A stretch of 64,000 nucleotides of DNA from Bacteroidales bacterium (GTDB lineage: Bacteria; Bacteroidota; Bacteroidia; Bacteroidales; WCHB1-69): assembly GCA_045600905.1 (NCBI GenBank), contig JAZRYT010000179.1, positions 777 through 64,776 of the forward strand, read 5' to 3'. Below are positions 1 through 64,000 of the stretch, one piece after another. Both the position numbers and the translations under genes were made by a program. The notes beneath the pieces were generated by a model. It saw only the letters and a list, made by a program, of their open reading frames with translations, was not told the origin of the DNA and searched no databases. How positions within the stretch are numbered: position 1 is the stretch's first letter; every line of letters begins with the position of its first letter.

Positions 1-1
1 A

Positions 2-97
2 CTCAAATGGGCCGCACGCACGTACCTCATCGCCGCGCTCTCCTCTCTGGCCACCCTACTCTACTACATATTCATATTCTTGGGGAGAAGGGAGTAG
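2..97 (+). CDS. 3' end of a CDS that begins upstream of the window (hydrophobic C-terminal segment)
   Basis: The frame is open from the window edge to TAG at 95-97. Hand translation gives ...LKWAARTYLIAALSSLATLLYYIFIFLGRRE*, which looks like a TM helix. No family call is possible. Confidence 0.3.
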   Translation, partial: LKWAARTYLIAALSSLATLLYYIFIFLGRRE

Positions 98-101
98 GAA
101 A

Positions 102-129
102 GGTTTAAGGTTTAAAGTTTAAAGTAATT
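102..129 (+). repeat. Heptamer array GGTTTAA GGTTTAA AGTTTAA AGTAATT
   Basis: Read directly. It begins 5 nt after the TAG at 95-97. Confidence 0.9.
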
Positions 130-180
130 CCTCTTATCATCTACCCATCTTTCTTAGTTTCTCATTTCACACTATTCATT

Positions 181-1326
181 ATGAAAAACATTTTCATCTC
201 ATTATTGTTAGTTGGCGTTTGCGTATTGGGTTTCGCGCAGGCAAACGTCTATAGACTGCCGTTAGACAGCGGCAAGACCGTCAAGGGAAGCACTTTCAGC
301 TATATGCTGCCTTCCACTTCTCTGAAAGTCACAGTGAAAGTCACCAAGGTTCGTGAAATCAAAGGCTATTACGCCGACTACGCGGAGAGTCTTCTTGGAT
401 TGAAGAATGTCATTTCCGAGAACCGCACATATTACAAAATCAAAGACGTCAGCATCGAGCCTATTGCCTGTCCGGACGCTAGGGAATGCTATTTGGTCAA
501 GCTTTCCGGCAAACAGATCAAGGACAACTATCTAACATCCTTAACCGCGCAACCTTTTGATGCGAATCATACAAACGAGGTCCGCTGCTACACCACCTCC
601 ACAACGCCAATTCCCAATTTCTTCAAGAACTACTCCGACCCGACCTATACGGAGATGGAGGATTCGTTTGTAGAGACCAAAATCATCGACGGTGTTGTCA
701 CGCAAGTGCCTTCCAACCGCACGAAGCTGGTTTCCAAATCCAACAACCAGAAGGCACAGGAAGCTGCCGATGCCATTGGCCGAAGTCGCAAAGACCAATA
801 CAACCTTGTGGCCGGCGAGCAGGAAACCGCCTATTCCGCAGAAGCCTTGAACAAAATGCTGGCCGAGCTCAAACAATGGGAGGAAAACTATCTCAACCTC
901 TTCACAGGACTCGTTCTGGAAGATGAAATCTCCTACGTTTTCTACGTTGACGAAAATTCACCATTTGGCGACGATTTCGAATACAACCTCCCCATCTTCT
1001 CTTTTGACACAAAGACCGGTTTGAAAATCAATGAGGATTATAGTTATAGCGACAAGTCCAACGACTCCTACATCCTCAACTTCGACCCCGTCTATAAAAC
1101 CAGTGAAATTGACACAGCCTTAGCCAGCGCACATCAAGGACAAAAGGGTGCCAAATGTAATGGATATTTCTACCGCAGACCTATGCCTGTGAAAATCAAG
1201 ATGCTGTACAACGAAAACGATGTCTATGATTTCGGCATCATCAACATGTACCAATTCGGCAGAATCCAATCCTTGTCTCCGAACCAAGACAAGTTGAAAA
1301 TCAGTGATTTCGGATTTGTCTATTAG
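181..1326 (+). CDS. Hypothetical secreted protein (possibly DUF4831-like)
   Basis: 381-aa ORF with an ATG start and signal peptide MKNIFISLLLVGVCVLGFAQA. The DUF4831 resemblance is from memory only. Confidence 0.6.
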   Translation: MKNIFISLLLVGVCVLGFAQANVYRLPLDSGKTVKGSTFSYMLPSTSLKVTVKVTKVREIKGYYADYAESLLGLKNVISENRTYYKIKDVSIEPIACPDARECYLVKLSGKQIKDNYLTSLTAQPFDANHTNEVRCYTTSTTPIPNFFKNYSDPTYTEMEDSFVETKIIDGVVTQVPSNRTKLVSKSNNQKAQEAADAIGRSRKDQYNLVAGEQETAYSAEALNKMLAELKQWEENYLNLFTGLVLEDEISYVFYVDENSPFGDDFEYNLPIFSFDTKTGLKINEDYSYSDKSNDSYILNFDPVYKTSEIDTALASAHQGQKGAKCNGYFYRRPMPVKIKMLYNENDVYDFGIINMYQFGRIQSLSPNQDKLKISDFGFVY

Positions 1327-1421
1327 TGATTTGCGAACAGTGAGCTACAAACTGGAATTTGAAATGTTGAACTCATTGTTCTTTGGGTATTTGCATTTTA
1401 GTTTTAAAGAAGAATTTTGAT

Positions 1422-1925
1422 ATGAAAAGATATTTGGTTTTCTGTTTGCTTTTGTCCACAACGGTTCTCTTTTCCGGTTGTTCCAACCGCGAAGTCAACA
1501 AGCTCAAACGTCAGATGAAGACTTTAGCCAAAGAGTATTTGAAGGACAACGACATCTCCCAATACGACTCCCTCAACATCGAATGTGTAGATACGCTGAC
1601 AGAGCTCGGCTATGCAAAACTCACCTCAGAGTTGCTTGCCAATATGGAAGAGGCCTATGAGATGCAAATGGCTCAACCGGCCGATGACGCGACCATCAAC
1701 GAGCTTAACGCCAATCTAAATGAAATTTCCAGCGTGGAAAGCGAATTTGAAGAACTGATTGACAACGCCGAATTAAAGACATCCGGTATCCTTCTATTTA
1801 TGGTCACCGGCACTTTCGTTGACAAAAACAAAGACAAGCAGGAATTTATGTTCCTCGTCAATCCGGACAAAAAGACGCTACACGTTTTGGACCCATTTGG
1901 CAACAACCTGCTACCCCATGAATAA
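1422..1925 (+). CDS. Hypothetical lipoprotein
   Basis: The internal ATG at 1422 gives MKRYLVFCLLLSTTVLFSGC, a signal peptide plus lipobox Cys. The track ORF from 1383 uses a non-ATG start. Confidence 0.6.
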   Translation: MKRYLVFCLLLSTTVLFSGCSNREVNKLKRQMKTLAKEYLKDNDISQYDSLNIECVDTLTELGYAKLTSELLANMEEAYEMQMAQPADDATINELNANLNEISSVESEFEELIDNAELKTSGILLFMVTGTFVDKNKDKQEFMFLVNPDKKTLHVLDPFGNNLLPHE

Positions 1926-1990
1926 TGGAGGATTAAGGAATAAGGAACATACAATGTTACACAAGAGGTTTCTTTAAACCTTAAAACTGT

Positions 1991-2068
1991 TTTGGAGACG
2001 GTGCTTAAATGTTTTGGAGACGGTGCAGTGCACCGTCTCTACGATGAAAATACAAATATATTGGAAAA
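1991..2068 (+). repeat. REP-like palindromic element (one partial plus one full copy)
   Basis: A partial copy TTTGGAGACGGTGC (1991-2004) precedes the full copy. The full-copy hairpin is GAGACGGTGC-AGT-GCACCGTCTC (2017-2039), followed by TACG...TATTGGAAAAC. Confidence 0.85.
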
Positions 2069-2084
2069 CTTTAAACCTTAAACC
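2069..2084 (+). repeat. Heptamer units CTTTAAA CCTTAAA CC (reverse complement of the 102-129 type)
   Basis: Read directly. It lies between the REP-like element and the ATG at 2093. Confidence 0.8.
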
Positions 2085-2092
2085 AATACTCA

Positions 2093-3046
2093 ATGCTTTT
2101 CCCGTGGGGCGACGCGCGCCGTTTTCATTCTTACAACATCTTCTTAAAACAGCAATTCGGCGGTCGGATGCAGAAGCTGACCCTGGATGCCGGTTTCACC
2201 TGTCCCAACCGTGACGGGAAATGCGGGACAGGTGGGTGTTCCTATTGTCTCAACGATGCCTTCAATCCCAGTTACTGCCATCCAGCCAAGAGCATCACCG
2301 AGCAGCTGACCGAGGGTATGGCCTTTCATCAGCACAGGAGCAGGAATCTGCGGGGACACCTCGCCTACTTTCAGGCATTTTCCAACACTTACGCGCCTTT
2401 AGAGAAATTGCAGACGCTGTACGAAGAGGCGCTCCGCGTTCCCAGCATTCAAGGCCTCATCATTGCCACACGTCCAGACTGCATAGACGAGCCGCTGTTG
2501 GACTACCTACAGGAACTTTCCGAGCAGACATACGTTGCGTTGGAAATCGGCATAGAAAGCTGTCACGACATGACATTACAGCGCATCAACCGAGGCCACG
2601 ACCTCGCGTGCGCGATACAAGCCATTGAGCAGGCAGACGCCCATCAGATTCCCGTCGGCACGCACCTCATCTTTGGTTTGCCCGGCGAACAGCCCGAGCA
2701 GTGGCTGGAAGATATCGCCCTTATCAACAGCCTTCCCATCCACAGTCTTAAATTCCACCAATTGCAGATAATCAAGGGCACCCGTATGGAAGCGGAGTAC
2801 AAGGAAAATCCGAACGATTTTCCTCCGTTACCTTTCGATTTTTATACTGATTTTCTAGTGCAATACCTTGAGCGTTTGCGCGCCGACATCGTCATTGAGC
2901 GATTTGCCAGCGAGGTTCCTGCCCGATATCTGGCGTTTTCCAACTGGGAACACCTACGCTACGATGTCCTCCTCCAAACTTTAGAACAGAAATTGGAAGC
3001 CACAGACACATGGCAAGGGAAATACGATAATGCTGAAATTCGATAA
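2093..3046 (+). CDS. TIGR01212-family radical SAM protein
   Basis: The N-terminus DAGFTCPNRDGKCGTGGCSYC and the overall length (317 aa) match the YhcC/TIGR01212 radical SAM pattern. Confidence 0.85.
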   Translation: MLFPWGDARRFHSYNIFLKQQFGGRMQKLTLDAGFTCPNRDGKCGTGGCSYCLNDAFNPSYCHPAKSITEQLTEGMAFHQHRSRNLRGHLAYFQAFSNTYAPLEKLQTLYEEALRVPSIQGLIIATRPDCIDEPLLDYLQELSEQTYVALEIGIESCHDMTLQRINRGHDLACAIQAIEQADAHQIPVGTHLIFGLPGEQPEQWLEDIALINSLPIHSLKFHQLQIIKGTRMEAEYKENPNDFPPLPFDFYTDFLVQYLERLRADIVIERFASEVPARYLAFSNWEHLRYDVLLQTLEQKLEATDTWQGKYDNAEIR

Positions 3047-3080
3047 CAGCTGTGCTGTACAAATATTTATTCCCTACCCT

Positions 3081-5048
3081 TTAATTCATAATTTTCAGTT
3101 CACCCTTTTTCAGCTGTCCGTAATAGGTTTGCAGAACGGCTTTCAGGTGATTTTCCGCATTCTTTTGTTGTTTGTCAGAAACGTTCAAGATATTCTTCTT
3201 TTGAAAAACATCCTGGACCGGATAGGCGAACAGGGATTTCTGGCCATCGAAATAGAGACTGAGGGAATCCGTGATGCACTGATATGTTTGTTCCACGCAA
3301 TTGGCCACCATCGGATATCGGTCGGCTTCATTGAAGACATCGCGTCCGAAGGCGAAATACGGTTTCTGATAACCAAAGAGTCCCAAAGTGGTCGGCATAA
3401 TGTCCAGTTGCTGCGTGACTTGCTCGTAACGTCCTTGCAGAGAATGGTCGGGAGTAAACATAAAGTAGATGATGGAGGAACGCCCGCGAGGGGTACGGGT
3501 TTCATCAGCGGCGATTTGCGGTGAGACGTGGTCGGCCACAAAAATAAAGAGAGTATTCTGATACCACGACATCTTGGACACCGTTTCAAAGAACTTGCGC
3601 AGAGACAAATCCGTGTAGGCCACGCAGGGTTGCTGCGGCGTTCGTCCCTTCGGCATTTTGCCCGAATATTCGGCTGGCAAATCATACGGATGATGTGATG
3701 TCAGTGTGAAGACAGAGACATAGAACGGGGTGTCTATCTCATCCATTTTCTGAGCCATAAACTGCAGAAAAGGCATATCCCAGATGCCCCAGATATTGGC
3801 CATATTTTGTTCTTTATTGATTTTCTCAAAATCGTCCCGATTGTAAAAATGCTCCACGCCGGCCTGCTTGCAGAAAGCCTCGAAACCCATCTGGTTGGTA
3901 CGCGCGCCACAGAAAAAGTAGGTCGAATAGCCATTCTGCTTAAAGATGCTGGGCAGACCTTCAATTTCGTTCATCGAGCCATCCATCAAAGGGAAGGGTG
4001 TACGATAAGACGGAATGGATGCCATAATGGACGGCAAAGCCTCTATCGACTTCATCCCGTTGGCATAGGCGTGCGTGAAGACCATACCTTCACGCATCAA
4101 AGAATCCAAGAACGGGGTGAAGCCTCCATTCGGATTCAACTCCGGAGCCAAATATTGAGAATGTTCGCGGCTGAAACTCTCCAGCACAAACAGCACAACG
4201 TTCTTTTTCCCTGTAAAGACATCCTTATAAGTCGAATCGGGATAATGGAACGGAGAGAACAGCGATTCCAATTCGTCCTCTTCAAAATATCGGACATAGT
4301 CGTCATTATGCACGCCCATCAGACGGAAAAGGCAGAAGGGGTTGCTCAAAACCATAGGAGCCTGCGTTGTTGAACTCACAAAGTACGCAGCGGTACTCAA
4401 GGTTATGGGACGGGCTTTCCAATCGAAAGAGCTGCGTGCTCCGAAAATCCAAAAGACGAGCGAAACACCTAATACCAATGTCGTTATCGGATAATACAAC
4501 CACGATTTCGTCCACTCTGTAGGATGATATTTTACAGCCTTATATAAAAAATAGAGCATCACGACCAAGGCTATGGCAAAAATCACGAGGTACCAGTTAT
4601 CCCCCATTTCCTTGAAGATAATAGAGGATGTGTTGTCATTTTCTTCAAAGAAGTGCATTTCCTCCATCGTAATACGTTTGAAAGCATAACGATAGTAGAA
4701 AATGTCGGCGACATTCAAGACTATCAGGCCGAGAGTGTTCGCGACAAGATAAATCCATTTCAACATCTTCTGGTACCAATCGCGCGCGCGAAAACGAAAT
4801 GGGAGCAGAGACAAGGCTATGAACGGCGCATTCAAATAGAGTATGGAAACCGTATCAAAGCGAAGTGCGCCGACAAACATCAGCGGCAGCGAATGCACGT
4901 CCAACGCGCCCAACAACGACTTATTATGCCAAAAGAAGACGATTTGCGTCAGTAGAAGCACCAAATACAAAGGCAGCAGCCTGAGAATCAGCACGGTAAA
5001 ATCGTTCTTAATAAATTTTCTTATCTTTTCCACAACAACCAAAAACAT
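3081..5048 (-). CDS. LTA synthase family protein (sulfatase / alkaline-phosphatase superfamily, N-terminal multi-TM)
   Basis: Hydrophobic N-terminal third followed by a sulfatase-like domain (VLESFS..., TSHHPY). The track start at 5060 is TTG; the first ATG is at 5048. Confidence 0.8.
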   Translation of the reverse strand: MFLVVVEKIRKFIKNDFTVLILRLLPLYLVLLLTQIVFFWHNKSLLGALDVHSLPLMFVGALRFDTVSILYLNAPFIALSLLPFRFRARDWYQKMLKWIYLVANTLGLIVLNVADIFYYRYAFKRITMEEMHFFEENDNTSSIIFKEMGDNWYLVIFAIALVVMLYFLYKAVKYHPTEWTKSWLYYPITTLVLGVSLVFWIFGARSSFDWKARPITLSTAAYFVSSTTQAPMVLSNPFCLFRLMGVHNDDYVRYFEEDELESLFSPFHYPDSTYKDVFTGKKNVVLFVLESFSREHSQYLAPELNPNGGFTPFLDSLMREGMVFTHAYANGMKSIEALPSIMASIPSYRTPFPLMDGSMNEIEGLPSIFKQNGYSTYFFCGARTNQMGFEAFCKQAGVEHFYNRDDFEKINKEQNMANIWGIWDMPFLQFMAQKMDEIDTPFYVSVFTLTSHHPYDLPAEYSGKMPKGRTPQQPCVAYTDLSLRKFFETVSKMSWYQNTLFIFVADHVSPQIAADETRTPRGRSSIIYFMFTPDHSLQGRYEQVTQQLDIMPTTLGLFGYQKPYFAFGRDVFNEADRYPMVANCVEQTYQCITDSLSLYFDGQKSLFAYPVQDVFQKKNILNVSDKQQKNAENHLKAVLQTYYGQLKKGELKIMN

Positions 5049-5086
5049 ATTTTTTTTCAATGATTTCCCATTCTCCTATCACGTCA

Positions 5087-5232
5087 TCACCACCACATCA
5101 CCCCCAGATTGCATCTGGGGGCTAACGATGGAACCCTTCCAGAGTTCAACACCATAATTACCCACACTCATTCATTATTCATTATTCATTATTCATTGTT
5201 CATTGTTCATTATTCATTATCCATTGTTTCAC
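5087..5232. repeat. Direct repeat copy 1 (about 146 bp): hairpin CCCCCAGA-TTGCA-TCTGGGGG (5101-5121) plus a TTCATTA/TTCATTG heptamer array (5171-5226, 8 units)
   Basis: Aligns by eye with 5507-5639 at about 85% identity outside the heptamer copy-number difference. Confidence 0.9.
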
Positions 5233-5496
5233 GTCCTCAATTCTAGCCTTGTAACGTGCGATTTGGCCTTCGATAAAATCCTCACTGAACTTGGCATCGC
5301 AAAATCCATTGCCGCGTGCAACGTAGGATGGATCGTCCAAATCATCCTCCACATCATAATAATTTTGAAGATATTGTTGGTTCATTTGCAGCAATTCCTG
5401 CAAACCTCCTTTAGGCAATTCCACCATTTCGCCATCACTATATCGATACATCATTGTTGAATTTATATTATTACAAATTACCACATTATTCATCAT
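5200..5496 (-). CDS. Small acidic hypothetical protein (84-98 aa)
   Basis: ATG at 5496; an alternative start at MMYRY is at 5454. No recognisable family. The 3' end lies inside a heptamer array and the gene is bracketed by a roughly 140-bp direct repeat. Confidence 0.45.
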   Translation of the reverse strand: MMNNVVICNNINSTMMYRYSDGEMVELPKGGLQELLQMNQQYLQNYYDVEDDLDDPSYVARGNGFCDAKFSEDFIEGQIARYKARIEDVKQWIMNNEQ

Positions 5497-5506
5497 TCAT
5501 TGTTTT

Positions 5507-5639
5507 TCACCAACACATTCCACCCAGATTGCATTTGGGGCTAACGATGGAACTCTTCCAGGGTTCAACGCCATAATTCCCCCCACACATTCATTATTCA
5601 TTATTCATTGTTCATTATTCATTATCCATTATTTTTCAC
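5507..5639. repeat. Direct repeat copy 2 (about 133 bp): hairpin CCCAGA-TTGCA-TTTGGG (5523-5539) plus a heptamer array (5590-5631, 6 units)
   Basis: Second copy of the 5087-5232 element. It overlaps the 3' end of the lipid kinase gene. Confidence 0.9.
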
Positions 5640-6512
5640 CATCACATTCAAGTTATGCGGGAGGATTTTGATTTCAAAATTTTTAGGGAATATTATTGGT
5701 TCGCCATCAATGTTGACGACCGCCTCTGTCGGTCGTTTCACCACAATCTTTTCCGCTTTGAAATCCGTAAAATATTTGGAATGGTTCAGTTTTTCCAACA
5801 TCATTTGGGAAGCCACTAACGGAGCAATCCCGAGCGGCGGACGATTCAGGACACAGGTATCCAACAATCCGTCACACAAATCCGAATGGGGGGCTATTAC
5901 CGCGTTGTACCCAAACTGGTTGGAGTTCGCGAATGATATCAGCAGCGGGCTGCACTCGACGGTCATAGCGTCATCGAACGTCAGCACATATTTCTGCGGC
6001 TCGAAATGGATGTAGTTTTCCAAAGCGTATTTCGCATAGGAGAGAAAACCCCTGCGCGAATCGTTGGAGAAATCGAAAGCCGTTTGCGCATCCAGACCAA
6101 TGCCTGCAATACTTACAAAGGGCACGTCATTAACGGCCGCTGTATCCATTGCAATCACACGGTGGTCATTCAACACCTTGAGCGCGTCTTTCGGTCTTAA
6201 GGGCAAATGCAGGCAACGCGCCAAGCCATTGCCCGAACCGTATGGAATCAGCGCCATTGCCACTTCCGTGCCGATCAGACTCTGCGCAATCTCGTTAATC
6301 GTACCATCCCCACCTACGGCGGCCACCACATCGAATTTGTCAACAACTGCCTGCTGCGCCAACTCTTTAGCGTGCCCACCTCGTTCCGTATAGACAATCT
6401 CGCATTCATATCGAGATTTATCGATGACATCTCTCACCAACGTGGGGAAATTCTCTTTTTTATGATGTCCTGAGATAGGATTTACAATAAATAAAATGCG
6501 CTTGAGAGCCAT
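5622..6512 (-). CDS. Diacylglycerol kinase family lipid kinase (YegS/BmrU-like)
   Basis: N-terminus ILFIVNPISG and the GGDGT motif (AAVGGDGTINE); 296 aa. Confidence 0.85.
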   Translation of the reverse strand: MALKRILFIVNPISGHHKKENFPTLVRDVIDKSRYECEIVYTERGGHAKELAQQAVVDKFDVVAAVGGDGTINEIAQSLIGTEVAMALIPYGSGNGLARCLHLPLRPKDALKVLNDHRVIAMDTAAVNDVPFVSIAGIGLDAQTAFDFSNDSRRGFLSYAKYALENYIHFEPQKYVLTFDDAMTVECSPLLISFANSNQFGYNAVIAPHSDLCDGLLDTCVLNRPPLGIAPLVASQMMLEKLNHSKYFTDFKAEKIVVKRPTEAVVNIDGEPIIFPKNFEIKILPHNLNVMVKNNG

Positions 6513-6522
6513 TCAATACTAT

Positions 6523-6554
6523 TATTAAATCATTAAATTATTAAATTATTAAGA
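6523..6554. repeat. Octamer array TATTAAAT CATTAAAT TATTAAAT TATTAAGA
   Basis: Read directly, immediately upstream of the lipid kinase start (minus strand). Confidence 0.85.
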
Positions 6555-6667
6555 AATTATACCAACTCTTGAAACCTGTTTCGACGCGGCAAGCGAATGC
6601 AAAGGCACACTTGTTTGGCTTTGCTGAGCTGCCAGAAGAATATGAACGCAGTGAATAAACTTGTAAC

Positions 6668-7105
6668 CTAGTCATCCATACGGAGGAACTGACCGGCGGC
6701 ATCAAAGGTCAGTTCAAGGCCGTTGCTCAATTCGATATCCCAATTTTTCCTGTTCTTATCCACTTGGCAGATATAGGAATCATAAAAATTGGATGTTATA
6801 TACTGGGGAATGTCTTTAGGCAAAAGATCGATAACGCTCTGCGGAACAGGTTGGTGGTTGCAATCGACATTATTCCAATCACCCTTTCTATCAAACTCCA
6901 CCTCGTAGCCGTTGGAGAATTTCACTTCAAAGCCGTCATCATCCTGTTTGATATATGAGATCTGCAAATCTGCGAAATGCTTTTTCACAAAGGATTGTGC
7001 CACGCTCGGCAGTTTTTCGAACTTGATGAAACTGTCATTGGATTCGCAAGCGGTAACGATGATAGCCGTAATAATCAAGGCCAAGGAGACTAAAACTTTT
7101 TTCAT
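6668..7105 (-). CDS. PepSY-like (DUF2874-type) lipoprotein
   Basis: The ATG at 7105 gives MKKVLVSLALIITAIIVTAC (lipobox). It has the duplicated PepSY-like pattern (...GFEVKFSNGYEVEFDRKG... / ...WDIELSNGLELTFDAAG...). A TATTTTTG box lies 31 nt upstream. Confidence 0.7.
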   Translation of the reverse strand: MKKVLVSLALIITAIIVTACESNDSFIKFEKLPSVAQSFVKKHFADLQISYIKQDDDGFEVKFSNGYEVEFDRKGDWNNVDCNHQPVPQSVIDLLPKDIPQYITSNFYDSYICQVDKNRKNWDIELSNGLELTFDAAGQFLRMDD

Positions 7106-7135
7106 AATGAATACTAAGTTAAAATTCAAGGGCGG

Positions 7136-7143
7136 CAAAAATA
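7136..7143 (-). promoter_or_regulatory. -7 box TATTTTTG (Bacteroidota sigma-A consensus TAnnTTTG)
   Basis: Perfect consensus match 31 nt upstream of the ATG at 7105. Confidence 0.5.
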
Positions 7144-7234
7144 CACAATTTACAATGAACAATGTACAATAAATTTTTTCGAGCCGTGCGCTCATCACCC
7201 ATCCCAAATTACTCTAATTAAGACGAATTATTTT

Positions 7235-7304
7235 GTGAACAGTGAGTTGTGACCTGTGAAGAGTGAGCAGCGAGTGTTCATTGTCAATTGTCAATTGCTG
7301 AACC
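7235..7304 (+). repeat. Degenerate heptamer array, 10 units (GTGAACA GTGAGTT GTGACCT GTGAAGA GTGAGCA GCGAGTG TTCATTG TCAATTG TCAATTG CTGAACC)
   Basis: Read directly. TGA occurs at 7236, 7243, 7250, 7257 and 7264, covering all three frames. Confidence 0.9.
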
Positions 7305-7531
7305 GCTACGAAAAGTGGACGTTTGTTTGACGACGGACCTAGTTTAAGAGGTAGATATAACATCCTTGAACAATGTAAATTGCACCTTGAACAAAGTGAA
7401 TAACCCTAATACCTGTTTCGACGCAGCAAGCGAAAGCAAAGACACAACTTGTTTGGCTTTGCCGAGCTGCAAGGAGAGTCTGAACAAAGCTGGAAAAGTA
7501 CATAAACAAATCGGAACGGCAAAAAAAATCG

Positions 7532-7539
7532 TATTTTTG
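7532..7539 (+). promoter_or_regulatory. -7 box TATTTTTG upstream of parC
   Basis: Perfect consensus match 28 nt upstream of the ATG at 7567. Confidence 0.5.
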
Positions 7540-7566
7540 CAGCCTTTTGAAAAAAACCGAACCTAT

Positions 7567-10278
7567 ATGGCAGATAAGACTACCGGCATCAATGAAGAGA
7601 ACCTTGTAAACGAGGAAGAACAGAACTCGGATCTCCATAAAGTCATTTTCGTACAATCGATGTATCGAGAATGGTTTTTGGACTACGCCTCTTACGTTAT
7701 CTTGGATCGTGCCTTTCCGGATGTATATGACGGTTTGAAGCCCGTACAGCGCCGTATTCTCCACTCTATGGACGAGTTGGAGGACGGGCGTTTCAACAAA
7801 GTGGCCAACATCGTCGGCAACACGATGAAATACCACCCGCACGGCGACCAGTCCATCTACTCCGCTTTGGTCAGTTTAGGGCAGAAGAACTACGTGATTG
7901 ACACGCAGGGTAACTGGGGTAACATTCTCACGGGAGACCCAGCTGCCGCACCGCGTTACATTGAGGCACGCCTTTCCAAATTCGCCTTGGACGTGGTGTT
8001 CAACCACAAGACGACAGACTGGCAGGTTTCCTATGACGGTCGAAACAAGGAACCCATCGCACTACCCATCAAGTTCCCGTTGCTTTTAGCGCAAGGCGTG
8101 GATGGCGTGGGCGTGGGTATGTCCACGAAAATTCTGCCTCACAACTTCAACGAGCTAATAGACGCCTCCATCCATATTTTGAAAGGCGAGGATTTTGAAA
8201 TATTCCCAGACTTTCCGACTGGCGGCACTGCGGATGTCAGCCGCTATTGCGATGGTGCCCAGGGAGGAAAAGTACGTAACCGTGCCAAAATCAACATTGT
8301 TGACAACAAAACCTTAGTTATCACTGAGATACCCTACGGCACCACGACCGGCAAACTCATTACGGAATCCAAGAACTCCATCACGGCCGCCGTCGATATG
8401 GGCAAGCTCAAAGTCAAGAAGATTGACGACAACACGGCAGAGCAGGTGGAGATCTACCTTCACCTGCAACCCGGTGTTTCCCCGGACCAGACCATCGACG
8501 CGCTCTACGCTTTCACTGATTGCGAGATCACCTACTCCACCAACGCCTGCGTCATCTGGAACGGTCACCCCGTGTTCACCAACGTGAAGGAGATTCTCAA
8601 GATCAACACCGAGAACACGTTGAACCTGCTGCGCCGCGAATTGGAAATCGAGTTGGAGGAATTGGGCAACAAATGGCACAAGATTTCTTTGGAAATCATC
8701 TTCTTCGACAAGGGCATCTACAAGGAATTGGAAAACAGATCTGCCGAATCCTGGGATGTGCAAATCGACAACATCGAGCACGCATTTGATCCCTACCGAC
8801 ATCTTTTCAAACAGGAAATCACCCGCGACGACGTGCTGGCACTTTGCGAAAAGCCCGTCCGAAAGATTTCCAAATTCGACATCAAAAAGGCCGAACAGGA
8901 TATTGCCGACATCGAGCTCAACATCGAGGAGGTTCAAAACCACCTCGACCACATCGTTGACTTCGCCATCAACTATTTCCGCCAGTTGAAGAAGAAATAC
9001 GGCGCCGCCCATCCGCGTCTGACCGAAATCAAGAATTTCGACACCATTGTCGCATCCACCGTGGCTGTCGCCAACCAGAAACTGTACGTTGACAAGAAGG
9101 AAGGATTTATCGGCACCTCCCTCAAGAAAGATGAGAATGTGGAATACGTCTGCGACTGTTCAGACTTGGACGAGCTCGTCATTTTCCACGAAGACGGCAA
9201 GTTCCTCATCACGAAAGTGACAGACAAGAAATTCGTCGGCAAGAACATCTTGCACGTCGAAGTCTTCAAGCGTGGTGACGACCGCCACATCTACAACCTC
9301 GCCTACACCAACGGCGCAGGCGGTGCCACCATGGTCAAACGATTTGCCGTAGGCGGTGTTTCCCGTGACAAGGAATACGACGTCACCAAAGGCAAAGCCG
9401 GGTCCAAAATACTCTACTTCACCTCCAATCCGAATGGTGAAGCTGAAGTCATCCGCGTAAAACTGAAACCGAAAGCCAAACTCAAAAAGAAGGAGTTCGA
9501 CTACGACTTCAGCAAACTGGCGGTCAAGAGCCGTTCCGCTTTGGGCAACCTGCTGACACACTACCCTATCGCGTCCATCACGCTTGGACAAAAGGGCGTT
9601 TCCACCCTCAGCGCCATCAACATCTACTTTGAAGAATCCGTAATGCGCCTCAACACCGACGAAAGAGGCACGTTGCTCGGCGCTTTCAAAGAGGATGATA
9701 AAATCATAACGCTGTACAAATCCGGCAACTACCGTATTACCGGTTTTGAGCTGAACACCCATTTTGATGACGACTTGGGCATCATCAAGAAATGGAACAA
9801 AAAACAGATTATCACAGCCGTCTATTATCAAAAGAAAGAGGACAAATACTTCATCAAGCGCTTTGTTCCCGATACTTTTAACAAAAAAATAGACTTCATA
9901 CCCGAGGACGGAGCATCTTCCATCATCGGCATATCCCTGGATTATCTACCTCAAATCAAGGTGGTTTACAGAGAGAAGAAAGCAGAAGAAGACAGTGTGG
10001 ACATCATCTCCTGCGCCGACTACGTGGAACCAATGTCTTTCCGTGCCCGCGGCAAACGTATCAGCTTCCCGAACATTAAGAAAGTAACCTTCCTCGAACC
10101 TCTGCCTTACGACGAACCGGAAGAAGAACCCGAAGAGGAAGTTGAAGAAATTGACGAATCCCAAATCGAGAGCGTTGACGACGCCATCGCCAAAGATATT
10201 TTCAAAGACATCACCGTGGAGAAATCGGATGATTCCGGCCCTGCAGACGAAAGCGGCGACCAACTGACACTGTTTTAG
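7567..10278 (+). CDS. parC: Type IIA topoisomerase subunit A, ParC-like (DNA topoisomerase IV subunit A)
   Basis: GyrA/ParC signatures are present: LKPVQRRILH, YHPHGD and the active-site region AAPRYIEARL. I see no QRRGGKG GyrA box, which favours ParC over GyrA. The ATG at 7567 is 28 nt after a TATTTTTG box; the ORF-track start at 7366 is rejected. The C-terminal tail is acidic. Confidence 0.8.
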   Translation: MADKTTGINEENLVNEEEQNSDLHKVIFVQSMYREWFLDYASYVILDRAFPDVYDGLKPVQRRILHSMDELEDGRFNKVANIVGNTMKYHPHGDQSIYSALVSLGQKNYVIDTQGNWGNILTGDPAAAPRYIEARLSKFALDVVFNHKTTDWQVSYDGRNKEPIALPIKFPLLLAQGVDGVGVGMSTKILPHNFNELIDASIHILKGEDFEIFPDFPTGGTADVSRYCDGAQGGKVRNRAKINIVDNKTLVITEIPYGTTTGKLITESKNSITAAVDMGKLKVKKIDDNTAEQVEIYLHLQPGVSPDQTIDALYAFTDCEITYSTNACVIWNGHPVFTNVKEILKINTENTLNLLRRELEIELEELGNKWHKISLEIIFFDKGIYKELENRSAESWDVQIDNIEHAFDPYRHLFKQEITRDDVLALCEKPVRKISKFDIKKAEQDIADIELNIEEVQNHLDHIVDFAINYFRQLKKKYGAAHPRLTEIKNFDTIVASTVAVANQKLYVDKKEGFIGTSLKKDENVEYVCDCSDLDELVIFHEDGKFLITKVTDKKFVGKNILHVEVFKRGDDRHIYNLAYTNGAGGATMVKRFAVGGVSRDKEYDVTKGKAGSKILYFTSNPNGEAEVIRVKLKPKAKLKKKEFDYDFSKLAVKSRSALGNLLTHYPIASITLGQKGVSTLSAINIYFEESVMRLNTDERGTLLGAFKEDDKIITLYKSGNYRITGFELNTHFDDDLGIIKKWNKKQIITAVYYQKKEDKYFIKRFVPDTFNKKIDFIPEDGASSIIGISLDYLPQIKVVYREKKAEEDSVDIISCADYVEPMSFRARGKRISFPNIKKVTFLEPLPYDEPEEEPEEEVEEIDESQIESVDDAIAKDIFKDITVEKSDDSGPADESGDQLTLF

Positions 10279-10290
10279 TGAAAACGGTGT

Positions 10291-10310
10291 AATGTAATGC
10301 AATGTAATGT
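10291..10310 (+). repeat. Pentamer array AATGT AATGC AATGT AATGT
   Basis: Read directly, 13 nt after the parC stop. Confidence 0.8.
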
Positions 10311-10416
10311 AGAGACGGGGCACTGCACCGTCTCTACGGCGAAATCGCCAACAAAATTGGAATTAGACGGTGCAGTGCACCGTCTCTACGGCGAAATCGC
10401 CAATGTATTGGAAAAC
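10311..10416 (+). repeat. REP-like palindromic element, two tandem copies of about 52 bp
   Basis: AGAGACGGGGCACTGCACCGTCTCTACGGCGAAATCGCCAA... followed by TTAGACGGTGCAGTGCACCGTCTCTACGGCGAAATCGCCAATGTATTGGAAAAC. A second small hairpin is GGCGA-AA-TCGCC. Confidence 0.9.
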
Positions 10417-10444
10417 TTGAAACTTGAAACCTGAAACTTGAAAC
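10410..10444 (+). repeat. Heptamer array GGAAAAC TTGAAAC TTGAAAC CTGAAAC TTGAAAC
   Basis: Read directly. The last unit supplies the TTG start of the cytochrome c peroxidase gene. Confidence 0.9.
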
Positions 10445-11538
10445 TCCCCAAGTACCTGACATATTGCCTACTCATCCTCCTCGTTTCCTCCTGCGTACAT
10501 CCCGTAGAGGACCCTACGCCTATGGACATTAGCATACCCTACGGTTTCCCCACGCGTTTGAACATTCCGGAAGACAATCCGATGACGGTGGAAGGTGTGA
10601 CTTTAGGCAAGCTTCTGTTTGATGACCCGCACCTTTGCGGCTATCTTGGTTCCGACCCCGACTCGCTGATGGCCTGCGCGACCTGCCACGTTCAAGCGCA
10701 CAACTACGACATCGGCACCGACAATCCTCGATTCCCCGACGGCATCGCACGTGGGCGAAGCACAGGAAAGCCTACCATCCACAATGTGATGCCGCTCACC
10801 AATTTAGTGTTCAACAACGAAGGTTACTTCTGGAACGGCAGCATCTGTCCGCAGAACCCCAATGCCAATCAGCGAAGCATAGAAGACATTGTCCGAATGG
10901 CCATCACCGCCGAAGACGAAATGTGTGGCACAGAGGCTTCCGCTGTGGCAGCCATACGCGCCGACAGCCGCTACCCCGAACTTTTCAAGAAAGCCTTCGG
11001 CTCGGAAGAAATCACGATGGAACGCATCGAAAAGGCCATTGCACAATACGTCCGCTCGCTCGTTTCCGGCCAGTCCAAATTCGACCGCTATCTGCAAGGA
11101 CAAGAGCAGCTCACCCCGCAAGAATTACACGGCTACATCCTCTTCACCACAGAAGAAGGTGCCGACTGCTTCCACTGCCACGGCAGTGACGGTTCTCCCC
11201 TATTTACGACCAATTTATTCTACAACAACGGTTTGGACAACGTCTTCACGGACACACACGACCGTTTTTCCTTCACCGGCAACGCGATGGACAGAGGCGC
11301 ATACCGCGCTCCCTCCTTACGCAATGTCGCCGTGTCGGCACCCTATATGCACGACGGCCGATTCAAAACTTTAGACGAAGTGCTGACTTTCTACAACGAG
11401 GGATTGCAGTATTCGCCCTACGTCAGCCCGCTAATGCACCACATCAACGATGGCGGCACTTTACTCTCCCCTTCGGACATTGCCGACCTAAAGGCATTCT
11501 TGAAGACACTGACCGACGACACCTACCTACAACCGTAA
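10438..11538 (+). CDS. Di-heme cytochrome c peroxidase (CCP/MauG family) lipoprotein
   Basis: Two CXXCH heme motifs (CATCH, CFHCH). The N-terminus MKLPKYLTYCLLILLVSSC is lipoprotein-like. The only possible start is TTG at 10438, because an in-frame TGA sits at 10432-10434. Confidence 0.8.
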   Translation: MKLPKYLTYCLLILLVSSCVHPVEDPTPMDISIPYGFPTRLNIPEDNPMTVEGVTLGKLLFDDPHLCGYLGSDPDSLMACATCHVQAHNYDIGTDNPRFPDGIARGRSTGKPTIHNVMPLTNLVFNNEGYFWNGSICPQNPNANQRSIEDIVRMAITAEDEMCGTEASAVAAIRADSRYPELFKKAFGSEEITMERIEKAIAQYVRSLVSGQSKFDRYLQGQEQLTPQELHGYILFTTEEGADCFHCHGSDGSPLFTTNLFYNNGLDNVFTDTHDRFSFTGNAMDRGAYRAPSLRNVAVSAPYMHDGRFKTLDEVLTFYNEGLQYSPYVSPLMHHINDGGTLLSPSDIADLKAFLKTLTDDTYLQP

Positions 11539-11557
11539 TCTTTATTTTACTTCACCA

Positions 11558-12865
11558 ATGAACAAAGAAATTCTTCGCTTAGCCATTCCGAGTATCATCA
11601 CCAATATCACCGTTCCTTTGTTGGGGATGGTGGATGTGGCCATCGTCGGGCACATCGGCAATGCCAGCTACATCGCGGCTATTGCTTTGGCCACAATGGT
11701 TTTCAACCTCATCTACTGGAATTTCGGATTCCTGCGGATGGGCACCAGCGGACTAACCGCCCAAGCCTACGGTGCCAACGACAAAGCCGAATATCTCAGC
11801 ATTTTGGTTCGAGGCATCACCATTGCCTTAGTATCCGCCATACTGCTTATCCTTTTGCAAAAGCCCATCGGATTTCTATGTGAGAAGCTCATCCAGAGCA
11901 GTTCGGAAACCATTGCGCTGACGCTCACCTACTTCTACATCCGCATTTGGGCGGCGCCCGCCACGTTGGGTCTCTACGCCCTCAAAGGTTGGTTCATCGG
12001 GATGCAGAATGCCAAGACGCCAATGTGGATAGCCATCATCCTGAACATCGTCAACATAGTATGCAGTCTCATTTTCGTCTTTGTCTTCCACGCCGGCATC
12101 GCAGGCGTGGCCTGGGGCACCGTCATCGCACAATACAGCGGTCTGTTGATGGCTGTCAGCCTGTGGTTCATCCAATACGGCAATCTCCGCAAAGACATTC
12201 GCATCCGCGAAAGTCTGAAGCTCAAAGAGATGAAACTTTTCTTCCAATTGAACGCGGACATCTTCCTGCGCACGCTCTGCCTTATCGCCGTCTTCACCTT
12301 CATTCCCTACATCTCCGCCAAAATGGGTGACGAAGTGGTGGCGGCTAACACCTTGCTAATGCAACTTTTCACCCTCTTATCCTATATAATGGATGGATTT
12401 GCATACGCGGGCGAGTCGCTTGTGGGACGTTTCATTGGAGCAAAAGATTTGGAATCCTTGAAAAGCTGCATCCGCCGATTACTCTTCTGGGGAGTCGGAT
12501 TGGCTGTGGTTTTCACTCTGCTATATGCCACCTGCGGACGCGGGCTGCTCGGCATCCTCACCAATAACGAGCCGGTAATCGAAGAAGCAATGCGTTACAT
12601 TCTATGGACTGTCCTAGTGCCGTTTGCTGGCTTTGCGGCCTTCATCTACGACGGCATCTACATCGGAGCCACCGCATCCAAGGCTATGCGCGATGTGATG
12701 TTTGTGGCAACGGCTGTCTTCTTCATCTTCTATTATGCTTTCCGAAACGCTTTGGGCAACAACGGACTCTGGATTGCCTTCCTGCTTTTCCTCGCTTTAC
12801 GAGGATTGGGGATGTTCATCCTTCAAAACAAACACGTATGTAATCGGGCTATGCGTTCCCTTTAG
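11558..12865 (+). CDS. MATE family efflux transporter
   Basis: 435-aa polytopic protein. The N-terminus ILRLAIPSIITNITVPLLGMVDVAIVGH is typical of MATE/DinF-like transporters. Confidence 0.8.
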   Translation: MNKEILRLAIPSIITNITVPLLGMVDVAIVGHIGNASYIAAIALATMVFNLIYWNFGFLRMGTSGLTAQAYGANDKAEYLSILVRGITIALVSAILLILLQKPIGFLCEKLIQSSSETIALTLTYFYIRIWAAPATLGLYALKGWFIGMQNAKTPMWIAIILNIVNIVCSLIFVFVFHAGIAGVAWGTVIAQYSGLLMAVSLWFIQYGNLRKDIRIRESLKLKEMKLFFQLNADIFLRTLCLIAVFTFIPYISAKMGDEVVAANTLLMQLFTLLSYIMDGFAYAGESLVGRFIGAKDLESLKSCIRRLLFWGVGLAVVFTLLYATCGRGLLGILTNNEPVIEEAMRYILWTVLVPFAGFAAFIYDGIYIGATASKAMRDVMFVATAVFFIFYYAFRNALGNNGLWIAFLLFLALRGLGMFILQNKHVCNRAMRSL

Positions 12866-12880
12866 CAGCTGTTTCGCCAG

Positions 12881-13615
12881 TTATTGTTCTGGCAGTACGA
12901 ACTTGACTGGCACTTGGTAAAACATCTTTTTGCTTTCACCCTTATACTCTTCTACTTTCCATCGGGGCATTGCCCTAATGACACGAAGGGCTTCCGCGTC
13001 GCAGTCAGGTGACAAGCTGACCTTCACTTTAGGATCAGCCAGATAGCCATCCTCTTTCACGACAAACTCTACGATGACGGTGCCCTGAATACTGTCTGCC
13101 AAAGCGGATGCGGGATAGTGTGTCTCCTTTTCCAAGAATGCCATCAGAGCTTCCACACCGCCAGGGTACTCCGACGGGAGTTCAATCGTACCCATGATTG
13201 GGGGAACCAACGTATCGGCATTTTCGAGTTGCTCACTGAAGAAATCCAATTTTCTGCTGGAAGTATCTGTCACGAAATCCATTCCTTCGATGGAAGAATC
13301 ATTAGCACGCTGCACATTCTCCTCCATTTCAAGAACAATTCCGGGAAGGACCACATCTTCTCGATGGGCGGCACATCCGGCTGTCGCAGTTGCTATGCCA
13401 AGGGACAGGCCTGCCAGAGTTACCGCCTTTCCCAAACGCAGCCGTTTGCGGAGTTCCTCCTCCAAATAGCGCAGTTCGGACTCACATCTCGGACAGGTCC
13501 CCGTGCAATCGCCTTGATAATGGCACTCATCCGTAATAAGGGCAATGTCATTTTCATCCGCAATACGTTGGCGGATCTCCTTCAAAATCTTACAGGTGTT
13601 TTTTCCTCTATACAT
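12881..13615 (-). CDS. TonB C-terminal-domain protein with an N-terminal Cys-rich (zinc-ribbon-like) cytoplasmic segment
   Basis: The C-terminus EYPGGVEALMAFLEK...GTVIVEFVVKEDG...VKFVL matches a TonB_C fold. The N-terminus has ECHYQGDCTGTCPRCE, followed by a TM segment. The track start at 13633 is GTG and overlaps a TATTTTTG box, so the ATG at 13615 is preferred. Confidence 0.7.
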   Translation of the reverse strand: MYRGKNTCKILKEIRQRIADENDIALITDECHYQGDCTGTCPRCESELRYLEEELRKRLRLGKAVTLAGLSLGIATATAGCAAHREDVVLPGIVLEMEENVQRANDSSIEGMDFVTDTSSRKLDFFSEQLENADTLVPPIMGTIELPSEYPGGVEALMAFLEKETHYPASALADSIQGTVIVEFVVKEDGYLADPKVKVSLSPDCDAEALRVIRAMPRWKVEEYKGESKKMFYQVPVKFVLPEQ

Positions 13616-13622
13616 CGCAGCG

Positions 13623-13630
13623 CAAAAATA
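13623..13630 (-). promoter_or_regulatory. -7 box TATTTTTG abutting the TonB_C gene start
   Basis: Perfect match ending 8 nt before the ATG at 13615. This implies a near-leaderless transcript if the box is functional. Confidence 0.35.
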
Positions 13631-13659
13631 CACTTTTTATGGGAATTATATTCTATTTG

Positions 13660-14030
13660 ACCCAATCCTAAAATCATCACGGCGAAGCCAACCTTGAGCA
13701 ACTCCGGACGGGTTGTATCTCAGCAACCTCGTGCAAGATCGGAAGAAATTGGAAGACACCATCTGAGGTAAAGGAGGAAGATGTGCAGTTGCAGCGGCGT
13801 AAAGTGGCTTGCACCGAAGTATAAAGCATGCCGACGTTGCCGACGGCTGAAACGTGCGCCGAATGACCGCGGCAGCGATGGACTCTCAAATAACAATGAG
13901 AGGTGAAAACCTGTAATCTGTCTCAACGTAACGAGTTTGGCACAGTCCAGCTGCACAGGGACGATGGACCTGCAGTGCCGGGCCGCACAAATTAGAACAA
14001 CTTATATAAGTTCCTATCTTTAACGAAAAA
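13660..14030. other. Roughly 350-nt gap with coding-like GC content and no credible ORF: candidate structured RNA or decayed gene remnant
   Basis: Other spacers in the window are AT-rich and repeat-built. This one is GC-rich with several local hairpins (e.g. GGCAC...GTCCA...TGGAC...GTGCC at about 13945-13985). Only two overlapping low-quality ORFs are present. Confidence 0.3.
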
Positions 14031-14080
14031 GAGACGGTGCGGTGCACCGTCTCTACAGGAGTGGCGAAAAATTCGCCCGT
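14029..14080. repeat. REP-like palindromic element, third locus
   Basis: GAGACGGTGC-GGT-GCACCGTCTC (14031-14053) followed by TACAGGAGTGGCGAAAAATTCGCC (second hairpin GGCGAA-AAA-TTCGCC). Confidence 0.85.
14031..14053 (-). terminator. Putative intrinsic terminator of the 2902-aa gene, formed by the REP-like hairpin
   Basis: On the minus strand a 10-bp GC-rich stem with a 3-nt loop is followed by TTTTTCG. It lies 28 nt after the stop at 14082-14084. Confidence 0.6.
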
Positions 14081-14081
14081 A

Positions 14082-17000
14082 TTATTTCTTCACAATGCGT
14101 TTGGTCACCACGCCCTTGTCCGTAAGGATGCGAGCGAAATAGACACCGTCAGCACACGTGTTGATGTCGAGCGTGACTTGGGTGTCTTCCACCTTCGTCG
14201 TGTTGATGAGTTTTCCATAAACATCATACACCTCAACATTGTAAATTGTACATTGTTCATTGCTAATAGTAAATTGTCCACTCGTCGGATTCGGATAAAC
14301 GTTGATGGCAGCATCCAAAACATATTCGTTCACACCATCAATCAATGTTGTGAATTGGATTGTCTGGGAGGGATCAGACGTGAGACCGTTATCGCAATTG
14401 GCAATTACCTGAACATCGTATTGCGTATTATCATTGAGACCGTTCAGCGTGTAGGTCATTGCATTGGCAGTAGCCGTTTCCCAAGCAGAAGCTACGGTCT
14501 GTTTGTATTGCACGGTCCAAGAAGATGCAGTATTGGCTTCTTGATCCCAAGTGATGACTGCAGCGTTCTTCGTAATGTTGGAAGCTGCCACATTAGTAGG
14601 AGCAGGACAAGTAGGGACGTCCTCTTCCAATGTAGTAAAGGAGCCGTCAGTCCAGTTGGAGACATTGTCCTCATCGCAAGCAGCTTGTACGCGGACCATA
14701 TAGGCGGTGTTGGCCGTCAGACCGTTAAGTGCGTAAGAAGGAGTATTGCTCACAGCGATATTGCTGGACCAGTCTGCATCGGCAGCAGCCTTGTATTGGA
14801 GGTTCCAAGCAGTTTCGTCGCCACCGGCCGTCCAGGTGATGGTTGCGGTATTTTGCAAGACATTGGAAGCAGCCACGTTAGTCGGTGCGTTGCAGGGATT
14901 TACTGGAGCATCGGAAGTGACATTGATATCATCGATGCAGCAAGAATAGAAAGAAGTAGTATAATTCCAATGGAAGGCAATCATACCATTAGCCGGGATG
15001 TCCGCGCCAGTGAAATCCACGGAGATAGTATCGCCAGTGGTCAGCGAAGGAATCGTTGCCACGACAACAAAAGTGGACATATTGGCAGAGGAAGTCACAT
15101 AACCAACCGTAAGCGTACCATTCGTAGCATTTTCCATTCTACGATAGAAGTTCAAATGCATCGTATTGAGCGGTCTATCGAATGAAGGCAGAACTGCGTA
15201 AGCATCAGCGCCGGCGGCGCCACTGGTGAAGACCATACAGTTAGCACCACTATGCGGATAGCAATAGGAGCCACTACCGACAATGTGCGGAGCGGGATAA
15301 GTCGTATTATTCATGGTGGTCGTCCAGCAGAGGGGTATAGGACCAGCAGCACTGTAGGTTGTTCCTATATAGGAATCAAAGTTTTCTGTATAAGGCAATG
15401 ACATCACATCACAAGCAGTAGCAACAGTATAGTCTGTACTCCAAGCACTGGTTTCGTCATCACCGCACACAGCCTGCACATAGAACGTGTAATTGGTAGA
15501 AGGGGTCAGACCAGTAATGGTAAACGGATTGGTAGAAGCGGGAACAACCGTGCCAGAACCTTGTGTGAAGCCGGCAGGACCATATTCAATATTCCATTGG
15601 GTGGCAGAACCATTTTCAATCCAGCCCAAGGTCACAGAAGATGTCGTGTTGGTCACAGCATTCAGGCCACGCGGGGCGGGGCAACCGGAAATTGTTTCCA
15701 ATCGGATATAGTCCACGTGACCTTCATTGTAAGCCACGGAAGTCTGTCGCGGAGCCAACAAGGCAATGCGGTTACCCTGACCGGTATAGGATGAGAGGTA
15801 AACCATATAGTCACCATAAGTCAAATCAGTCACTTCGATAGTATCCACCGGGACGAATGTGGCGGCATTTTCAGCATTGCCCATCACACCCACCACCAGC
15901 GTAAAGGTAGCATACGTAGAAGTATATTTTCTTGCCTTGAAGGAGAGTTGGAGTGTATTGATAGGATTGGTCGTCACATCTATCGGAGGCAGGATAGCGT
16001 ATTGGTCGCCATAATCGGTAGAAGTTGTTGTTCCAGTATAGAAGCGCAAACTGTTGTTGCCATTATAAGCGTAAGAGGAACTGTTGTAAACAATCGGATA
16101 GCCGGCATAGGAGGAGTACGTGCCGCTCAAGTTGTTCCAGCAGTCGGGCAGATTGTTTACGGTACCCGTTGTAACACCAGGAATACTGTCGAAGCTTTCC
16201 TCGAACGGCAACGTCATAGTGGAGCAAGAAGTTCTGGCAATTAGAATATCGCTCCAAGCACTGTACTCGGAATTGCCGCAGTCGGCCTTCACGCGGAACG
16301 AATAGTACGTTGCCGGAGTCAGACCTTGAGCTGTTGCAGAAGGTGTAGTGGAAGCAAAGACTTGGTTCCAATCATCATCCGTTTCGGAACGATATTCCAC
16401 AACCCAATCAGTTTCGGAGCCGTTCGGAGTCCATTCTACCGTAATGTCATTCGTGTTCACCGTCGTAGCAACAAGATCGGAGACGGGGAAACAATTAGGA
16501 GCCACGGAAATAGTGATATCATCAACATTACCGGTGTTATAAGAAGAATTCGGTTTCTTAGCCACCATCGCGATATACTTGCCACCACCGACATAATCGC
16601 GGAAATAGACCGTAAAATCCTCATACGTGGTACCCGTCGGGGAAATAGTCTGAACAGGAACAAAAGTAGATGTGTCGCGGAAGTCGCTCATCACACCAAT
16701 GACCAATTCAAACGGATAAGAGGTTGAATACTCTCTTGCGCTAAGGGTCATCTGTAACGATTGAATCGGATAGGTCAGGGTATCAATAGATCTCATTACG
16801 GCCCACTGGTCACCGGTAGCCGTGTATGTGTAGAAGCGAAGGCTGTTAGAACCGCTTTGAGCGTATGAGCTGCTGTTATACATAATAGGATAAGCCTTAT
16901 AGGTGGAGCTTGTCCAGCCCAAATGGATCTGGTGCCAGCAATTCGGCAGATTCACCACTGTTCCTGAGGTGGAAGCCGTATAGGAATCAAAATTCTCAGT

Positions 17001-20000
17001 ATATGGCAATTGCACCAAGTCAGAACATTCCGTAGAAACAGTCAGGATGTTGGAGTATTCGGAGCCGCAGTCAGCTTGAACACGGAAATCGTATTCCGTT
17101 CCCGGAAGCAAACCTTGCACCGTCATCGGATGGGCGGAAGCGCTTTCCACGTTCCAAACAGTATCGATAGATAGTTTGTATTCTACATTCCAACCGGTTT
17201 CATTGCCGTTCGGAGTCCAGTCTAAAGTAATTTCCGTTTGTTCAACATCCACAGCTTGGACATTGGAGACAACGAAACAGGAGGGAGCCAATGAGATTTC
17301 CAAATTGTCAATCGTACCAGAGTTGATGGCGCCGCTGCTATTTTTAGGAACATAGAAACAAATACGACCGTTAGATCCTTCGTAATGGTTCAGATAGACC
17401 ACGTGATGGCTGTGGGTTGTTTCCATAACATGTACGGTATCCACCGGAATAAAGGTGGCGGCGGAAGCCGGATTGGAAATCACACCAACGACAACCGTAA
17501 ATTCATTGTATGAAGTTGAATACTTGGCCGCATCGAAGGCGACTTGGAGTGTGTTCACCGGATAGACAACCGTGTCTATGGAAGGCAGGATGGCGTATTG
17601 ATCACCGTAGGTGGAAGCCGTACCAGTGTAGAAACGCAGTGCATTGGGGCCGCTTTGTGCGTATGAGGAACTGTTATAGATAACCGGATAACCCATATAG
17701 GAAGAACCCGTTCCGTCATTCAGATAGTTCCAGCAATTTGGAAGGTTGTTGATTGTACCTGTGGTAACGCCTGTATAGGAATCAAAATTATCAAAATACG
17801 GCAGTTCAGTCATCGGGTTGCATTCAGTCTCGAAAGAGCCCAGCAAATAGGTACTAAAACCAGTGTTGTCCAAACAAATAGCTCTGACGAAAACATCATA
17901 CGAAGTACCGGGTTGCAGACCTGTGAGCAGGTAATCGTTGCTGTTTACCACAGTTGGCGCAACACCTTCCAAAGAGGCACCACTCGTCACGACATAGAGT
18001 TCCCAAGAAGTCTCGACACTACCTTCAGCCCAAGCCACTGTAGCTTCGGTTTGGGAGACATTGCTAATCACCATATCGGTCGGAGCGTCACAAGCGGGCG
18101 CGCGGTCAATCACAAGGTCATCCATATAGACATATCCGTTGCCTTTGAAGGCAATATAATGGCCATTGCCGGAATAGGAAGTCAGCAACGCGGAGACCTG
18201 TTCGTGCGTGCTGATTGTAGAAGGTTTCAACGTATCAATAACGACGAAGCTGCTCAAATCCGTCGGGTCGGTCATAGCGCCAACTAAGAGATAGTAATTC
18301 GCACTGGTCGTATAAATATTGCAATCGACTTGCAGTGTGTTGAGTTGGATGGAAGCGTCAAATTCCGGAAGGACAGCCATACTGAACGTGCCGGCTGTAG
18401 AAGTCAGATTATAGAAATAGAGGCATCCCGGAGGTGTATTCGTGTTAGAGGAATAAACGTAAGGATAAGAAGTGCTCACCAAGCTGGTGGCGCTGGATGC
18501 GTAATAACGGTTCCAGCAGGACGGGAAATAGGCAGAGCCACTTCCGCCGTATGTGTCGAAATTATCCATAAACGGCAGATGCGTCACCGGATCGCAGTCT
18601 GTACGGAACGTATATTTCACATAGTCGGCATTTTCCCCATTGTCGCAAGCGGCCTGTACATAGATGTCATATTCCGTATTGGCCAAGAGGTTCAACAGAT
18701 GAACGACGGTATCGGTTACATATTCAGGAGAAGCGGTTTCCAAATCTACGGAATCCTTCAAGCCATAAACGTAGTACCAAGCGCTTTGGTCGGCACCGGG
18801 TGTCCAAACGACATCGGCGGTATGTGCGGTGACATCAGCGGTATGAACTTCGCTCACGCGCTCACAACTCGGAATATATTGAACAATGATGTCATCCACG
18901 CACATATAGGTGGAAGCAGTAGCCGGGCATCTGAAAGCCACGCAATGTCCATTGCCTTGATAGCCACGAGTGGTCAATTCGAACTCGCGCCAAGTGGAAA
19001 CAGTATCCGGCGTGAAATTACCCAACACTTCAAATGTGCTATAGTCGTTCGGATTGCTCATCAAACCGACTTCGATAAAGTAGGATGCGGAAGTCTTTCT
19101 AAGCCAGAAGCGGATTTGCAGGCTGTCCATTTGGACATCGTCTGCCAAACGAGGAGTGGCAGCGTATGAATAATATGCCGTAGTAGCATAGAAATAAGCA
19201 CTATAGTTTCCAGAATGGGAATAGGTGCTATATGTATAAGGATATTGTGTAGATGAAGAAGTAGCTCTGGTCCAACAAGAAACAAAATTGCCGGCGCCAC
19301 TGCCAGTAGCTGTTTCAAAATCTTCTGTAAACGGAAGACCTACAAACGGACAAAGAGTGTGAATATTATCCACCACCCAAGTACTGGTATCACCACAAAG
19401 AGCGGCAATGCGCACCTGGTAATCCACATCGCTCATAAGGTCATTGATTGTATAAGAAGTCGTATAAACTTCACCAATGTTCGTCCATTCATCAGCATTT
19501 GCCAATCTATATTCTAAAATCCAAGAAGTTTCCTGATAACCTGGAATCCAGGAAAGTTCTACGGCATTGTCGGTTACATCATCCACATGGAGTGTCGGCG
19601 GAGCACAAGAGGTATTAACATTACAATTTCCAAAACGGACATTACTACGGTAGGAAGATGCCGTACCTGCAGCTAACGACATAACATCCAACGGATTATA
19701 AGTCGTAGTCGAAGTATTCGTCAAATAACGAGCCATACCTGTTGCACTATGAGCTTTAAATGTTCTATCTGTAGAAATTGAGCCATTGGACACCTCATTA
19801 TGCGTATAGACTGCCAACAACAGATTGGAGAAACCGTTGTATTGGAAGACAGAGTCTAAAACAATCGTATTCCATCCGTTATCAGAAGCATTGGAGCGGA
19901 AAGTCACAGGACCGGAATATACCAATTGGGCATTGTCCATAGGAACCCAAGTGCTCACATTGGAAGCCATTGTGTTTTCCAAATAGACATCAATGTTCTT

Positions 20001-22790
20001 TGTCACAGATGCGTTACCACCATATTGGAAGGAAATGGTGGCGATTTCCATTTCATCGGAACCCATTTCGGAAGTCGTGAAAAGTTGTTGGGAATAACCA
20101 TATTGATATACCGTATAGAACGGCACGTAAGAGCTAGTGGAAGTACCTGTACCTATGGCCACATCTTCCGGAATCAAACAAACGGTCTGGAAAGAGACGG
20201 TTACCGGTTCTGAATAATCGGAAGCACAATTGGCACTTACACGTACATCGTATTTGGTCATTGGGGAAAGATTGGTAAGAATAAAGGAATTTCCAGAAAC
20301 GAGTTCCGGAGTGGACCAGCTTTCAAGGCCAGCTTCGGAATATTCAACCGAATAGCTTTCTGGCGGAATTACAGTCGGAGTCCAATTAACCTGAGCGCTC
20401 ACGCCATTTATATTGCTGACATTCACATTATTGGGAGCCATACAGGAAGGAACTTCATCCAATACGATATCGTCAATCAAGGCATAACTAGTCGCTTCTG
20501 CGGGAGCATAGAATGCCAAATAGACGGGGTCGTCATATTGTCCGGGCAGCATCACGTTAAAGTCAAACCATTCGCCAGCAGACGGATAGTCGGCTGTGTT
20601 AAGGTCTTTAAGCAGTGTAAATGTGGAGAAATCAGCAGGATCAGTCATCAAGCCTACTTGCAGTCTGCCGTATCCGGCAGTAGTTGCGGTTCTCATAGCC
20701 TTGAAACTGAGCATCAAAGAGCCGGCCCCATATTGTGAAAGATCCAATGCCTGGGAAGCGGCGGCAGAGTAATAAGCGGATGTGGAGTAAAAATAGAGGG
20801 CACCCGTACCGGAGGCGTGGTTCGTAGAATAGACGTAAGGATAATTGGAAGAGTAATTGGTGGTGCGGTCCCAACAATCCGGAATCACACCAGAGGAGAC
20901 TGCTGAAGCAGCGGGAACGCCATCGAAATTCTCCACATAAGGCAATGTGGTGACAGCAACACAACGAGTGGTAAAAGAGGCCACCGTGGACCAATCACTG
21001 ACCTCACTGCCGCAGTTGGCACGCACATACACATCGTAGGTGGTGTTGGCTTCCAAGCCCGTAAACGTGTAGGGATGTTCCGACACGTATTCTACAGCAG
21101 ATTCATCCATCGGGTCTCCTGCTTCCACCACACTGATATCCCAAGCGGATTCATCTCCAGAAAGAGTCCAATCGATGGTAACACTGTTGTCTGTAATTTG
21201 GGAAAAATTCACCCCTGTCGGTTTCAGACAGGAGGAAGCCACGGATATCACGATATCGTCAATATGACCGGCATTATAACTGGTTGATGGAGCCAATGTG
21301 TAGAAGACAATGCGGTTGCCGTTTCCCTCATAGCGGTTCAAGAAAATGGTTCTATCTTGATAAACATTATACACGTCTTCTGATGTAAGGGAAATAGTAT
21401 CGACAGGCGTGATAGTATTGAGAGAGTCACCCATCACACCTACAATGCAGGTAAACGGATAGGAAGATGAGTATCTTCTAACTTTCAAATCAACTTGAAG
21501 CGTATTGATAGGAGTAGTCGCTACATCTATAACAGGTGTGGCTGCATATTGGTTGCCATACGAGGAGGTTCCACTCACATACGAATAAAAACGTAGGCTG
21601 TTCGTTCCACTATTCGAATAGCTTGCACTATTATATATAATAGGATAGCCCGAATAAGATGCGGAAGAATAATTATAGCCCGTATTGTACTGCGTCCAGC
21701 AAGCCAACGGGAGGTTGGTGCTTGATCCTGAAGTAGAGCCAGTATAACTATCAAAATTCTGGATATATGGAAATTGAGAAATCATACCACAAGCAGTGGA
21801 TGCGTAAGCCTTTTTACTGTAATTGGACGTATCGTCAATACCACACACGGCACGCACATAGAAATCGTATGGCGTACTGGGAATGAGGTTGTCTATTGTG
21901 GCAGAAGTATTGAACGCCTGTACCCTGGTGCCGGTTCCTTTTACAAAGCCAGCGGGACCATATTCCACTTCCCATTCCATAGCCGAACCATTTTCCGTCC
22001 AGCTGAGGTCAATGCTTGTTTGGGTTATGGAAGATGTATTTACAATTACAGAAGTGGGTTTAGGACAAGTAATGGTATAGGGTTCGAAAAGATAATAACG
22101 GTTCACATCGGGCCAGTTGCCTATAGGACAAGAGTTTGCAGATTGCCCTTCTTCATAAAAAGAAGCGATATGGTTGTTATCCAACAAGATGATTTCAGTA
22201 TTATCGACGCACATACCAGGCTGACGGTCCACATTGGGCATCATAGACGGAGCGGTAGAGGCATAGACGATTTGGATATTGTTGCTGCCTTCAAAAAGCT
22301 GAATCTGCCATTTCAAGATAGCCGGACGCGAAGTTGTATTATACGTGGAAGCAGCGAACTCAATCACCGCCACGCGGTTGGGTTCCGTCCCCACCACTTC
22401 GTGACGCACATAGTTATTGACATCGCGATAGCCATCACATCCCAGCATATTGATTTTCGGATTGTTGACAACGGAAGCAGTAGCACTAAACGGTGTACTA
22501 TAATTGTTCGTTGCGGTAACTACAGAACCAAAACGGAAGTTACCATCCGAGTTGACGGAGAACTGGGTGTAGTTGTTTCCAGCAAAATTAAACGTAAAGC
22601 CGAGATCCTGCACAGACGATGCGACACCGTCGCCTGTCGTGGCAAGTAGAGAAGTAGTGGTACTTAACGGTATCCATTTGGTGGAATCCGTTCCGGTGGA
22701 GAAATAATAAGCCTCCAAACCTTGAGCTGACACCCGGAGAGTGAAGACACTCAGCAGCAGCACCAGCATTAAGCATAAAGTTTTTTTCAT
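14082..22790 (-). CDS. Giant T9SS-sorted surface protein (2902 aa) with alternating choice-of-anchor-J-like and fibronectin type III modules and a type A C-terminal sorting domain
   Basis: Signal peptide MKKTLCLMLVLLLSVFTLRVSAQG. About 11 Fn3-like units match C(x)PT..V....T..SA.L.W..........W.(V/L)EY. About 9-10 modules begin LPY(T/F)ENFD...P.CW. The C-terminus NVYPNPTSGQFTI...GVYFARILTDKGVVTKRIVKK is a Por_Secre_tail type. Confidence 0.9.
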   Translation of the reverse strand: MKKTLCLMLVLLLSVFTLRVSAQGLEAYYFSTGTDSTKWIPLSTTTSLLATTGDGVASSVQDLGFTFNFAGNNYTQFSVNSDGNFRFGSVVTATNNYSTPFSATASVVNNPKINMLGCDGYRDVNNYVRHEVVGTEPNRVAVIEFAASTYNTTSRPAILKWQIQLFEGSNNIQIVYASTAPSMMPNVDRQPGMCVDNTEIILLDNNHIASFYEEGQSANSCPIGNWPDVNRYYLFEPYTITCPKPTSVIVNTSSITQTSIDLSWTENGSAMEWEVEYGPAGFVKGTGTRVQAFNTSATIDNLIPSTPYDFYVRAVCGIDDTSNYSKKAYASTACGMISQFPYIQNFDSYTGSTSGSSTNLPLACWTQYNTGYNYSSASYSGYPIIYNSASYSNSGTNSLRFYSYVSGTSSYGNQYAATPVIDVATTPINTLQVDLKVRRYSSSYPFTCIVGVMGDSLNTITPVDTISLTSEDVYNVYQDRTIFLNRYEGNGNRIVFYTLAPSTSYNAGHIDDIVISVASSCLKPTGVNFSQITDNSVTIDWTLSGDESAWDISVVEAGDPMDESAVEYVSEHPYTFTGLEANTTYDVYVRANCGSEVSDWSTVASFTTRCVAVTTLPYVENFDGVPAASAVSSGVIPDCWDRTTNYSSNYPYVYSTNHASGTGALYFYSTSAYYSAAASQALDLSQYGAGSLMLSFKAMRTATTAGYGRLQVGLMTDPADFSTFTLLKDLNTADYPSAGEWFDFNVMLPGQYDDPVYLAFYAPAEATSYALIDDIVLDEVPSCMAPNNVNVSNINGVSAQVNWTPTVIPPESYSVEYSEAGLESWSTPELVSGNSFILTNLSPMTKYDVRVSANCASDYSEPVTVSFQTVCLIPEDVAIGTGTSTSSYVPFYTVYQYGYSQQLFTTSEMGSDEMEIATISFQYGGNASVTKNIDVYLENTMASNVSTWVPMDNAQLVYSGPVTFRSNASDNGWNTIVLDSVFQYNGFSNLLLAVYTHNEVSNGSISTDRTFKAHSATGMARYLTNTSTTTYNPLDVMSLAAGTASSYRSNVRFGNCNVNTSCAPPTLHVDDVTDNAVELSWIPGYQETSWILEYRLANADEWTNIGEVYTTSYTINDLMSDVDYQVRIAALCGDTSTWVVDNIHTLCPFVGLPFTEDFETATGSGAGNFVSCWTRATSSSTQYPYTYSTYSHSGNYSAYFYATTAYYSYAATPRLADDVQMDSLQIRFWLRKTSASYFIEVGLMSNPNDYSTFEVLGNFTPDTVSTWREFELTTRGYQGNGHCVAFRCPATASTYMCVDDIIVQYIPSCERVSEVHTADVTAHTADVVWTPGADQSAWYYVYGLKDSVDLETASPEYVTDTVVHLLNLLANTEYDIYVQAACDNGENADYVKYTFRTDCDPVTHLPFMDNFDTYGGSGSAYFPSCWNRYYASSATSLVSTSYPYVYSSNTNTPPGCLYFYNLTSTAGTFSMAVLPEFDASIQLNTLQVDCNIYTTSANYYLLVGAMTDPTDLSSFVVIDTLKPSTISTHEQVSALLTSYSGNGHYIAFKGNGYVYMDDLVIDRAPACDAPTDMVISNVSQTEATVAWAEGSVETSWELYVVTSGASLEGVAPTVVNSNDYLLTGLQPGTSYDVFVRAICLDNTGFSTYLLGSFETECNPMTELPYFDNFDSYTGVTTGTINNLPNCWNYLNDGTGSSYMGYPVIYNSSSYAQSGPNALRFYTGTASTYGDQYAILPSIDTVVYPVNTLQVAFDAAKYSTSYNEFTVVVGVISNPASAATFIPVDTVHVMETTHSHHVVYLNHYEGSNGRICFYVPKNSSGAINSGTIDNLEISLAPSCFVVSNVQAVDVEQTEITLDWTPNGNETGWNVEYKLSIDTVWNVESASAHPMTVQGLLPGTEYDFRVQADCGSEYSNILTVSTECSDLVQLPYTENFDSYTASTSGTVVNLPNCWHQIHLGWTSSTYKAYPIMYNSSSYAQSGSNSLRFYTYTATGDQWAVMRSIDTLTYPIQSLQMTLSAREYSTSYPFELVIGVMSDFRDTSTFVPVQTISPTGTTYEDFTVYFRDYVGGGKYIAMVAKKPNSSYNTGNVDDITISVAPNCFPVSDLVATTVNTNDITVEWTPNGSETDWVVEYRSETDDDWNQVFASTTPSATAQGLTPATYYSFRVKADCGNSEYSAWSDILIARTSCSTMTLPFEESFDSIPGVTTGTVNNLPDCWNNLSGTYSSYAGYPIVYNSSSYAYNGNNSLRFYTGTTTSTDYGDQYAILPPIDVTTNPINTLQLSFKARKYTSTYATFTLVVGVMGNAENAATFVPVDTIEVTDLTYGDYMVYLSSYTGQGNRIALLAPRQTSVAYNEGHVDYIRLETISGCPAPRGLNAVTNTTSSVTLGWIENGSATQWNIEYGPAGFTQGSGTVVPASTNPFTITGLTPSTNYTFYVQAVCGDDETSAWSTDYTVATACDVMSLPYTENFDSYIGTTYSAAGPIPLCWTTTMNNTTYPAPHIVGSGSYCYPHSGANCMVFTSGAAGADAYAVLPSFDRPLNTMHLNFYRRMENATNGTLTVGYVTSSANMSTFVVVATIPSLTTGDTISVDFTGADIPANGMIAFHWNYTTSFYSCCIDDINVTSDAPVNPCNAPTNVAASNVLQNTATITWTAGGDETAWNLQYKAAADADWSSNIAVSNTPSYALNGLTANTAYMVRVQAACDEDNVSNWTDGSFTTLEEDVPTCPAPTNVAASNITKNAAVITWDQEANTASSWTVQYKQTVASAWETATANAMTYTLNGLNDNTQYDVQVIANCDNGLTSDPSQTIQFTTLIDGVNEYVLDAAINVYPNPTSGQFTISNEQCTIYNVEVYDVYGKLINTTKVEDTQVTLDINTCADGVYFARILTDKGVVTKRIVKK

Positions 22791-22877
22791 AAAATATTTT
22801 ATTTGATTAGTAATTAAATATTTACAACGAAACTTTTCAACAAACGGATGTTTTTTTCATCTTTGTCAAAAGGGCGG

Positions 22878-22885
22878 CAAAGATA
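22878..22885 (-). promoter_or_regulatory. -7 box TATCTTTG upstream of the 2902-aa gene
   Basis: Perfect match 88 nt upstream of the ATG at 22790. It is embedded in a nested palindrome at 22849-22897. Confidence 0.5.
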
Positions 22886-23153
22886 AACAAAAAAACAGAA
22901 TTCGGCCTTACTTTAACATTTTATAACCTAACAAATGTTAATAACTCGCTATGATCATATTTGTAGAAGTCTGGGATTAGGGGCATTACTGAATCTCACA
23001 TTACCACATCTTCACCTTCCCGCATTATGACAATTTGTCAGTCTTTACCGAACAGGACCCATACGGAGGTAATCTTTGGCACAGATTTTGCGATAAAAGT
23101 CGCCTCATTTTGAAAATTCAAAAAAACAATAACTAACTTAAAACATCAAAATT

Positions 23154-23429
23154 ATGAAATGCAACATCAAACCATTGGCTGACAGAGTTTTAGTAAAACC
23201 TGCCGAAGCAGAACAGAAAACAGCCGGCGGCATCATCATCCCCGACACCGCAAAAGAAAAACCGCAAAAAGGCACTGTTGTCGCAGTAGGTCCAGGCAAA
23301 AAAGACGAACCTATGACAGTTAAAGTAAAAGATTCCGTTCTCTATGGTAAATATTCCGGCACGGAAATCCAATTGGATGGCGAAACCTACCTCATTATGA
23401 AGGAAAGCGACATTTACGCTATCTGCTAA
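23154..23429 (+). CDS. groES: Co-chaperonin GroES
   Basis: 91 aa: [42 protein letters not shown], located directly upstream of groEL. Confidence 0.95.
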
Positions 23430-23442
23430 TTCAACAATTTAG

Positions 23443-25107
<1,665 letters not shown>

Positions 25108-25131
25108 AATACTGATCTCTATACTTTTGAA

Positions 25132-25168
25132 AAATCCTGCAAGAATTTCTTGCGGGATTTTTTTATTT
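25132..25168 (+). terminator. Intrinsic terminator after groEL
   Basis: AAATCCTGCAAG-AATTT-CTTGCGGGATTT followed by TTTTATTTT. Confidence 0.8.
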
Positions 25169-25181
25169 TATCATAAAATTA

Positions 25182-25189
25182 TATTTTTG
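25182..25189 (+). promoter_or_regulatory. -7 box TATTTTTG
   Basis: 19 nt upstream of the ATG at 25208, just after the groEL terminator. Confidence 0.5.
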
Positions 25190-25207
25190 CGGCACTAAAA
25201 CATCCTT

Positions 25208-25912
25208 ATGAAACAGCATTTCCCACTTGCCTTCACCATTTTGTTGCTCTTGAGTAATACACTATGGGCACAAAACATTGAAGACACCGCACATTTTAAG
25301 ATCGTCGGCATCATTCACACCGACCAGTTAGGAATCTTGCAAAGTGACGAAATTCGTACCCATTATAAAAGCGAGAATCTCAAAACCATTCCTTCCAGAA
25401 ACGGAGAATATCGTGTTTGGGAAGACAAACAGAATACTGAAGATGTAATATATCGCAAGTTTTTAACCGTTGACCAACAGGATCTTGGACGCGAAAGTAT
25501 GTTAAACGACGATTCCCTCAGACAATTGATATTCGATAAAAAAGCCTATCTCAGTTTTTATTTGGCAACGGACCTATTAAACTATATTGTTGCTTCACCC
25601 CAATGCGATTCAACTTTGGCCAAACGCATCCAGAACACATACGATTTCAGCGAATTTGCATTCAATGGTTGGCGGCATTCTTCCATCCATCCTAAAAAAA
25701 GAATTCCGCATTCTGAATCTGTCTCCTTAAACAAAAAATATTCGTATGTCTCGTATGCCGAGTCCGATTTCCTTATTGTTGAAACAACATACGAACAATA
25801 TTTGGTGTCACATCCTCAATATGAATTTGAAGGATTTGTTTTATCAATCTGGCTTCACGGAGACGACGACGAAGATCGGCCCATCCGAATTGCCATTCCG
25901 CTCAATGACTAA
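25208..25912 (+). CDS. Hypothetical secreted protein
   Basis: 234 aa with signal peptide MKQHFPLAFTILLLLSNTLWAQN. A TATTTTTG box lies 19 nt upstream. No family recognised. Confidence 0.55.
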   Translation: MKQHFPLAFTILLLLSNTLWAQNIEDTAHFKIVGIIHTDQLGILQSDEIRTHYKSENLKTIPSRNGEYRVWEDKQNTEDVIYRKFLTVDQQDLGRESMLNDDSLRQLIFDKKAYLSFYLATDLLNYIVASPQCDSTLAKRIQNTYDFSEFAFNGWRHSSIHPKKRIPHSESVSLNKKYSYVSYAESDFLIVETTYEQYLVSHPQYEFEGFVLSIWLHGDDDEDRPIRIAIPLND

Positions 25913-25961
25913 CGGCATTCATCATTCTACCGAACAACGGTCCCTAACCGGGACCTCATCA

Positions 25962-25989
25962 TTAATCATTAACCCTTAACCATTCTCCC
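25962..25989 (+). repeat. Heptamer array TTAATCA TTAACCC TTAACCA TTCTCCC
   Basis: Read directly, downstream of the stop at 25910-25912. Confidence 0.8.
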
Positions 25990-26021
25990 TTTTACACCTT
26001 TACACCTTTCACCTTTTTTTA

Positions 26022-26029
26022 TATCTTTG
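26022..26029 (+). promoter_or_regulatory. -7 box TATCTTTG
   Basis: 55 nt upstream of the ATG at 26084. Confidence 0.5.
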
Positions 26030-26083
26030 CAAGCTTTGTTGCAAACCAACATCTTACAACGTATCTCATTAAATATCAGGACA

Positions 26084-27127
26084 ATGAAAAGAATTTTCGT
26101 TTTGTTTTTGTGTTTGATTTCCTTTAGTGTTTTCGCACAAACAACATCTTCAGACACCAATCGAACCGATGCGCAGGGACGCAAGCAAGGAGTTTGGAAA
26201 AAATATGAGAAAGGCACGCTCGTCTATGAGGGCCAATTCAAAGACAATGTGCCATACGGCATCTTCAAATATTATCACACCAACGGAAAACTGAAGAGCA
26301 CGACCGAATTCATTCAGGGCGTACATAAAGTTAAAACCGTGATTTACCACGAGAACGGGCACAAAGCATCAGAAGGCGTTTTCATTGACCAAATCAAAGA
26401 CGGCATCTGGAACTACTACTCCAATTCCGACAAACTCATCAAAATCGAAAATTACGCAAACGGCAAGGAGACAGGAAATTGGAAGACATACTCCAACGAA
26501 AGCGGTGTGCTATTGGAAGAAAAGAACTACTACAACGGCAAGCTCAGCGGCACGCACACAACCTACTACACCAATGGCGAAATCAGTTTGGAGGAGAACT
26601 ACATTGATGGCAAACTGAACGGAACGGCCACAGCCTATTATCCTAAAGACCATCACATTTCAAGCGCCGGAAATTATCACAACGGCATTAGAATTGGCAC
26701 GTGGGACTTTTATGATGTTAATGGCAAGAAGCGCACCACTTACGAATACAAAGAGAACCACACGATGAGCACCTACGTTTATCTGTATCAAAACGGCGCA
26801 GGGCAGAAAATAAACCAGGACATCATCGCCTATTTTATGAAAAACGGCGACAAGTCTGTTGCCGTCCTCCGTTCCGGAAAGAAGCTCAGCTTAGACGAAT
26901 CCATTGACGACATCGCCTTGTGGGTGGATTTCCTCGTTTTCACTCGTATATCACCCAGCATGATTGCCGCAAACGACGCCATCGTCAGAATCAAAGAAGT
27001 TGAAGACGCAGACAACGATGCAATCACCATCAAGCTCAGGCCGTCACCAGGCGAAGAAATTTACTCTGAAGGAACGGATGCCAAGTTGGTTAAAGCGTTG
27101 TTCAATACAAAGATGCCGAAAGAATAA
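26084..27127 (+). CDS. Secreted MORN/YwqK-type repeat protein with an unassigned C-terminal domain
   Basis: The ATG at 26084 gives signal peptide MKRIFVLFLCLISFSVFAQ. It has tandem repeats of about 23 aa (G.W..Y..NGKL..E..Y..GK..G). The C-terminal 100 aa or so is distinct. A TATCTTTG box lies at 26022. Confidence 0.65.
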   Translation: MKRIFVLFLCLISFSVFAQTTSSDTNRTDAQGRKQGVWKKYEKGTLVYEGQFKDNVPYGIFKYYHTNGKLKSTTEFIQGVHKVKTVIYHENGHKASEGVFIDQIKDGIWNYYSNSDKLIKIENYANGKETGNWKTYSNESGVLLEEKNYYNGKLSGTHTTYYTNGEISLEENYIDGKLNGTATAYYPKDHHISSAGNYHNGIRIGTWDFYDVNGKKRTTYEYKENHTMSTYVYLYQNGAGQKINQDIIAYFMKNGDKSVAVLRSGKKLSLDESIDDIALWVDFLVFTRISPSMIAANDAIVRIKEVEDADNDAITIKLRPSPGEEIYSEGTDAKLVKALFNTKMPKE

Positions 27128-27176
27128 GGATTAGGTAATAGGTAATAGGTAATAAGTATTAGGGTTTAGAATTTAA
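27128..27176 (+). repeat. Heptamer array, 7 units (GGATTAG GTAATAG GTAATAG GTAATAA GTATTAG GGTTTAG AATTTAA)
   Basis: It fills the whole gap between the TAA at 27125-27127 and the ATG at 27180. Every unit ends in TAG or TAA. Confidence 0.9.
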
Positions 27177-27179
27177 GGT

Positions 27180-28271
27180 ATGAAAAGATTATTTTTATTG
27201 TTGGCAGCCTGTCTGCCTATATTCGCGTGGGCACAAAAAGAATACACCTTCACCACTTATCGCAATGTGGTCAACAACGGCTACAACTTCTGGATATCGC
27301 TGCCGGACGACTATGAGGTCAAGAAGAACGAAATGCCCGTTGTTGTCTTCCTTCACGGGAACAGCTTGTGCGGCTCCGACCTCAACAGAGTGCGTCGTTA
27401 TGGCTGTTTGGATGCCATTTCGATGGGGCGTGACATTGACGCTATGGTTATCGCACCGCAAAACCCCGGTGGTCCCTGGAATCCCACACGCATTATGAAT
27501 GTGCTCAACTGGGTGCAGGAACATTTCGCGATGGACACCAACCGCATTTACGTTATTGGAATGAGTCTGGGCGGCTACGGCACATTCGACTTTGTGGCCA
27601 CGTATCCCGAAAAATTCGCAGCCGCAATGGCACTCTGTGGCGGCAGCTCACGCAAAGATTTCTGCGGTTTGAACAAGGTTCCGCTTTGGATCATCCACGG
27701 AACCGCCGACAGAGACGTTTCCATCAGCCAATCCGAGCGCATTGTGAACGCTATGAAGAACTGCGGTCCCACCAACTTGCTGCGCTTTGACAGATTCAAA
27801 GGCATCAACCACTCTCAATTAGCTAAAATGTTCTATTTGCCAGAGACTTACGAATGGCTGCTCAGCCACTCCAAGGCCGACTCCTCCCGACACGTCAATA
27901 TGGATGTGAATATCACGGTTGCCTCTTTGGGACAAGCTTACCAAAATATCAATCGCACGGCCAACACCATAAAAGTTGTAGATAAATACAACACCACCGT
28001 ACCCCAAAACAAGGATATTGACACGGCCAATCTTTCTGATGAGGCACTTGCCTCCCTCGCCAACGCGACTGTTCCGGAAAAGAAAACGCCCGCACCTGCA
28101 ACCACCCCAAAACCGGCGCCCAGCAAACCTGCCGTCCATACGGTTCGCAGCGGAGACACACTATCCGCCATAGCACGAAGATACCATACCACGGTGGAAA
28201 AGCTCTGCAAAATCAATCACATAAAAGAAACCAGTATTCTCTCTTTGGGGCAAAAAATCAAATTGCGCTAA
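27180..28271 (+). CDS. Alpha/beta-hydrolase (esterase/peptidase-like) fused to a C-terminal LysM domain
   Basis: Signal peptide; nucleophile-elbow-like GMSLGG; HGTADRDV; a Pro/Thr-rich linker; and a LysM signature HTVRSGDTLSAIARRYHTTVEKLCKINHIK...LGQKIKL. Confidence 0.7.
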   Translation: MKRLFLLLAACLPIFAWAQKEYTFTTYRNVVNNGYNFWISLPDDYEVKKNEMPVVVFLHGNSLCGSDLNRVRRYGCLDAISMGRDIDAMVIAPQNPGGPWNPTRIMNVLNWVQEHFAMDTNRIYVIGMSLGGYGTFDFVATYPEKFAAAMALCGGSSRKDFCGLNKVPLWIIHGTADRDVSISQSERIVNAMKNCGPTNLLRFDRFKGINHSQLAKMFYLPETYEWLLSHSKADSSRHVNMDVNITVASLGQAYQNINRTANTIKVVDKYNTTVPQNKDIDTANLSDEALASLANATVPEKKTPAPATTPKPAPSKPAVHTVRSGDTLSAIARRYHTTVEKLCKINHIKETSILSLGQKIKLR

Positions 28272-28279
28272 AAGGCAAT

Positions 28280-30331
28280 CTACGGGACCAAAGTCACCGT
28301 TCCGGTTTTTTCATACAAAGATCTATCAGGCAATGTGTAAGTGATTTTATACACATAGACGTCAAAAGGAGCGCGTCTCCCCTTTATCGTACCATCCCAG
28401 CCCTCATTCGGATTGCGGGTCATAAAAATCATATCTCCCGTTCTGGCGTAAACGGCGAAGAAATAATTTTCCGATGACACAAAAGTATTCACAGGCATAA
28501 ACACATTGTTAATCGACAAACGTGGCGAAAAAGCATTGGGAACGTATGTGTTCGGCATCTGTTGTAAATCCACCACATTGGAATTGCTCATATCACTGAA
28601 TCCGTATTCATCTTCTATCGGTTGTGCCACCACGTAATACTTGAATTTGGAACCTCCTTCAAATAAGGAAGACACGTCATCGTGATAAGCATTATAGGCA
28701 TACGGCGTAACCTCGCCTGGAAGAACTATGAATTCGATATCGGATTCCTGCTTCCGCATCACGCGATAATGCTCCACATCGGCTGCCGATTGGCCGTAAT
28801 TGTTCCAATTGAGGACATTCTCTTGAGCGGAAGTGGCTTCTCCCTGTAAGAATACGCTATGCGCCACCTTGGAATAACCGCTGTTGGTATGGCAGCTGTT
28901 TTCTACAAAGGTCTGATAATAATAGATTCTTTTGCTAAAATCCGCCGTATTATCCTGAAATTCGTACTCGCTATCATTTTGATAGGGCAACGTCTGCAAT
29001 GTGGTGAAATCAGTACCGTTTTCACTGCGTTGCAAGGTGATGCTATTGAATGGCAATGTATCGCCACTGGTATGAACTACGATTTGAATATGGTCGTTGT
29101 CAATAACGGAAACAGAACGAATATGCGTAATATCGTCAGAGGCACTTGCCTCCATCGTGAAATCTATGCGGTTACTGGACGCGGTGATGGTTTCATCAGC
29201 ATTATGCACACGGACAAACACTCGGTAATCGGTTTCGTTTTCCAGATTTTCTATCGTAAAGGAATGCGTGTTGGCATTGACGGTGGCAATACTTTGGTAG
29301 GACGTGCCGTGATCCGTACTCAAAAAGATTTCAAAACTGCCGACTCCGCCCGTGAGATTCGGATAGGTGCTCCAATTGATGGAAGCGCTTTTCTCGCAAG
29401 CATTAAGAGTGCCTTGATACAGGTGCAGGCCACATTGTTCATCAGCAACCATCTGCGAGCTGTTCACACAGGAATCCAGCACGGCAATTCGATAGCATCT
29501 CTCTCCGCCATTCGGGTCAATCCAATAGGTGGCATTGTAAATAGTATCTATGCTAATCCATCCATCTCCTTGAAAATAAGCGATAAAGCCATACATCATA
29601 GGATCCGTCGCGTGAAATCCCAACGCCACACGGTTGTTCTCGTCAAAAGAAACGCTATCCAAAACAGGTATGTTGGGTTGTGTCCTATCCACCAACGTAA
29701 CCGTAGCAATGGAAGTACGGAAAATGCAGTTGTTGGTAGCCGTTTCACTAATCGGATAAGTATTGGTGATACCCACAGAATAGGAAATATCCCGATAGCA
29801 CACATCTGAAGTGTCGGTATAGTTATTTACCGTATTGGGGACTGTTGCAAAGGGCAAATTCGAGAACTGGTCCTCGAAATTGTATTTTTTATAGATGAAG
29901 TAGGAATCACCCCACGTATCATCCAAAGAACCAGAGGAAGGGGCATCCCAGGAAATCAAAGCGTATGCGCTATCTGCACTTGGTTCCACGTGAATGGCCG
30001 GCATTTGCAATGTATTGGAAGTCCACAAGTTACCATCCTCATCCTTTGCTTTGATATAGCAAGAATAGGTATTCGCCTCTGTGACGTGAATATCTCGTCC
30101 ACCATAATTGCAGAGCGTGTAACCACTACCGGCCACAAACGTCTCTACGTAAGCATTATTTACAAAAAACTGATATTCAACAAAATGAGTGCAATCGTCC
30201 GTATTACTCCACGTAACGTGCAATGTTGTTCCGTTATTTAACTGCAAACACTGCAGTGTGGGAGGATCGTATGCCCACACAACATTTGCCAGAGATGTGA
30301 AAAGCAAAAATGTATAGAGTATTTTTCTCAT
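28280..30331 (-). CDS. Multi-Fn3-like surface protein with a type B T9SS (gliding-motility-associated, CHU_C-type) C-terminal domain
   Basis: 683 aa with a signal peptide. The C-terminus VPNAFSPR...FAVYARTGDMIF...EGWDGTIKGRRAPFDVYVYKITY...TGTVTLVP matches the TIGR04131-type pattern. Last gene of the sigma-factor operon. Confidence 0.75.
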   Translation of the reverse strand: MRKILYTFLLFTSLANVVWAYDPPTLQCLQLNNGTTLHVTWSNTDDCTHFVEYQFFVNNAYVETFVAGSGYTLCNYGGRDIHVTEANTYSCYIKAKDEDGNLWTSNTLQMPAIHVEPSADSAYALISWDAPSSGSLDDTWGDSYFIYKKYNFEDQFSNLPFATVPNTVNNYTDTSDVCYRDISYSVGITNTYPISETATNNCIFRTSIATVTLVDRTQPNIPVLDSVSFDENNRVALGFHATDPMMYGFIAYFQGDGWISIDTIYNATYWIDPNGGERCYRIAVLDSCVNSSQMVADEQCGLHLYQGTLNACEKSASINWSTYPNLTGGVGSFEIFLSTDHGTSYQSIATVNANTHSFTIENLENETDYRVFVRVHNADETITASSNRIDFTMEASASDDITHIRSVSVIDNDHIQIVVHTSGDTLPFNSITLQRSENGTDFTTLQTLPYQNDSEYEFQDNTADFSKRIYYYQTFVENSCHTNSGYSKVAHSVFLQGEATSAQENVLNWNNYGQSAADVEHYRVMRKQESDIEFIVLPGEVTPYAYNAYHDDVSSLFEGGSKFKYYVVAQPIEDEYGFSDMSNSNVVDLQQMPNTYVPNAFSPRLSINNVFMPVNTFVSSENYFFAVYARTGDMIFMTRNPNEGWDGTIKGRRAPFDVYVYKITYTLPDRSLYEKTGTVTLVP

Positions 30332-30353
30332 ATAATTATCCTAATAAAAAAAA

Positions 30354-31634
30354 TCAACAATTGCCACCAACGATGATTTGGGTAAATTTATTGTGTGGAT
30401 AATATTTTTTTGCCAAAAATAAAATCTGTTCGGCCGTAATATCTCTAACTATCTGAATCATAGCATGGAATTCCGACTCATCCAATTGATGATGATGCCA
30501 ATAAGCCAATCGTTTGAGGTATGAGACCGAGTTTTCAACATCTCTAAGTAGCTCGCCGAGGATATAATTTCGCACAGAATCGAGTTCTTCTTGGGGTACG
30601 AGTTCAAGTCTCAAGCGCTCTAATTCTTCAAAACAAGCCTCCATAGAAGCCTTAGTATTTTGAATGTTCACATCGCTATTGATAATGAAGATGGACTGGT
30701 TTCCGAAATAGACAGAGCCGGAAGAGATGCCGTAGGTATATCCGTTTTTCTCGCGGAGATTCTGCATAAGGCGTGACCCGAAATAGCCTCCTGTAATGGT
30801 GGAAAGAATGGAAAATTCGCGTCGTTCGGCATCAGAATAGGCCATCATCGGCTGGCACAACGTGATGGATGACTGCACACTGTTCTCCATCTTTTCAAAA
30901 ACCAAAGGTGTGGTATCTGAAGGCAACGGGAGATTTTCAATATTGGCAATAGCAACGCCATTGGGAATCTGCTCGAAAATCTCACAAACAAAGGATTCCA
31001 GCTCGGCATCAAAATTTCCAGTGGCAAAAAGACTGATGTTTTCCGCGCAGAAGGTCCTTTGATGAAAAGCCATCATCTGGGGAATGGTGACGGCCTGCAG
31101 GTTTTCCTTCGTCGAGAACTGTCCGGCCGTCTTGTCGTCACCGAACATCGCATGCAGCATCAATTGCGTGTTGCGCACATCGGTTTTTTTGGAATTGTAT
31201 TCCAAATCCTTTATCTTCAAATTTTTATAAACGGACAAATTCGTCTCGCGATAAGCAGGATGAGACATAAAGTCCATAATCACGGGCAGGATTTGCTTCA
31301 CATTCTTTTTCGGGACAGAAATACTCACCACCGTCTTATCCAGCGATTCGGAAACGGTATAATGTGTGCCGTAGAAATCCAGCAAATCCGCTATCTCATT
31401 GGAAGAATGGTCTTTCGAACTTTCTTTCAACAGCGCGTACGTGAATAAGGCGATATGTTTCTGATTCTCGTGCAAAATGCCGACATTCAATTGAATCAGG
31501 AAATGTATCAGATCCAAATTCTCATTATCAATAATGAAAAAAGGAATCTGGTTTAGAAGGGTCAGCTGGCGAGGCTTTGCCAACTGAATTTCAGAAATCG
31601 GATGTTGATCAGGGGTGATAGAACGATTTAGCAT
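30354..31634 (-). CDS. M16 (insulinase/pitrilysin) family homolog lacking the HxxEH zinc motif, so probably non-catalytic
   Basis: Two-lobed M16-like layout. The expected HxxEH position reads IALFTYALLKES. ATG at 31634; the track start at 31676 is GTG. Confidence 0.6.
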   Translation of the reverse strand: MLNRSITPDQHPISEIQLAKPRQLTLLNQIPFFIIDNENLDLIHFLIQLNVGILHENQKHIALFTYALLKESSKDHSSNEIADLLDFYGTHYTVSESLDKTVVSISVPKKNVKQILPVIMDFMSHPAYRETNLSVYKNLKIKDLEYNSKKTDVRNTQLMLHAMFGDDKTAGQFSTKENLQAVTIPQMMAFHQRTFCAENISLFATGNFDAELESFVCEIFEQIPNGVAIANIENLPLPSDTTPLVFEKMENSVQSSITLCQPMMAYSDAERREFSILSTITGGYFGSRLMQNLREKNGYTYGISSGSVYFGNQSIFIINSDVNIQNTKASMEACFEELERLRLELVPQEELDSVRNYILGELLRDVENSVSYLKRLAYWHHHQLDESEFHAMIQIVRDITAEQILFLAKKYYPHNKFTQIIVGGNC

Positions 31635-31650
31635 AATAAGACAGCAAAAA

Positions 31651-32508
31651 TTATCGAATGAGGGTGACTTGGCCACGACGAGTGGATTGTTTTCCCTCCG
31701 GATTAGTGAATTTCACAATATAATTATAGACCTCACTGGGTAAATCTCGGCCGCGGAAAGAGCCATCCCAACCAAGCCTCATATCCTTATTGAGAAACAC
31801 CAGTTCACCTTTTCTCGAATAGATAGCGATTTCGAATGAGAGCGGCGTGAAATCAGCTTCAACTTTAAACAGGTCATTGACACCATCTCCATTGGGAGTA
31901 AAGGCATTAGGGATAAAAAGTTGGTAATTATTGGTTGGTGTTTCCGGTTCCTCAGATGAATGGGCATTATCATCTTGACTTTTGACAGAGGAAACAAAGA
32001 CCGATTTTGCCGGTTTGCTAACTGAAGAAGGAACTGAAGTCACATCTGGTGCGCGTTTTTCAACCTTGGCAGCTATCGGAGCGGACGGCGCAGAAGGTTT
32101 GGAAGCAGCGGGGGCAACCGCCGGTACAATATCCTCAAGTACAGGCTGAGACGGGAAATTTGTCGTCGTCGGTACTGCCTCTTTTTGCATCGGCAGTGAT
32201 TCAGAAGTACGAACTTGAGTCACTTCTTCTGATTTTGCTTGGGCCACAGGTTCCGTTTGACGAACCGTAACCTCTTGAGGAACAACAGTTTTATCCGGCT
32301 CTTCTACAGACTTCTTAGGAGAAGAAGCAAGCAGAACCGTCGCCACCACCACAGCCACTACTACAGCTGGAACTACACCCAACAGGCATATTCGCTGCCA
32401 GCGTTTGCGCCGATTAAAACGCACGAGCTGCGCGTCGTTCACAATCGTTTCCCACGCAGATTCCTCTACTGGAAGCTTATAATTTTTAACAGAGTCTTTT
32501 AATTCCAT
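31651..32508 (-). CDS. Single-pass membrane protein (anti-sigma-like position) with a Pro/Ser/Val-rich linker and a type B T9SS C-terminal domain
   Basis: ATG at 32508, 22 nt after the sigma gene stop. About 40 aa N-terminal, then TM ICLLGVVPAVVVAVVVATVLLA, a low-complexity linker of about 170 aa, and the C-terminus IPNAFTPNGDGVNDLF...GWDGSFRGRDLPSEVYNYIV...RRGQVTLIR. Confidence 0.7.
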   Translation of the reverse strand: MELKDSVKNYKLPVEESAWETIVNDAQLVRFNRRKRWQRICLLGVVPAVVVAVVVATVLLASSPKKSVEEPDKTVVPQEVTVRQTEPVAQAKSEEVTQVRTSESLPMQKEAVPTTTNFPSQPVLEDIVPAVAPAASKPSAPSAPIAAKVEKRAPDVTSVPSSVSKPAKSVFVSSVKSQDDNAHSSEEPETPTNNYQLFIPNAFTPNGDGVNDLFKVEADFTPLSFEIAIYSRKGELVFLNKDMRLGWDGSFRGRDLPSEVYNYIVKFTNPEGKQSTRRGQVTLIR

Positions 32509-32530
32509 ATTCTTATTACGTATTCTGGTT

Positions 32531-33088
32531 TCAAATATTAAATTCTTCGTCATTAAGGTATTCCCTGATTTTTTTCTGCAGTGCCAATTTGGCACGATGG
32601 ACAATTACTCTAACGTTACTTGTAGCAACGCCCATCATGTCCGATATCTGTTTTTGCGAATAACCGTCCAACACAAACATATTAAACATTATGCGGGAAG
32701 TGTGGGGAAGTGTGTTGACAAACTCCATCAATTTCTCAAAAGAAAGCACTTCCGGGAAAAAAGGTTTCGTAATATCCCTTATCGACTCTCTGTCTTCCAA
32801 TGTAACCATAGGATAACGCACCTTTCTTCTATAATAATCTATCGACTTATTGACTGAAATCCTATAAATCCAACCACCAAGAGAGTCGATGTGATCAAAT
32901 TCGTTGAAATGAGTAAGAATAAAGACAAAAATGTCATGAAAAAGGTCTTTTTCTTCCTCAGAGTTCAGGGCATATCGATGGCACACACCTTGGACAATGG
33001 GACCATATTCAAGATATAACTGCTTCTGGTATTGACTTTTACCAGACAAACAGCCTTTAACGATTATTTTTTCTTCCTCAGTCAACAT
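32531..33088 (-). CDS. ECF-type RNA polymerase sigma-70 family factor
   Basis: Region 2-like FHDIFVFILTHFNEFD and region 4 HTH SQKQISDMMGVATSNVRVIVHRAKLALQKKI. ATG at 33088; the track start at 33139 is TTG. Confidence 0.8.
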   Translation of the reverse strand: MLTEEEKIIVKGCLSGKSQYQKQLYLEYGPIVQGVCHRYALNSEEEKDLFHDIFVFILTHFNEFDHIDSLGGWIYRISVNKSIDYYRRKVRYPMVTLEDRESIRDITKPFFPEVLSFEKLMEFVNTLPHTSRIMFNMFVLDGYSQKQISDMMGVATSNVRVIVHRAKLALQKKIREYLNDEEFNI

Positions 33089-33181
33089 ATAATTCAACAA
33101 TCTGCTTAACGAAAAATACCCCCAAAACGTTACACTCAAAATTCATTTTTTTTCGTTTTTTTGCAGAAATTTTTTTCACGG

Positions 33182-33790
33182 ATGAAACAGCTGCAAAAAT
33201 CGTATTTTTTAGAGAATGACGTGTTAGCCATAACTCGCAATCTATTAGGCAAATACGTTTTCACATGCAAAGACGGGCAGATTTCAGGCGGCATCATTTC
33301 AGAAGTTGAGGCCTACAACGGAATTGACGACCGGGCCTCACACGCTTTCGGAGGAAGAAGAACGAACCGCAATGAAATGATGTACCACGAAGGAGGGGTT
33401 GTCTATATGTATCTTTGCTACGGGATGCACGCGATGTTGAATTTCGTAACCAACCAGGAAGGCATTCCTGACGCCGTGCTCATTCGCGGCATCATCCCCA
33501 CTCACGGAGAAGAACTGATGTTACAACGAACCGGCAAGACGCACATTTCTCCCGACATTTCCAATGGACCGGGGAAAGTCAGCAAAGCCCTAGGACTTAC
33601 TGTATCAGACAACGGGCTTTCTCTCCTTTCAGAAACCATCTGGTTGGAAGACAGAGGTCTGCACATCCCGGACAATCAAATCGACATCACCCCCCGCATC
33701 GGTGTTGATTATGCCGGAGAAGATGCCCGGCTGCCCTATCGATTTGTCTTAAACAAAAATTTCGAAATTAAAAATTCCTTATATGTCTAG
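33182..33790 (+). CDS. DNA-3-methyladenine glycosylase (MPG/AAG family)
   Basis: LLGKYVF...GGIISEVEAYNGIDDRASHAFGGRRT.RNEMMY..GG..YMYLCYGMH matches the PF02245-type pattern. ATG at 33182. Confidence 0.8.
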   Translation: MKQLQKSYFLENDVLAITRNLLGKYVFTCKDGQISGGIISEVEAYNGIDDRASHAFGGRRTNRNEMMYHEGGVVYMYLCYGMHAMLNFVTNQEGIPDAVLIRGIIPTHGEELMLQRTGKTHISPDISNGPGKVSKALGLTVSDNGLSLLSETIWLEDRGLHIPDNQIDITPRIGVDYAGEDARLPYRFVLNKNFEIKNSLYV

Positions 33791-34826
33791 AATTATATTT
33801 TTCATCGTATTTATGGTGTTCATTGTCGGGATGTTGGCAATGGACTTAGGGATTTTCCACAAAAAAGACCACGAGATCAAAATCAAAGAGGCTGCCATTT
33901 GGACGTGCGTCTGGGTACTGATGGCGATGGCAATGGCTCTGCTCATCCGTTTCAGAGCGGAATGGATACACGGAATTTCCGATATGGAGGATTTGCTCGC
34001 CTTTGCCAGTGGAAGTTCGTTGAAAGAGCTAATCCAACCGGGTATGGACTACGCTTCAGCTCTCGGAATTTACCGAAAGGAGATGGCCAACCAATTCCTT
34101 GCGGGCTACTTCTTGGAGGAATCGCTTTCCATCGACAACATTTTCGTAATGATTATGATTTTTGTCAGTTTCGGCATTGACAAGAAATATTACCACAGAG
34201 TGCTGTTTTGGGGCATCTTGGGAGCTATTATCATGCGATTCATCTTCATCTTCGCATTGGGAGCCGTAGTGGAGCGTTTTTCCTGGATTCTCGCTATTTT
34301 CGGCGTCATTCTCATCTTTTCCGGCATGAAAATGTTCAAAGACAAGGGCGATGAAAAAATCGACACGGCCAACCATCCTGTTGTGAAATTCGCGTCAAGA
34401 CATTTCCGCGTCACTCCGAACTTGGAAGGTCACAACTTCTTCAGCAAGATTGACGACAAGAATTTCATCACCCCACTCTTTTTGGTCTTACTCGTCATTG
34501 AATTCTCCGACATCATCTTTGCCGTCGATTCCATTCCGGCCGTCTTCTCCGTCACCACCGACACCTTCATCGTATTCTTCTCCAACATCTTCGCCATTAT
34601 GGGACTGCGTTCCCTATTCTTCCTTTTAAGCAACGTGACCGACAAATTCTGGCTGTTGAAATATGGTTTGGGCGTACTGTTGTGCTTCATCGGATTGAAG
34701 ATGATCGGGCACGAATTTTTCCACATCAATATTTCCACAACCGCTTCCCTCTTCATTATTTTGGGAATCCTCGTGGTATCAGTAGTCAGCTCATTGGTTT
34801 TCCCAAAAAGAGAAGCCGCACAATAA
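33783..34826 (+). CDS. TerC family integral membrane protein
   Basis: Polytopic; FLEESLSIDNIFVMIMIF and a second EFSDIIFAVDSIPAVF repeat are typical of TerC/Alx. It overlaps the upstream gene by 8 nt. Confidence 0.8.
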   Translation: MSRIIFFIVFMVFIVGMLAMDLGIFHKKDHEIKIKEAAIWTCVWVLMAMAMALLIRFRAEWIHGISDMEDLLAFASGSSLKELIQPGMDYASALGIYRKEMANQFLAGYFLEESLSIDNIFVMIMIFVSFGIDKKYYHRVLFWGILGAIIMRFIFIFALGAVVERFSWILAIFGVILIFSGMKMFKDKGDEKIDTANHPVVKFASRHFRVTPNLEGHNFFSKIDDKNFITPLFLVLLVIEFSDIIFAVDSIPAVFSVTTDTFIVFFSNIFAIMGLRSLFFLLSNVTDKFWLLKYGLGVLLCFIGLKMIGHEFFHINISTTASLFIILGILVVSVVSSLVFPKREAAQ

Positions 34827-34850
34827 AACGACCTTAGTCTCAGCCAAATT

Positions 34851-35516
34851 ATGAAGTTATATATCGTACCCACACCCATCGGCAATTTGGAGGACATCAC
34901 GCTGCGCGCGCTCAACGTGTTAAAGTCCGCAGATTTCATTCTCTGCGAGGACACCCGCACCACGAAGAACCTGCTGAAGCACTACGAAATCGACAAGCGC
35001 TGCGTTGCCTACCATATTTTCAACGAGCACGAGCAGTTGAACCATTTCATCAGCCAAATCAAAGCCAGCGACAACGTGGCATTGGTCAGCGATGCCGGTA
35101 CACCAGGCATTTCAGACCCAGGGTTCCTTCTAATCCGCGAATGCATTGCCCAAGATATCGAAGTGGAATGCCTTCCCGGCGCGACGGCCTTTGTTCCCGC
35201 CATAGTGCAATCCGGGCTGCCCTGCAGCAGCTTCTATTTTTACGGATTTCTCCCTCACAAAAAAGGGAAAGAATCCCTGCTGAAACGCGTTGCGGAAATG
35301 GAGGAGACCGTCATCTTCTACGAATCGCCACACCGTTTAATCAAATCTTTGGAAAAGATGGCCGAGATTTTGGGAGCAGACCGGATAATCTCCATATCAA
35401 AAGAGCTGACAAAGATTTACGCCCACACGTTCCGAGGAACGATAGCCGAAGCCATCGAATATTTCGGGCAAAAGGAAGTGAAGGGTGAATTTGTTATGAT
35501 TATTTCACCAAAATAA
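34851..35516 (+). CDS. rsmI: 16S rRNA (cytidine1402-2'-O)-methyltransferase
   Basis: LYIVPTPIGNLEDITLRALNVLKSADFILCEDTRTTKNLL...SDAGTPGISDPG is the RsmI signature. Confidence 0.85.
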   Translation: MKLYIVPTPIGNLEDITLRALNVLKSADFILCEDTRTTKNLLKHYEIDKRCVAYHIFNEHEQLNHFISQIKASDNVALVSDAGTPGISDPGFLLIRECIAQDIEVECLPGATAFVPAIVQSGLPCSSFYFYGFLPHKKGKESLLKRVAEMEETVIFYESPHRLIKSLEKMAEILGADRIISISKELTKIYAHTFRGTIAEAIEYFGQKEVKGEFVMIISPK

Positions 35517-35572
35517 TAAATAAAAGGCAGACATTCATAAAGTTTTGATCACCAAACTGGCAAAAATTTGTG

Positions 35573-35580
35573 TATGTTTG
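35573..35580 (+). promoter_or_regulatory. -7 box TATGTTTG upstream of eno
   Basis: 32 nt upstream of the ATG at 35612. Confidence 0.55.
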
Positions 35581-35605
35581 CGCGTTTTTTAACCAATTAA
35601 CATAA

Positions 35606-36901
<1,296 letters not shown>

Positions 36902-36902
36902 T

Positions 36903-36936
36903 AAAAAAAGGCTGCTCAATTGAGCAGCCTTTTTTT
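36903..36936. terminator. Bidirectional intrinsic terminator between eno (+) and the response regulator (-)
   Basis: The sequence A7-GGCTGCTCAATTGAGCAGCC-T7 is a perfect palindrome. The T-run overlaps the response regulator stop codon. Confidence 0.85.
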
Positions 36937-37615
36937 ACATGACAAATTTGAAACCGACACCGTGTACATTAATAATCTGTATCTTGGGTTCGCTTTTAAA
37001 ATACTTTCTTAGTTTGGTAATATAGACATCCATATTACGCGCATTGTAGAAGCTGTCATCGCCCCAGATTTTCTTCAGCGCATATCCACGTTCCAAAACA
37101 TCGTTCTTCTTATCTATCAACATTTCCAACAGCTGGGCCTCACGTGTCGTGATTTTCTTTTCCTCACCCTGAATGGTGAGAATCTGGCGTTTTTTGTCAA
37201 AAAGAATACTACCTAATTCCAACACATCCACAGTTTCCTCATGATTGATGGTTCGGCGTAGCAATGCCTGAATACGAGCCACCAGAACGTCAATAGCGAA
37301 CGGCTTCGTGATATAGTCATCACCACCAATTGACAGACCTTTAATCATATCTTCCTGCAAATTCTTAGCTGTCAAGAAAATGATAGGAACTTTTTTGTCC
37401 AATTTGCGTATTTCCTGCGTCAAAGTAAAGCCGTCCATAAGGGGCATCATAACGTCAATAATACATATATCAAAGGTGCCCATACAAAACTGTTCATACG
37501 CAATTTCGCCATTTGTAGCGTGTGTGACTTCAAATCCTTTGCCTGTCAAATATGTGGTCAGAACTTTACCCAAATTGACATCATCTTCTGCAAATAAAAT
37601 TTTAATAGCGTCCAT
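36935..37615 (-). CDS. OmpR/PhoB-type response regulator (no adjacent histidine kinase)
   Basis: Receiver domain (ILFAEDD...IIDVMMPLMDG...LTAK) plus a winged-helix output domain (...LTTREAQLLEML...VYITKLRKYF...I.NVHGVGFKF). Confidence 0.85.
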   Translation of the reverse strand: MDAIKILFAEDDVNLGKVLTTYLTGKGFEVTHATNGEIAYEQFCMGTFDICIIDVMMPLMDGFTLTQEIRKLDKKVPIIFLTAKNLQEDMIKGLSIGGDDYITKPFAIDVLVARIQALLRRTINHEETVDVLELGSILFDKKRQILTIQGEEKKITTREAQLLEMLIDKKNDVLERGYALKKIWGDDSFYNARNMDVYITKLRKYFKSEPKIQIINVHGVGFKFVM

Positions 37616-37663
37616 AATTCAAAATTTTATAAAACAACACTTCTTCTTTTAAAGAGGAGGGTG

Positions 37664-37671
37664 CAAAAATA
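37664..37671 (-). promoter_or_regulatory. -7 box TATTTTTG upstream of the response regulator
   Basis: 49 nt upstream of the ATG at 37615. Confidence 0.5.
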
Positions 37672-37732
37672 GGAAAAAAACATATTCAAGAAAAAAAAAT
37701 AGCGAAAAATATTAATGTATTATTAAAAATTG

Positions 37733-37740
37733 TATTTTTG
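37733..37740 (+). promoter_or_regulatory. -7 box TATTTTTG upstream of the CHB_HEX_C T9SS cargo gene
   Basis: 83 nt upstream of the ATG at 37823. Confidence 0.5.
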
Positions 37741-37822
37741 CAGCGTTTTTGTATGTATGTTCTGATTTTGTAATTTTAGTTTAAATCATTTATTTACAAC
37801 AAACTAAATACAAAATATTTTT

Positions 37823-39370
37823 ATGAAAAGCTTTAAGAAATTACAAATCGGAATTCCGACAGTTCTATTATTGTTGTTTATCCAATGCTCATTTTTACAG
37901 GCACAAACAGTTATTTACCAAGAAAATTGCGGAACGCCTAGCGCCAACACCTTGATTCAAAACTATCACGGATGGCAAGACACCAGCGTTTCATACTATG
38001 GGAACGGAACTTGTGATGTGCGCACCTCATCCGCATCCACCGGCTACGGCCAAGCTTCGGGCGGAGGGAACATCATGATAAACGATTCTCTAAAATGGTT
38101 CCTGATATCAAGAATCAACACATCAGCATTCTCGGATGTCAGACTATATTGCGGATTACGGAAGACGACAGCTGAAAACGGCAGCAACTTTGTGGTGGAG
38201 GCATCCACGGACAGTACAAGTTGGACCCGTCTTCAAATGGCGGACTCTCTGCCCACAGGCACAGGCACATCCGGCTGGTTCAGAGTGCAATACCCTTCCG
38301 TACCGACCTGCTCAACCCTATTCATCCGTTTTTCAAATCTTGCCAACGTCGATTACCGTCTAGATGACATCACGCTCGTTTCTGGTGAAGAAACGCAACT
38401 TGAGACAGTTGCCAAACCGACGTTCACACCGGGAGGCGGCACATACTACGAGCCGCAGACCGTAACCATTTCATCTACAACGGAAAATGTCCATATCTAT
38501 TTCACACTTGACGGGACCACACCGACCGAAACCTCAAACAGCTATCTCGGTCCCATAACCATCAACAACAGCGTAACCCTCAAAGCCATAGCGTTGCGTT
38601 CCGGCATGTATGACAGCGATGTGGCCAGTGCATCATACGTTGTATTGGACACAAATGCCCTTTTGGAACTTCCCTTCGACATCAGCACCAACAGTGACAA
38701 TGAGCATTTGGACATCTGTCAAATTCCCGGATTCAGGGGATTTCATCTGGGCAGCTCATACGCTGACGGTTCCGTGAAATTCGAGGCTTCGCAAGCCACC
38801 AAAGCAATGCTTGTCGCCCACTTGGACAGTTCGCCCGACCGTCTCATTTTCGAATTAAAAGGCAAGAATGGCGGTTCCAATCCGGCTGCCTACGAAGGAA
38901 TAGAAATGCTTGTCAGCGAATCCAGCGACAACCAGCATTGGCACGATCTGGCCATTATCTCAGAAAACGAAATAGCGACAGAGAACTTTGTGAGATTTTC
39001 TAATTTCAGGCTCCAATCCGACACCAGATTCATCCGATGGAAGCTCCTGTCCGCCACAAAAGGCAACACACAGTTGAACAACATCGCAATCACTAAAAAG
39101 ACTGAATCTGAAGAAGATAGCACGCCCGTCGCAAATCATATTTGGCAAAATCTACGGATATTTCCGAACCCTATGAACGACATCATCTATCTCGATTTTC
39201 CAGAGCAGACAATCCTCACTATAACATTGTACAGCATCGAAGGCCGAAAATTGACCCAATTGTCTGGTCATAGAGACCATATTTCTTTAACCGATATGCC
39301 TGACGGCATCTACATTTTGGAAATTCAAACTTCTAAAGGATTATTGAGGGAAAAAATCATCAAACAATAG
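37823..39370 (+). CDS. T9SS type A cargo protein with a chitobiase/beta-hexosaminidase C-terminal-like (CHB_HEX_C) domain
   Basis: Signal peptide; FTPGGGTYYEPQTVTISS...IYFTLDGTTPT..S..Y.GPITI...TLKAIA pattern; C-terminus IFPNPMNDIIYLDF...GIYILEIQTSKGLLREKIIKQ. Confidence 0.75.
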   Translation: MKSFKKLQIGIPTVLLLLFIQCSFLQAQTVIYQENCGTPSANTLIQNYHGWQDTSVSYYGNGTCDVRTSSASTGYGQASGGGNIMINDSLKWFLISRINTSAFSDVRLYCGLRKTTAENGSNFVVEASTDSTSWTRLQMADSLPTGTGTSGWFRVQYPSVPTCSTLFIRFSNLANVDYRLDDITLVSGEETQLETVAKPTFTPGGGTYYEPQTVTISSTTENVHIYFTLDGTTPTETSNSYLGPITINNSVTLKAIALRSGMYDSDVASASYVVLDTNALLELPFDISTNSDNEHLDICQIPGFRGFHLGSSYADGSVKFEASQATKAMLVAHLDSSPDRLIFELKGKNGGSNPAAYEGIEMLVSESSDNQHWHDLAIISENEIATENFVRFSNFRLQSDTRFIRWKLLSATKGNTQLNNIAITKKTESEEDSTPVANHIWQNLRIFPNPMNDIIYLDFPEQTILTITLYSIEGRKLTQLSGHRDHISLTDMPDGIYILEIQTSKGLLREKIIKQ

Positions 39371-39553
39371 TTCTCAACCACGATAGGGACCGATTATGGA
39401 CACATTTGTCCGCCAGCCCTATCATTCTTCTTGATCGAATCATCTCAAAGTAGGCTGATATATTTCACCTCACCTACTAAATCGGGTATCTGGGGATTGC
39501 CTCACAAAGAGAAAGAAATTTGAGGCAATCGCCAGACAACCGATTATTTTGTG

Positions 39554-39561
39554 TATGTTTG
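39554..39561 (+). promoter_or_regulatory. -7 box TATGTTTG
   Basis: 23 nt upstream of the ATG at 39584. The context GTGTATGTTTGCGC is identical to the eno box. Confidence 0.5.
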
Positions 39562-39583
39562 CGCTCTTTTTAAAAAGGCATTT

Positions 39584-40246
39584 ATGAAACTCAAGTATTT
39601 ATTTTACAGTCTATTAGCATTAATCCTAACCTCTTGTACGAAAACTGAGACGAACTATTATCCAGATGGAAACATTCAATCCTCCATCCAATATCGTTTT
39701 GGTAAAGAAAATGGCATAGCCAAATATTACTACGATATTCCCAACACACTTGAAATCGAGATGGAGATGAAACAAGGAAAGAGGAACGGGGAATTCCGCC
39801 GTTATTATAAGAATGGCTTATTGGACACCTATTGCACATACGTGAACGATTCCATCGAAGGTGTAGAAATCAACTACACTGCCAACGGCGCCAAAGCCCA
39901 AGAATTCACATACGTGCACGGAGTGAAAAACGGTCCGCACAAAGCCTATCATCTGTCTGGAGACATCAAAATAGAAGGCGGTTTTAAAAACGACCTATTC
40001 GATGGTGACTGGGCATATTATGATGAACGCGGTGTTGTAGTTGGTGAAGGTTCCTTCAAAGAAGGGAACGGCAGCGTAATGTTTTATGACAAAAGAGGCT
40101 TGCCTTTACGAGTCACCCATTACGTCCATAACAAGAAAGACGGCAAAGAAGAATACTACACTTCCTCTGGAGCAGTTGTGAAAGAGATTGTATATAAGCA
40201 AGACCGAATCATCTCTGAAAAGACGGATTCTTCCTTGGTGCGATAA
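39584..40246 (+). CDS. MORN/YwqK-type repeat lipoprotein
   Basis: The ATG at 39584 gives MKLKYLFYSLLALILTSC (lipobox). It has repeats of G.....Y..NG.L. A TATGTTTG box lies at 39554. Confidence 0.65.
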   Translation: MKLKYLFYSLLALILTSCTKTETNYYPDGNIQSSIQYRFGKENGIAKYYYDIPNTLEIEMEMKQGKRNGEFRRYYKNGLLDTYCTYVNDSIEGVEINYTANGAKAQEFTYVHGVKNGPHKAYHLSGDIKIEGGFKNDLFDGDWAYYDERGVVVGEGSFKEGNGSVMFYDKRGLPLRVTHYVHNKKDGKEEYYTSSGAVVKEIVYKQDRIISEKTDSSLVR

Positions 40247-40249
40247 CCT

Positions 40250-41776
40250 ATGAGAAAGTTTTTGATTCTTCTATCCATCCTTGCGCTCTCACAATCATTA
40301 CTAGCCCAAGGGGACCGTAAAATCAAATATCGGGCAGATATGGGATTTTACGATGAAGAATTCATACCCGGAGCTCAACGACTTGTCGGACATGTCGCTT
40401 TTGCGCAGGGGAACGTGCGTGGGTACTGCGATAGCGCTTATCTTTATGAGGATGAGAATTACATCATTGCATTTGGTGACAAAGTTAAAATTTTAGTAGG
40501 AGATTCTGTACGCATATACGGCCGGCGCGCATATTACGATGGGAATGACAAAATCGCCTCTATTGCCGTCAACGTTCGTTTGGAAAAAGGCAAAGGCTAT
40601 CTTCTCTCTGACAGTTTGATTTATGACACCAGACAAGACATCGGCTATTATGTCACTGGAGGAAAATTAGTCAACGAAGAAGACACGATGACTAGTTTGG
40701 AAGGTGTTTATTACACCAAAACGGACGATGCCATTGCCAAAGTCAATGTGCTTTTATGGAACAAAGATTACCGTATTGATTGTGAAGCCCTCAAATACAA
40801 CCTCGCGAGCAACACAGCATATTTCATTTCCAGGACTCATTTGAAATCCACAGACAAGGAGTTCTTCACATCTTCCGGATGGTACAACACAGACTACGAA
40901 ATCGCGACATTGGCCCAAGATGTCCAACTTTACAATGAAGCCAAAACACTTTTCGCAGACAGTGTCTATTACGACAGCGAGGCCGAGTACGGCATTGCCT
41001 GGAACAACGCGACTTTAATTGATACTGCCCAAGATTTTATTTTGAAAGGAAACTACATAGAATATCACGCGAAAGGAGGGGTTTCCATTGCCACAGACAA
41101 CAATCTCTTGATTCTCATTGACGAGAACCGAGATTCTCTGTTTCTGCATTCCGACACTTTGAAACTATACATTGACGACGAAGAAGAGATGCAATGGGCA
41201 CGGGCTTACAACAAGGTGAAGTTTTTCAGAAATGACATGCAAGGCGTCTGCGATTCCATGTCTCTGAATCGTGCCGATTCCACCCTGTATATGTATTACA
41301 ATCCCGTAATCTGGTCGGAAGACTATCAACTTTCAGGAGACACCATCAAATACACGGCACTTGACTCTGTCAATTCCCAAATAGAGCTTATCAAATCAGG
41401 ATTTATTGTTGGCAGCCTATACGAAGAAAGCGATTTCAACCAAATAAAGGGAGTTAACATCACGGGGTATCTGAAAGACAGAGAGCTTTATCGTGTGGAT
41501 GTAATCAGCAACGCGGAATGTGTATATTATCTTCAAGAGGAGGACAGTTCGCTTATCGGCATCAACACATCCCTAACCAGCGAGATGCGAGTTTTTCTCA
41601 AGAAGAACGAAATTCAACAAATACGATTTTATGATGCTCCGGACGGGACCGTATATCCCGACGACAAGTTCGAGGAGAAAGACAGAAAGCTCCAAGATTT
41701 CAGATGGATTCCGCAATACAGGCCCCGCACCATCGAAGACCTATACATCAATCCTATCCCACGAATAAAAGAATAG
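40250..41776 (+). CDS. OstA-like (LptA/LptD N-terminal-like) repeat protein
   Basis: Signal peptide MRKFLILLSILALSQSLLAQ. Repeated beta-jellyroll-like segments resemble Bacteroidales proteins annotated as OstA-like (from memory). The start is 4 nt after the upstream stop. Confidence 0.5.
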   Translation: MRKFLILLSILALSQSLLAQGDRKIKYRADMGFYDEEFIPGAQRLVGHVAFAQGNVRGYCDSAYLYEDENYIIAFGDKVKILVGDSVRIYGRRAYYDGNDKIASIAVNVRLEKGKGYLLSDSLIYDTRQDIGYYVTGGKLVNEEDTMTSLEGVYYTKTDDAIAKVNVLLWNKDYRIDCEALKYNLASNTAYFISRTHLKSTDKEFFTSSGWYNTDYEIATLAQDVQLYNEAKTLFADSVYYDSEAEYGIAWNNATLIDTAQDFILKGNYIEYHAKGGVSIATDNNLLILIDENRDSLFLHSDTLKLYIDDEEEMQWARAYNKVKFFRNDMQGVCDSMSLNRADSTLYMYYNPVIWSEDYQLSGDTIKYTALDSVNSQIELIKSGFIVGSLYEESDFNQIKGVNITGYLKDRELYRVDVISNAECVYYLQEEDSSLIGINTSLTSEMRVFLKKNEIQQIRFYDAPDGTVYPDDKFEEKDRKLQDFRWIPQYRPRTIEDLYINPIPRIKE

Positions 41777-41792
41777 CCCTTATACATAATGA

Positions 41793-41818
41793 AAGAGGCG
41801 CGGCACGCCACGCCTCTT
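41793..41818. terminator. Possible hairpin terminator between convergent genes
   Basis: AAGAGGCG-(10 nt)-CGCCTCTT. There is no clear U-run. Confidence 0.35.
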
Positions 41819-41882
41819 CCCTACTTATGGAAATTAAATACTCACCAACTCGCGCCAACGCAAGTTGGAAAAAGTTATCGGC

Positions 41883-44800
41883 TCATTCTTTGACCAACTT
41901 TCCAGTCCAAAGAATTCTTTCTTCAGCACAAACTCGGACGACATATAATCCTTGGGGGCAATCATCCAACCGAATCTCACCATTGCGACTTAGCGGTTGT
42001 TGTTTGATCAATCGACCATTTACATCATACAAAAGGGCCGTCAACTGCACCTCGTCCCCTATTGGAGTAATATCGTCTCCTGTTATTGTGAATTTTGCCG
42101 TTGCCGGGTTGGGAGTCAGCTTGAAAATTCCCCTTTGGAACAAGGGTATGCCAAGATACACAATCCCATCAGAATATGCAGCTTCAGAAACAAGTCCAGC
42201 ATTATCTTTTGCATTAACTTTAACCATCACACGACAAGGACAAATCATTTTTTGCGTTTTTCTAAAACTTGTGTTCGGATAGTCAACATGTCCGGAAACA
42301 ACCATAGGGAGAAATCCATCTTCTTTAATAGTAATATCATATAGGTAAGAAGCAACTCCAGATTCCCCATCCTCTGAAGCATTCCACGATGCAGAAACCA
42401 CATTTGACACTTTGACGGTGTCTGCATCTGCATCCAGTCCGTCTAACACATTTGTAGGACAAGTAGGAGGTGTATAATCTACTTTTATCGTCTTCTCGAC
42501 TAACGGTGAAAACTTATCCGCACAATCCATTACAATGGATTTAATTTTACAATTCGCGTTCCCGTTTCTAGCCTGTGTCCGAATCAAAGACATCTGAGCT
42601 GTTCCAACCGTCAGCGGAAGAATCTCCGATCTAATTATATAGGAGCGCACATTATCAATCGTTACCATAGTACTATGTGTTGTAAAACCGATGTAGTTTC
42701 CTGTGGATGGCAACGTGTTTCCGTAATCAATTACAGATGCCAGCAAAGACGCATGACGAAACACCTTGACACTTCGTGTTTGTCTATCCCAACAGATTCG
42801 ATATAAATACTGCTGACCCAACGTATAATACACTCCTGTTTGTTTCAACAACAAAGTCGAAGCACCGTTTACGATTTTATAAATGCTAATTGAATGATTC
42901 AGTCTGTCAAATTCAACCTCAAACCCGCAATAGGAGTTAGACGTAATGGATGACGAATTGGCATTGAAAAAGAACGAGCATCTACTACCGGCATCCATTG
43001 ACAAATAAAAATCGAACAAATAGGAAGAGGAGACATTCCCATTACAATGGGCGGCGATACTGGCTGTCGTCACATCTACATTTCTTTGTCTAAGAGTGCC
43101 ATTCTCCACAAACCAATTTCCATCATTATTCCACAAAGAAGCATCCAGAGAATGATCAAAATTATCACATATCTCCCCTTTGTCGGAATCAGCAGACCAT
43201 TCTGAATTCTGTCTTTCTATGATTTGATAGAATCGGTATTTGACTGCCACATCATCCGTATCTTGGAAATGCAAATCAATATTTTCCGTCAGCCACTCAT
43301 TCTCATTCCAGCAAATCTGCGTTTGCGGATTTTCCAAATCTTGGACTTGGGACATAGACGAAGCCGCACACCACCGTGCAAGCCAGCCACGTCTTGTTCC
43401 GGCGCAATCCGAGCGAAACTCCAGCAGGACATCCTCTCCATAAGCCACCACCCTACCCGGGCTCTGGGTGTTCCATCTCCCGATCAAAGGAGAGAACGGA
43501 TCAGGACCATTATAGATCCACAAAAAATCATAATCCGCCTCCAAATCAAAATCCGAAAATTCCAGTACAATGCTGTCCGCATTATCTACATGAAGCCATA
43601 TCAATCGTCGTTCATCATTTGAATAGTCGCCCGTTTCCCCTCCAGAATCTGTGATAACGCCACAGCTATCGGTATGAGTTTCATTAATCGTAGTTGTATT
43701 GATCAATTTATAATAATAATTCCAATTCCAGTACGGTCCGGGATCCGTATGAGTTTGGGACGGGTAATGCTGATGACCACGGATTTGCGGACAGGCAGAC
43801 GAGCCGCCCAAATTATGGACACCATTATTTAAGACAGAGCCATTATCAAGGGTGTCGCGATAAAACATACGTGTCGAATGAATATTGGGCCTTCTCCGAC
43901 AAATATCACGTACGAGATTGGCGGATGCCTGATACATCACAGGGGTGAAATAGCTATAGACATTGCCGTAAGCCTCGTGTTCGATGCCAATCGTATAGCC
44001 ATTTTCATTTCCCACGTGCCAAGCCCTGTCGGCCTCCGAAACCATTTGCGTTATTTGCCCATCCATCGAGCGAATCACATAGTGTGCCGAGGCGCTTGCC
44101 TGACAATTCTGAAACCAGGCTATAGAACCGGCATACGTTCCTGATGTATAATGGACAACCACGTTAGAGGGCGTCAAACTCCGACCCCGTGCATAGTTAC
44201 ACGAAGCCGCCGGGCACCAGAGAGCCCCCGTGTAATCAGATTCCACGCTTCGCGCCGATTTGTCTTCTTCCCCAACCGTTATAGTCATAGCGGATTTTCG
44301 CAAAATCGACAAATTCGGTCCAAACAGCCGTGTGAAATCCACTTGGGCTCCCATTGAACCCAAACACAACTTGCTTGAATCCGACAAAAAACTATATATT
44401 GCATATATCGAACTACACAAAGGATACAAATTCATTGAATCCTTCAAATCAAACGTAGAGAAATCCAAATTCCAACTCATACTGTTCGGGCAAGGTAATT
44501 CTGACAAAGCGACAAAAATCGGACAATACTTTTCCAAATCTTCGCCATAACAACCATACATTTGCTGCAACTTCGAGAATGCCGACGCATACGCCAGAAT
44601 CGCACACCTGTCATCAAGGATCAAACTACTCAATGGAAAAACAGACATAGAACTTACTAACCTAAGGTTCTCACGAAAAACGCCCTTCCCGTTTAACGTG
44701 AGTCCCATAACACTATACGTGCGAGGAATAGACAAAGTGTTTGATTCCAGCGTATCCGAAGACATCTGAGCAAAACGTGTATATGTATAGGAAACTGCCT

Positions 44801-45032
44801 CCAAAACACCTCGCGGGATGGAGGTGTACCGCCTATATGCCTCTTCAAAATAAGGTTTGACCTTATTATAATCATTCATCAAATGCTTTTGGATAGATTG
44901 CTCCATTGCACTTGCCTGACTGACTTCATTATTGGATTTAGGAGGAAGAACTTGAGCTTGGACTATAGTCAGCTCAACAAACAACATTACAGTTGTAAAG
45001 CAGTACTTGAGTAGATGTTTAACAGTATTCAT
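41883..45032 (-). CDS. T9SS type A cargo: N-acetylmuramoyl-L-alanine amidase (Amidase_2/PGRP) + CUB-like + LamG/concanavalin-like domains
   Basis: Amidase_2 pattern SAHYVIRS.DGQITQMV...RAWHVGNENGYTIGIEHE. CUB-like G.ITDSGGETGDYSN...DFLWIYNGPD...LIGRW. C-terminus LTPNPATAKFTI...GLYVVRVCAEERILWTGKLVKE. Confidence 0.75.
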   Translation of the reverse strand: MNTVKHLLKYCFTTVMLFVELTIVQAQVLPPKSNNEVSQASAMEQSIQKHLMNDYNKVKPYFEEAYRRYTSIPRGVLEAVSYTYTRFAQMSSDTLESNTLSIPRTYSVMGLTLNGKGVFRENLRLVSSMSVFPLSSLILDDRCAILAYASAFSKLQQMYGCYGEDLEKYCPIFVALSELPCPNSMSWNLDFSTFDLKDSMNLYPLCSSIYAIYSFLSDSSKLCLGSMGAQVDFTRLFGPNLSILRKSAMTITVGEEDKSARSVESDYTGALWCPAASCNYARGRSLTPSNVVVHYTSGTYAGSIAWFQNCQASASAHYVIRSMDGQITQMVSEADRAWHVGNENGYTIGIEHEAYGNVYSYFTPVMYQASANLVRDICRRRPNIHSTRMFYRDTLDNGSVLNNGVHNLGGSSACPQIRGHQHYPSQTHTDPGPYWNWNYYYKLINTTTINETHTDSCGVITDSGGETGDYSNDERRLIWLHVDNADSIVLEFSDFDLEADYDFLWIYNGPDPFSPLIGRWNTQSPGRVVAYGEDVLLEFRSDCAGTRRGWLARWCAASSMSQVQDLENPQTQICWNENEWLTENIDLHFQDTDDVAVKYRFYQIIERQNSEWSADSDKGEICDNFDHSLDASLWNNDGNWFVENGTLRQRNVDVTTASIAAHCNGNVSSSYLFDFYLSMDAGSRCSFFFNANSSSITSNSYCGFEVEFDRLNHSISIYKIVNGASTLLLKQTGVYYTLGQQYLYRICWDRQTRSVKVFRHASLLASVIDYGNTLPSTGNYIGFTTHSTMVTIDNVRSYIIRSEILPLTVGTAQMSLIRTQARNGNANCKIKSIVMDCADKFSPLVEKTIKVDYTPPTCPTNVLDGLDADADTVKVSNVVSASWNASEDGESGVASYLYDITIKEDGFLPMVVSGHVDYPNTSFRKTQKMICPCRVMVKVNAKDNAGLVSEAAYSDGIVYLGIPLFQRGIFKLTPNPATAKFTITGDDITPIGDEVQLTALLYDVNGRLIKQQPLSRNGEIRLDDCPQGLYVVRVCAEERILWTGKLVKE

Positions 45033-45061
45033 TGCCGAGAATTATTAAATGTTTGTCGCGG

Positions 45062-45069
45062 CAAAAATA
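45062..45069 (-). promoter_or_regulatory. -7 box TATTTTTG upstream of the amidase cargo gene
   Basis: 30 nt upstream of the ATG at 45032. Confidence 0.5.
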
Positions 45070-45177
45070 CTATGCTAAAAAAGTTTTGTCAAGAGTTTTC
45101 TACATTATTATGAATTATTAATACTGTCAACATAAAACATAACAACGCAAACACTTTATTATCAACAAATAAAATAC

Positions 45178-45228
45178 ATTTGTTAATTTTATTTGTTAAA
45201 TTCAAAATTAACAATATTTGTTAATTTT
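45178..45228. repeat. Cluster of ATTTGTTAA(T/A)TT motifs: three direct copies and one inverted copy
   Basis: Direct copies at 45178-45190, 45191-45202 and 45216-45228. AAAATTAACAA (45204-45214) and TTGTTAATTTT (45218-45228) form a perfect 11-bp inverted repeat with a 3-nt spacer. Confidence 0.8.
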
Positions 45229-45255
45229 CCAGACAAATGATGGTTTAAGACTCTA

Positions 45256-46986
45256 TTACTCGCCTTCATTTTCCTTAGCATTTAAGTTCTCCACAAAGGT
45301 ATTTTGCAAGAAAGAGAAACTTTTCAGAGAATGACTGGAAAAAGCGATAAAGACAACCAGAGCGGTGGCAATCAGGAAGACCACCCATTTGGTATATTTG
45401 TAGTATGTAACCAATATGGAGCCGACAAAGAATGCGGCCACACCGAATCGAATCAGCGTCCAAACCGTGATAACCAGCACATTACCTTTGCTTTTTTTGG
45501 CCATATCCGAATACAATTGTCTGGTCTTATGGCTATTACGGACAATGCCCACCAAAAACGGGGAGACGAGCAACAGACACAGTACCGTACTAAGCATATT
45601 TAAAAGCCCTTTAGGCATAGTTTTCACGAAATCGAAACCTTTCAAAAATGGGATGAAGTGGTCGCAGAGGACAGCCAGCAAAGCAAAACTCAGCACGCTG
45701 AAGATTAGTACACGAGGCAATGTATCCACAATAATGCTTCGCCAATTCTTATTTCCGCGCTGTTTTCCTAATAGAGAATAGCTATCCATTCGAGCCTTAG
45801 TAGCTGGAGACAACCTTTTGAACATAAAGGCATACGCAGGTGTGGCTGCCTTTATCCAATATGGTGTGGTGAATGTCGTTATCACGGAAGCGGCTATCAC
45901 CACCGGATAGATATGTTTGGGCATCACACCCAAAGTAACACCAACAGAGGCGATAATGAAAGCAAATTCTCCGACTTGAGACAAGGTAAAGCCCGTTTTA
46001 ATGGACTCTTCCAACGAAGCACCGGCCACCAAAGCAGACAAAGTGGAAACCAACGCCTTTATCACCAAAGTTATTATCACTAAAGACAGAATCAACTTCC
46101 AGTATTGCACCAGAATCTGGGGGTCAATCATCATACCCACAGACACAAAGAAGATGGCACCGAAAAGGTCTTTAATACTTTTTGTCAAATCTATAATTCT
46201 TTCATTCTCAATAGTTTCAGACAGAATAGAGCCTATCACGAAAGCGCCCAATGCAGAAGAGAAGCCCACATTATTGGCAATCACCACCATACCGAAGCAA
46301 AGTCCTATCGAAATAATCAAAAGGGTCTCATCATTGATATACTTCTTGAATTTCTTAAAAAATGAGGGTATCACAAAGATTCCGACCACAAACCAAAGAA
46401 TCAAGAAGAAGAGCAACTTAATGATGCTGAATAGCATTTCCTTCCCAGCGGCCTGTTGGCTGGCCGAAGCGGTTGAAAGCAGCACCATCATAACCACCGC
46501 CACAATATCCTGAATGATAAGAACAACCATCGTCAAATCGACAAAGGGTTCGTTTTTAAGCTTCATATCCTCGAAAGCCTTGATGATAATGGTGGTTGAG
46601 GACATCGCCAGCATACCGCCCAAGAAGATGCTTTCCATCGTTTTCCAACCCATCACATAACCCAACACCATTCCGACACCAATCATCGACAAGATGCCCA
46701 GTAAAGCTGTCACAAAGGCCTTGCTGCCGACACTGAACAGTTTTTTAAAGCTGAATTCCAGGCCTAATCCGAAGAGCAGGAAGATTATACCTATTTCGGA
46801 CCAGACCTCCACTTCTGCGACATCCGTCACTGTTGGAAAAATATGCAGATGGGGGCCGACTATGAAGCCTGCCACGATATAGCCCAGCACCAAAGGTTGT
46901 TTCAACAATTTAAAGATAATGGTAACGATGCCTGCAGATACCAGGATAAGCGCGAGATCGGAAACGAGTTTTAAATTTTCAGCCAT
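45256..46986 (-). CDS. Cation:proton antiporter (CPA2/Kef-type Na+/H+ exchanger family)
   Basis: 576-aa polytopic protein. The N-terminus DLALILVSAGIVTIIFKLLKQPLVLGYIVAGFIVGP is typical of CPA2. Confidence 0.8.
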   Translation of the reverse strand: MAENLKLVSDLALILVSAGIVTIIFKLLKQPLVLGYIVAGFIVGPHLHIFPTVTDVAEVEVWSEIGIIFLLFGLGLEFSFKKLFSVGSKAFVTALLGILSMIGVGMVLGYVMGWKTMESIFLGGMLAMSSTTIIIKAFEDMKLKNEPFVDLTMVVLIIQDIVAVVMMVLLSTASASQQAAGKEMLFSIIKLLFFLILWFVVGIFVIPSFFKKFKKYINDETLLIISIGLCFGMVVIANNVGFSSALGAFVIGSILSETIENERIIDLTKSIKDLFGAIFFVSVGMMIDPQILVQYWKLILSLVIITLVIKALVSTLSALVAGASLEESIKTGFTLSQVGEFAFIIASVGVTLGVMPKHIYPVVIAASVITTFTTPYWIKAATPAYAFMFKRLSPATKARMDSYSLLGKQRGNKNWRSIIVDTLPRVLIFSVLSFALLAVLCDHFIPFLKGFDFVKTMPKGLLNMLSTVLCLLLVSPFLVGIVRNSHKTRQLYSDMAKKSKGNVLVITVWTLIRFGVAAFFVGSILVTYYKYTKWVVFLIATALVVFIAFSSHSLKSFSFLQNTFVENLNAKENEGE

Positions 46987-47017
46987 ATTTTTCTATTTCA
47001 GGGCAACACATTTTGAA

Positions 47018-47824
47018 TCAATATGTAAGCGTGATTTCGCCAACGTATTTGCCTTTATTCGTCATTTGGCAGATACGTGTTTTTCCAATGACGACAGGTT
47101 CGGACAATTCCTTATGGGAATGTCCGCCAATGATAACATCAATATCAGGGACTTCCTTCGCCACCACAAAATCATTCACCATATTTTCGTCAATTCCCAA
47201 ATGGGAAAGGCACACAATTAAATCACAGCCCAAGGTTTTAAGCTCTGCGACTTCGTTTCTCGCACTTGCAACGGGGTCAAGGTATGTCAAATCCCGATAC
47301 GTGGAAGGAAACACCAGCGTTCGCAAATCGACTGTCAGTCCGAACACGCCGATTTTCAGGCCATTTCTTTCCAACACAATATGTTTTTTCACCACTTTGC
47401 TCAAAGCCTTGTTATGGAAAATGTAATTGGCGCAGACCACATCGAAGGTAGCTTTTTTCAGCAGTTTGGCCAATGCGGCGGAACCGTTGTCGAACTCGTG
47501 ATTACCCAGTGTAATAGCATCATAGCCCATCGCGTTCATCATCTTGACCTCCGTATAACCTTTAAAGAAATTGTAATACGGGGAGCCTTGAGAGAAATCG
47601 CCCGCATCGAACAGAAGTAGGTTTGGATGTTGTGTTCTGATTTCGCGCACGAGGGCTTCTCTTCGCAAAAAGCCACCGACATTCGTATCTGCCTTATATG
47701 TGTAAGGTTCTATTTGGCTATGTGTATCATTGGTATGTAGAATCACCAATTCGTGTTCTTGTGCAAAGGCGAACGTGAAGCAAAAAAGCGTACAAAAAAG
47801 TGCAACAGATAGTTTTTTAATCAT
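47018..47824 (-). CDS. Metallophosphatase (5'-nucleotidase N-terminal-type domain), secreted
   Basis: Signal peptide; ILHTNDTHS, GDFSQGSP, GNHEFD and GGHSH metallophosphoesterase motifs. No 5'-nucleotidase C-terminal-domain gene is adjacent. Confidence 0.75.
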   Translation of the reverse strand: MIKKLSVALFCTLFCFTFAFAQEHELVILHTNDTHSQIEPYTYKADTNVGGFLRREALVREIRTQHPNLLLFDAGDFSQGSPYYNFFKGYTEVKMMNAMGYDAITLGNHEFDNGSAALAKLLKKATFDVVCANYIFHNKALSKVVKKHIVLERNGLKIGVFGLTVDLRTLVFPSTYRDLTYLDPVASARNEVAELKTLGCDLIVCLSHLGIDENMVNDFVVAKEVPDIDVIIGGHSHKELSEPVVIGKTRICQMTNKGKYVGEITLTY

Positions 47825-47841
47825 AGGATAATGTTTGGGCG

Positions 47842-47849
47842 CAAATATA
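47842..47849 (-). promoter_or_regulatory. -7 box TATATTTG upstream of the metallophosphatase gene
   Basis: 18 nt upstream of the ATG at 47824. Confidence 0.45.
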
Positions 47850-47931
47850 CATCAAAATTCCAATTGTAATTTTCTTATGTAGAAAAACATTGAACAATAA
47901 AACGGTAATAAATATGTAGAGAACAAGGCAC

Positions 47932-47960
47932 AAAAAAGCGGGGCTCGTTTTCCCCGCTTT
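47932..47960 (-). terminator. Intrinsic terminator after kdd
   Basis: Minus strand: AAAGCGGGG-AAAACGAG-CCCCGCTTTTTTG, located 35 nt after the stop. Confidence 0.8.
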
Positions 47961-47994
47961 CATCGTCAAAAATTATTACTATAGAGATCTAAGG

Positions 47995-49068
47995 TTATGC
48001 GTACAATTCGGTGAAGATATCGCGTAACGCTTTGCATTCGCGAAGTTCTTGCAACGTAATTTCAGCATGGCCTTTCGTATAGCCGTTACCGATAATCATG
48101 GTCACATCGCTACCAATGCCTTCTGCGCCGAGGGCGGCTTTGGTGAATGAAGTAGCCATTGAGAAGAAATAAACGATACCGGCGTCTTTTGTTACGAGGA
48201 CTGAAGGCATTTCCTGATCAGGCACATTCACACAGTTGATAGTAACGTCAGCCATTTTGCCGTTGGTAAGTTTTTCAACCAATTCGTAAATTTGAGGAGG
48301 AGTCATTCCTGCCACGCTTTCCACGATGTCACAGAAACCGAGTTCTTTGATACGGTTTGTGGATTTGGGGCTGTTAGCCAGACCTATCACCTTACCTGTC
48401 ACACCGACGCGTTTTTTAGCTTCATAGCAGCAGAGCATACCGGACTTACCACCAGCGCCGAAGATAACAACGGTTTGGCCAGATTGGCAAAGTTTTGCGG
48501 TTTGAGCGGGTGCACCAGCAACGTCCAATGCAGAAAGAGCGAGTTTTTCAGGAAGATCGGAAGGGATCTTAGCATAGATACCGCTTTCGAAGAGGATAGC
48601 CTTACCTTTGATGTCAACTTGGTCAACGTCAGGACGGATATCCAAAATTTCGTCAATGCGGAGCGGTGTAAGAGAAAGGGAAACCAAAGTAGCGATTTTG
48701 TCACCTTCTTTAAGGTCGATTTTGCCCTTCAAAGCATCACCGATTTTTTCAACTGTACCGAGGAGCATACCGCCGGAACCAGTTCTTCTGTTACGATGTT
48801 TACCTTGAAGTTCAACATTCAACAGCATTTCCTTCTTGATTTCTTCCTTCACTTGTTCTTCACTTGCGCCTTCACCAGCTTGTTGCTTAGCGTAATTGTG
48901 GATGTCCGTAAAAGAAGCGGAGTCAATATTGAGAGTTTGAACATCGATGAGAATCTCGTTATCGAAGATTTCATCCATATTGTTGTCAATCTTATTGGCC
49001 GGCTGTGGAAGAACACCTTTCGGCTCAATCACGCGGTGAGTACCGTACTTGTTACCTTTCTTTTGCAT
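47995..49068 (-). CDS. kdd: L-erythro-3,5-diaminohexanoate dehydrogenase-like
   Basis: The N-terminus KYGTHRVIEPKGVLPQPA..I.N.M....NEILIDV..LNIDSASF matches my memory of Kdd; Rossmann motif VIFGAGGKSG. ATG at 49068; the track start at 49074 is TTG. Confidence 0.6.
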   Translation of the reverse strand: MQKKGNKYGTHRVIEPKGVLPQPANKIDNNMDEIFDNEILIDVQTLNIDSASFTDIHNYAKQQAGEGASEEQVKEEIKKEMLLNVELQGKHRNRRTGSGGMLLGTVEKIGDALKGKIDLKEGDKIATLVSLSLTPLRIDEILDIRPDVDQVDIKGKAILFESGIYAKIPSDLPEKLALSALDVAGAPAQTAKLCQSGQTVVIFGAGGKSGMLCCYEAKKRVGVTGKVIGLANSPKSTNRIKELGFCDIVESVAGMTPPQIYELVEKLTNGKMADVTINCVNVPDQEMPSVLVTKDAGIVYFFSMATSFTKAALGAEGIGSDVTMIIGNGYTKGHAEITLQELRECKALRDIFTELYA

Positions 49069-49124
49069 ATACAATTGATTTTAAGAATTTTACATTAAGG
49101 CTTCACTTTTCTATGGAAGCGGCG

Positions 49125-49132
49125 CAAAAATA
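49125..49132 (-). promoter_or_regulatory. -7 box TATTTTTG upstream of kdd
   Basis: 57 nt upstream of the ATG at 49068. Confidence 0.5.
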
Positions 49133-49212
49133 GTTTTTTTTTCCAATTATCCAAAACCATTTTACGAGCATATCCTACAATTTTTTGTGATAACGGGACG
49201 AGGAACGTGGGA

Positions 49213-49268
49213 GGGTTAAGGGTGAATGATGAATGATAAAGGGTTAGTGATGAAGGGTTAGTGATGAA
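49213..49268. repeat. Heptamer array, 8 units (GGGTTAA GGGTGAA TGATGAA TGATAAA GGGTTAG TGATGAA GGGTTAG TGATGAA)
   Basis: Read directly, 14 nt downstream (minus sense) of the stop at 49282-49284. Confidence 0.9.
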
Positions 49269-49281
49269 TTCACTATTCTCG

Positions 49282-50043
49282 TTATCGTTTTCCCATAATG
49301 TAATTAGATATTTGTCGGTAAATGGTTTTCATTTCCTCGGAGGGCAACATCTGCAGATGTTTCTCCATCACGGCAGCATCTTTTCGGGCGGCCGGGCCAG
49401 TTTGAGCCATTGCAGGAGACATCCATTGCAACTTGTCCAACGTCTGCCTCATCAGGGGCAGCAGCATTTGGAAGTCCAGATTATCCGTTTTCAGAATATC
49501 ATCTGCCACATTTGCCATCGCGTTGCTGAAATTGCAGGCGAACACCGCCGCCAGATGCAGCACACCACGTTGTTCTTCGGAGATATCATACAGCTTGTCA
49601 GAGAGTTCCCGAGCCAACTGCCCGACCCTACATTTCCTTTCTCCGAGTGCATTATCTTCAATACACAAGGGGACTGTCATTTTCTCCATGTTTTCAGACT
49701 TCGTAAAGGTTTGAAGCGGATACAGCACGCCATAATTTTCCGCGTATCCTTGAAAGACATTTTGCGACACCGAGCCTGCCGTATGAAGAGCCACGGGCAG
49801 TTTGAAAGGAAGATCCGGCAATATGGCGGAATATGCGTCATCTTTGATGGAGAAGAGGTACATCTCGCAATTGGGATTGAGCTTCGACAAATCGTCTATA
49901 GCCTGCGCACCGATTTTGGAAGCCAGCGCTTGTGCGTGTTCCACGTTCCGGCTATAGACTTGTGCAATAGGAAATTCGGACGACTGGCGCAATTTTTGAG
50001 CCAGCCAATGGGCCACATTGCCCGAACCAATCAGAGCAATCAT
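49282..50043 (-). CDS. Rossmann-fold protein, DUF2520-type (putative NAD(P)-dependent oxidoreductase)
   Basis: MIALIGSGNVAHWLA (GxGxxA dinucleotide motif). The start ATG overlaps the upstream stop as TAATG. Confidence 0.6.
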   Translation of the reverse strand: MIALIGSGNVAHWLAQKLRQSSEFPIAQVYSRNVEHAQALASKIGAQAIDDLSKLNPNCEMYLFSIKDDAYSAILPDLPFKLPVALHTAGSVSQNVFQGYAENYGVLYPLQTFTKSENMEKMTVPLCIEDNALGERKCRVGQLARELSDKLYDISEEQRGVLHLAAVFACNFSNAMANVADDILKTDNLDFQMLLPLMRQTLDKLQWMSPAMAQTGPAARKDAAVMEKHLQMLPSEEMKTIYRQISNYIMGKR

Positions 50044-51707
50044 TAGTAGGTGAATTTACTGCCGCCTACAAATTCCCTCAAGATAGAAGTGCCCGGGATT
50101 TTGTCTTCGGGTATATACTTGAAGAATGAAAGGAATTTCAGCAGGCGCACAGCCTCGGCATACTCTTTGGCGGTTTCGGGAACACCTCTTAGGATATGAG
50201 TTGCGTAAGGCTTCAAAACGCCCAGTTCGAAAATCAACGACGTATTAATCATTTCATCGGCATTTTCCTGGAACGGGAAGATGTTGCGTTCCTCGCCACT
50301 GCGAACACTACTCCATCTGCTCAATGTCTCTTGGGCGGAATAGCCTCTATAATTGTAATCGCGCACCACACGGCGAATCAATCGGTTGTCCGTGGTAGGA
50401 ATCGGGTTCTGGCGGTCAATGGATATAGAGGTCAGCGCGGAAACAAAAATCTTGAATTTGACATCATCAGGGACCTGTTCCGTCAATCTCGGGTTCAAGC
50501 AATGAATACCCTCGATAACCATTACCGATTTATCATCAAGCTGGATGGTTTTGCCTTTCCATTCCTTCTTTCCCAAAGCGAAATTAAACGTGGGTATTTC
50601 CACGCTTTTGCCGGCAATCAAGTCTGACAATGTCTTATTAAATAGAGGAAGATCTACGGCTTCCACTGCTTCAAAATCGTAATTTCCGTCTTTGTCCTTG
50701 GGTGTCTGTTCTCTTTCCACGAAGAAGTCATCCACGGAAATTTGAACGGGATGATAGCCCAACACGCCGAGTTGGACGGAGAGACGCTTGCACGTCGTCG
50801 TTTTGCCGGAGCTGGACGGGCCGCTAATCAAAATCATCTTGACGGATGAGCGCTTGGATATGGCCTCTGCCACTGCGGCAATGCGTTTTTCTTGGAAGGC
50901 CTCTGCCACCAGAATCATTTCCATCACCTTGTTTTCGTCAATCAATTTGTTAACATCACTAACGTGCTTAACCCCCAGCTGTTCCGCCCAGGATTTGTTT
51001 TCCTGATATACGGAAAAAAGTTTTGGGTATTGGCGGGTCTTTGTCAGCACATCCAAATTCTTGGATGAGGGCAGTTTCAGCAACAGACCGTTTTCATATT
51101 TCTCCAAACCGAAAGTTTTCAAATAGCCTGTCGAGGGAACCATATAACTGTAATAGTAGTTGATGGTATTTTCAAGTTTATAGACCGACGTATAGATTCT
51201 ATCTCTATTTTTAAACAATTCCGATTTGTCTTCCAATCCAAATTTTTGGAATTCAGCGACAGCATCTTCCGTAAACATCGGAATTCGTTCAAACGGGACA
51301 TCCCTTTTGACCACCTCTTTCATGGCGTTCAACAGTTTGGAGACAAGGGCTTCTGAAAGCGGTTCGTCCAAGCCATCCAAAGTGCAGAAACGGCCACCGG
51401 ATATGGAGTGTTTGATGCGAAGTTTCACTTTCAAGGGCAGCACATCGTGTACGGCCTTGCAAAGCAGGAAATACAGGGAACGGATATAGAGTTCACGTCC
51501 ATACGTGGAATAATAGTCAAAAAACTCCACGACGGTAGCTTTATGCAGTCGGTATGACAAATCTCTGACATTATTATTGACCAATGCACCCAGCACTTCA
51601 TTTTCAGACCGGGTGTGGCTGAGTTCTAACAATTCTTTCAATGATGTCCCGTAGGGAACGTCTAAATGTTTATCTGTGTTTTTTAAATAGATTGAAACTG
51701 TATCCAT
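50043..51707 (-). CDS. Uridine-kinase-family nucleoside kinase with an N-terminal TGS/ThrRS-like extension
   Basis: Walker A ISGPSSSGKTTT and PRK/uridine kinase-like FDFEAVEAVDLPLFN...IEGIHCLNP. ATG at 51707, with a TATTTTTG box 22 nt upstream. Confidence 0.7.
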   Translation of the reverse strand: MDTVSIYLKNTDKHLDVPYGTSLKELLELSHTRSENEVLGALVNNNVRDLSYRLHKATVVEFFDYYSTYGRELYIRSLYFLLCKAVHDVLPLKVKLRIKHSISGGRFCTLDGLDEPLSEALVSKLLNAMKEVVKRDVPFERIPMFTEDAVAEFQKFGLEDKSELFKNRDRIYTSVYKLENTINYYYSYMVPSTGYLKTFGLEKYENGLLLKLPSSKNLDVLTKTRQYPKLFSVYQENKSWAEQLGVKHVSDVNKLIDENKVMEMILVAEAFQEKRIAAVAEAISKRSSVKMILISGPSSSGKTTTCKRLSVQLGVLGYHPVQISVDDFFVEREQTPKDKDGNYDFEAVEAVDLPLFNKTLSDLIAGKSVEIPTFNFALGKKEWKGKTIQLDDKSVMVIEGIHCLNPRLTEQVPDDVKFKIFVSALTSISIDRQNPIPTTDNRLIRRVVRDYNYRGYSAQETLSRWSSVRSGEERNIFPFQENADEMINTSLIFELGVLKPYATHILRGVPETAKEYAEAVRLLKFLSFFKYIPEDKIPGTSILREFVGGSKFTY

Positions 51708-51728
51708 AATTCTCGAATAAAAGGGCGG

Positions 51729-51736
51729 CAAAAATA
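51729..51736 (-). promoter_or_regulatory. -7 box TATTTTTG upstream of the nucleoside kinase gene
   Basis: 22 nt upstream of the ATG at 51707. Confidence 0.5.
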
Positions 51737-51820
51737 CGAAAAAAGTTTCTGGGTTCAAATTTCAAGATTCGGGTTTTACAAACTTAAAAAACCGCTTTTC
51801 TCATAAGCACATTATTTTCG

Positions 51821-51828
51821 TATTTTTG
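51821..51828 (+). promoter_or_regulatory. -7 box TATTTTTG upstream of tcdA
   Basis: 42 nt upstream of the ATG at 51870. Confidence 0.5.
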
Positions 51829-51869
51829 CAGCCTTTTGGTAAAAACATGTTCAACACCAACATTCGTCT

Positions 51870-52610
51870 ATGCAACAAAACGTTAGAACTGAGGATGACT
51901 GGCAGACACGGACTGCCCTACTGATTGGCGAAGAGGGGCTTGCGAAGCTTTCCCGTGCGCACGTGCTGCAAGTCGGTTTGGGGGGTGTGGGTGCTTATAC
52001 CGCCGAGCAGCTCTGCCGTGCCGGTGTGGGAGAGATGACCATCGTGGATGCCGACACGGTTTCCGTCAGCAATCTGAACCGACAACTTCCCGCCCTGCGC
52101 TCCACCGTTGGGAAAAGCAAAGTACAGGTGATGGCCGAGCGTCTTTTGGACATCAACCCACAACTCAAGCTGCACTGCATAGAGGAATTCATCCGTGACG
52201 AACGTACCGCCGAAATATTGGATGCCGCCCCATACAGCTGCGTTTCCGATGCCATCGACACCCTTTCGCCCAAAGTCTATCTCATCTATCAGACATTGCA
52301 GCGGAACATCAAACTCGTGTCCGTGATGGGCGCAGGCGGCAAGATGGACCCCGGAAAAATCCAAATCGCGGACATATCCAAATCCTACAACTGCCACTTG
52401 GCCAAAACCGTCCGGAAAAGGCTCTACCGAATGGGTGTCCGCTCCGGCTTCAACGTCGTCTTCTCCACGGAGCTTGTTCCCGAAGAGGCCGTCGTAATCG
52501 AGAAAGACGAATCCATCAACAAACTCTCCACCGTCGGCACCATTTCCTATATGCCCGCCGTGTTCGGCTGTTTCGCCGCCTCCGCCGTCATCCAGGAACT
52601 GCTCAAATAA
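51870..52610 (+). CDS. tcdA: tRNA threonylcarbamoyladenosine dehydratase (ThiF/MoeB-family, TcdA/CsdL-like)
   Basis: VLQVGLGGVGAYTAEQLCRAGVGEMTIVDADTVSVSNLNRQ; 246 aa. Confidence 0.75.
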   Translation: MQQNVRTEDDWQTRTALLIGEEGLAKLSRAHVLQVGLGGVGAYTAEQLCRAGVGEMTIVDADTVSVSNLNRQLPALRSTVGKSKVQVMAERLLDINPQLKLHCIEEFIRDERTAEILDAAPYSCVSDAIDTLSPKVYLIYQTLQRNIKLVSVMGAGGKMDPGKIQIADISKSYNCHLAKTVRKRLYRMGVRSGFNVVFSTELVPEEAVVIEKDESINKLSTVGTISYMPAVFGCFAASAVIQELLK

Positions 52611-52621
52611 ACGCCCTTCGA

Positions 52622-52663
52622 CTTCATTTCATCATCAAAAATCACTATTTGCTATTCATCATT
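52622..52663 (+). repeat. Degenerate heptamer array (CTTCATT TCATCAT CAAAAAT CACTATT TGCTATT CATCATT)
   Basis: Read directly, between the tcdA stop and the MBOAT ATG at 52668. Confidence 0.6.
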
Positions 52664-52667
52664 CGCT

Positions 52668-54089
52668 ATGGTCTTCAGTTCCGCAATATTCCTTTTCCTC
52701 TTTCTCCCCGTGGTACTCGTTTTGTACTACGTGCTGCCGAAAAGTTGGCGGAACGGCATCCTGTTGGCGGCCAGTCTTTTGTTTTACAGTTGGGGCGAGC
52801 CTCTCTTCATAGCCATCCTTTTAGCATCCATCACCGTTGACTTCTTCATCGCAAAGAAAATGGGATGCGCGGAAAACCACACACGCAGAATATGGCTGGC
52901 CGTTTCCCTATTCGTCAACCTAGCGCTGCTCGCCTATTTCAAATACGCGAACTTCTTCATTGACAACGTTCAACATCTATACAGCCTTTTGGGATTAAAG
53001 CCCTTTTCGTGGCATACCGTCGCCCTGCCCATCGGCATCTCCTTTGTCACATTCCAAAAAATATCCTATATGGTGGATGTCTATCGCAACAACCACGAAC
53101 CTCAACGCCGCTGGGATCATCTTGCCCTGTACATCCTGATGTTTCCCCAACTCATCGCCGGCCCGATTATCCGCTACAAGGAGATTGCCGACCAGCTCAC
53201 AGACAGAAGCAACAACGACGCCATCGAGGACAGGCTTAACGGACTTTTCCGCTTTTTCATCGGCCTTTCCAAAAAGGTTCTAATTGCCAACGTATTGGCA
53301 CAGCAAGTGGATGCCATCTTTGCCACCTCGCCCGGCGAGCTTTCCTCCGGTTCCGCTTGGATAGGGATAATTGCCTACACTCTGCAGATTTATTTTGACT
53401 TTTCCGGCTACTCCGATATGGCGTTGGGGTTGGGTCGGATGTTCGGATTCCGATTCCCTGAGAATTTCAACTTCCCATACATCTCCCAAAGTTTTACGGA
53501 ATTCTGGCGTCGCTGGCACATCACTTTGGGCAATTGGATGAAGGACTACCTCTACATTCCTCTTGGCGGAAACCGCATCAACAAACGGCGCACGCTGTTG
53601 AACCTATTCATCGTCTTCCTTCTTTCCGGCTTATGGCACGGTGCCGCGTGGACGTTCGTGGTCTGGGGTCTCTATCACAGCCTTTTCCTCGTTTTGGACA
53701 AACTCGGACTTCAAAAACTACTAGCAAAATCCGGCAGGATTCCCGCCACCCTTCTGACTTTCCTCTTCGTGATGATCGGATGGGTGATCTTCCGCGCCGA
53801 CTCCCTACCCTACGCTTTCAACTACATCGCACGACTCTTCTCCTTCACATCCTGCCAGGACTTCATCCTCCTCGACACAAGATTCATCGTTATTCTCCTC
53901 ATAGCCATTTTGGCAGCATTCTCCGGCATCTTTTCCTCCATTGAAAGATATGCCAACTCCCTATTCGAGCACTCCCACACCAACCTTCGTTGGACGCTTA
54001 TCACCACACTCGTACTCCTACTCTACATTCTCAATGGCTCCGCCCTACTCGCCGGCGGACTAAATCCGTTTATATACTTTAGGTTTTAG
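52668..54089 (+). CDS. MBOAT family O-acyltransferase (AlgI/DltB-like)
   Basis: Polytopic; FSSAIFLFLFLPVVL...; FWRRWHITLGNWMKDYLYIPLGGNR; conserved His region SGLWHGAAWTFVVWG. Confidence 0.85.
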   Translation: MVFSSAIFLFLFLPVVLVLYYVLPKSWRNGILLAASLLFYSWGEPLFIAILLASITVDFFIAKKMGCAENHTRRIWLAVSLFVNLALLAYFKYANFFIDNVQHLYSLLGLKPFSWHTVALPIGISFVTFQKISYMVDVYRNNHEPQRRWDHLALYILMFPQLIAGPIIRYKEIADQLTDRSNNDAIEDRLNGLFRFFIGLSKKVLIANVLAQQVDAIFATSPGELSSGSAWIGIIAYTLQIYFDFSGYSDMALGLGRMFGFRFPENFNFPYISQSFTEFWRRWHITLGNWMKDYLYIPLGGNRINKRRTLLNLFIVFLLSGLWHGAAWTFVVWGLYHSLFLVLDKLGLQKLLAKSGRIPATLLTFLFVMIGWVIFRADSLPYAFNYIARLFSFTSCQDFILLDTRFIVILLIAILAAFSGIFSSIERYANSLFEHSHTNLRWTLITTLVLLLYILNGSALLAGGLNPFIYFRF

Positions 54090-54094
54090 GAGCT

Positions 54095-54115
54095 GGTTTC
54101 AGGTTTCAAGTTTCA
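54095..54115 (+). repeat. Heptamer array GGTTTCA GGTTTCA AGTTTCA
   Basis: It starts 6 nt after the TAG at 54087-54089. It has the same layout as 102-129 with one base changed per unit. Confidence 0.85.
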
Positions 54116-54132
54116 AGTATAATAGCGTTTCC

Positions 54133-54160
54133 TTAATCATTAATCATTCATCATTAACCA
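54133..54160 (+). repeat. Heptamer array TTAATCA TTAATCA TTCATCA TTAACCA
   Basis: Read directly. It ends 3 nt before the ATG at 54164. Confidence 0.85.
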
Positions 54161-54163
54161 TTT

Positions 54164-55270
54164 ATGAAGTTTCCCCGTTTCCTCTTCGTCTTCTTGCTCA
54201 TCGTCTTGTTGGTTCCAGGAATATTGATGTTCGTTCCTGAGACCAGAGGAGGTGCGTTGTTCGGCGTTCAGGAAACCGTTCTCAAGAGGAAATCCGCATT
54301 CTCCATTATTTTCGGGAATCGGAATGTTTATGAGTCGATGGCGAAACAGCGTGTCGGATTCTGCAATCACGGGGTCAGACTTTATAACGAGCTCAACTAT
54401 AGACTTTTCCATTACTCCTCCGCACCAAAATTAATATTAGGTAAAGAAGACTGTTTTTACGAAAATCTCTACCTTGACGAATATATGGGGAAAGACTTTA
54501 TAGGAGAGGACTTCATTCGCAATAAAGTTATACTTTTCAAGCATTTACAGGATTCGTTACACCGACAGGGCACCGAATTACTGCTCATCTTGGAACCGGG
54601 GAAGGCACGTTTCGAGCCTGAGTTTCTGCCCAACGGATGCAAGAAAGGCGAGCACACCAATTTCGACCGATTCCTCTTTTACTGTAAGAAATACAACGTC
54701 AAGATGCTGGACCTCAACAGTTATTTTTGTTCGATTAAGAAGCAGTCCGAGCATCCGCTATATAGCAAGCACGGCATCCATTGGACGACGTTTGGGTTAT
54801 GGACAGCCGCTGATACATTGCAAAAGTACATTGAGCAGCAATGTCGCGTCCAACTACCGGCCTTCAAGCATATCGGAGATTCCATTTCCGACCAGAACAA
54901 AGATTTGGACTTCGACTTGGAGCCGCCGATGAATCTTCTTACCCAACTCCAGCACGAGAAATTATGCTTCCCCATTATGCAGCCAGTGGAATTTCCGAGC
55001 ACCAAGATGAAAGCACTCATCATCGCCGACAGTTACACGTGGGGACTTTGGGACAGAGGCATTCTAACGCATTGGTTCGCGGAGCCGGAATTTTGGTACT
55101 ACTACAATACCGTCTATCCGGACATTTGGGAGCCGAATGTCATCTTTGCGGACAAACGCCATATCTCGAAAAAAGTTTCCGACAAGGATGTTGTTTTACT
55201 TATGATAACGGATGCCAACCTTCGAGATTTCGGTTGGGGTTTTCTTGAAGATCTTACCAAAACCAACTAG
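54164..55270 (+). CDS. Membrane-anchored AlgJ/AlgX-like (SGNH-like) accessory protein of the MBOAT
   Basis: N-terminal TM; the motif KHGIHWT resembles the D.HW motif of AlgJ/AlgX-type acyl-transfer proteins; located immediately downstream of the MBOAT gene. Confidence 0.45.
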   Translation: MKFPRFLFVFLLIVLLVPGILMFVPETRGGALFGVQETVLKRKSAFSIIFGNRNVYESMAKQRVGFCNHGVRLYNELNYRLFHYSSAPKLILGKEDCFYENLYLDEYMGKDFIGEDFIRNKVILFKHLQDSLHRQGTELLLILEPGKARFEPEFLPNGCKKGEHTNFDRFLFYCKKYNVKMLDLNSYFCSIKKQSEHPLYSKHGIHWTTFGLWTAADTLQKYIEQQCRVQLPAFKHIGDSISDQNKDLDFDLEPPMNLLTQLQHEKLCFPIMQPVEFPSTKMKALIIADSYTWGLWDRGILTHWFAEPEFWYYYNTVYPDIWEPNVIFADKRHISKKVSDKDVVLLMITDANLRDFGWGFLEDLTKTN

Positions 55271-55275
55271 TCCTT

Positions 55276-56235
55276 ATGTCCTCCACACACCGCGTCATTC
55301 CTATTTTCATTCCTGAAAAAGCCTGTCCCTACCGTTGCATATACTGCAACCAATTTGCGATAGCCGGACAAGCCAAGATTCCCACTGTGGCAGAAGCCAG
55401 CCGGGGCATCGAGCAATATTTGTCCACGATGCCCGCCGATGTGGACAAGCGCATCGCCTTTTTCGGGGGCAGTTTCACCGGAATGTCGATTGAGGAGCAG
55501 AACTGCTATTTGGACATTGCGCAGCCCTATCTGGAGCAGGGCCTCGTTTCGGGCATCCAGCTATCGACCCGTCCAGATTACATCTCGCAGGAGATTTTGG
55601 ACAACTTACAAGCGCACGGGGTAACCCTCATAGAGTTGGGAGCCCAATCGTTAAACGACGACGTGCTGCGCAAAGCCGGGCGCGGGCATACGGTGCGGCA
55701 GGTGGAGGAGGCCTCCTCGCTGATTATCCGCAACGGATTTCAATTGGGGTTGCAGATGATGATCGGCCTACCCGACGACACTTTGGAAAAATCACTGCAA
55801 ACGGCGAACCTCATCCACAGATTCGGGGCGTGCTGCACGCGGATCTACCCCACCCTGGTGGTTCAAGACACCGTCTTGGCCAAACTTTACGAAAAAGGCA
55901 AATACACACCGTTAACCATTGAGATGGCGGTAGAATGGACAAAACAACTCTATCAATTTTTCACCGCGCACAACATCCAGATTCTGCGCATTGGACTTCA
56001 TCCCTCCGAAGGACTTTTATCCGGCAAAGACTATCTGGCAGGTCCTTTTCACGTCTCCTTCAAAGAGTTGGTACTCACATCCATCTGGCACGACAAAATA
56101 GAGGCTTTGGTCAAGCAACACGACGGTGAGCCTTTCACCCTTGAAGTACCCGCCGCAGAAATCAATTACGCAGTCGGATACCAGTCTGCCAATCGGAAAG
56201 CATTTCCCAACGTAAACATCCGCCTCAAAGCATAA
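55276..56235 (+). CDS. Radical SAM protein (ELP3-N-terminal-like)
   Basis: CPYRCIYC (CxxxCxxC) near the N-terminus; FFGGSFT; TIM-barrel-like length of 319 aa. The start is 5 nt after the upstream stop. Confidence 0.75.
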   Translation: MSSTHRVIPIFIPEKACPYRCIYCNQFAIAGQAKIPTVAEASRGIEQYLSTMPADVDKRIAFFGGSFTGMSIEEQNCYLDIAQPYLEQGLVSGIQLSTRPDYISQEILDNLQAHGVTLIELGAQSLNDDVLRKAGRGHTVRQVEEASSLIIRNGFQLGLQMMIGLPDDTLEKSLQTANLIHRFGACCTRIYPTLVVQDTVLAKLYEKGKYTPLTIEMAVEWTKQLYQFFTAHNIQILRIGLHPSEGLLSGKDYLAGPFHVSFKELVLTSIWHDKIEALVKQHDGEPFTLEVPAAEINYAVGYQSANRKAFPNVNIRLKA

Positions 56236-56299
56236 GCTTCCAAAACTGTTTCCATTGTCATCAGACCAACTTTAGGACAAGTGCAGAAACCTTCGTCCA

Positions 56300-56974
56300 T
56301 TATTGCACCAGGCTTCGGATAAAAATCATCATAAGTGCAAACCATAAAACGACAATAATGATCAACAGGAGCTTTGATTTATTCTCGTTGTTTCTTTTCG
56401 CAACGGACATCCTAGGTATAAAGCGGTCACCCGGTCCGAAAACCAATTCGAGTCGGGAATATTGATCTTTGTTTGATCTGACGGCCACTCCCTTTTGTTT
56501 CAGAAATCTACATAGGTACAAATAGTTCATTCGGGTGTTTTTACGTGCCGAGCAATTTCTCACGGGGGCATCGCAACATCTTCTGACATATATCTTGAGC
56601 CTCGGCGAACCTGTTTTCAGATAAAATCTCATACGGTCCACACCCCGCGCCTCGGGGAAAAAGGTAATGTTCTCCAAATTTTCGTATTCAATACGAATAG
56701 TTCGTTTAAAAGGGCGCAAAGGAAAGTAAATCTCCATATAATCCTCATAAAACAGTGGAACTTTAAGAACACATATCCATAACAAGACAGATAGTACGAC
56801 AAACGGGAACCAGAACCAAAAGAAAGCGATTTCTTTATCACTATTCAAAACGATTATGAGGGAAAAGACAGTAAACAAAAAATACAAGGCAAAATTCCAT
56901 TCCGCCACGTATTCCACGCACAATGCAGTCCTGTATCTGTAATCCTTTTTTTTGAGTTTTGTCTTTGCAGTCAT
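56300..56974 (-). CDS. Hypothetical membrane protein
   Basis: 224 aa with three hydrophobic segments. No family recognised. Confidence 0.45.
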   Translation of the reverse strand: MTAKTKLKKKDYRYRTALCVEYVAEWNFALYFLFTVFSLIIVLNSDKEIAFFWFWFPFVVLSVLLWICVLKVPLFYEDYMEIYFPLRPFKRTIRIEYENLENITFFPEARGVDRMRFYLKTGSPRLKIYVRRCCDAPVRNCSARKNTRMNYLYLCRFLKQKGVAVRSNKDQYSRLELVFGPGDRFIPRMSVAKRNNENKSKLLLIIIVVLWFALMMIFIRSLVQ

Positions 56975-57011
56975 CAGCCATTCAAATTAGGATGCAAAGA
57001 TACTAAAAATG

Positions 57012-57041
57012 AAAAAGGCGCGATTCACATCGCGCCCTTTT
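57012..57041 (-). terminator. Intrinsic terminator after the 'GCDS'-repeat giant gene
   Basis: Minus strand: GGCGCGAT-GTGA-ATCGCGCC followed by TTTTTCATTTTT, about 25 nt after the stop. Confidence 0.75.
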
Positions 57042-57061
57042 CACACTATTATTTACCCTTT

Positions 57062-60000
57062 TTAATTATGGTGAACCATAATTTTTCTATTTACAAAGTG
57101 GCCGTCGGCCAATTGTATTCTGATTAAGTAGTAGCCAGTGGCATAGCCGCCCAGCTGGATTTGTGTGAAAGTATCGTCATCCACTGCTTCAACCTTAATC
57201 AAGGTACCCAAAGCATTATAGACATATACCTTCTGCATATTTTCACCACTAACATTCAAGACATCAGATGTCGGATTCGGATACATATTGAATCTTGCAT
57301 CATCGGAATATTCAGCGACACCGTCATTATTAATCACGTGCAACGTCAAGTGGACAATACTGTCACAACCGTTCACTGTATAGTTTTGAATATCGTATGT
57401 GAAATCTCCGACTTCATTCGGAATAATGGTCAAACCGTAATTGCTGTATTCGTGCGTGCGAATAGCCGAATCTTCAACGAATATATCGTATGTAGGATTT
57501 ACCAAGAGGTTCAAGACCAAGACACTGTCGCAACCCGTAGAGGAAACCAACGTGTCGAAATAAACGCCAGCTTCATCGTATTCGTGTCCGCGCCATTCGT
57601 AAGGCGTGTTATCACAGGTCTCCGCATTCGTCACAATCTGGTAGGTTCTGTTCACAGTAAGCACCAAATTGACAATGCTATCGCAACCGTTTTCAGTCTG
57701 CAGCAGTTGTTGGTCATAAACCACGCCATATTGTTCGGGCAGTGTGTCGAAGCCGAACTGCTGATAGTAATCGCCTTGGCAGATAGTGTCATAAATGGTC
57801 ACTGTGGCAGTTTGATTGACCGTGAGGAACAAATGATAGACATCGTCACAGCCGTATGCGTTCGGAATGGTGTCCGTATAGAGACCGGAAGTGCTCAATT
57901 GCAAACCGCGCCAGGTGTAAGGCTCGTTGCTACAGGTAGCAGCCGTGTCGTAATAGTTGTTAGACGGATTCACCGTCAAATTCAACGTATAGATACTATC
58001 GCAGCCATTGGCGGTAGCAAGGCTGTCATAGAATACGCCGCTTTCAGACAAGTTCTGTCCGTGCCACGGATAAGGAGCCTCACTGGAGCAGATCACCACC
58101 TGTTCGTTGATATGGTATGTGGGATTGACAATCAAGGTCATCAAGTAAATGCTATCGCAACCGGAAGCAGTCTGCAGAGAAACGGTGCGCGTGCCTGCGG
58201 CATCAAGGCTCATACCGCGCCATACAAACGGAAGTTCATTGTCGCAAACCACCATTGTATCTGCGAACAAGTATGTCGGATTAACTGTCAAGTTCAATTG
58301 ACAAATGCTGTCACAACCGTAAACGCTATACAATGTGTCTGTCAAGACATAGGAGCCGGCCGTTGTAGGAATCGTTACCGCATTGTGACCTTCCCAGACG
58401 AAAGGAACATTGTCACAGGTTTCAGCGACATCTGCAATGAAATAGGTAGGACGTACGGTCAAAGAGAGTTTCCAAATGCTGTCACAGCCATTGGCGGTCT
58501 GCAGGGAATCGAAAATCTGGTAAGAGCCGGCAGCCGTCGGGATGACTACACTTTCGTGACCATTCCATACGTAAGGTTCGTTATCGCAAGTCTCAGCCGT
58601 TTCTTCAAAGGAATAGACAGGATTAACCGTATAGGTCAATGTATAGACGCTGTCGCAACCGGATTCCGTTGCAAAGACAGCGATAACCTCAGCATTAGCC
58701 ACAGGTTGTGCCAAGCTGATCACCTCGCCGTGATAGTTGTAGGTGGAATTCATTTGGCAGAATGTCATATTGTCCGTAAAATGATACGTAGGATTAACTG
58801 TGAGTGCCATTGTATAAACGCTGTCACAGCCAGCAGCAGTTTGCAAAGAATCATAATATACACCAGAGAGATTATACTCGGCGCCACGCCAAACGACAGG
58901 CAGTTCGTTATCGCAAACGACGACTTCCGTATCAAATTGATAGGTCGGATTGACGACCAGGTTCAGCGTATAGATACTGTCACAGCCTTCAACGGTTTGC
59001 AATCTGTCGGAAAGTTGAGCAGAAGCCGTCAAAGTACGACCGCGCCAATTATACACCTGGCCGGCACAAATAGTATCAATCGTGACGAAGTGGTAGGACG
59101 GATTGAACGTGGCTGTCATCATATATACATCGTAGCATCCGGTTTCAACGTTGTCAACCGTATCGGTATAAACACCGGACTGTGTCAACTGACGACCCCT
59201 CCACTCTATCGTTTCGCCTTCACAAGAAGTTTCAGTTTCTGTGTAAAGCATAGAGTTCATCACATTCAAGGTGAGTTTATAGACGCTGTCGCAGCCGAAC
59301 TGTTGGGAAGCGAGAGAATCATAATAGACACCGGCAGCAGCCAAAGACTGGTTATGCCATACGATAGGCAATTCATAGCTGCAGACGGTTTGTGTTTCCT
59401 CGTTGAAATATACAGGAGCCTCATTTACGGTAAGGGATACGATGCTGTCACATTCGTTTTCGCGGGCAAATACGACGGTGTAAGCACCAGCCTCGTTAAT
59501 CGTGCTATCGCCATAAACGACTGGGAAATCATTAGCGCAGACAAAAATCACATCCGTTGAAGTCGGGTTAGGTTCAACCACTAAGGTAACCACCACCGTA
59601 CTATCGCAAGATTGCGGCGTGCTGTAATGAATCGTTGTTGTTCCTGCTTCTGCTATCAAAGTACTTCCATAATGATACGGGAGCTTGTTGGCGCAAGCAT
59701 AAACGGTATCAAAATGCAGGTATGTCGGATTGACATTCAAAGTCAGGGTTGTAATCGTGTTGCATCCGTCAACTTCTGTACGGACAACCTGATAGACACC
59801 CGCCTGAGCAAAGACGGAGTCTTGATAAGCGTATGGCAATTGGTTATCGCAAATGGTAACAGTTTCTTCCTCATAATTGAATGCTTCGACAGAGAAATGA
59901 ACTTGGAAAATGCTATCGCAACCGGCAGCCGTTTGCAGAGAGACGATTCTCATCGTGCCATTATCTTCCAAATCGAATTGTTCTCCGTTGAAGGTGTAAG

Positions 60001-63000
60001 GAAGAGCGCCTTGGCAAACGGCAATATTGGTATCAATGAGATAGGTCGGATTAACCGTCAAATTCAAAGTAACGACACTATCGCAGTTAAGAGAAGATGT
60101 GAGTGTGACAGGATAGCTGCCCGTACGGACATATTCCCTACCGTTGAACAGATAGCTTTCGCCATCACAAATGGAAGCATCAACCGTAGTGTAAAGCACA
60201 GGTTTAACGGTCAAGTTCAAAACCATCACGCTATCGCAGCCGTATGCTGTATGGAGAGAATCGTAAATCACATATTCGCCAGCCTCTGTCGGAATCGTCA
60301 CATTGTTGTGGCCATTCCAAACATACGGGGTATTGTCGCAAGTTTCCGCAGTTTCTTCCCAATAATAAGCAGGATGAACGGCGTAATGCAACGTAAAGAT
60401 GCTGTCGCAACCATATTGGCTGACGAACGGCACGGTAAGAGCCGTCATAGCGACAGGTTGGGAAAAATCAATGATGGAGCCGTGGTAGTTGTATGTAGTA
60501 TTGGATTGGCAGAAGTCAACCGTATCGTTCACGTCATACTTGGGATTCACTGTCAATGTCAAGGTAACGACGCTATCACAGCCGTTAACGGTTTGGCGAT
60601 TGAAAGTCATCACGCCGCTTTGACTACCAACAGCGAAGACCGTATCACGCCATTCGTAAGGAAGTACGTTTTCGCAAATGGTCAAAGATTCCTGCTGGTT
60701 GAATGTCGGATGAACAATCAAGGTCAAATCCACGATACTGTCGCAACCTGCCACAGTATGGAAGTTGAAGCTATACTGCGTAGATTGTGTCAAAAGTGTA
60801 TCGCCAAATTGGAAAGGCTCATTGTCACAAGTCTCAATGGTCAAAGATTGGCGATACGTCGGGAGCACGTTCAATGTAAGGGTGCGAATGCTGTCGCAGC
60901 CGTTGGCTGTAATCAAATTTTCAACCATAGTGCAAACACCAGCCGTTTGGGGCATCGTATCAAATCCGTTTTCATTATAGCGTTCGCCCAAGCAAATCGT
61001 TTCTGCAAACTGCAAGTCGTAAACGGGGTTCACCGTCAGTGTGAGAACCACGGTGCTGTCACAACCATATTGTGTAGGAACGACCTGTGTGTAGGTAAAC
61101 GTACCGACTTCCGCCGTTGAAATATTTTGGAAGCCATAGCGACTGTATGCTTCGTTTTGACAAACGGCATCAGACAATTCAGTAGTATTCAAATCGTGGA
61201 CGAACAAGTTCAAGATGACCACGCTGTCACAACCATTGTGAGCTGTCAGATTCAACTGATAGACACCTGGTTCTGCCGTATCGAAACCGTTTTGGTTATA
61301 AACCTCACCCTGACAGATATGAGCCTGCAAATTGGTCACGTATGCATCGCTGACGGAAAGATTCAAAGTAACAATACTGTCGCAGCCATTCACGGTAGTT
61401 TCTTCAAAGACGTAGGCTCCGGCTTCTTCAATCACTTTATTGCGCCAACGATATGGAAGAGCCGTAGCGCAAATCACTTCGGATACATTTTCATTATATA
61501 CAGGATAAACGGTTAAATGAAGGATGGTGGTGCTATCACAGCCGTTCACGTTAACATCATCGTGTTCCAATAAGTAATCACCACTGCGCGTAAACATCGT
61601 GGAAAATCCATATTTGCTATAAGCGGTATTGGCACAAACCACGTCATACAAATCCACGCGGTCACCGTGGTTGACTGTCAAATGAAGTCTGACGATGCTA
61701 TCGCAATGATGAACGGTTTCAAATGATTGTGTATAGATTCCTGTAGAAGTATAGGTTTCATTATTCCAAGTATAGCTGTTACAAGCTGTTTCATAAATAT
61801 CCTGTTCGACTGAATTGTAAATAGTCAAATGAAGCGTTACGACGCTATCGCAGCCATTCACTGTATTGAAATGTTGCACATAATCACCAGATTGCGTATA
61901 AGTTTGATCATTCCAAGAGTAGCTGTCACAATTTGAAGCGCTAAACTCAGAAGTTTCAGACGGGAAAATCGTCAAATCCAAGGTGACGACTGAATCGCAA
62001 CCATTAGCGGCTGTAAAGGTTTGCGTATAGGTACCACTTTGCGAATAACGAATATTATTCCAGGTATAAGCATCACATTCGGAATGTGAGAAACGATACT
62101 GCTTCACAGGTTTCACGCAAATAGAAAGATTCACAATGCTGTCGCAGCCATTGGAAGATACTATATTGAGTTCTCTAATATAGTCACCGGCCTGTGCAAA
62201 AGTTTCTTGAACACCGTAATTGTTATAAATCGTATTTTGGCAAATGGTATCAAAAATTGTCTGTGGTTGATAAACCGGATAAATGGTAATACTGAAATCG
62301 GAAGGAGCGCTTTCACAAACCAGGTCTTCGTGAGATTCAATATGTGTAACTTTCAAAATAGAAGATTGTGAAATCAACCCCGTATAATAATTGTCATCAT
62401 CGGATTGCAATTGCATAGGATTCATAGTGGCATCATACCAACGGTAGTCGCCCGTAGTAGGTTTAGCAACGGCAAACGTTTCAGGGCCGCAATTGGACAC
62501 TGGAGAAATCACGGCGACGGATGGGATGTCATAGACCGTTGCCGTCACCTCCGTACGAGTAGTGCTAACACAATTCGTATTGGCATTATAGCTTTCAACG
62601 AAGAAAGATTGTTCTGCAGTCACATTGGGGGCATACGTCAAGCCATCGTGCAAAGAAGTAGTAGCTGAAGCAGTTCTATACCAACGGCAAGTTGTAGCAT
62701 TATCGTCAATTTCAGCGGAGAGCGTCACGACGCCACTACCGCAACGTGACTGATTGCTAATGACGGGAGCAACGGGAATAGCATTGACCGTGGCTGTAAC
62801 GGGCACGCGCGCACTTTCGCAATTCGTATTGGTATTATAAGAAGACACGAAATAAATGGTGTTTTCAGACAATGAAGGCTGATATCTGTTTTCATTGGAA
62901 AGGGCAACAGATGATAGGTCATCCGCATACCATCTGCATTCGGTAGCGTTCGCGCCTCTATTAGCTATCAGAGTCACCGTACCGGTGCCGCATCTTACCG

Positions 63001-64000
63001 CATTTGTCACTGTTGGCACAGCAGGTTGCGGATTAACGACCAAAGTCAACGTAATCACACTGTCACAACCAACCGCATTCGGAATCGTAACGGTATAGGT
63101 TCCAGCTTGGCTGAATTCCCTTCCATTATACAATATTGGCAGTGCATTGCTACAAACGGTCATAGTTTCCGCAAAAGCTGTGGATTTCTTCACTGTCAAG
63201 TTGATTGTAACAACGCTGTCGCAATTATGAGAAGAGGTAAATGTGTGTGCTAAGACATCGGATTCCGTATAGGTTTGGCCATTCCATACGAACTGGTCAC
63301 AAACCGTTGTGTCAATATGTGTTGTTGCGGAATGACGAATGGTCAAATTCAACGTAACGATACTGTCACAGCCATTCACCGTGGAGAGTGTCTTCGTATA
63401 TTGTCCGCTTGTTGTATAAGAATCGCCTTCCCAGACGTATTCATCGCAAGCGACCTGATTATCTACCACATCAGTATAAACTGGGAAGATAGTCGCTGTA
63501 ACGGCAGCAGGTGTGCTGGCACAACCTGTCGTCTGGTTTTTATTAACAGCGTAGAAAGTGGTCGTATGGGAGAGTTCTGGGGCGAAGTTTGCACCAACGG
63601 CAACAGAATCGGCAGTTGCGGCATCTGCGAACCAAACGACAGCACAACCGTTGTCTGCCACAGCGGAAAGCGCCACGCTACCCGGACCACAATTCGTATT
63701 GGCGTTGACTTGCGGCACAGCTGGAATGGAACCGACCACAACTGTCACTGGAGTTTTGGTACTTTTGCAATGCGTTGCATCATTAATGGAAGCAACCAAG
63801 AATTGGGTTGTTTCTCTCAATGTCAAGGTTCGGTAAGTACCTTGGCTCAACTCTTCTTCAGAAGCATTGTACCATTGAGTATGGCAGTTTGCCTCTTCCG
63901 TTGTGGCGGAAAGCGTCACAGAACCGGAGCCACAAATAACGGGCACATTGGCGACGGATGGTTGCGCAGGAATAGCATTTATGGTTACATCGAGTTTTTT
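57062..64000 (-). CDS. Giant T9SS type A cargo protein, 5'-truncated by the window edge (more than 2310 aa visible): Ig-like repeats followed by about 34 tandem two-Cys 'GCDS' modules
   Basis: The frame stays open to position 64000. Codons upstream of the track's GTG at 63946 read ...KLDVTINAIPAQPSVAN, continuing the Ig-like repeat pattern. The C-terminus MYPNPTSDVLNV...GYYLIRIQLADGHFVNRKIMVHHN is a Por_Secre_tail type. Confidence 0.9.
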   Translation of the reverse strand, partial: KKLDVTINAIPAQPSVANVPVICGSGSVTLSATTEEANCHTQWYNASEEELSQGTYRTLTLRETTQFLVASINDATHCKSTKTPVTVVVGSIPAVPQVNANTNCGPGSVALSAVADNGCAVVWFADAATADSVAVGANFAPELSHTTTFYAVNKNQTTGCASTPAAVTATIFPVYTDVVDNQVACDEYVWEGDSYTTSGQYTKTLSTVNGCDSIVTLNLTIRHSATTHIDTTVCDQFVWNGQTYTESDVLAHTFTSSHNCDSVVTINLTVKKSTAFAETMTVCSNALPILYNGREFSQAGTYTVTIPNAVGCDSVITLTLVVNPQPAVPTVTNAVRCGTGTVTLIANRGANATECRWYADDLSSVALSNENRYQPSLSENTIYFVSSYNTNTNCESARVPVTATVNAIPVAPVISNQSRCGSGVVTLSAEIDDNATTCRWYRTASATTSLHDGLTYAPNVTAEQSFFVESYNANTNCVSTTRTEVTATVYDIPSVAVISPVSNCGPETFAVAKPTTGDYRWYDATMNPMQLQSDDDNYYTGLISQSSILKVTHIESHEDLVCESAPSDFSITIYPVYQPQTIFDTICQNTIYNNYGVQETFAQAGDYIRELNIVSSNGCDSIVNLSICVKPVKQYRFSHSECDAYTWNNIRYSQSGTYTQTFTAANGCDSVVTLDLTIFPSETSEFSASNCDSYSWNDQTYTQSGDYVQHFNTVNGCDSVVTLHLTIYNSVEQDIYETACNSYTWNNETYTSTGIYTQSFETVHHCDSIVRLHLTVNHGDRVDLYDVVCANTAYSKYGFSTMFTRSGDYLLEHDDVNVNGCDSTTILHLTVYPVYNENVSEVICATALPYRWRNKVIEEAGAYVFEETTVNGCDSIVTLNLSVSDAYVTNLQAHICQGEVYNQNGFDTAEPGVYQLNLTAHNGCDSVVILNLFVHDLNTTELSDAVCQNEAYSRYGFQNISTAEVGTFTYTQVVPTQYGCDSTVVLTLTVNPVYDLQFAETICLGERYNENGFDTMPQTAGVCTMVENLITANGCDSIRTLTLNVLPTYRQSLTIETCDNEPFQFGDTLLTQSTQYSFNFHTVAGCDSIVDLTLIVHPTFNQQESLTICENVLPYEWRDTVFAVGSQSGVMTFNRQTVNGCDSVVTLTLTVNPKYDVNDTVDFCQSNTTYNYHGSIIDFSQPVAMTALTVPFVSQYGCDSIFTLHYAVHPAYYWEETAETCDNTPYVWNGHNNVTIPTEAGEYVIYDSLHTAYGCDSVMVLNLTVKPVLYTTVDASICDGESYLFNGREYVRTGSYPVTLTSSLNCDSVVTLNLTVNPTYLIDTNIAVCQGALPYTFNGEQFDLEDNGTMRIVSLQTAAGCDSIFQVHFSVEAFNYEEETVTICDNQLPYAYQDSVFAQAGVYQVVRTEVDGCNTITTLTLNVNPTYLHFDTVYACANKLPYHYGSTLIAEAGTTTIHYSTPQSCDSTVVVTLVVEPNPTSTDVIFVCANDFPVVYGDSTINEAGAYTVVFARENECDSIVSLTVNEAPVYFNEETQTVCSYELPIVWHNQSLAAAGVYYDSLASQQFGCDSVYKLTLNVMNSMLYTETETSCEGETIEWRGRQLTQSGVYTDTVDNVETGCYDVYMMTATFNPSYHFVTIDTICAGQVYNWRGRTLTASAQLSDRLQTVEGCDSIYTLNLVVNPTYQFDTEVVVCDNELPVVWRGAEYNLSGVYYDSLQTAAGCDSVYTMALTVNPTYHFTDNMTFCQMNSTYNYHGEVISLAQPVANAEVIAVFATESGCDSVYTLTYTVNPVYSFEETAETCDNEPYVWNGHESVVIPTAAGSYQIFDSLQTANGCDSIWKLSLTVRPTYFIADVAETCDNVPFVWEGHNAVTIPTTAGSYVLTDTLYSVYGCDSICQLNLTVNPTYLFADTMVVCDNELPFVWRGMSLDAAGTRTVSLQTASGCDSIYLMTLIVNPTYHINEQVVICSSEAPYPWHGQNLSESGVFYDSLATANGCDSIYTLNLTVNPSNNYYDTAATCSNEPYTWRGLQLSTSGLYTDTIPNAYGCDDVYHLFLTVNQTATVTIYDTICQGDYYQQFGFDTLPEQYGVVYDQQLLQTENGCDSIVNLVLTVNRTYQIVTNAETCDNTPYEWRGHEYDEAGVYFDTLVSSTGCDSVLVLNLLVNPTYDIFVEDSAIRTHEYSNYGLTIIPNEVGDFTYDIQNYTVNGCDSIVHLTLHVINNDGVAEYSDDARFNMYPNPTSDVLNVSGENMQKVYVYNALGTLIKVEAVDDDTFTQIQLGGYATGYYLIRIQLADGHFVNRKIMVHHN

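Follow-up and report, generated by a model that had tools for sequence, protein, structure and literature searches.

The STRR (short tandemly repeated repetitive) heptamers, reportedly described by Mazel et al. in 1990 in heterocystous cyanobacteria, form tandem families that are dispersed in noncoding DNA and have no assigned function. The repeats analyzed here share these properties, but their unit sequences and their phylum differ. Heptamers are the commonest class of long simple-sequence repeats (SSRs) in prokaryotes (Mrazek 2007, per PMC4679880). As in our genome, the SSRs with 5- to 11-nucleotide (nt) units described by Mrazek, Guo, and Shah in 2007 are dominated by heptanucleotides, are intergenic, and are phylogenetically sporadic; slippage in a 7-nt register was proposed as their origin (per PMC4679880). 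That survey is not known to have included these uncultured Bacteroidales or to have described a strand rule or a link to cassettes (both discussed below).

A close published case is that of Rehm et al. (2015; PMC4692102), who reported both position and strand rule for GGGAATC in Xanthomonas and GGGGAYT in Nostoc PCC 7120. Those repeats are intergenic, lie mainly between codirectional genes, and are rare in divergent spacers; the G-rich strand is the sense strand within 50 bp past a stop codon, including cases of overlap with the stop, and the antisense strand within 50 bp ahead of an open reading frame (ORF). All of this is also true of the arrays reported here. Because placement and strand rule were already published, our arrays add to a known class a member that is dense, AT-rich, and not of the G-quadruplex type. 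Unlike the repeats of Rehm et al., they are mostly unable to form G-quadruplexes, they comprise dozens of families, and they occur in another phylum. MacGregor (2015; PMC4679880) described direct repeats of TAACTGA in marine Beggiatoaceae, some Cyanobacteria, and five Bacteroidetes. Like our leader arrays, these are a few nucleotides ahead of start codons and have a fixed "forward" orientation; one array, in Flexibacter, is directly past a stop codon and has the reverse orientation, and the TAACTGA spacers also hold other heptamer repeats (PMC4679880). However, TAACTGA is one unit shared by different phyla; our units are many and lineage specific, and the strongest placement bias in our genome is at stops, not starts.

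We surveyed a 3.13-Mb metagenome-assembled genome of an uncultured Bacteroidales, starting from a window, i.e., the whole stretch of 64,000 nt that was analyzed for the original prediction. Genes were called with our own codon-usage caller, so some start positions are misplaced. Intergenic DNA held 331 arrays of period 7, versus 6 to 14 in the same spacers simulated with an order-3 Markov model, and 152 arrays of period 8, versus 8 to 19 in such simulations; periods 5 and 6 were at chance level in intergenic DNA genome-wide. Lag autocorrelation over all 1,703 spacers peaked at 7, 14, 21, and 28 (0.301 versus 0.270). Per 100 kb, there were 101 arrays in spacers and 2.7 in coding DNA, a difference of about 37-fold. 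Thus, the heptamer repeats are real, are genome-wide, and are not confined to the window; the junctions between genes that bear them number in the hundreds. Dozens of unrelated unit sequences exist side by side in the genome. The AAACYTK family alone (GGTTTCA, GGTTTAA, and relatives) accounted for 128 of the 331 arrays, which bears out the prediction that unit types are shared between loci.

Within spacers the arrays were not randomly placed, and the enrichment at gene ends and the orientation bias for which the original prediction had called were both clearly present. An array edge fell within 5 nt of a stop codon in 110 cases, versus 31.9 expected from random placement in the same spacer (3.4-fold), and arrays were at a start codon in 38 cases, versus 27.4 expected (1.4-fold). 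Tandem spacers had 14 arrays per 10 kb, convergent spacers 12, and divergent spacers 4.7. The orientation of the arrays followed a simple strand rule: the strand that runs 5′ to 3′ out of the adjacent gene and through the spacer is rich in G and poor in C. Among stop-adjacent arrays (≤10 nt from a stop and >40 nt from a start), G exceeded C by 85:7; among start-adjacent arrays (≤40 nt from a start and >10 nt from a stop), C exceeded G by 130:15. The rule also held where the flanking genes converge (21:6) or diverge (16:2), for individual families (AGGTTTC, 18:0 past stops; its complement, 5:0 ahead of starts), and, with other unit sequences, in the relative G018 (60:13 past stops; C over G, 23:4 ahead of starts). 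Leaders without arrays were likewise G-poor (GC skew, −0.13 to −0.19), and leader arrays shunned ATG in the sense direction (65:8). Nonarray DNA past stops had no GC skew, so for its stop-side half the rule requires a further assumption. There were exceptions to the rule, one of them in the window (49213 to 49268).

The original prediction listed 14 tandem sites in the window; Tandem Repeats Finder (TRF; score of ≥30) called 12 of them at the positions given, and direct reading concurred. Past stop codons, a GGTTTAA-type heptamer array at 100 to 129 (TRF, 100 to 125, period 7, plus reading) begins 2 nt after a TAG stop, 52 to 58 nt ahead of the ATG at 181, and has five G's and no C on the plus strand. 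An AGGAATA heptamer array at 1929 to 1947 (TRF; six G's, no C) is 3 nt past the stop of the gene at 1383 to 1925. Two ATTCATT arrays overlap the stop ends of minus-strand genes: eight units at 5170 to 5226 (TRF, 5170 to 5225, period 7, plus reading), which belong to a direct repeat of about 140 bp, at the ORF at 5200 to 5496, and six units at 5589 to 5633 (TRF, period 7) at the diacylglycerol kinase family gene at 5622 to 6512. The first of these reads AATGAAT in the sense of its gene, with G over C, and all four arrays obey the strand rule. A TAGGTAA-type array at 27128 to 27176 (TRF, 27132 to 27163, period 7, plus reading; nine G's, no C) occupies the entire gap from a TAA stop to the ATG at 27180, and a pentamer array, AATGT repeated 4.8 times at 10288 to 10311 (TRF, period 5), starts 9 nt past the stop of parC. 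The exceptional array at 49213 to 49268, a composite of GGGTTAA and TGATGAA (TRF, 49234 to 49268, period 14, or twice 7), adjoins the stop of the minus-strand gene at 49282 to 50043; the number and order of its units vary among conspecific strains, and it is missing from the sister species.

On the start side, an AAACCTT array at 2066 to 2084 (TRF, period 7, plus reading), the complement of the type at 100 to 129, lies 8 nt ahead of the ATG at 2093. It has no G and five C's and obeys the strand rule, as does a GAAACTT array of 4.7 units with C over G at 10410 to 10445 (TRF, 10413 to 10445, period 7, plus reading), which abuts the next gene start. At 25960 to 26016, on the start side of its spacer, a CATTAAC heptamer array is followed by an octamer array of TTTACACC (TRF, 25960 to 25984, period 7, and 25991 to 26016); these have no G and seven and nine C's, respectively. 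Another octamer array, ATTATTAA in four units at 6521 to 6554 (TRF, 6521 to 6552, period 8), is 8 nt from the start of the minus-strand gene at 5622 to 6512 and is nearly devoid of G and C, so the rule is inapplicable. An ACAATGA heptamer array at 7152 to 7170 (TRF) is at the start end of the minus-strand gene at 6668 to 7162; this array and those at 1929 to 1947 and 25991 to 26016 must be added to the predicted sites. Two predicted sites were less clear-cut. In the divergent spacer ahead of parC (7235 to 7304), six units of GTGAnnn and then three of TCAATTG are plain on reading, but TRF called only 7280 to 7297; the degenerate TTCATCA-like stretch at 52622 to 52663, ahead of the ATG at 52668, gave no TRF call.

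Positions 54095 to 54162 hold a composite module. Three GGTTTCA units (54095 to 54118; TRF, 54096 to 54118, period 7, plus reading) begin 5 nt past the TAG stop of an MBOAT gene, in the same layout past a TAG stop as the array at 100 to 129, as had been noted. A unique core on the plus strand, AGTATAATAGCG(ttcc) at 54116 to 54132, separates them from four TTAATCA units (54133 to 54162; TRF, period 7) that end 1 nt ahead of the ATG at 54164.

Comparisons with relatives indicate that the arrays are evolutionarily young and unstable. Four orthologous spacers of 57 to 213 nt here were array free and 18 to 142 nt long in the sister species, and the spacer past parC, about 160 nt here, was 4 nt in a relative with an 86% identical ParC. 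The stretch at 52622 to 52663 corresponds to a 39-nt insertion, the spacer being 57 nt in this genome and in conspecific strains but 18 nt in the sister species. Copy number was compared across conspecific strains with 94 to 98% DNA identity over about 47 kb of alignment, and whole-unit differences were found, as would be expected of slippage: length differences of +21, +42, and +7 nt lay inside arrays, and five of the six indels of ≥5 nt were in arrays. The GGTTTCA array of the composite module has 3 units here, 6 in strain L268, and at least 11 in strain L263, and it is missing from the sister species; the adjoining TTAATCA array has 4 units here and 11 in L268 (+49 nt). Over 17 related genomes array density was patchy, from 0.1 to 3.2 per 10 kb, with lineage-specific units that differed even among species of one genus.

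Taken together, the arrays are probably lineage-specific long SSRs of heptanucleotides (some octanucleotides) that are young, noncoding filler, and their class is likely that of the heptamer repeats found in Xanthomonas, Nostoc/Anabaena (STRR), and Beggiatoaceae. A few unit families would have been implanted beside gene ends, after which a resident array would gain or lose whole units by slipped-strand mispairing or unequal exchange. The flanking genes would not need the arrays for expression, and arrays may survive only where a 7-nt change in length is harmless, i.e., past a stop codon or in the leader ahead of the following gene; leaders in Bacteroidales have no Shine-Dalgarno sequence. The arrays are presumably transcribed; on the mRNA they would give a G/U/A trailer past stops and, ahead of starts, a C/A/U leader poor in G and free of ATG. 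Their polarity may be kept by selection against leaders that are G-rich, structure prone, or ATG bearing, together with the construction of the parent elements as inverted pairs (hairpins). Slippage, one of the origins originally proposed, comes nearest to the evidence, but purely local slippage is an incomplete account because the same few unit families occur at more than 100 sites, the sister-species sequence at array sites shows no seed, and the strand rule is strict. Nor does the filler interpretation explain why, of 30 stop-abutting RGTTTMA arrays, 24 come after TAG, versus a TAG usage of 24% genome-wide.

Other explanations fit these data less well. That the periodicity arises by chance from AT-rich spacers, or is an assembly artifact, is refuted: the spacers are indeed AT-rich and short-read contigs frequently break within arrays, but the Markov simulations produced nothing comparable, five independent assemblies, made from other samples, have these arrays too, and arrays of the same kind occur in other genomes. 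This reading is therefore wholly improbable. The original prediction also offered an all-frame translational backstop, in which stop-bearing heptamers catch read-through or frameshifted ribosomes. The predicted enrichment near stop codons was found genome-wide, many genes terminate inside an array, and stop-abutting arrays are enriched past TAG. The proposal that stops lie in the sense of the upstream gene in most arrays was only weakly true: among 158 post-stop arrays, all three frames were stopped in the sense direction in 88 and in the antisense direction in 61, and arrays with more stop-bearing frames in sense outnumbered the reverse by 73 to 46 (P = 0.017). But stop codons contain G and never C, which accounts for this excess, and all-frame stops would be a side effect of the polarity. 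When the two rules conflicted, orientation tracked G over C rather than stop content by 34:6 (P = 8 × 10⁻⁶), and this test largely refutes the backstop as the organizing principle. Furthermore, 33 of the 158 arrays were wholly devoid of sense stops. AGGTTTC and AAGTTTC, the most frequent families past stops, were oriented 30:0 in 30 arrays with no sense stop (the commonest unit being GGTTTCA), although their complement would give TGA in all frames. The mirror rule at start codons has no relation to termination, and the arrays are missing from the sister species. We thus regard a backstop as very improbable. Somewhat less so, but still unlikely, is that the arrays are functional cis-elements on mRNA or DNA: in leaders, unstructured G-poor landing pads that aid Shine-Dalgarno-less initiation by binding ribosomal protein S1 or cold shock-type proteins; in trailers, binding, processing, or anti-Rho elements past the stop. 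The very strict orientation relative to gene ends, and the fit of leader arrays to general leader G depletion and ATG avoidance, favor this view. Binding of S1, Csp, or CsrA was proposed for TAACTGA repeats ahead of starts, with heptamer binding by CspB cited (PMC4679880), and Rehm et al. reported transcription for most of their repeats (PMC4692102). However, the same operon junctions work with array-free spacers of 18 to 46 nt in the sister species, copy number ranges from 3 to at least 11 among strains, enrichment at start codons is only 1.4-fold, and the dozens of unrelated units vary among congeneric species. The lineage-specific units and the absence of arrays at orthologous sites likewise disfavor the protein-binding array of the original prediction.

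A more plausible rival, which we hold only tentatively, is that the arrays are arms, or remnants of arms, of small selfish cassettes akin to the intervening sequences (IVS) with ORFs known from 23S rRNA. Such a cassette would be an inverted pair of heptamer arrays that forms a hairpin, in whose loop there may be a PF05635 gene (S23p, a four-helix bundle). Fixed polarity, with a G-rich 5′ arm and a C-rich 3′ arm on either strand, would then be a built-in handedness. Cassettes would address origin and spread and are compatible with slippage after implantation. In the IVS of Coxiella and Leptospira (PMC4990558), as in the cassettes here, a PF05635 gene lies between termini whose complementarity gives a long stem (predicted in our case), and the spread is sporadic and looks selfish. 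Unlike IVS, which reside in 23S rRNA helices, our cassettes are flanked by protein-coding genes and have heptamer arrays as their termini; none of the arrays in the window bears an ORF. Rehm et al. noted inverted pairs but drew no link to S23p/IVS genes (PMC4692102), and the link between PF05635 and heptamer arrays is apparently unpublished. In this genome, four of the five strong-class PF05635 genes were flanked by inverted arrays of one family, and the bracketing families (CAGTGAR, GTTTAAA, ACAATTR, and AATGAAT) are those that fill ordinary spacers. The bracket recurred at 8 of 10 loci checked in relatives; the flanks of 46 loci shared a median of 9 inverted 7-mers, versus 3 for 2,187 control genes (P = 2 × 10⁻¹¹), and the left arm was G-rich at 33 of 36 loci. 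In two examples, a long terminal stem was predicted around the ORF (z, −4.2 and −6.4). Across the 17 genomes, PF05635 copy number correlated with array density (Spearman, 0.77; P = 3 × 10⁻⁴; not corrected for phylogeny), and the arm-core-arm module at 54095 to 54162 was dispersed over at least six loci. Within the genus, the orthologous serC-serA spacer was empty (14 to 26 nt) in G006 and G012, had arms-only hairpins in G008, G002, and G005, and bore an ORF in G000, G007, and G011/G004, these being three PF05635 lineages with differing arms; one family was common to the arms-only form in G002 and the ORF-bearing form in G000. Against this, same-family inverted pairs within a spacer were rare in this genome (3 of 172 same-spacer array pairs, versus about 4% of random pairs), arrays that flank one gene were not complementary above chance in this genome, and most spacers have a single array. 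Nonarray sequence was shared with another spacer in 41% of array-bearing and 35% of array-free spacers. There are about 5 ORF-bearing copies for about 460 arrays, no transposition enzyme is associated, and ORFs might enter preexisting hairpins instead of bringing the arms.

Two further kinds of repeat are less similar. The contingency-locus SSRs of Haemophilus, Neisseria, and Helicobacter lie in promoters, between the boxes, or in the 5′ part of a reading frame, where their length switches expression. Our arrays resemble them in having unit-sized copy number changes between strains but, unlike them, avoid coding DNA and sit where a 7-nt change should switch nothing. REPs are single imperfect palindromes, and REP/BIME elements are accompanied by RAYT transposases; like our arrays they are abundant short intergenic repeats past genes, but our arrays consist of direct repeats in tandem and contain no internal palindrome. 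The genome also has REP-like elements with a GTAG hairpin and a RAYT-like gene, and its sole reverse transcriptase is part of an ordinary diversity-generating retroelement.

The genome that contains the window (C179:777-64776) comprises 3.13 Mb in 190 contigs with a GC content of 45%, and the relatives of its ParC protein are uncultured Bacteroidales MAGs throughout, for the most part from rumen or gut. A purpose-built ORF caller based on codon usage gave 2,439 genes, a coding density of 88%, and 1,703 internal spacers totaling 313 kb. Some of the start codons are wrong, but the stop positions are exact, so the spacer statistics are robust to these errors. The original prediction had listed 14 tandem arrays in the window; Tandem Repeats Finder recovered 12 of these and found three more, and the units were confirmed on reading the sequence. 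Across the whole window there were no matches to Rfam 15 at the gathering score.

The claim that spacers carry 7-nt tandem arrays held genome-wide when compared to order-3 Markov simulations. Base identity at lag k within spacers had maxima at k = 7, 14, 21, and 28, and at lag 7 was 0.301 versus 0.270 ± 0.001 in the simulations; the autocorrelation of coding DNA showed only the 3-nt codon period. Spacers contained 331 period-7 and 152 period-8 arrays (6 to 14 and 8 to 19, respectively, in the simulated spacers), and periods 5 and 6 remained at the chance level. Per 100 kb, there were 101 arrays in spacers versus 2.7 in coding DNA, and the number of copies per array had a median of 4 and a maximum of 19. 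Of the spacers of ≥40 nt, one-third had an array with a period of ≤16, but arrays covered just 7% of spacer bases. The AAACYTK family (GGTTTCA, GGTTTAA, AGTTTCA) accounted for 128 arrays; the other main families were AATGAAT, TAGGTAA, CAGTGAR, ACAATTR, TTAACCC, and the octamer ATCRCATT.

Arrays close to genes were oriented. On the sense strand, G exceeded C in arrays that were ≤10 nt from a stop codon and >40 nt from the next start (85:7), and C exceeded G in arrays that were ≤40 nt from a start and >10 nt from a stop (130:15), whereas mid-spacer arrays were oriented about 50:50. Individual units behaved in the same way: AGGTTTC followed stops in 18:0 cases and its complement GAAACCT preceded starts in 5:0; the corresponding ratios were 12:0 and 7:1 for AAGTTTC and its complement, 13:0 for the orientation of TAGGTAA, and 16:0 for the octamer ATCACATT before starts. 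The bias was also upheld in convergent (21:6) and divergent (16:2) spacers. Ten of the window arrays that lie close to gene ends fitted it, and the array at 49213-49268 was an exception. A relative in the same genus, G018, has other units (TGGTTAT/ATAACCA and AAGACTT/AAGTCTT) under the same bias, with G>C in 60:13 after stops and C>G in 23:4 before starts. Mathematically, the stop-side and start-side rules are one rule: the strand that runs 5' to 3' out of a gene into the spacer is G-rich at either gene end. Thus, two published half-rules collapse into a single geometric rule.

Arrays were also concentrated at gene ends. In 110 cases an array edge overlapped a stop codon or came to within 5 nt of it, versus 31.9 under random placement in the same spacer; at start codons the numbers were 38 observed and 27.4 expected. 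Frequently the gene ended inside the array, as in gaacaaTGAacaatgaataatgaat. The density of period-7 arrays was 14 per 10 kb in codirectional spacers, 12 in convergent spacers, and 4.7 in divergent spacers; octamer arrays avoided convergent spacers. Among arrays abutting a stop codon, TAG preceded 24 of the 30 RGTTTMA arrays and 8 of the 12 CAGTGAR arrays, versus 24% TAG genome-wide, and in these TAG-abutting arrays the AG of the stop was in register with the repeat unit.

An all-frame translational backstop had been one of the explanations offered for the arrays. Stops in all three frames were indeed present on the sense strand of 88 of the 158 post-stop arrays versus 61 of the 158 on the antisense strand, but 33 of the 158 had no sense stop. 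AGGTTTC and AAGTTTC, the units seen most often after stops, contain no sense stop, although their complement would place TGA in every frame. When the G>C rule and stop content conflicted, orientation sided with G>C in 34:6 cases (P = 8e-6), and we therefore reject the backstop. Because stop codons can contain G but never C, sense stops come free from the G>C rule; they are a side effect.

Neither a replication nor a transcription strand bias is the cause of the polarity, since both array orientations occur within one spacer and thus under the same direction of transcription and replication. Leaders that have no arrays are G-poor, and leader arrays avoid ATG (65:8), in agreement with the Bacteroidota leaders, which lack Shine-Dalgarno sequences. 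Ordinary trailer DNA has no skew. If the parent element were an inverted pair, it would read alike on both strands, and selection for the G-poor arm beside start codons would fix the G-rich arm at the opposite end; such selection on leaders would account for the skewed trailer arrays despite the unskewed ordinary trailers. A bolder alternative is that handedness is built into the insertion process.

We used the MBOAT protein (window 52668-54089) in a homologue search followed by contig look-ups; this search and the cluster members succeeded where an exact-protein look-up with two window proteins gave no match. Five contigs were conspecific (L263 and L268-L271; 94 to 98% DNA identity over 3 to 17 kb), and two were sister-species contigs (L264 and L265; 85 to 87% protein identity). 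In the sister species, four orthologous spacers were short and array-free: 18 nt versus 57 nt in the window genome for ThiF>MBOAT, 29 or 46 nt versus 74 nt for MBOAT>AlgX, 111 to 112 nt versus 162 nt for PRK/ThiF, and 136 to 142 nt versus 213 nt for the spacer on the DUF2520 side. No seed of the window units was found in these sister-species spacers. In a relative whose ParC is 86% identical, the spacer measures 4 nt at the site that the window fills with about 160 nt of arrays and hairpins. In a comparison of close strains at ParC loci, L053 showed no upstream synteny.

Among the conspecific strains, five of the six indels of ≥5 nt, in about 47 kb of alignment, were inside arrays. The unit count of the GGTTTCA array was 3 (window), 6 (L268), and at least 11 (L263). 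L268 differed from the window by +21, +42, and +7 nt inside arrays; its TTAATCA array was longer by 49 nt. Because they are absent from the sister species and differ among strains by whole units, the arrays are, to judge from these alignments, recent arrivals in tight operon junctions that change by whole units. They would appear not to be required for the expression of the flanking genes. The suggestion that they are by-products of slippage is right yet incomplete. Four short-read contigs terminate inside an array, and the insertion and instability of arrays explain the spacer breaks in MAG contigs of these rumen Bacteroidales. As recent unstable insertions, the arrays could be used to study the invasion of compact genomes. 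In 16 relatives, with 60 to 500 kb sampled from each, the density of period-7 arrays was 0.1 to 3.2 per 10 kb and the units were lineage specific; occurrence was equally patchy at the ParC loci of other Bacteroidales MAGs.

Bacterial heptamer repeats have been known since 1990, and to our knowledge the G-quadruplex is the only structural mechanism so far proposed for them. The arrays described here resemble the long simple sequence repeats (SSRs; units of 5 to 11 nt) in their head-to-tail copies, their excess over composition, their preference for noncoding DNA at a unit length that is not a multiple of 3, and whole-unit copy changes between close strains. According to the summary in PMC4679880, Mrazek et al. 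(2007) found heptanucleotides to be the commonest class of long SSRs and proposed a 7-nt polymerase register. MacGregor (2015) described TAACTGA repeats with a fixed orientation just 5' of starts, as well as a single reversed array directly after a stop (PMC4679880). For Xanthomonas and Nostoc repeats, Rehm et al. (2015) reported an identical rule of position and strand, stop codon overlap, rarity in divergent spacers, and 70 to 75 inverted pairs, and interpreted the repeats as G-quadruplex formers (PMC4692102). Since these papers describe them, the phenomenon and the strand rule are already known. The arrays share with the Rehm-type repeats the G-rich sense strand after stops and antisense strand before starts, but their dominant units (GGTTTCA, GGTTTAA, AATGAAT, TAGGTAA, CAGTGAA, and ACAATTR) have no G3 tracts, whereas a G-quadruplex takes four or more tracts of G3+; such tracts occurred only in minor families, e.g., AGGGTTT and GGGTTAA. 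The window genome is thus a dense, AT-rich member of the class with main units that cannot form quadruplexes, which weakens the G-quadruplex idea. Contingency-locus SSRs sit within reading frames or between the elements of a promoter, where unit changes switch expression; in contrast, the arrays are scarce both in coding DNA and in the promoter-rich divergent spacers, and they favor stop codons. REP/BIME elements are imperfect palindromes with a conserved 5' GTAG and a RAYT transposase, whereas the arrays are direct tandem repeats.

PF05635 (S23p, the four-helix-bundle family of proteins of 23S rRNA intervening sequences [IVSs]) provided a candidate explanation of how the repeats arose. The window genome has seven matches. 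Five very divergent paralogues (C157:4094-4453, C64:6956-7345, C11:2794-3153, C159:17377-17673, and C189:139887-140252) lie between ordinary genes with heptamer or hexamer arrays on both sides; the sixth copy (C54:43105-43563) is longer, is of a single-copy orthologue type, and has no arrays. Four of the five strong-class copies, those on C157, C64, C11, and C159, are bracketed by inverted arrays, one family per copy (GTGAACA/TTCACTG, AGTTTAA/CCTTAAA, ACAATTR/TTGTAAAT, and AATGAAT/ATTCATT), all from families found in ordinary spacers. At these four loci and in relatives the PF05635 ORF lies within complementary termini; none of the window arrays surrounds an ORF of this kind. The same inverted bracket was present at 8 of 10 PF05635 loci in relatives. 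Raw sharing of 7-mers in 200-nt flanks is noisy (about 2 to 3 by chance, with REPs adding to it), so only distributions were compared: the median number of inverted 7-mers common to both flanks was 9 for 46 PF05635 loci and 3 for 2,187 control genes (P = 2e-11). In this set of loci the upstream arm was G-rich in 33:3 cases. Across 17 genomes, PF05635 copy number correlated with array density (Spearman's coefficient 0.77, or about 0.67 within the genus by hand calculation, both without phylogenetic correction). For two cassettes, the arms are predicted to pair with each other and close the ends in a long stem (z, −4.2 and −6.4), a predicted likeness to the known IVS, which has a 28-bp terminal stem cut by RNase III (PMC4990558). 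The 23S rRNA IVS, however, sits in helix 25 or 45 and is excised by RNase III, whereas all the cassettes that we found sit between protein-coding genes.

The orthologous serC-serA spacer occurs in three states within the genus: empty sites of 14 to 26 nt (G006 and G012), arms-only hairpins (G008, G002, and G005), and cassettes that carry an ORF from one of three PF05635 lineages, the arms differing by lineage (G000, the window genome; G007; and G011/G004). The arms-only form in G002 has the same array family as the ORF-bearing form in G000. Together with the PF05635 link, these states at one site make the cassettes a testable candidate origin of the repeats; our literature search found no paper tying PF05635 to heptamer repeats, and the lead is apparently unpublished. 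Against cassettes as the general origin, arrays in the same spacer of the window genome are not complementary above chance, most arrays are solitary, and most do not have a shared nonarray core. It is unlikely, though conceivable, that the STRR, Xanthomonas, Nostoc, Beggiatoa, and Bacteroidales heptamers are all arms or footprints of a single widespread class of selfish hairpin cassettes whose autonomous form carries PF05635/S23p. If they were, their universal handedness would record how arms are made or inserted, and not simply selection on mRNA; arms might be made by templated addition of units to 3' ends at a break, or a protein might recognize its own arms. At the same locus, the SerC protein is 100% identical between L273 (G006:C41:23479-24594) and the window genome (C157:2937-4052), while other genes of these two genomes have only about 65% DNA identity; this could be due to recent transfer or bin contamination.

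Other ideas were tried and rejected. Trailer and leader arrays were no more complementary than chance, whether compared as the two ends of a 5'-3' panhandle around one gene or as a hairpin in one spacer. For a reverse transcriptase or telomerase-like origin, the sole reverse transcriptase of the genome belongs to an ordinary diversity-generating retroelement (C21:20194-25228) with no PF05635 neighbor; the element combines its reverse transcriptase of 371 amino acids (aa) with an HRDC-like accessory gene of 154 aa and a target that has a lectin/FGE-fold C terminus. Nor are arrays in general pieces of larger dispersed elements, nonarray sequence being shared with another spacer in 41% of array-bearing versus 35% of array-free spacers. 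This does hold for a few: a (GTTTCA)n-AGTATAATAGCG-(TTAAYCA)n module with a unique conserved core at six or more junctions (window 54090-54163; C31, C107, and two copies on C160), and an element of roughly 100 nt that is dispersed in the genome (TTTCGACGCAGCAAGCG...GTGAATAAACTTG; window 6568-6670 and 7411-7485). Of the latter, the genome contains at least 10 copies with 88 to 92% identity, and the relative G006 contains one; GAAACYT units flank it on either side, so that it either has inserted into arrays in the manner of a MITE or gives rise to them. One copy is crossed by the long parC ORF that begins at TTG 7366 (window 7366-7560), but the true parC start is probably near 7520-7570, because homologues align only from about residue 53 to 68.

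REP-like hairpins with a 5' GTAG occur at window positions 1995-2050 and 10311-10400, e.g., GTAGAGACGG..CCGTCTCTAC, and elsewhere as GTAGGGACGCA..TGCGTCCCTAC; they are separate from the arrays, often immediately adjoining them. A RAYT-like gene (HxH, Y1 type) at C68:38723-39173 is flanked by strong inverted repeats. Finally, at window positions 5087-5639, a minus-strand ORF of 98 aa (5200-5496) lies between the copies of an approximately 140-bp direct repeat, and each copy has an ATTCATT array at its end.

Follow-up and report, generated by a model that had tools for sequence, protein, structure and literature searches.

The anti-sigma factor FlgM, the partner of sigma-28, bears a flagellar type III export signal, is soluble and is exported whole. 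[quoted passage not shown] In F. johnsoniae, three of the 12 type B substrates are 'orphans' that use a distant shuttle (PMC12618676). A CGT -10 box is accepted as the hallmark of an ECF promoter, and in F. psychrophilum T9SS genes are driven by one (PMC9723704).

Here, a four-gene locus from a gut Bacteroidales bacterium, contained in a 64-kb stretch of DNA (64,000 nucleotides, the window hereafter), was compared with these systems. The central point, overlooked by the earlier note on this DNA, is that the second gene probably encodes an anti-sigma factor, as judged from its sequence and its neighbours.

Organization and conservation of the locus

The four genes are located on the minus strand (33088-28280), start with ATG and are separated by gaps of 22, 16 and 22 nt, reproducing the tightly packed arrangement described in the earlier note. 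They encode, in this order, a stress-type (ECF) sigma factor, a 285-aa transmembrane (TM) protein with a terminal CTD, an M16B protein lacking the HxxEH site, and a 683-aa protein with multiple beta-sandwich domains. The gene on the upstream side of the operon, mpg (33161-33790, plus strand), had rightly been named as divergent and its product matched Pur_DNA_glyco (E = 1e-55). The organism has a T9SS, as indicated by four type A CTD cargo genes within the window.

The gene-neighbourhood comparison that had been proposed as a check showed that the four-gene order is kept in at least 13 loci of uncultured Bacteroidales, with M16 identity down to ~40%. The flanks differ among these loci, although the four genes stay together, and all the known members come from uncultured genomes. 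Because the identical gene order recurs (L081-L085, L087-L090, L001-L003, L095 and L096), the arrangement is, on the evidence of synteny, not due to chance. Neither the four-gene combination nor a pair of a sigma factor and a TM-CTD anti-sigma factor was found described in the literature searched, in line with the earlier remark that the combination was not a recognised module.

The view of the locus as a single operon or module stands in that the genes are conserved together behind one conserved ECF-type promoter, but the unit is divisible, since both of its gene pairs also occur separately. Judging from this distribution, the operon is the union of two older pairs, namely the sigma factor with gene 2, and the M16 protein with the Fn3 cargo.

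The sigma factor and its predicted promoter

Gene 1 (32531-33088, minus strand) encodes a protein of 185 aa with matches to Sigma70_r2 (PF04542, 40.1 bits), Sigma70_r4_2 (PF08281, 42.2 bits) and TIGR02937 (74.1 bits, cut-off 42.9), and the HMM search thus upheld the region 2 and region 4 motifs first noticed by eye. It contains regions 2 and 4 only, and its length falls in the ~170-200 aa range, as in ECF (group 4) sigma-70 factors. It was not assigned to a named ECF subgroup or equivalog (such as SigP, PG0214 type or SigW), all NCBIfam equivalog and subfamily scores being far under their cut-offs (sigma_PG0214, 56.6 bits against a cut-off of 130).

A predicted ECF-type promoter, TGTAAC-N17-CGTT (33108-33134, minus strand), ends 19 nt before the ATG of the sigma gene. 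All 11 of the four-gene loci checked carry the more general pattern (T/G)G(C/T)AA(C/T)-N16-17-CGT(C/T) ahead of the sigma gene. Its distance to the start codon is 10-24 nt in ten loci and 51 nt in L095, and the rough chance expectation is ~0.01 matches per 120-nt upstream region. The AAC -35 and CGT -10 elements taken to indicate an autoregulatory ECF promoter are present in the predicted motif and in 11 of 11 related loci. A stricter pattern, TG[CT]AAC-N16-17-CGT[CT], had two matches in the window against 0.9 expected, the second of them antisense within gene 4.

Association of the sigma factor with gene 2

The sigma gene and gene 2 were found without an M16 or Fn3 gene in about six independent loci (L091-L094, L097, L104, L111). 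According to the recorded gene calls, the two genes are 3-34 nt apart in L091-L094, and their ORFs abut or overlap in L097, L104 and L111; the sigma factors of these modules share 29-39% identity with gene 1. At every locus examined, gene 2 homologues have a sigma gene as their neighbour, with stop and start codons often overlapping or 3-4 nt apart. By gene order, the sigma factor and gene 2 are an independent two-gene module. The promoters of these modules match the motif only in part (-10 GTGTC in L091 and L092, and a 12-nt spacer in L093), which counts against reading gene 2 as an anti-sigma factor that senses the T9SS.

The best 80 CTD-B metagenome loci were used as a control, and an ECF sigma gene was located directly upstream of short TM-CTD proteins only, and of none of the ordinary CTD-B cargo genes. 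The gene 2 N-terminal motif tracks sigma adjacency: one protein (P0373), with six copies of this motif and no CHU_C domain, likewise lies downstream of an ECF sigma gene.

Architecture of the gene 2 protein

Gene 2 (31651-32508, minus strand) encodes a single-pass membrane protein of 285 aa with a terminal type B T9SS CTD. Residues 1-39 (32392-32508) form a putative sigma-binding, cytoplasmic segment with the motif Y-x-x-P-x(5)-W-x-x-I, followed by a single TM helix read from the sequence (ICLLGVVPAVVVAVVVATVLLA, residues 40-61, 32326-32391), a periplasmic tether rich in P, S, T, A and E (residues 62-191, 31936-32325), predicted to be disordered from AF2 pLDDT values below 50 over residues 63-191, and the CTD (residues 192-285 plus the stop codon, 31651-31935; PF13585, TIGR04131). 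The same plan is shared by a family of ~94 representatives, composed of an N-terminus of 22-56 aa, a TM helix, a disordered tether of 121-224 aa and a terminal CTD. The N-terminal motif is kept in all gene 2 homologues, and a profile of the segment found 165 representatives.

Across the family, K and R residues are more frequent ahead of the TM helix than behind it (4.65 vs 1.44), therefore indicating an N-in topology, and in gene 2 the hydrophobic helix I40-A61 is preceded by RFNRRKRWQR. AF2 predicted helices at residues 26-44 and 46-61. A single N-in pass encoded directly downstream of an ECF sigma gene is the gene order and topology expected for an anti-sigma factor. Against this assignment, the N-terminus is short, the AF2 confidence for this segment is only ~60, and no Pfam family, the anti-sigma families (zf-HC2, RskA, FecR_N and similar) included, matched the first 70 aa of any of nine members at E = 10 or better, noise aside.

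Gene 2 could instead be a small T9SS cargo or surface protein with a long signal peptide that is merely a neighbour of the sigma gene, and this would agree with its canonical CTD, with the lack of a Pfam anti-sigma match, and with the annotation of all the named family members solely as gliding-motility CTD proteins. However, a T9SS cargo carries a passenger domain behind a cleavable Sec signal peptide, and neither of the two was seen in gene 2. A cleaved signal peptide is argued against by the 22-residue hydrophobic run and the absence of a conserved signal-peptidase (AxA) site, and the run is preceded by 22-56 conserved residues in the family. Gene 2 was not filed as an ordinary cargo because it has a conserved 39-aa segment and a 22-residue TM helix, with only a disordered, low-complexity linker before the CTD. 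Its homologues were behind an ECF sigma gene at every examined locus, unlike ordinary CTD-B cargo genes, and we regard the cargo interpretation as very improbable.

The type B CTD and its tether

The type B CTD that the earlier note had assigned to both genes 2 and 4 is above the two cut-offs in gene 2 (residues 198-285 of 285; CHU_C/PF13585, 61.9 bits, cut-off 27; TIGR04131, 60.4 bits, cut-off 35), but slightly below both of them in gene 4 (26.7 vs 27, and 28.6 vs 35, respectively; E ~1e-6). The AF2 model of the gene 2 CTD has pLDDT above 90, and the third-ranked Foldseek match was 8glk_D, a substrate CTD chain in a T9SS translocon complex (TM 0.63). The hallmarks PNAFTP, N..F, GWDG, Y.Y and G..TLIR are invariant through the family. 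The tether is free in sequence but constrained in length, with a median of 142 aa and no member under 121 aa; a tether of at least 121 aa would span roughly 40 nm if extended.

The pair could also be an ordinary ECF sigma/anti-sigma system, in which the CTD-derived beta-sandwich is a generic periplasmic sensor with no working link to the T9SS, and the M16 and Fn3 genes are carried along in the transcript as passengers. Anti-sigma factors bear many unrelated sensor domains, and the same N-terminal motif is joined to OMP_b-brl_2 domains (13/146) and to other C-terminal regions. The Ig-like beta-sandwich of gene 2 could itself be a generic binding domain, as generic PKD/Ig domains were matched by Foldseek at similar scores, and the M16-cargo pair predates the sigma pair. 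What speaks against this explanation is that every TIGR04131 hallmark residue is kept and that the scores are well over the curated cut-offs; the CTD always ends 0-2 residues from the C-terminus, which is a requirement of a secretion signal not needed by a generic sensor; the tether keeps its minimum length; and in this clade the putatively regulated cargo bears a CTD of the same, type B-like kind. A generic sensor is accordingly judged rather unlikely, although it deserves consideration.

No match to the PorP/SprF family was detected among the scanned ORFs of the window with 150 aa or more. The absence of a porP/sprF gene, pointed out in the earlier note, was confirmed to this extent, but it is not unusual, since orphan type B substrates exist.

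The M16B protein and the secreted cargo

Gene 3 (30354-31634, minus strand) encodes a 426-aa homologue of non-catalytic M16B subunits. Both domains of the M16 fold were found above their cut-offs (Peptidase_M16_C, PF05193, 95.6 bits; Peptidase_M16, PF00675, 30.5 bits), and the alignment agreed with the earlier call that FTYAL replaces HxxEH, with F(T/A)YxL in 19 of 19 aligned homologues. The best PDB sequence matches covered the full length (3hdi and 3amj_B, the latter a 'zinc peptidase inactive subunit'; E = 1e-28 to 1e-30). The description as a pseudo-peptidase is right as to the missing HxxEH, on which gene 3 was filed as a non-catalytic subunit and not as a peptidase, but there is nothing unusual in this, since it is the ordinary non-catalytic type of M16B heterodimer subunit. 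Because it lacks a signal peptide, the protein is predicted to be cytoplasmic. In most other Bacteroidota loci the homologue sits behind an HxxEH-bearing M16 partner gene; a second M16 gene was absent from the window and from the flanks of L081-L090.

Gene 4 (28280-30331, minus strand) encodes a secreted protein of 683 aa with a Sec signal peptide read from the sequence (MRKILYTFLLFTSLANVVWA, before YD), about six beta-sandwich (Fn3/Ig-like) domains and a type B-like CTD at residues 597-683. An fn3 match was obtained at 30 bits, and AF2 predicted an all-beta structure (mean pLDDT 85), in which beta domains come after a helix at residues 2-18 and for which Foldseek returned generic Fn3 chains only. 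A family HMM built from the gene 2 CTDs scored 68 bits on gene 4 (about residues 599-685), the two CTDs are 32% identical, and a CHU_C hit is on record, unmarked, for the orthologues in L085 and L087 (E at most 1e-5). The protein has over 120 full-length homologues, 640-700 aa long and with 41-97% identity.

An inactive M16 gene followed by an Fn3/CTD-B gene was found in 10-11 of 76 distant loci from Flavobacteriales, Chitinophagales and Bacteroidales, one of which (L016) was checked by BLASTP, its gene downstream of M16 being 29% identical to gene 4 over the full length. In Flavobacteriales, Chitinophagales and other Bacteroidales the pair occurs without a sigma gene, usually with the active subunit upstream. 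From this distribution, the M16-cargo pair is older than its linkage to the sigma pair. Given this sigma-free linkage, the presence of the two genes in the operon may also tell little about what the sigma pair senses, which weakens the T9SS-sensor interpretation.

M16 peptidasomes degrade short unstructured peptides, and the unit could be centred on the M16 protein and the cargo, with a cytoplasmic M16B pair that processes or clears peptides tied to Fn3 export or to anti-sigma breakdown (such as signal peptides or a released N-terminal anti-sigma fragment), and a sigma pair that just tunes expression. The recurrent M16-cargo pair in distant loci fits this proposal, and an anti-sigma remnant of 40-60 aa would suit the size range of M16 peptidasomes. 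On the other hand, the operon and the window lack the catalytic partner, in about six loci the sigma/gene 2 pair occurs while M16 is missing from its surroundings, and no link between M16 and T9SS was found in the literature searched. Bacteroides, which is not known to have a T9SS, also retains the M16 homologue (L043 and others). An M16-centred unit is considered improbable, though less so than gene 2 being a cargo.

Proposed function of the locus

The interpretation that we favour, and to which we give an even chance, is an autoregulated ECF sigma/anti-sigma operon in which gene 2 is an anti-sigma factor that senses extracytoplasmically by means of a type IX secretion signal. The earlier idea of a self-regulating or secretion-sensing unit remains the best reading, given the conserved ECF-type promoter and the topology and CTD of gene 2; we infer both the binding of the sigma factor by gene 2 and the engagement of its CTD by the T9SS. 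The N-terminal segment of gene 2 would keep the sigma factor inactive, while the tethered CTD would extend to the outer-membrane T9SS translocon or to a PorP/SprF-type shuttle, or alternatively could serve as a periplasmic ligand domain. Engagement, or its loss, would alter the stability of the anti-sigma factor (e.g. by pulling or regulated proteolysis) and free the sigma factor, which would transcribe its own operon, including in this clade the non-catalytic M16B subunit and the type B-like cargo. Cargo supply would thereby be matched to secretion capacity, and this clade would have put the older M16-cargo linkage under sigma control. If true, this suggests an undescribed way of coupling gene expression to type IX secretion.

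Comparison with known systems

The closest analogue is the PorA-CTD/PorXY-SigP pathway of P. gingivalis, in which a T9SS CTD is also a periplasmic signal and the pathway ends in the activation of an ECF sigma factor (PMC12152298, PMC7712824). However, PorA is a type A CTD cargo in its own right, which is normally secreted and relies for its action on the histidine kinase PorY and the response regulator PorX, whereas the CTD of gene 2 is of type B and is naturally and permanently fused to a membrane protein encoded beside the sigma gene, in a four-gene unit that includes no two-component system.

With the RseA-sigmaE and FecR-FecI types, the locus shares a sigma gene followed by a single-pass, N-in membrane protein with an extracytoplasmic sensor domain, as well as an autoregulated promoter, here predicted, with AAC -35 and CGT -10 elements. 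It differs from them in that the cytoplasmic part of gene 2 is only ~40 aa and without a Pfam anti-sigma family match, and in that a secretion signal, borne by a long disordered tether, is the proposed sensor in place of a folded ligand-binding or TonB-box-coupled domain. The resemblance to FlgM/sigma-28 lies in an anti-sigma factor equipped with the export signal of a secretion system, so that the competence of this machine could set sigma activity; however, the secretion system and the sigma family are different, and the release of gene 2, as a protein with an inner-membrane anchor, would need pulling or proteolysis.

Genes 2 and 4 are like the orphan type B substrates of F. johnsoniae (PMC12618676; PMC9143113) in having a CTD, type B-like in gene 4, with no adjacent porP/sprF gene, but no shuttle gene was found among the scanned window ORFs of 150 aa or more, and gene 2 differs from those substrates in the lack of a signal peptide and a passenger domain. 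A linkage to sigma or M16 genes is present here and is not reported for them. Finally, the alignment of gene 3 with the M16B proteins of Sphingomonas (Sph2681/Sph2682, 3amj) and Bacillus halodurans (3hdi) covers the full length, and HxxEH is missing as in the inactive subunit, but, unlike in most other Bacteroidota loci, gene 3 has no adjacent catalytic partner gene, and it is placed under a predicted ECF promoter.

Organisation and conservation of the operon

Four genes lie on the minus strand of the window between 33088 and 28280, separated by gaps of only 22, 16 and 22 nt; when re-derived from the sequence, the ORFs and gaps were found where the earlier note had placed them. Gene 1 (33088-32531, minus strand, 185 aa) codes for an ECF sigma factor, a call upheld by HMM matches to Sigma70_r2, Sigma70_r4_2 and TIGR02937, the last passing its threshold. 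Gene 2 (32508-31651, minus strand, 285 aa) codes for a single-pass membrane protein with a type B T9SS C-terminal domain (CTD), which passed both models for this domain (PF13585, also called CHU_C, 61.9 bits; TIGR04131, 60.4 bits). Gene 3 (31634-30354, minus strand, 426 aa) is an M16 homologue in which both M16 domains are present and FTYAL occupies the HxxEH position, as previously read from the sequence. Gene 4 (30331-28280, minus strand, 683 aa) has a signal peptide, an fn3 match and a C-terminal CHU_C/TIGR04131 match. The expectation that genes 2 and 4 would both be detected by the CTD models held fully for gene 2; gene 4 fell just under both cut-offs (CHU_C 26.7 vs 27; TIGR04131 28.6 vs 35). 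The mpg gene (33161-33790) is divergent from the operon, as had been described.

The neighbourhood search proposed in the earlier note showed that the order sigma, CHU_C, M16 and fn3-CHU_C recurs in related Bacteroidales loci, being kept where the identity of the M16 protein is 97, 70, 59, 46 and 44%, with tight or overlapping spacing. In those loci the flanks vary, with mpg in most and RNase HII in one (L089). At least three GTDB species representatives (L001-L003), with M16 identity of 40-43%, and two metagenome contigs (L095 and L096) show this order too. All the named sources are uncultured Bacteroidales, and those described are from horse faeces (L002) or unspecified MAGs. The view that the four-gene combination is not a described module stands, since no description of it was found in the open-access literature.

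Genes for a MORN-repeat protein (26027-27127, plus strand) and an esterase/S9-like hydrolase with a C-terminal LysM (27180-28271, plus strand) converge on the operon end, where 8 nt separate the stop codons of the operon and the hydrolase gene. Both neighbours are retained in the four-gene loci L081-L084, and more loosely in L085. A 316-aa ORF antisense within gene 4 (28859-29809, plus strand) can almost certainly be dismissed as a shadow ORF. The ORFs at 25208-25912 (plus), 1383-1925 (plus) and 56300-56974 (minus), 180-234 aa long, matched no Pfam family; the first is syntenic with a 234-aa gene in L081.

Architecture of gene 2 and its family

The gene 2 protein begins with 39 cytoplasmic residues, in which the motif Y-x-x-P-x(5)-W-x-x-I is conserved. 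Next come the basic cluster RFNRRKRWQR, a single 22-residue TM helix, a stretch of ~130 aa rich in P/S/T/A/E, and a CTD with intact hallmarks that runs to the last residue. In the AlphaFold2 model, residues 1-61 are helical (pLDDT ~60), residues 63-191 are disordered (pLDDT <50) and residues 192-285 form a confident beta-sandwich (pLDDT >90). The third-ranked Foldseek match was 8glk_D, the substrate CTD chain of a T9SS translocon complex (TM 0.63), with generic PKD/Ig domains scoring about as well. NCBIfam matches to GltJ and CU044_5270 were discounted, as they covered low-complexity or TM stretches with scores far below the cut-offs. No Pfam family, including the anti-sigma families, matched the N-terminus.

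Searching 1.84 billion representatives with a profile of the first 70 residues retrieved 165 proteins. Among the 146 that were scanned for domains, 88 carried CHU_C and 13 carried OMP_b-brl_2 in its place. Family statistics were computed on the 94 members with a CTD. Their N-termini measure 22-56 aa, their CTDs stop 0-2 residues short of the protein end, and the K+R count is 4.65 before the TM helix vs 1.44 after it, which points to an N-in topology. The linker shows no sequence conservation; its length is 121-224 aa (median 142), with none below 121. We estimate that 121 or more disordered residues, when extended, reach ~40 nm, which suffices to cross the periplasm. Family members named in the databases carry a single label, 'gliding motility-associated C-terminal domain-containing protein'.

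A gene 2-like subgroup (P0365, P0379 and P0125, the last at L093:7001-8071) was observed with lengths of about 356-375 aa, linkers of 187-224 aa and an added conserved Cys-containing segment just before the CTD (SRDT.VCRNS..L.L.V.NA..V.W), which may be an extra small domain.

Pairing of sigma and gene 2 outside the operon

Three proteins that align with gene 2 at 25-27% identity are each encoded directly 3' of an ECF sigma gene, with gaps of 34 nt (P0129), 4 nt (P0135) and 3 nt (P0125), and M16 and Fn3 genes are absent near them. The same sigma pairing and protein architecture were found in the metagenome loci L097, L104 and L111. Sigma and gene 2 are a self-standing module. A metagenome scan with the gene 2 alignment mostly returned generic CTD-B proteins and served as a background control: among the 80 metagenome loci that matched CTD-B best, none had a sigma gene directly 5' of an ordinary CTD-B cargo gene.

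The N-terminal motif was also observed, as F/Y-x-x-x-P-x(4,5)-W-x-x-I repeated 2-12 times in tandem ahead of a TM helix, in P0363, P0364, P0373, P0378 and P0415, and at L175:543-2390; these proteins are taken to belong to Bacteroidota. P0373, the one such protein whose locus was retrieved, has six tandem copies, a TM helix and no CHU_C and is located after an ECF sigma gene, and therefore the motif tracks sigma adjacency whatever the C-terminal domain. Such adjacency is what would be expected of a putative sigma-binding element. The motif is unannotated, sigma-associated and apparently Bacteroidota-specific.

Promoter motif upstream of the sigma gene

The sequence (T/G)G(C/T)AA(C/T)-N16-17-CGT(C/T) was found 5' of the sigma start codon in all 11 four-gene loci checked, its end lying 10-24 nt from the start codon in ten of them and 51 nt in the other. 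In the window it maps to 33134-33108 (minus strand) and is shared with the related loci. ECF promoters are typically marked by AAC in the -35 element and CGT in the -10 element. In F. psychrophilum, both an ECF system and T9SS genes have been connected with a CGT-box motif (PMC9723704). Because this ECF-type motif is conserved 5' of the sigma gene, the four-gene unit can be read as a putative autoregulated ECF operon.

Elsewhere in the 64 kb, a stricter version of the pattern matched just once, antisense within gene 4; 0.9 matches would be expected by chance. Generic scans were uninformative, both for sigma-70 promoters (15 found vs 11.8 ± 3.4 in shuffled sequence) and for terminators (6 vs 5.2 ± 2.3). 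In the two-gene modules L091 and L092, a promoter-like GGAAAC or TGCAAC-N16-GTGTC lies upstream of sigma, related but not identical to that of the four-gene loci, and in L093 the corresponding elements are TGTAAC and CGTC with a 12-nt spacer. Sigma factors of the wider family may therefore differ in promoter specificity.

Gene 3 and its linkage to Fn3 cargo genes

Gene 3 lacks a signal peptide and matches M16B structures from end to end, among them the 'inactive subunit' of Sphingomonas 3amj. All 19 aligned homologues carry F(T/A)YxL in place of HxxEH. The idea that gene 3 is a decayed enzyme unique to this locus was rejected, since it is of the conserved inactive-subunit type.

Distant M16 homologues were taken from the matches listed in a GTDB genome scan with the M16 profile, mostly at 25-31% identity. 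Among the 76 distant Bacteroidota loci listed, the gene 3 homologue is usually preceded by a second M16 gene, which in the four cases inspected has HxxEH and no signal peptide. A gene 4-like gene lies directly 3' of the gene 3 homologue in 10-11 of these 76 loci, which span Flavobacteriales, Chitinophagales and other Bacteroidales; the cargo protein of one of them (L016) shares 29% identity with gene 4 over all 680 residues. No report of this M16-cargo linkage was found in the open-access literature searched for M16 plus T9SS. The pairing of M16 with Fn3 genes predates the four-gene operon, which is a lineage-specific merger of two older gene pairs.

Gene 4-like Fn3/type B CTD genes were observed after M16B genes in L006, L008, L016, L020, L025, L029, L040, L057, L066 and L080, at about 9260-11400 in most of these loci. 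They directly follow an active plus inactive M16B pair, or the inactive type alone in L020 and L057. No catalytic M16 partner was found in the window or in the flanks of the four-gene loci. That a cytoplasmic M16B pair might clear signal peptides or anti-sigma remnants is speculation.

Gene 4 and the T9SS context

Two further results support the CTD assignment of gene 4: an HMM built from the gene 2 CTDs matches it at 68 bits, and its orthologues in L085 and L087 have an unmarked CHU_C match on record, with E at most 1e-5. The gene 4 orthologue group is well conserved (>120 clusters, 640-700 aa, 41-97% identity). In the AF2 model of gene 4 (mean pLDDT 85), a signal peptide is followed by about six beta-sandwich domains and then the CTD; a Foldseek search with it returned only generic Fn3/Ig chains, giving no functional lead.

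Four other genes of the window end in type A Por_Secre_tail domains, from which the source organism is judged, on gene content, to possess a T9SS. They code for a 2902-aa protein with at least 10 fn3 domains (14082-22790, minus strand), a CHB_HEX_C_1 protein (37823-39370, plus strand), a 1049-aa Amidase_2+CUB protein (41883-45032, minus strand) and a 2294-aa protein with Ig_7 ('CHU_C associated') domains (57062-63946, minus strand). T9SS cargo genes are unusually abundant in the window.

The earlier note had remarked that no porP/sprF-like gene is visible beside the operon, and indeed no match to the PorP/SprF family was found among the scanned window ORFs of 150 aa or more. We rejected this absence as an anomaly, as orphan type B cargo without a neighbouring shuttle gene is already known (PMC12618676).

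Discussion

In the mechanism proposed here, the N-terminus of gene 2 would sequester the sigma factor, and the T9SS translocon or a PorP/SprF-type shuttle would recognise its tethered CTD; alternatively, the CTD would act as a periplasmic ligand. The state of this interaction would govern sigma release, and the freed sigma could then transcribe the operon that encodes it, with the type B-like cargo gene among its members. The sigma/anti-sigma and autoregulated-operon part of this scheme is likely. Engagement of the T9SS as the signal is a tentative proposal, possible though on balance improbable. The specific form in which the gene 2 family acts as a T9SS-coupled anti-sigma, with the translocon or shuttle engaging the inner-membrane-tethered type B CTD, and pulling or triggered proteolysis freeing the ECF sigma, is doubtful.

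If true, the direct gating of a sigma factor by type IX secretion activity would be without precedent. A probable anti-sigma itself bearing the secretion signal (~94 representatives) would be a simpler and more direct link to secretion, and the T9SS CTD would be usable as a signalling device beyond its role as an export tag. From the limits on tether length follows a prediction that can be measured, namely that the tether should span the periplasm. If the T9SS link is false, the locus would still be a new ECF/anti-sigma subtype, of modest importance.

ECF/anti-sigma pairs and inactive M16B subunits are ordinary. No description of an anti-sigma-type protein with a T9SS CTD as its extracytoplasmic end was found in the open-access literature. 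To our knowledge, expression matched to type IX secretion is known in Bacteroidota only for PorXY-SigP and PorA, in one species. The overall logic of the scheme proposed for gene 2 is similar to that of FlgM, sigma-28 and flagellar export; unlike with FlgM, the coupling would span two membranes by way of a disordered tether whose minimum length is fixed. The nearest precedent for gene 2, with a T9SS CTD as a periplasmic signal, is PorA: binding of its CTD to PorY on the periplasmic side switches on PorXY-SigP, and does so too when a tether holds PorA at the inner membrane (PMC12152298).

Follow-up and report, generated by a model that had tools for sequence, protein, structure and literature searches.

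Membrane-bound anti-sigma factors of ECF sigma factors, such as RseA, RsiW, RsiV and CnrY, are encoded directly downstream of their sigma genes, often with coupling, and pass the membrane once with the N-terminus in the cytoplasm. Their operons are transcribed from an autoregulated ECF-type promoter. In the FecR/FecA/FecI system, an inner-membrane anti-sigma factor reaches across the periplasm to an outer-membrane component and relays envelope events. FlgM, the anti-sigma factor of sigma-28, bears an export signal, and the status of the export machine sets sigma activity. [quoted passage not shown] All known T9SS effectors bear Sec signal peptides, and functional type B sorting signals are reported to comprise 150–235 aa and to need a cognate PorP/SprF shuttle that is often encoded next door (PMC12618676).

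A 285-aa protein that may link gene regulation to the type IX secretion machine is encoded in the window, the whole 64,000-nucleotide stretch of Bacteroidales DNA analysed here. The protein is a dedicated partner of the stress-type (ECF) sigma factor encoded directly upstream of it. [quoted passage not shown]

Four-part architecture and pairing with an ECF sigma gene

The 285-aa protein consists of a 39-aa hydrophilic N-terminus, a 22-aa helix, a disordered linker and a type B CTD (Table 1). This four-segment build, proposed in a first-pass annotation, was confirmed by translation, profile matches and hydropathy. The N-terminal segment, given there as ~40 aa, comprises hydrophilic residues 1–39; the one strongly hydrophobic helix is indeed the sole such segment (residues 40–61); and the well-conserved CHU_C/type B CTD of ~85 aa (residues 198–285) scores above the Pfam and NCBIfam cut-offs. 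The linker proved shorter than the proposed ~170 aa and spans ~136 aa (residues 62–197). A chance ORF is ruled out by the recurrence of the same architecture in at least 85 clusters. This family is found in gut and rumen Bacteroidales, and no description of it was found in Pfam, NCBIfam or the searched literature. Literature searches on T9SS CTDs in anti-sigma factors, and on PG0215/PGN_0320 as a candidate relative already characterised, returned nothing relevant.

Table 1. Features of the locus in window coordinates, with the evidence for each
Feature	Position	Strand	Evidence
Candidate autoregulatory ECF-type promoter, TGTAAC-N-TTCGT	33109..33134	-	AAC...17 nt...CGT, conserved upstream of the sigma gene
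ECF sigma factor, 185 aa	32531..33088	-	Sigma70_r2, Sigma70_r4_2 and TIGR02937 above cut-off
285-aa ORF	31651..32508	-	ATG at 32508; stop codon at 31651-31653
Predicted cytoplasmic N-terminal module (aa 1-39)	32392..32508	-	Motif with Y10, P, W19 and I22, then basic RFNRRKRWQR
Single transmembrane helix (aa 40-61), read as an uncleaved signal anchor	32326..32391	-	Kyte-Doolittle, family length
Disordered, predicted periplasmic spacer (aa 62-197)	31918..32325	-	Rich in S, V, P, A, E, K and T
T9SS type B C-terminal domain (aa 198-285)	31654..31917	-	CHU_C, TIGR04131, AF2, Foldseek
M16-like protein, 426 aa	30354..31634	-	Peptidase_M16_C and Peptidase_M16; 16 nt downstream of the partner gene
683-aa fn3 protein with a divergent type B CTD	28280..30331	-	fn3; CHU_C 26.7 bits; 22 nt past the M16-like gene

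The sigma gene encodes a bona fide ECF sigma factor, with 74 bits against the TIGR02937 model (cut-off 43) and SigW, SigH and RpoE as relatives in the PDB. Its start codon is backed by alignment with a locus (L006) that is syntenic with the window. The 285-aa gene lies directly downstream, as the first-pass annotation had stated, with 22 nt between the sigma stop codon and the partner ATG. An ECF sigma gene is located directly upstream on the same strand in all 15 assessable loci (the window and 14 others), at which the partner proteins are down to 25% identical. The two genes are separated by 3–35 nt or, often, overlap by 4 nt. As a negative control, sigma pairing was observed at none of the 80 generic type B CTD loci among the matches listed. 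These loci were obtained by a genome-contig scan with the family alignment, in which the pattern derived from the CTD and the matches were generic type B CTD proteins. The partnership with the sigma factor, originally read from position at one locus, thus holds as a conserved gene pair, and such strict one-to-one pairing with frequent translational coupling is a signature of cognate regulators.

The N-terminus carries the motif (Y/F)xxxPxxxxWxxI, which is conserved in the family and contains a tryptophan, W19, that is invariant across 36 members. The mean pairwise identity of this module is 32%, compared with 14% for the linker. A profile search with the motif matched 173 cluster representatives. 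In other membrane proteins of Bacteroidota, the motif is present in 2–7 tandem copies before a single transmembrane helix, and these relatives end in OMP_b-brl_2, an outer-membrane beta-barrel, or in PKD plus CHU_C. All four of the tandem-motif genes that were checked lie directly downstream of an ECF sigma gene. The occurrence of the motif in sigma-linked, barrel-ended membrane proteins suggests that the N-terminus is a cytoplasmic module rather than a signal peptide. Some of these distant relatives match the NCBIfam model NF052375 ('anti-sigma factor') over the motif and the transmembrane segment, at 15–36 bits against a cut-off of 100. The N-terminus itself gave no meaningful match to Pfam or NCBIfam at E values up to 10 and no relative in the PDB, and no recognised anti-sigma domain (class I ASD/zf-HC2, RskA, FecR and others) was detected in it. 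Matches to FixH, PMP1_2 and CU044_5270 were rejected as transmembrane or low-complexity noise. The presence of up to seven motif copies in relatives is unusual for a domain that binds sigma at a 1:1 ratio and counts against an anti-sigma role.

The helix (residues 40–61, ICLLGVVPAVVVAVVVATVLLA) has a Kyte-Doolittle mean of 2.9 over 19 residues and belongs to one continuous helix of residues 26–61 in the AF2 model. Among 85 family members, the uncharged hydrophobic segment has a median length of 22 aa (range 20–25), no conserved AXA-type site follows the helix, and the post-helix residues are not conserved. K + R counts drop from 5.5 ahead of the helix to 1.9 behind it, and a positive-inside bias is observed in 78 of the 85 members. 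In the predicted topology, the N-terminus is cytoplasmic and the CTD periplasmic. The T9SS cargo of the window has short classical signal peptides, and a cleavable Sec signal peptide of the cargo type was not recognised in the 285-aa protein by the heuristics applied. On the same heuristic grounds, the conserved N-region and the 20–25-aa helix speak, in line with the earlier view, against routine cargo whose short signal peptide is cleaved off.

It is also highly unlikely that the protein is conventional T9SS cargo whose signal peptide is cleaved but unusually long and whose gene neighbours the sigma gene merely as a target of the sigma factor. An in-frame GTG at codon 30 would generate a textbook signal peptide (RFNRRKRWQR, a hydrophobic core and LLA↓SS), in keeping with the Sec signal peptides of all known T9SS effectors (PMC12618676). 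This start was rejected because residues 1–29 are conserved in the family with an invariant tryptophan and the motif recurs elsewhere as tandem repeats, which are cytoplasmic in the relatives. The 20–25-aa hydrophobic segment of the 85 members also argues against such cargo, as does the sigma pairing at 15 of 15 loci and at four of four loci of other architectures. Moreover, the mature product would be a disordered linker without a functional passenger. No passenger domain of the kind found in T9SS cargo is present, and the interval between the helix and the CTD is filled solely by a disordered, unconserved spacer.

The spacer is modelled as disordered by AF2 (pLDDT ~50). Its sequence is unconserved, but its length is conserved, with a family median of 135 aa and an interquartile range of 128–144 aa (85 members). 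The conserved length, together with the outer-membrane-directed C-termini of two architectures, would also suit a structural tether that is controlled by the sigma factor, connects the inner membrane to the outer membrane via the CTD and serves envelope architecture, being merely co-expressed. We regard such a tether as the most improbable of the readings, given that strict one-to-one and often translationally coupled pairing typifies cognate regulators and that the cytoplasmic motif is conserved beyond the need of a mere anchor.

The type B C-terminal domain

The C-terminal domain matches CHU_C (PF13585) with an E value of 6e-17 and 61.9 bits (cut-off 27) and TIGR04131 with 60.4 bits (cut-off 35). 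The latter match covers model positions 3–85 of 85 with residues 199–285, and it is thus a whole-model match at the extreme C-terminus above a curated cut-off, as expected of a type B sorting domain. In the AF2 model, the domain folds into a beta-sandwich with pLDDT values above 94, and Foldseek places the T9SS CTDs 8glk_D and PorU among its structural neighbours. The fold is a generic Ig-like sandwich that also has many unrelated structural neighbours. Per-column conservation in the family CTD correlates with that in 80 cargo CTDs (r = 0.77), and the blocks FIPNAFTPNGDGxND...IYxRxG...GWDG...YxY...KGxxxLIR are common to both sets; the fold and the conserved blocks are those of type B CTDs. The tryptophan of the 'RWG' turn is the exception. 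It is found in one of 86 family members, as against 69 of the 80 cargo CTDs (86%), and the 285-aa protein has K233 at this position. As judged from the alignments, the family CTD is under cargo-like constraint and keeps all hallmark blocks except the RWG tryptophan. The loss of this tryptophan indicates that recognition of the CTD by the standard machinery may be altered or lost.

The T9SS cargo of the window consists of three type A proteins and one type B protein. The PorP/SprF family is absent among the Pfam-annotated neighbours within 6–8 kb at five loci, including the syntenic locus. Such a neighbouring shuttle gene is common for type B cargo but not essential. The missing tryptophan and the lack of a linked PorP/SprF-like shuttle gene complicate a simple engagement of the CTD by the T9SS. 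The folded part is also only ~90 aa long, below the 150–235 aa of functional type B signals (PMC12618676).

These features also favour a reading in which the protein is an anti-sigma factor with a co-opted beta-sandwich, where the CTD-like domain would sense or bind an envelope ligand and contact with the T9SS would have been lost. Its generic fold with many unrelated neighbours, the family-wide loss of a tryptophan that most cargo CTDs retain, the unlinked shuttle gene and the small folded part all point in this direction. We nevertheless consider the co-option unlikely. The remaining TIGR04131 blocks are kept with cargo-like conservation, which would be unexpected once the T9SS constraint was released, and the scores are well above the curated cut-offs. 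In addition, the N-terminal module is joined in relatives to a different domain that is also directed to the outer membrane, a sign that this membrane is the destination.

The full-length, cargo-like CTD would also be compatible with a secretion checkpoint akin to FlgM or RsiV, in which the periplasmic part would count as a genuine T9SS substrate. Cleavage outside the membrane, for example at LLA↓SS, would be followed by T9SS export of the linker and CTD; export would destroy the anti-sigma factor, and sigma activity would report a working T9SS. Established precedents are the site-1 cleavage of RsiV, an anti-sigma factor, by signal peptidase and the export of FlgM. In several family members the helix ends in alanine followed by small residues, and with no passenger domain, export would serve solely to remove the protein. 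The post-helix residues are unconserved, however, and the RWG tryptophan is lost, so that we hold this course of events to be quite unlikely.

Promoter, operon and proposed mechanism

In 12 related loci, the sigma gene is preceded by a conserved bipartite motif, TG(C/T)AAC-N13-14-(A/T)TTCGT, whose spacer is unconserved. The only strict match to this motif in the 205 kb scanned, and its only match within the window, is the candidate promoter of the sigma operon. A loose match at 35008-34984, within an opposite-strand gene, was dismissed. The block TAAAAAATACGATTTTTGCAGC, which lies upstream of the promoter, was likewise rejected as a regulatory element, since it encodes the N-terminus (MKQLQKSYF) of a divergent DNA glycosylase gene. 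A regulon search with the motif returned only the operon's own promoter and no member that links the sigma factor to T9SS genes. A scan of the locus for sigma-70 promoters and terminators gave nothing above background.

Two further genes follow the sigma-partner pair. The M16-like protein is devoid of an HxxEH motif and of a signal peptide. The position of its gene is conserved in related loci (L006, L092-L094 and L096-L101), and it is possibly co-transcribed with the pair. The 683-aa fn3 protein, whose position is also conserved in related loci, starts with a classical signal peptide (MRKILYTFLLFTSLANVVWA↓YD) and ends in a CTD that is 32% identical to that of the 285-aa protein and likewise contains no RWG tryptophan. 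In this lineage, the operon probably also includes the M16-like protein and the 683-aa type B CTD cargo.

The anti-sigma role of the 285-aa protein is well supported by association. The first-pass annotation had deduced this role from gene position, and its interpretation is partly borne out. The reading now extends beyond position through the pairing at 15 of 15 loci, the motif common to sigma-linked proteins and the sub-threshold NF052375 matches of relatives. In relatives, a beta-barrel is fused to the N-terminal module, in keeping with a protein built to reach the outer membrane.

For the anti-sigma factor with a docking CTD, we infer, beyond the observed architecture, conservation, gene pairing and promoter footprint, the topology, sigma binding, T9SS contact and release as follows. 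The 39-aa cytoplasmic module with its (Y/F)xxxPxxxxWxxI motif would hold the sigma factor, the 22-aa helix would anchor the protein in the inner membrane and the ~135-aa disordered spacer of conserved length would cross the periplasm. The terminal type B CTD would dock on an outer-membrane or T9SS partner, either a PorP/SprF-like shuttle or the translocon. Depending on the state of this contact, which could be docked, free, pulled on or displaced by competing cargo, the anti-sigma factor would either remain whole or be eliminated through regulated proteolysis. Upon removal, the sigma factor would be freed and would drive its own operon from the conserved AAC-N16/17-CGT promoter.

More tentatively, the family may belong to an undescribed group of trans-envelope ECF proteins of Bacteroidota in which the WxxI module holds the sigma factor, the far end (a type B CTD or a barrel) is directed to the outer membrane and the CTD acts as a cargo mimic. 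Such an anti-sigma factor would sense how far the type IX machinery is occupied or active and tune transcription, including that of the co-encoded type B cargo.

Sigma partners with a spacer-borne sorting domain would supply the link that is missing from the sensing of the T9SS and outer membrane in Bacteroidota. If the proposal is true, the 285-aa protein would be the first anti-sigma factor known with a secretion-system sorting signal in this phylum. Many unannotated proteins, labelled 'hypothetical' or 'gliding motility-associated C-terminal domain', can be flagged through the N-terminal motif as likely ECF regulators, and the CTD variant without tryptophan may help tell the determinants of docking from those of translocation in type B signals.

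Comparison with known systems

The 285-aa protein resembles RseA, RsiW, RsiV and CnrY in the position of its gene, in its predicted single-pass topology with a cytoplasmic N-terminus and in the candidate autoregulatory promoter of its operon, and its short cytoplasmic part resembles that of the short class II anti-sigma factors of the CnrY type. In contrast to these proteins, the family has no detectable ASD, zf-HC2 or other known anti-sigma domain. Its cytoplasmic unit is a new motif that can occur as tandem repeats, its extracytoplasmic domain is a secretion-system sorting domain and its sigma binding is putative.

The proposed connection from the inner membrane to an outer-membrane component is analogous to that of FecR, FecA and FecI. 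However, the 285-aa protein contains no FecR domain and no TonB-dependent transducer is linked; a T9SS type B CTD, borne by a disordered spacer, would instead provide the presumed outer-membrane contact. The CTD has the same full length, fold and blocks as those of type B cargo (SprB/SprF; PG1035/PorP; PMC9143113, PMC12618676). Unlike this cargo, the 285-aa protein has a cytoplasmic module and an uncleaved-looking anchor in place of a Sec signal peptide, and the family is characterised by the lack of a passenger domain and of a linked shuttle gene and by the loss of the RWG tryptophan in 85 of 86 members.

In the PorA-PorXY-SigP route of P. gingivalis (PMC7712824), a CTD-bearing protein informs an ECF sigma factor on the T9SS or the surface, as is proposed here. 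PorA, which bears a type A CTD, is secreted and located on the surface and works through a two-component system, whereas the CTD protein described here would itself be the membrane-anchored partner of the sigma factor. The likeness to FlgM and sigma-28, in which an anti-sigma factor bears an export signal, is conceptual. FlgM is soluble and cytoplasmic and is exported whole by the flagellar type III machine, whereas only the predicted periplasmic part of the 285-aa protein would be open to the T9SS.

Architecture and topology of the CTD protein

[quoted passage not shown] The linker comprises ∼136 residues rather than the ∼170 originally proposed. The AF2 model contains helices at residues 3–7, 16–23 and 26–61.

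Coordinates of the features discussed (window positions unless a locus or residue range is named)
Feature	Position	Strand	Description
CTD protein ORF	ATG at 32508, stop 31651-31653	minus	285 aa
N-terminal part	residues 1-39		hydrophilic
Hydrophobic stretch	residues 40-61 (ICLLGVVPAVVVAVVVATVLLA)		sole strongly hydrophobic stretch
Linker	residues 62-197		low-complexity, S/V/P/A/E-rich, disordered in model
Type B T9SS sorting domain	residues 198-285		full-length; CHU_C E = 6e-17; TIGR04131 60.4 bits (cut-off 35 bits)
RWG turn position	31807-31815	minus	codons R232-K233-G234
ECF sigma factor gene	33088-32531	minus	immediately upstream of CTD protein gene; Sigma70_r2, Sigma70_r4_2, TIGR02937 above cut-off
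Four-gene array	28280-33134	minus	sigma factor, CTD protein, M16-like protein, 683-aa fn3 protein
Type A CTD protein	14082-22790	minus	2902 aa
Type A CTD protein	41883-45032	minus	1049 aa, AmpD-like amidase region
Type A CTD protein	57062-63946	minus	at least 2294 aa
P0327	L088 4001-5875		directly downstream of ECF sigma gene
P0317	L089 4001-5866		directly downstream of ECF sigma gene
P0200	L090 2993-4882		directly downstream of ECF sigma gene
P0389	L091 3001-4605		directly downstream of ECF sigma gene

In the family of proteins sharing this architecture, the N-terminus carries the motif (D/N)(Y/F)xxxPxxxxW(E)xI, whose tryptophan (W19) never varies among 36 sequences. Over the region of residues 1–29, sequence pairs are on average 32% identical, versus 14% over the linker. 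An in-frame GTG at codon 30 could in principle yield a textbook signal peptide but was rejected as the start because residues 1–29 are conserved. The hydrophobic segment also speaks against a signal peptide: it is uncharged, spans 20–25 residues across 85 family members and has no conserved cleavage motif behind it. Lysine and arginine residues number 5.5 before and 1.9 after the segment, with enrichment before it in 78 of the 85.

Ordinary T9SS cargo with a long signal peptide is a poorly supported reading. All T9SS effectors carry Sec signal peptides (PMC12618676). Genuine cargo proteins of the same window have short classical ones (e.g. MKKTLCLMLVLLLSVFTLRVSA|QG), which argues against such a function for the N-terminus of the CTD protein. 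The same conclusion follows from larger Bacteroidota proteins, in which the motif unit occurs in 2–7 tandem copies with a period of 25–32 residues before a single transmembrane helix. The predicted topology, with the N-terminus as a cytoplasmic module, is an inference, though a well-supported one.

No passenger domain lies between the membrane and the CTD in the window protein. Across the family, the linker sequence lacks conservation and its length is constrained (median 135 residues, interquartile range 128–144). A second class of 181–208 residues includes the family member P0005, in which an additional stretch ahead of the CTD aligns to no other member. By our estimate, 135 fully extended residues would exceed 40 nm, enough for crossing the periplasm.

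Pairing with ECF sigma factors

The sigma factor of the window, whose closest solved structures are SigW, SigH and RpoE, ends 22 nt before the ATG of its partner. Full-length relatives of the CTD protein reach down to ∼25% identity, and a profile of its first 66 residues, run against 1.84 billion proteins, matched 173 cluster representatives; CHU_C was present in 81 of the 141 representatives scanned. Family members appear in databases only as 'gliding motility-associated C-terminal domain-containing protein [Bacteroidales bacterium]'. Five loci of diverged members have an ECF sigma gene immediately upstream on the same strand; their remaining neighbours vary. Ten further metagenome loci, picked solely by N-terminal peptide patterns, all encode the architecture, and a sigma gene precedes it in all nine that have upstream sequence. 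The pairing therefore holds, with the window included, at 15 of 15 assessable loci. In seven of the nine (L094–L096 and L098–L101), the sigma stop and the partner start overlap by 4 nt, which indicates translational coupling. Among generic type B CTD proteins, neither the N-terminal motif nor an upstream sigma gene was found at any of 80 control loci, a partial control in that many ORFs extended past the ends of the DNA taken.

The sigma factors paired with motif-bearing proteins align end to end at 26–46% identity. NF058625, the PG0214/GFO_1088 family of ECF sigma factors, ranks first or close to first among the specific matches of most of them, and scores 57–100 bits, always below its cut-off of 130 bits, for those of the window and of related loci L001–L004, L088, L090, L091 and L094. 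The paired sigma factors may form a sister group of the Porphyromonas gingivalis PG0214-type family.

A candidate bipartite ECF-type promoter, TG(C/T)AAC-N13-14-(A/T)TTCGT, is retained in front of the sigma gene at 12 loci with a variable spacer, and has a single strict match within the 205 kb scanned. Autoregulation from such a promoter is typical of sigma/anti-sigma operons. The block upstream of the promoter (33182–33211, plus strand), highly conserved between loci, is the coding N-terminus (MKQLQKSYF...) of a divergently transcribed DNA-3-methyladenine glycosylase, which probably starts at the ATG at 33182, not at the TTG at 33161.

Behind the promoter, the four genes of the array are separated by gaps of 22, 16 and 22 nt. 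The M16-like protein lacks both the HxxEH motif and a signal peptide; the 683-residue fn3 protein starts with a classical signal peptide and ends in a type B CTD that is divergent. Loci L006, L092–L094 and L096–L101 keep the array, and distant family members do not. Because overall synteny is conserved in the relatives, its retention only suggests an operon.

Motif-bearing proteins with quite different C-termini also directly follow ECF sigma genes in all four loci checked, which encode 620-residue repeat proteins of Emticicia/Spirosomataceae and OMP_b-brl_2 proteins. P0327, P0317, P0200 and P0389 (530–630 residues) contain 2–7 tandem copies of F-x-x-(Y/F)-E-x-x-P-x4-W-x2-I, followed by a single transmembrane helix, a long low-complexity linker and a C-terminal outer-membrane β-barrel. 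The barrels of P0200 and P0389 match OMP_b-brl_2 above threshold, and a weak resemblance to PorG and PorT was seen for P0200. That one cytoplasmic module is joined to two distinct C-termini directed to the outer membrane suggests a design aimed at this membrane. It is paradoxical for one polypeptide to combine a cytoplasmic N-terminus with an outer-membrane barrel. A third architecture, found in the relatives P0140 and P0181, combines four to five N-terminal motif repeats, a transmembrane helix, two PKD domains and a CHU_C type B CTD.

No known anti-sigma domain was detected in the N-terminus of the window protein, and no related solved structure was found. Both negatives count against an anti-sigma role, as do the tandem copies of the motif, which would be strange in a protein that binds its sigma factor 1:1. 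In several motif-bearing relatives, the motif and transmembrane region match the NCBIfam model NF052375 ('anti-sigma factor') at 15–36 bits, all below the cut-off of 100 bits. The support for the anti-sigma role, which comes from these matches, the sigma pairing of other architectures, the related sigma factors and the promoter, is all associative, but broad, and the protein is probably an anti-sigma factor or at least a dedicated sigma partner.

A specialised type B CTD

The organism evidently uses the T9SS, given the three large type A CTD proteins in the window. From its listed GTG start, the one at 57062–63946 shows no signal peptide, and it probably runs on past the window end. The CTD is the most conserved part of the family proteins (43% pairwise identity). 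Its per-column conservation and that of 80 type B cargo domains correlate (Pearson r = 0.77), the consensus blocks are the same, and its fold in the window protein is the expected β-sandwich, with the NucA CTD (T9SS complex 8glk) and the PorU CTD among its structural neighbours. The tryptophan of the 'RWG' turn is found in 69 of the 80 cargo domains versus 1 of 86 sigma-linked family members; the other 85 have small or charged residues there (S, R, N, G, T or K; K233 in the window protein). It is also absent from the CTD of the 683-residue fn3 protein, which is 32% identical to that of the window protein. The family CTD is thus under cargo-like constraint, yet a specialised variant, and the tryptophan may be a determinant distinguishing docking from translocation.

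Loss of this residue also favours a rival reading, in which the CTD is a co-opted sandwich domain without relation to the T9SS. Type B CTDs require cognate PorP/SprF shuttles (PMC12618676) and bind PorP-like proteins (PMC9143113, PMC12618676), and no shuttle gene was found among the Pfam-annotated neighbours of the sigma/CTD-protein pair at five loci, which speaks for the same rival.

A candidate trans-envelope sensor

The best reading of the protein is a trans-envelope sensor; a structural tether is a rival. In the sensor, the cytoplasmic module would hold the sigma factor and the spacer would let the CTD reach a partner in the outer membrane or the T9SS. Anti-sigma stability, and hence sigma release and autoregulated expression, would depend on the state of this contact. 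The CTD might dock without export, the protein might be destroyed in a manner coupled to export, as with FlgM, or RsiV and signal peptidase, or it might compete with co-encoded cargo for a common shuttle. The sigma-partner or anti-sigma role proposed in the first-pass annotation is strengthened here, and the coupling to the T9SS is still speculative. The interest of the protein lies in offering a concrete and testable way in which transcription could be tied to the status of the T9SS or the outer membrane.

No sigma partner that is membrane-anchored and bears a CTD is described in PMC12618676, PMC9143113 or PMC7712824, nor did a literature search turn one up. PorXY–SigP signalling is influenced by the CTD protein PorA (PMC7712824). 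What is new here, within the theme of ECF sigma and anti-sigma pairs, is the combination of an undescribed cytoplasmic motif with an outward-facing end formed by the sorting domain of a secretion system.

Follow-up and report, generated by a model that had tools for sequence, protein, structure and literature searches.

[quoted passage not shown] The genes for giant T9SS proteins rank with the largest in gut, rumen, and environmental Bacteroidota, and for most of them the annotation goes no further than 'T9SS sorting domain-containing protein'. We propose that the protein would be exported by Sec and then by T9SS, that its CTD would be removed, and that it would then be anchored on the outer membrane, with the array serving as a stiff, protease-resistant spacer that sets the variable tip well away from the cell.

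The minus-strand frame at 57062–64000 is open throughout and makes 2312 aa visible in the window (Table 1). The original prediction that the gene extends beyond the window was borne out, as the complete ORF on the contig would occupy window coordinates 57062–67747, with its start outside the window. The full protein comprises a signal peptide, a lectin-like head, Ig_7 domains (14 scored by Pfam), GCDS units, and the CTD, and its visible part runs in the order two Ig_7, three units, three Ig_7, 31 units, CTD. The Ig-like repeats anticipated N-terminal to the array were identified by Pfam as Ig_7 (PF19081) domains; their run continues past the window edge and is preceded, upstream, by the signal peptide and a lectin-like head of ~360 aa. 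What had been described as a single continuous array is in fact two blocks (3 + 31) parted by three Ig_7 domains. GCDS units make up about 1799 of the 2312 visible residues, in line with the earlier view that most of the visible sequence is a small two-cysteine β module.

Table 1. Features of the gene for the 3561-aa protein in window coordinates
Feature	Position	Strand	Evidence or remarks
Stop codon of the 3561-aa gene	57062..57064	minus	ORF reading
T9SS type A CTD	57074..57286	minus	PF18962, TIGR04183; residues 2239–2309 of the visible part, 3488–3558 of the full protein
Second GCDS block, u4–u34 (31 head-to-tail units, 49–57 aa each)	57323..62269	minus	Regex and unit HMM
u34, final unit, without first Cys	57323–57487	minus	
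AlphaFold2-modelled stretch (end of u28, u29–u31, start of u32)	57770..58321	minus	Five strands per unit, mean pLDDT 89.7
Old block duplication within the array	58442..60700	minus	Units 14–16 vs units 25–27
Three Ig_7 (PF19081) domains splitting the unit array	62270..63022	minus	Pfam
First GCDS block, u1–u3 (three units)	63023..63472	minus	Regex
Two Ig_7 domains, the first truncated by the window edge	63473..64000	minus	Pfam
Start codon of the 3561-aa gene	Would-be window coordinate 67747 (contig C179:68523), beyond the window	minus	

A regular expression (C[DNY][SDT][IVTLM]) finds exactly 34 units in the window, including the variants CNTI, CYDV, and CDDV, in agreement with the earlier count of about 34, and each unit scores 44–76 bits against the unit HMM. 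Unit length is 49–57 aa (mode about 52), shorter than the ~70 aa first given, and the two cysteines (C1 and C2), previously regarded as invariant, are both present in 33/34 units, the exception being the last unit (u34), which retains C2 only. The C1-to-C2 spacing inside a unit varies between 26 and 34 aa, and this inter-cysteine region, rich in Tyr/Trp/Gly ('PY.W.G'), is the variable part of the unit. The spacing from C2 of one unit to C1 of the next is 23 aa at every junction within both blocks, and at 83% of junctions family-wide. The array is neither a chance pattern nor an assembly artefact. The genome assembly is fragmented (190 contigs), as would suit a shorter repeat gene lengthened artificially, but the likelihood of this is negligible: TRF found no tandem repeat in the array DNA, even the best-conserved 40 nt are just 60–88% identical between copies, protein identity among units averages 32% (range 12–67%), and exactly 34 units recur in each of three orthologues from independent assemblies (95, 81, and 76% identity; 3579–3594 aa in total). 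Units 14–16 (60194–60700) and units 25–27 (58442–58939) share 53% identity against a background of ~32%.

Judging from their covariation, the two cysteines most likely link neighbouring copies rather than close each copy. Among 10,613 units from 250 relatives, all of them giant proteins gathered in one search seeded with the 3561-aa protein, C1 of unit n is retained or absent in step with C2 of unit n+1 (OR about 3e4): both are present at 8430 junctions, one only at 17 (6 + 11), and neither at 233. Because the 233 double losses fall in 56 proteins and 141 junction clusters, they represent many separate loss events. The same inter-unit pair shows the strongest DCA coupling (9.8; next pair 3.96). 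The original prediction of one disulfide per small domain, whereby each ~52-aa unit would be a self-contained domain with an intra-unit C1–C2 bond, is what one would normally expect of small extracellular domains and suits a repeat in which 33 of 34 copies have two cysteines. We nevertheless consider it very improbable, given the near-perfect covariation and top coupling of the inter-unit pair, the predicted topology, which puts the two cysteines at opposite ends of a unit (C1 top, C2 bottom), and the lack of covariation between C1(n) and C2(n). Co-loss within the same unit was found in 1 case (OR 0.04), a figure to which detection bias contributes, because units without either cysteine may drop below HMM detection. 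Pairing of C1(n) with C2(n+1) also implies that a final unit should be without C1, as u34 is; family-wide, C1 is missing in 27.6% of array-final units vs 3.3% of inner units. The cysteine ending strand A of unit n would bond the 'GCDS' cysteine beginning strand E of unit n+1, and with such bonds units would be connected at each junction by a disulfide in addition to the peptide chain, making the array a covalently chained rod. The chained-stalk model assumes that disulfides form in the periplasm of an anaerobic gut bacterium.

The AlphaFold2 model of 3.5 consecutive units supports the small β-rich domain proposed earlier, with five-strand units at pLDDT 89.7, and we interpret the unit as a predicted five-strand mini-Ig, a cut-down Ig-like sandwich. 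Strands A and E (the last) would run parallel, D would pair with E in a hairpin, and a short aromatic B–C hairpin would pack on top, with units stacking head to tail. Analysis by mfDCA (7782 two-unit windows) yielded antiparallel D/E, parallel A/E, and B/C hairpin contacts, together with a contact across the unit boundary, from position 48 of unit n to position 35 of unit n+1, adjoining C2. Within the protein itself, the closest comparison is Ig_7 ('Ig-like domain CHU_C associated'), which likewise has two cysteines, with 'CGxG' near the start and 'GC(E/A/K)S' before the last strand, and a distance from its last cysteine to the first of the next domain of 24–28 aa, against 23 in the GCDS unit. 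Alignment of the unit with Ig_7 of the same protein by hhalign covered 31 columns, confined to the C-terminal halves (D strand, GCxS, and last strand; probability 12%, E 0.0024). Ig_7 is longer (about 75–85 aa vs about 52 aa), its cysteines never vary in the sample, and the Pfam Ig_7 model scores true Ig_7 domains only and 0/34 units.

Directly after C2 (C2+1), 31/34 units carry D[ST][AILVMT] as 'CDS[IVT]', and the same holds for 90% of the 10,613 family units. D[ST]L provides a second site in 9 units, and the whole protein contains 58 such motifs compared with 15.8 ± 3.8 in shuffled sequence. Since this Asp-Ser-(Ile/Val/Thr) conforms to the general O-glycosylation motif of Bacteroidota, D(S/T)(A/I/L/V/M/T) (PMC8550257, PMC8729774, PMC12871550), each unit junction probably bears a glycan, the sequon being necessary for glycosylation rather than proof of it. 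As with Bacteroidota O-glycosylation substrates, the protein would cross the periplasm, and the most conserved motif of the unit, CDS[I/V/T], holds the sequon. Unlike in known substrates, the sequon is built into the repeat fold instead of forming an isolated surface site. The sequon Ser sits at a strand start, beside the putative disulfide, which counts against its glycosylation.

The proposal of a giant T9SS type A cargo with a C-terminal CTD was substantiated by matches of the last 71 residues to Por_Secre_tail PF18962 (41.2 bits, cut-off 27) and TIGR04183 (29.8 bits, cut-off 23), both above the curated cut-offs. The N-terminal signal peptide, MKKIFTLLITLLLLTTVVLG, read directly off the sequence, is followed by QHYQF, and the mature part of homologues likewise begins with Q. 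The same genome encodes SprA (TIGR04189, 2482 bits) and the PorU sortase (NF033707, 1216 bits), both above cut-off. With CTD, signal peptide, and T9SS genes all present, the 3561-aa protein is a predicted T9SS type A cargo. The ~360-aa head (model pLDDT 82.7) would have a MAM/CBM-like jelly-roll fold, and its fold matches (MAM, CBM61, CBM16, CBM4, and BT_4411) are weak (E 2e-4 to 2e-2, TM about 0.2–0.5). Pfam gives nothing on residues 1–380 and PF13201 does not score on the head; PF13201 is precomputed on some homologues with the same head. The head is the likely ligand-binding tip. Relative to the closest relative, the head is 34–53% identical and the array 97–100%; that close strains differ in the tip yet have almost the same stalk suggests that specificity lies in exchangeable tips.

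The GCDS unit has no match among Pfam-A and NCBIfam models or PDB sequences. The original prediction had been unable to assign the unit to a named Pfam family, and the searches of Pfam-A and NCBIfam returned no well-characterised family. The HMM survey suggested at the same time found a large family: the profile of the 34 units matches 30,364 representative proteins at E ≤ 1e-3 (8563 at E ≤ 1e-30), with named carriers almost all Bacteroidota and up to 88 units per protein. A unit match is present in 30/301 sampled genomes of the phylum, and 13 other ORFs in the same genome carry units. The best 120 homologues have at least 20 units each and share no precomputed Pfam accession except Ig_7 and two CTD families. 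The last unit ends ≤130 aa from the C-terminus in 52% of the 250 relatives; in paralogues, units separate the CTD from the catalytic or binding domains, and the heads preceding units elsewhere (C10 peptidase, phosphatase-like domain, and lectin-like domains) are unrelated to each other. We hypothesize, at odds slightly better than even, that the GCDS unit is an undescribed module from which surface fibres are built across the phylum Bacteroidota, following a construction principle of its own. An interleaved C1(n)–C2(n+1) disulfide would latch each cut-down Ig unit to the next and, with the sequon lying in the same junction motif, a single polypeptide would become a glycan-coated, disulfide-laddered rod with a length of the order of 100 nm.

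The top Foldseek match of the 3.5-unit model is the neck of GhpA (9flp_A; E 3.8e-7, prob 1.0, TMq 0.42, rmsd 6.1 over 203 columns, 16% sequence identity), the T9SS grappling-hook protein of Aureispira, which is reported to have disulfides linking adjacent Ig-like domains and to carry O-glycans on all of its domains (PDB 9flp; 10.1101/2024.01.29.577165). GhpA is a heptameric (C7) hollow tube with its own basal-body genes. Disulfides between neighbouring repeats, observed by cryo-EM in GhpA, are indicated by covariation here; the one named GhpA disulfide joins residues 152 apart, in contrast to putative partners ~80 apart at every consecutive pair of units. A stalk of several chains side by side, forming a similar multi-stranded hollow tube, would fit this best fold match and the similar design of GhpA, also a giant T9SS cargo, whose adhesin-like N-terminal tip is followed by Ig-like repeats and which has inter-domain disulfides and glycans. 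It is distinctly unlikely, however, as three unit profiles (A1, A3, and A6) searched against all PDB chain sequences retrieved no GhpA chain at E ≤ 10, no PorP/PorE-like basal-body genes adjoin the gene, and a GhpA-type gene cluster is not seen here; the flanking genes encode MBOAT, AlgX-like, radical SAM, small membrane, and beta-eliminating lyase proteins. The units might instead be the working part, multivalent modules binding glycans or host/partner proteins through the B–C hairpin rather than a passive spacer, an idea consistent with their diversity (mean identity 32%), their variable, Tyr/Trp/Gly-rich C1–C2 region of 26–34 aa, and their share of ~60% of the length of some family proteins. 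We regard this as unlikely, because DCA places W16 against core L43 and L45 and not on the exposed surface, units recur beside the CTD behind unrelated heads, and conservation highest in the array with divergence in the head is the pattern of a scaffold, not of a specificity determinant.

The proposed disulfide-chained stalk also invites comparison with adhesins outside T9SS. In the Mobiluncus mulieris adhesin, Ig-like repeats are cross-linked by isopeptide, ester, thioester, or disulfide bonds (PMC10619420), and in MpAFP/MhLap the extender domains are clamped by Ca2+ (PMC5380327). There too, tens of small, bond-reinforced β domains project a binding tip and resist force and proteases. These systems differ in secretion (sortase or T1SS), fold, and chemistry, and they rely on cross-links within domains or on Ca2+-clamped junctions, whereas a disulfide is proposed here across each junction.

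The uncatalogued module accounts for about half of the 3561-aa protein; among the protein's relatives, its median share is 60%. A curated model of it would annotate tens of thousands of proteins and separate scaffold from functional heads. The putative junction disulfide with its adjacent sequon would offer a simple, testable design for long, stiff surface stalks.

The giant gene enters the window as an open frame of 2312 codons that extends past the window edge, as originally noted, and 1249 further codons on the contig lead back to an ATG with a stop before it, giving a product of 3561 aa (the window is C179:777-64776, in a source assembly of 190 contigs). Across the full protein, only Ig_7 (PF19081, 14 stretches) and Por_Secre_tail (PF18962) scored above threshold in Pfam-A, and TIGR04183 was the sole NCBIfam match; a Sec signal peptide can be read at the N-terminus (MKKIFTLLITLLLLTTVVLG|QHYQF). 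Matches of PF18962 and TIGR04183 to a type A C-terminal sorting domain (CTD) behind the array, together with genes of the source genome for SprA (T9SS translocon) and PorU (sortase), bear out the original prediction of a giant T9SS protein with its CTD after the repeats. The visible part opens with two Ig_7 domains and ends with the CTD; between them, three further Ig_7 domains split the array into a first block of 3 units and a second of 31, so it is not continuous as first described. A motif resembling C[RH]W[YF] gives six of the 14 Ig_7 domains a third cysteine. A predicted membrane protein of 224 aa, without a Pfam family, lies 88 nt downstream on the same strand. We detected no functional link in the gene neighbourhood and no convincing invertible-promoter repeats in the intergenic region upstream of the giant gene.

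Coordinates of the giant gene, its parts and related features (L002, locus holding the full gene; G000, source genome)
Feature	Location	Strand	Remarks
Visible open frame	window 57062-64000	minus	
Complete gene	57062-67747 in window coordinates	minus	
Ig_7 domains in the window	about 62270-63022 and 63473-64000	minus	PF19081
Units 14-16	window 60194-60700	minus	
Units 25-27	window 58442-58939	minus	
Unit 25	window 58784-58939	minus	example of a second sequon
Head region compared	residues 1-400, L002:12325-13524, outside the window	minus	compared with window 57062-62269
Modelled head	residues 22-385, L002:12370-13461	minus	model pLDDT 82.7, pTM 0.81
Downstream membrane protein	window 56300-56974	minus	
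Unit-carrying ORFs of G000	contigs C171, C180, C182 (three ORFs), C15, C69, C31, C143, C60, C121, C21, C44		loci L003-L012

The regular expression C[DNY][SDT][IVTLM] recovered 34 units in the window, in agreement with the count and the GCDS-type motif read from the translation earlier, at a unit-to-unit spacing of 49-57 aa rather than the ~70 aa then estimated. Protein identity between units averages 32% (maximum 67%), copies are no more than 60-88% identical over their best-conserved 40 nt, and TRF returned no tandem repeat in the array DNA. Orthologues in three other assemblies (95, 81 and 76% identity) have exactly 34 units each. Since the copies are diverged, TRF returned no repeat and the count holds in three orthologues, the array is real and not an assembly artefact, the alternative raised alongside the original prediction. 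Units 14-16 and 25-27 share 53% identity, where the background is ~32%, and represent an old three-unit block duplication.

The unit, which the first reading could assign to no named Pfam family, falls outside the curated models: no Pfam-A or NCBIfam model scored on it even at E ≤ 1, and the 120 best homologues, with at least 20 units each, shared no precomputed Pfam accession (newer release) beyond Ig_7 and two CTD families. Among the papers searched, none mentioned 'GCDS' together with 'T9SS'. Despite being uncatalogued, the module is common, with the 34-unit profile matching 30,364 representative proteins at E ≤ 1e-3 (8,563 at E ≤ 1e-30) and up to 88 units per protein. Units occurred in 30 of 301 genomes sampled across the phylum (24 of 144 genera). 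A degenerate DNA scan of genome contigs for G-C-D-S-[IV]-x-x-L-x-L-T-V-N-P-T-Y matched genomes labelled Bacteroidales (many of them rumen or gut MAGs), Paludibacteraceae, Prevotellaceae, Saprospiraceae, Chitinophagales and others, as well as genomes labelled Lentimicrobiaceae, Salinivirgaceae, Prolixibacteraceae and Flammeovirgaceae. Draconibacterium and Mariniphaga isolates are among the carriers recovered. The exact motif was also present on short contigs (L023, L055, L066 and L067) of four MAGs labelled Erysipelotrichaceae, Arcobacter, Oscillospiraceae and Eubacteriales, which may reflect binning contamination or the presence of the module outside Bacteroidota.

An AlphaFold2 model of 3.5 consecutive units (window 57770-58321, minus strand), built from an alignment of 27 three-unit pieces of homologues, reached a mean pLDDT of 89.7 and showed five strands per unit (A 9, B 3, C 3, D 8 and E 11 residues), giving the small beta-rich domain expected earlier the form of a five-strand mini-Ig. 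As a separate check of the fold, mean-field direct coupling analysis (DCA) of 7782 two-unit windows from 250 relatives recovered an antiparallel D/E hairpin, strand A parallel to E, a B/C hairpin, and the packing of Trp16 against Leu43 and Leu45. As modelled, the unit is a cut-down Ig-like sandwich of which an A'-like strand and two hairpins remain, one small and one F-G-like; because A and E are parallel, the chain would enter at one end and leave at the other, so that units stack head to tail. Searched with Foldseek against the PDB, the model matched best the neck of GhpA (9flp_A, E 3.8e-7, probability 1.0, TMq 0.42, 16% identity), with the remaining matches far weaker. Three unit profiles searched against all PDB chain sequences gave matches at chance level only (avidin E 0.09, Ig kappa constant domains E 0.01-0.3, DSCAM E 0.26). 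Within these non-significant matches of profiles A3 (built from non-overlapping pieces of homologues) and A6, Ig kappa constant domains aligned over their strand C-F region with the D-E hairpin plus the next strand A (E 0.01-0.3), and an Ig domain of DSCAM showed a weak likeness in its F-G hairpin (E 0.26). Both similarities would fit an origin of the unit from a cut-down Ig domain. Ig_7 and the unit may be related, Ig_7 being the longer of the two; their C-terminal halves align at an hhalign probability of only 12%.

Each unit carries two cysteines, C1 and the cysteine of the GCDS motif (C2), and the original prediction joined them in one disulfide per unit. Spacing and an odds ratio of 3 for joint loss first favoured a different pair, C2(n)-C1(n+1), whose separation is exactly 23 aa at all junctions inside both blocks and at 83% of family junctions; inside the unit, the C1-to-C2 distance varies from 26 to 34 aa. 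We tabulated cysteine presence in 10,613 units of the 250 relatives (giant homologues from one search seeded with the giant protein) after alignment to the unit HMM. C1(n) and C2(n+1) are kept or lost together with an odds ratio (OR) of about 3e4, against an OR of 3 for C2(n) and C1(n+1); the same-unit OR of 0.04 is partly biased, as units without both cysteines score poorly and the HMM may miss them.

Joint presence of cysteine pairs in units of 250 relatives
Pair	Both	First only	Second only	Neither	OR
C1(n) / C2(n+1)	8430	6	11	233	about 3e4
C1(n) / C2(n), same unit	9017	541	444	1	0.04
C2(n) / C1(n+1)	7948	308	380	44	3

The 233 double losses of C1(n) and C2(n+1) are spread over 56 proteins and 141 junction clusters below 60% identity, with complementary replacements such as S/Y, V/A and I/A, and thus represent many separate events. 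C1(n)-C2(n+1) was also the top DCA coupling (9.8, next 3.96), and position 48 of unit n was coupled with position 35 of unit n+1, beside C2. The inferred topology places C1 where the chain leaves strand A and C2 where it enters strand E, so that C1(n) would meet C2(n+1) at the unit junction, whereas C2(n) and C1(n+1) would sit at opposite ends; on the covariation, the DCA and this geometry, the pair favoured by spacing was dropped. C1 is absent in 27.6% of last array units vs 3.3% of inner units, and in the giant protein the last unit alone is without it. We conclude from covariation that the disulfide, a bond that we infer, bridges consecutive units as C1(n)-C2(n+1) and does not lie within each unit as originally predicted. 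The two Ig_7 cysteines besides the third in the C[RH]W[YF]-type motif are invariant in 1175 Ig_7 domains of the relatives, leaving no covariation from which to read their pairing.

Directly after C2, the residues D-S-(I/V/T) fit the Bacteroidota O-glycosylation motif D(S/T)(A/I/L/V/M/T) (PMC8550257), in 31 of the 34 units here and in 90% of the 10,613 family units. The giant protein contains 58 such sequons, all but two of them in the unit blocks, vs 15.8 ± 3.8 in shuffled sequence. A second sequon, D[ST]L on strand D, occurs in 9 of 34 units and 30% of the family units. By this match, the units are candidate O-glycosylation sites.

Units are also found in 13 other ORFs of the source genome (1-17 each), where they lie between other domains and a type A or type B (CHU_C) CTD, just before the sorting domain. 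The domains ahead of them include Peptidase_C10 with a Lectin_like domain, PKD_6, and a purple-acid-phosphatase-like N-terminal domain with fn3. Of the 250 relatives, 52% have a last unit that ends at most 130 aa from the C-terminus.

The original prediction is partly supported: the giant protein is a T9SS cargo with an uncatalogued module, but the disulfide would not lie within the unit. Ig-like stalk repeats of T9SS surface proteins are already known, and the unit is a variation on these. Both among solved structures and in concept, GhpA, the grappling-hook protein of Aureispira, comes closest. This giant T9SS cargo has an adhesin-like tip and 52 Ig-like repeats, and is reported to carry O-glycans on every domain and disulfides that link nearby Ig-like domains (10.1101/2024.01.29.577165). 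However, homology of GhpA to the units was undetectable by the profile searches of PDB chains, and neither its heptameric tube nor its basal-body genes were seen for the giant protein. Other giant adhesins with cross-linked or Ca2+-clamped stalks (PMC10619420, PMC5380327) follow the same principle, but their chemistry differs from that of the units. Judging roughly from strands of 9-11 residues, 34 units would span ~100 nm by order of magnitude.

Identity to the closest relative, P0019, climbs from 34-53% over residues 1-400 through 70-93% across the Ig_7 region to 97-100% within the unit array, a gradient that looks like tip exchange or fast divergence on a conserved stalk. No Pfam family matches the head. 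In its model, a second beta sandwich accompanies a jelly roll, and the whole resembles MAM domains, CBM61, CBM16, CBM4 and BT_4411, with weak scores; a precomputed PF13201 (PCMD) assignment exists for some homologues that have this head. The simplest interpretation would be a stalk that is conserved and reinforced, sits beside the anchor and bears a variable, lectin-like tip.
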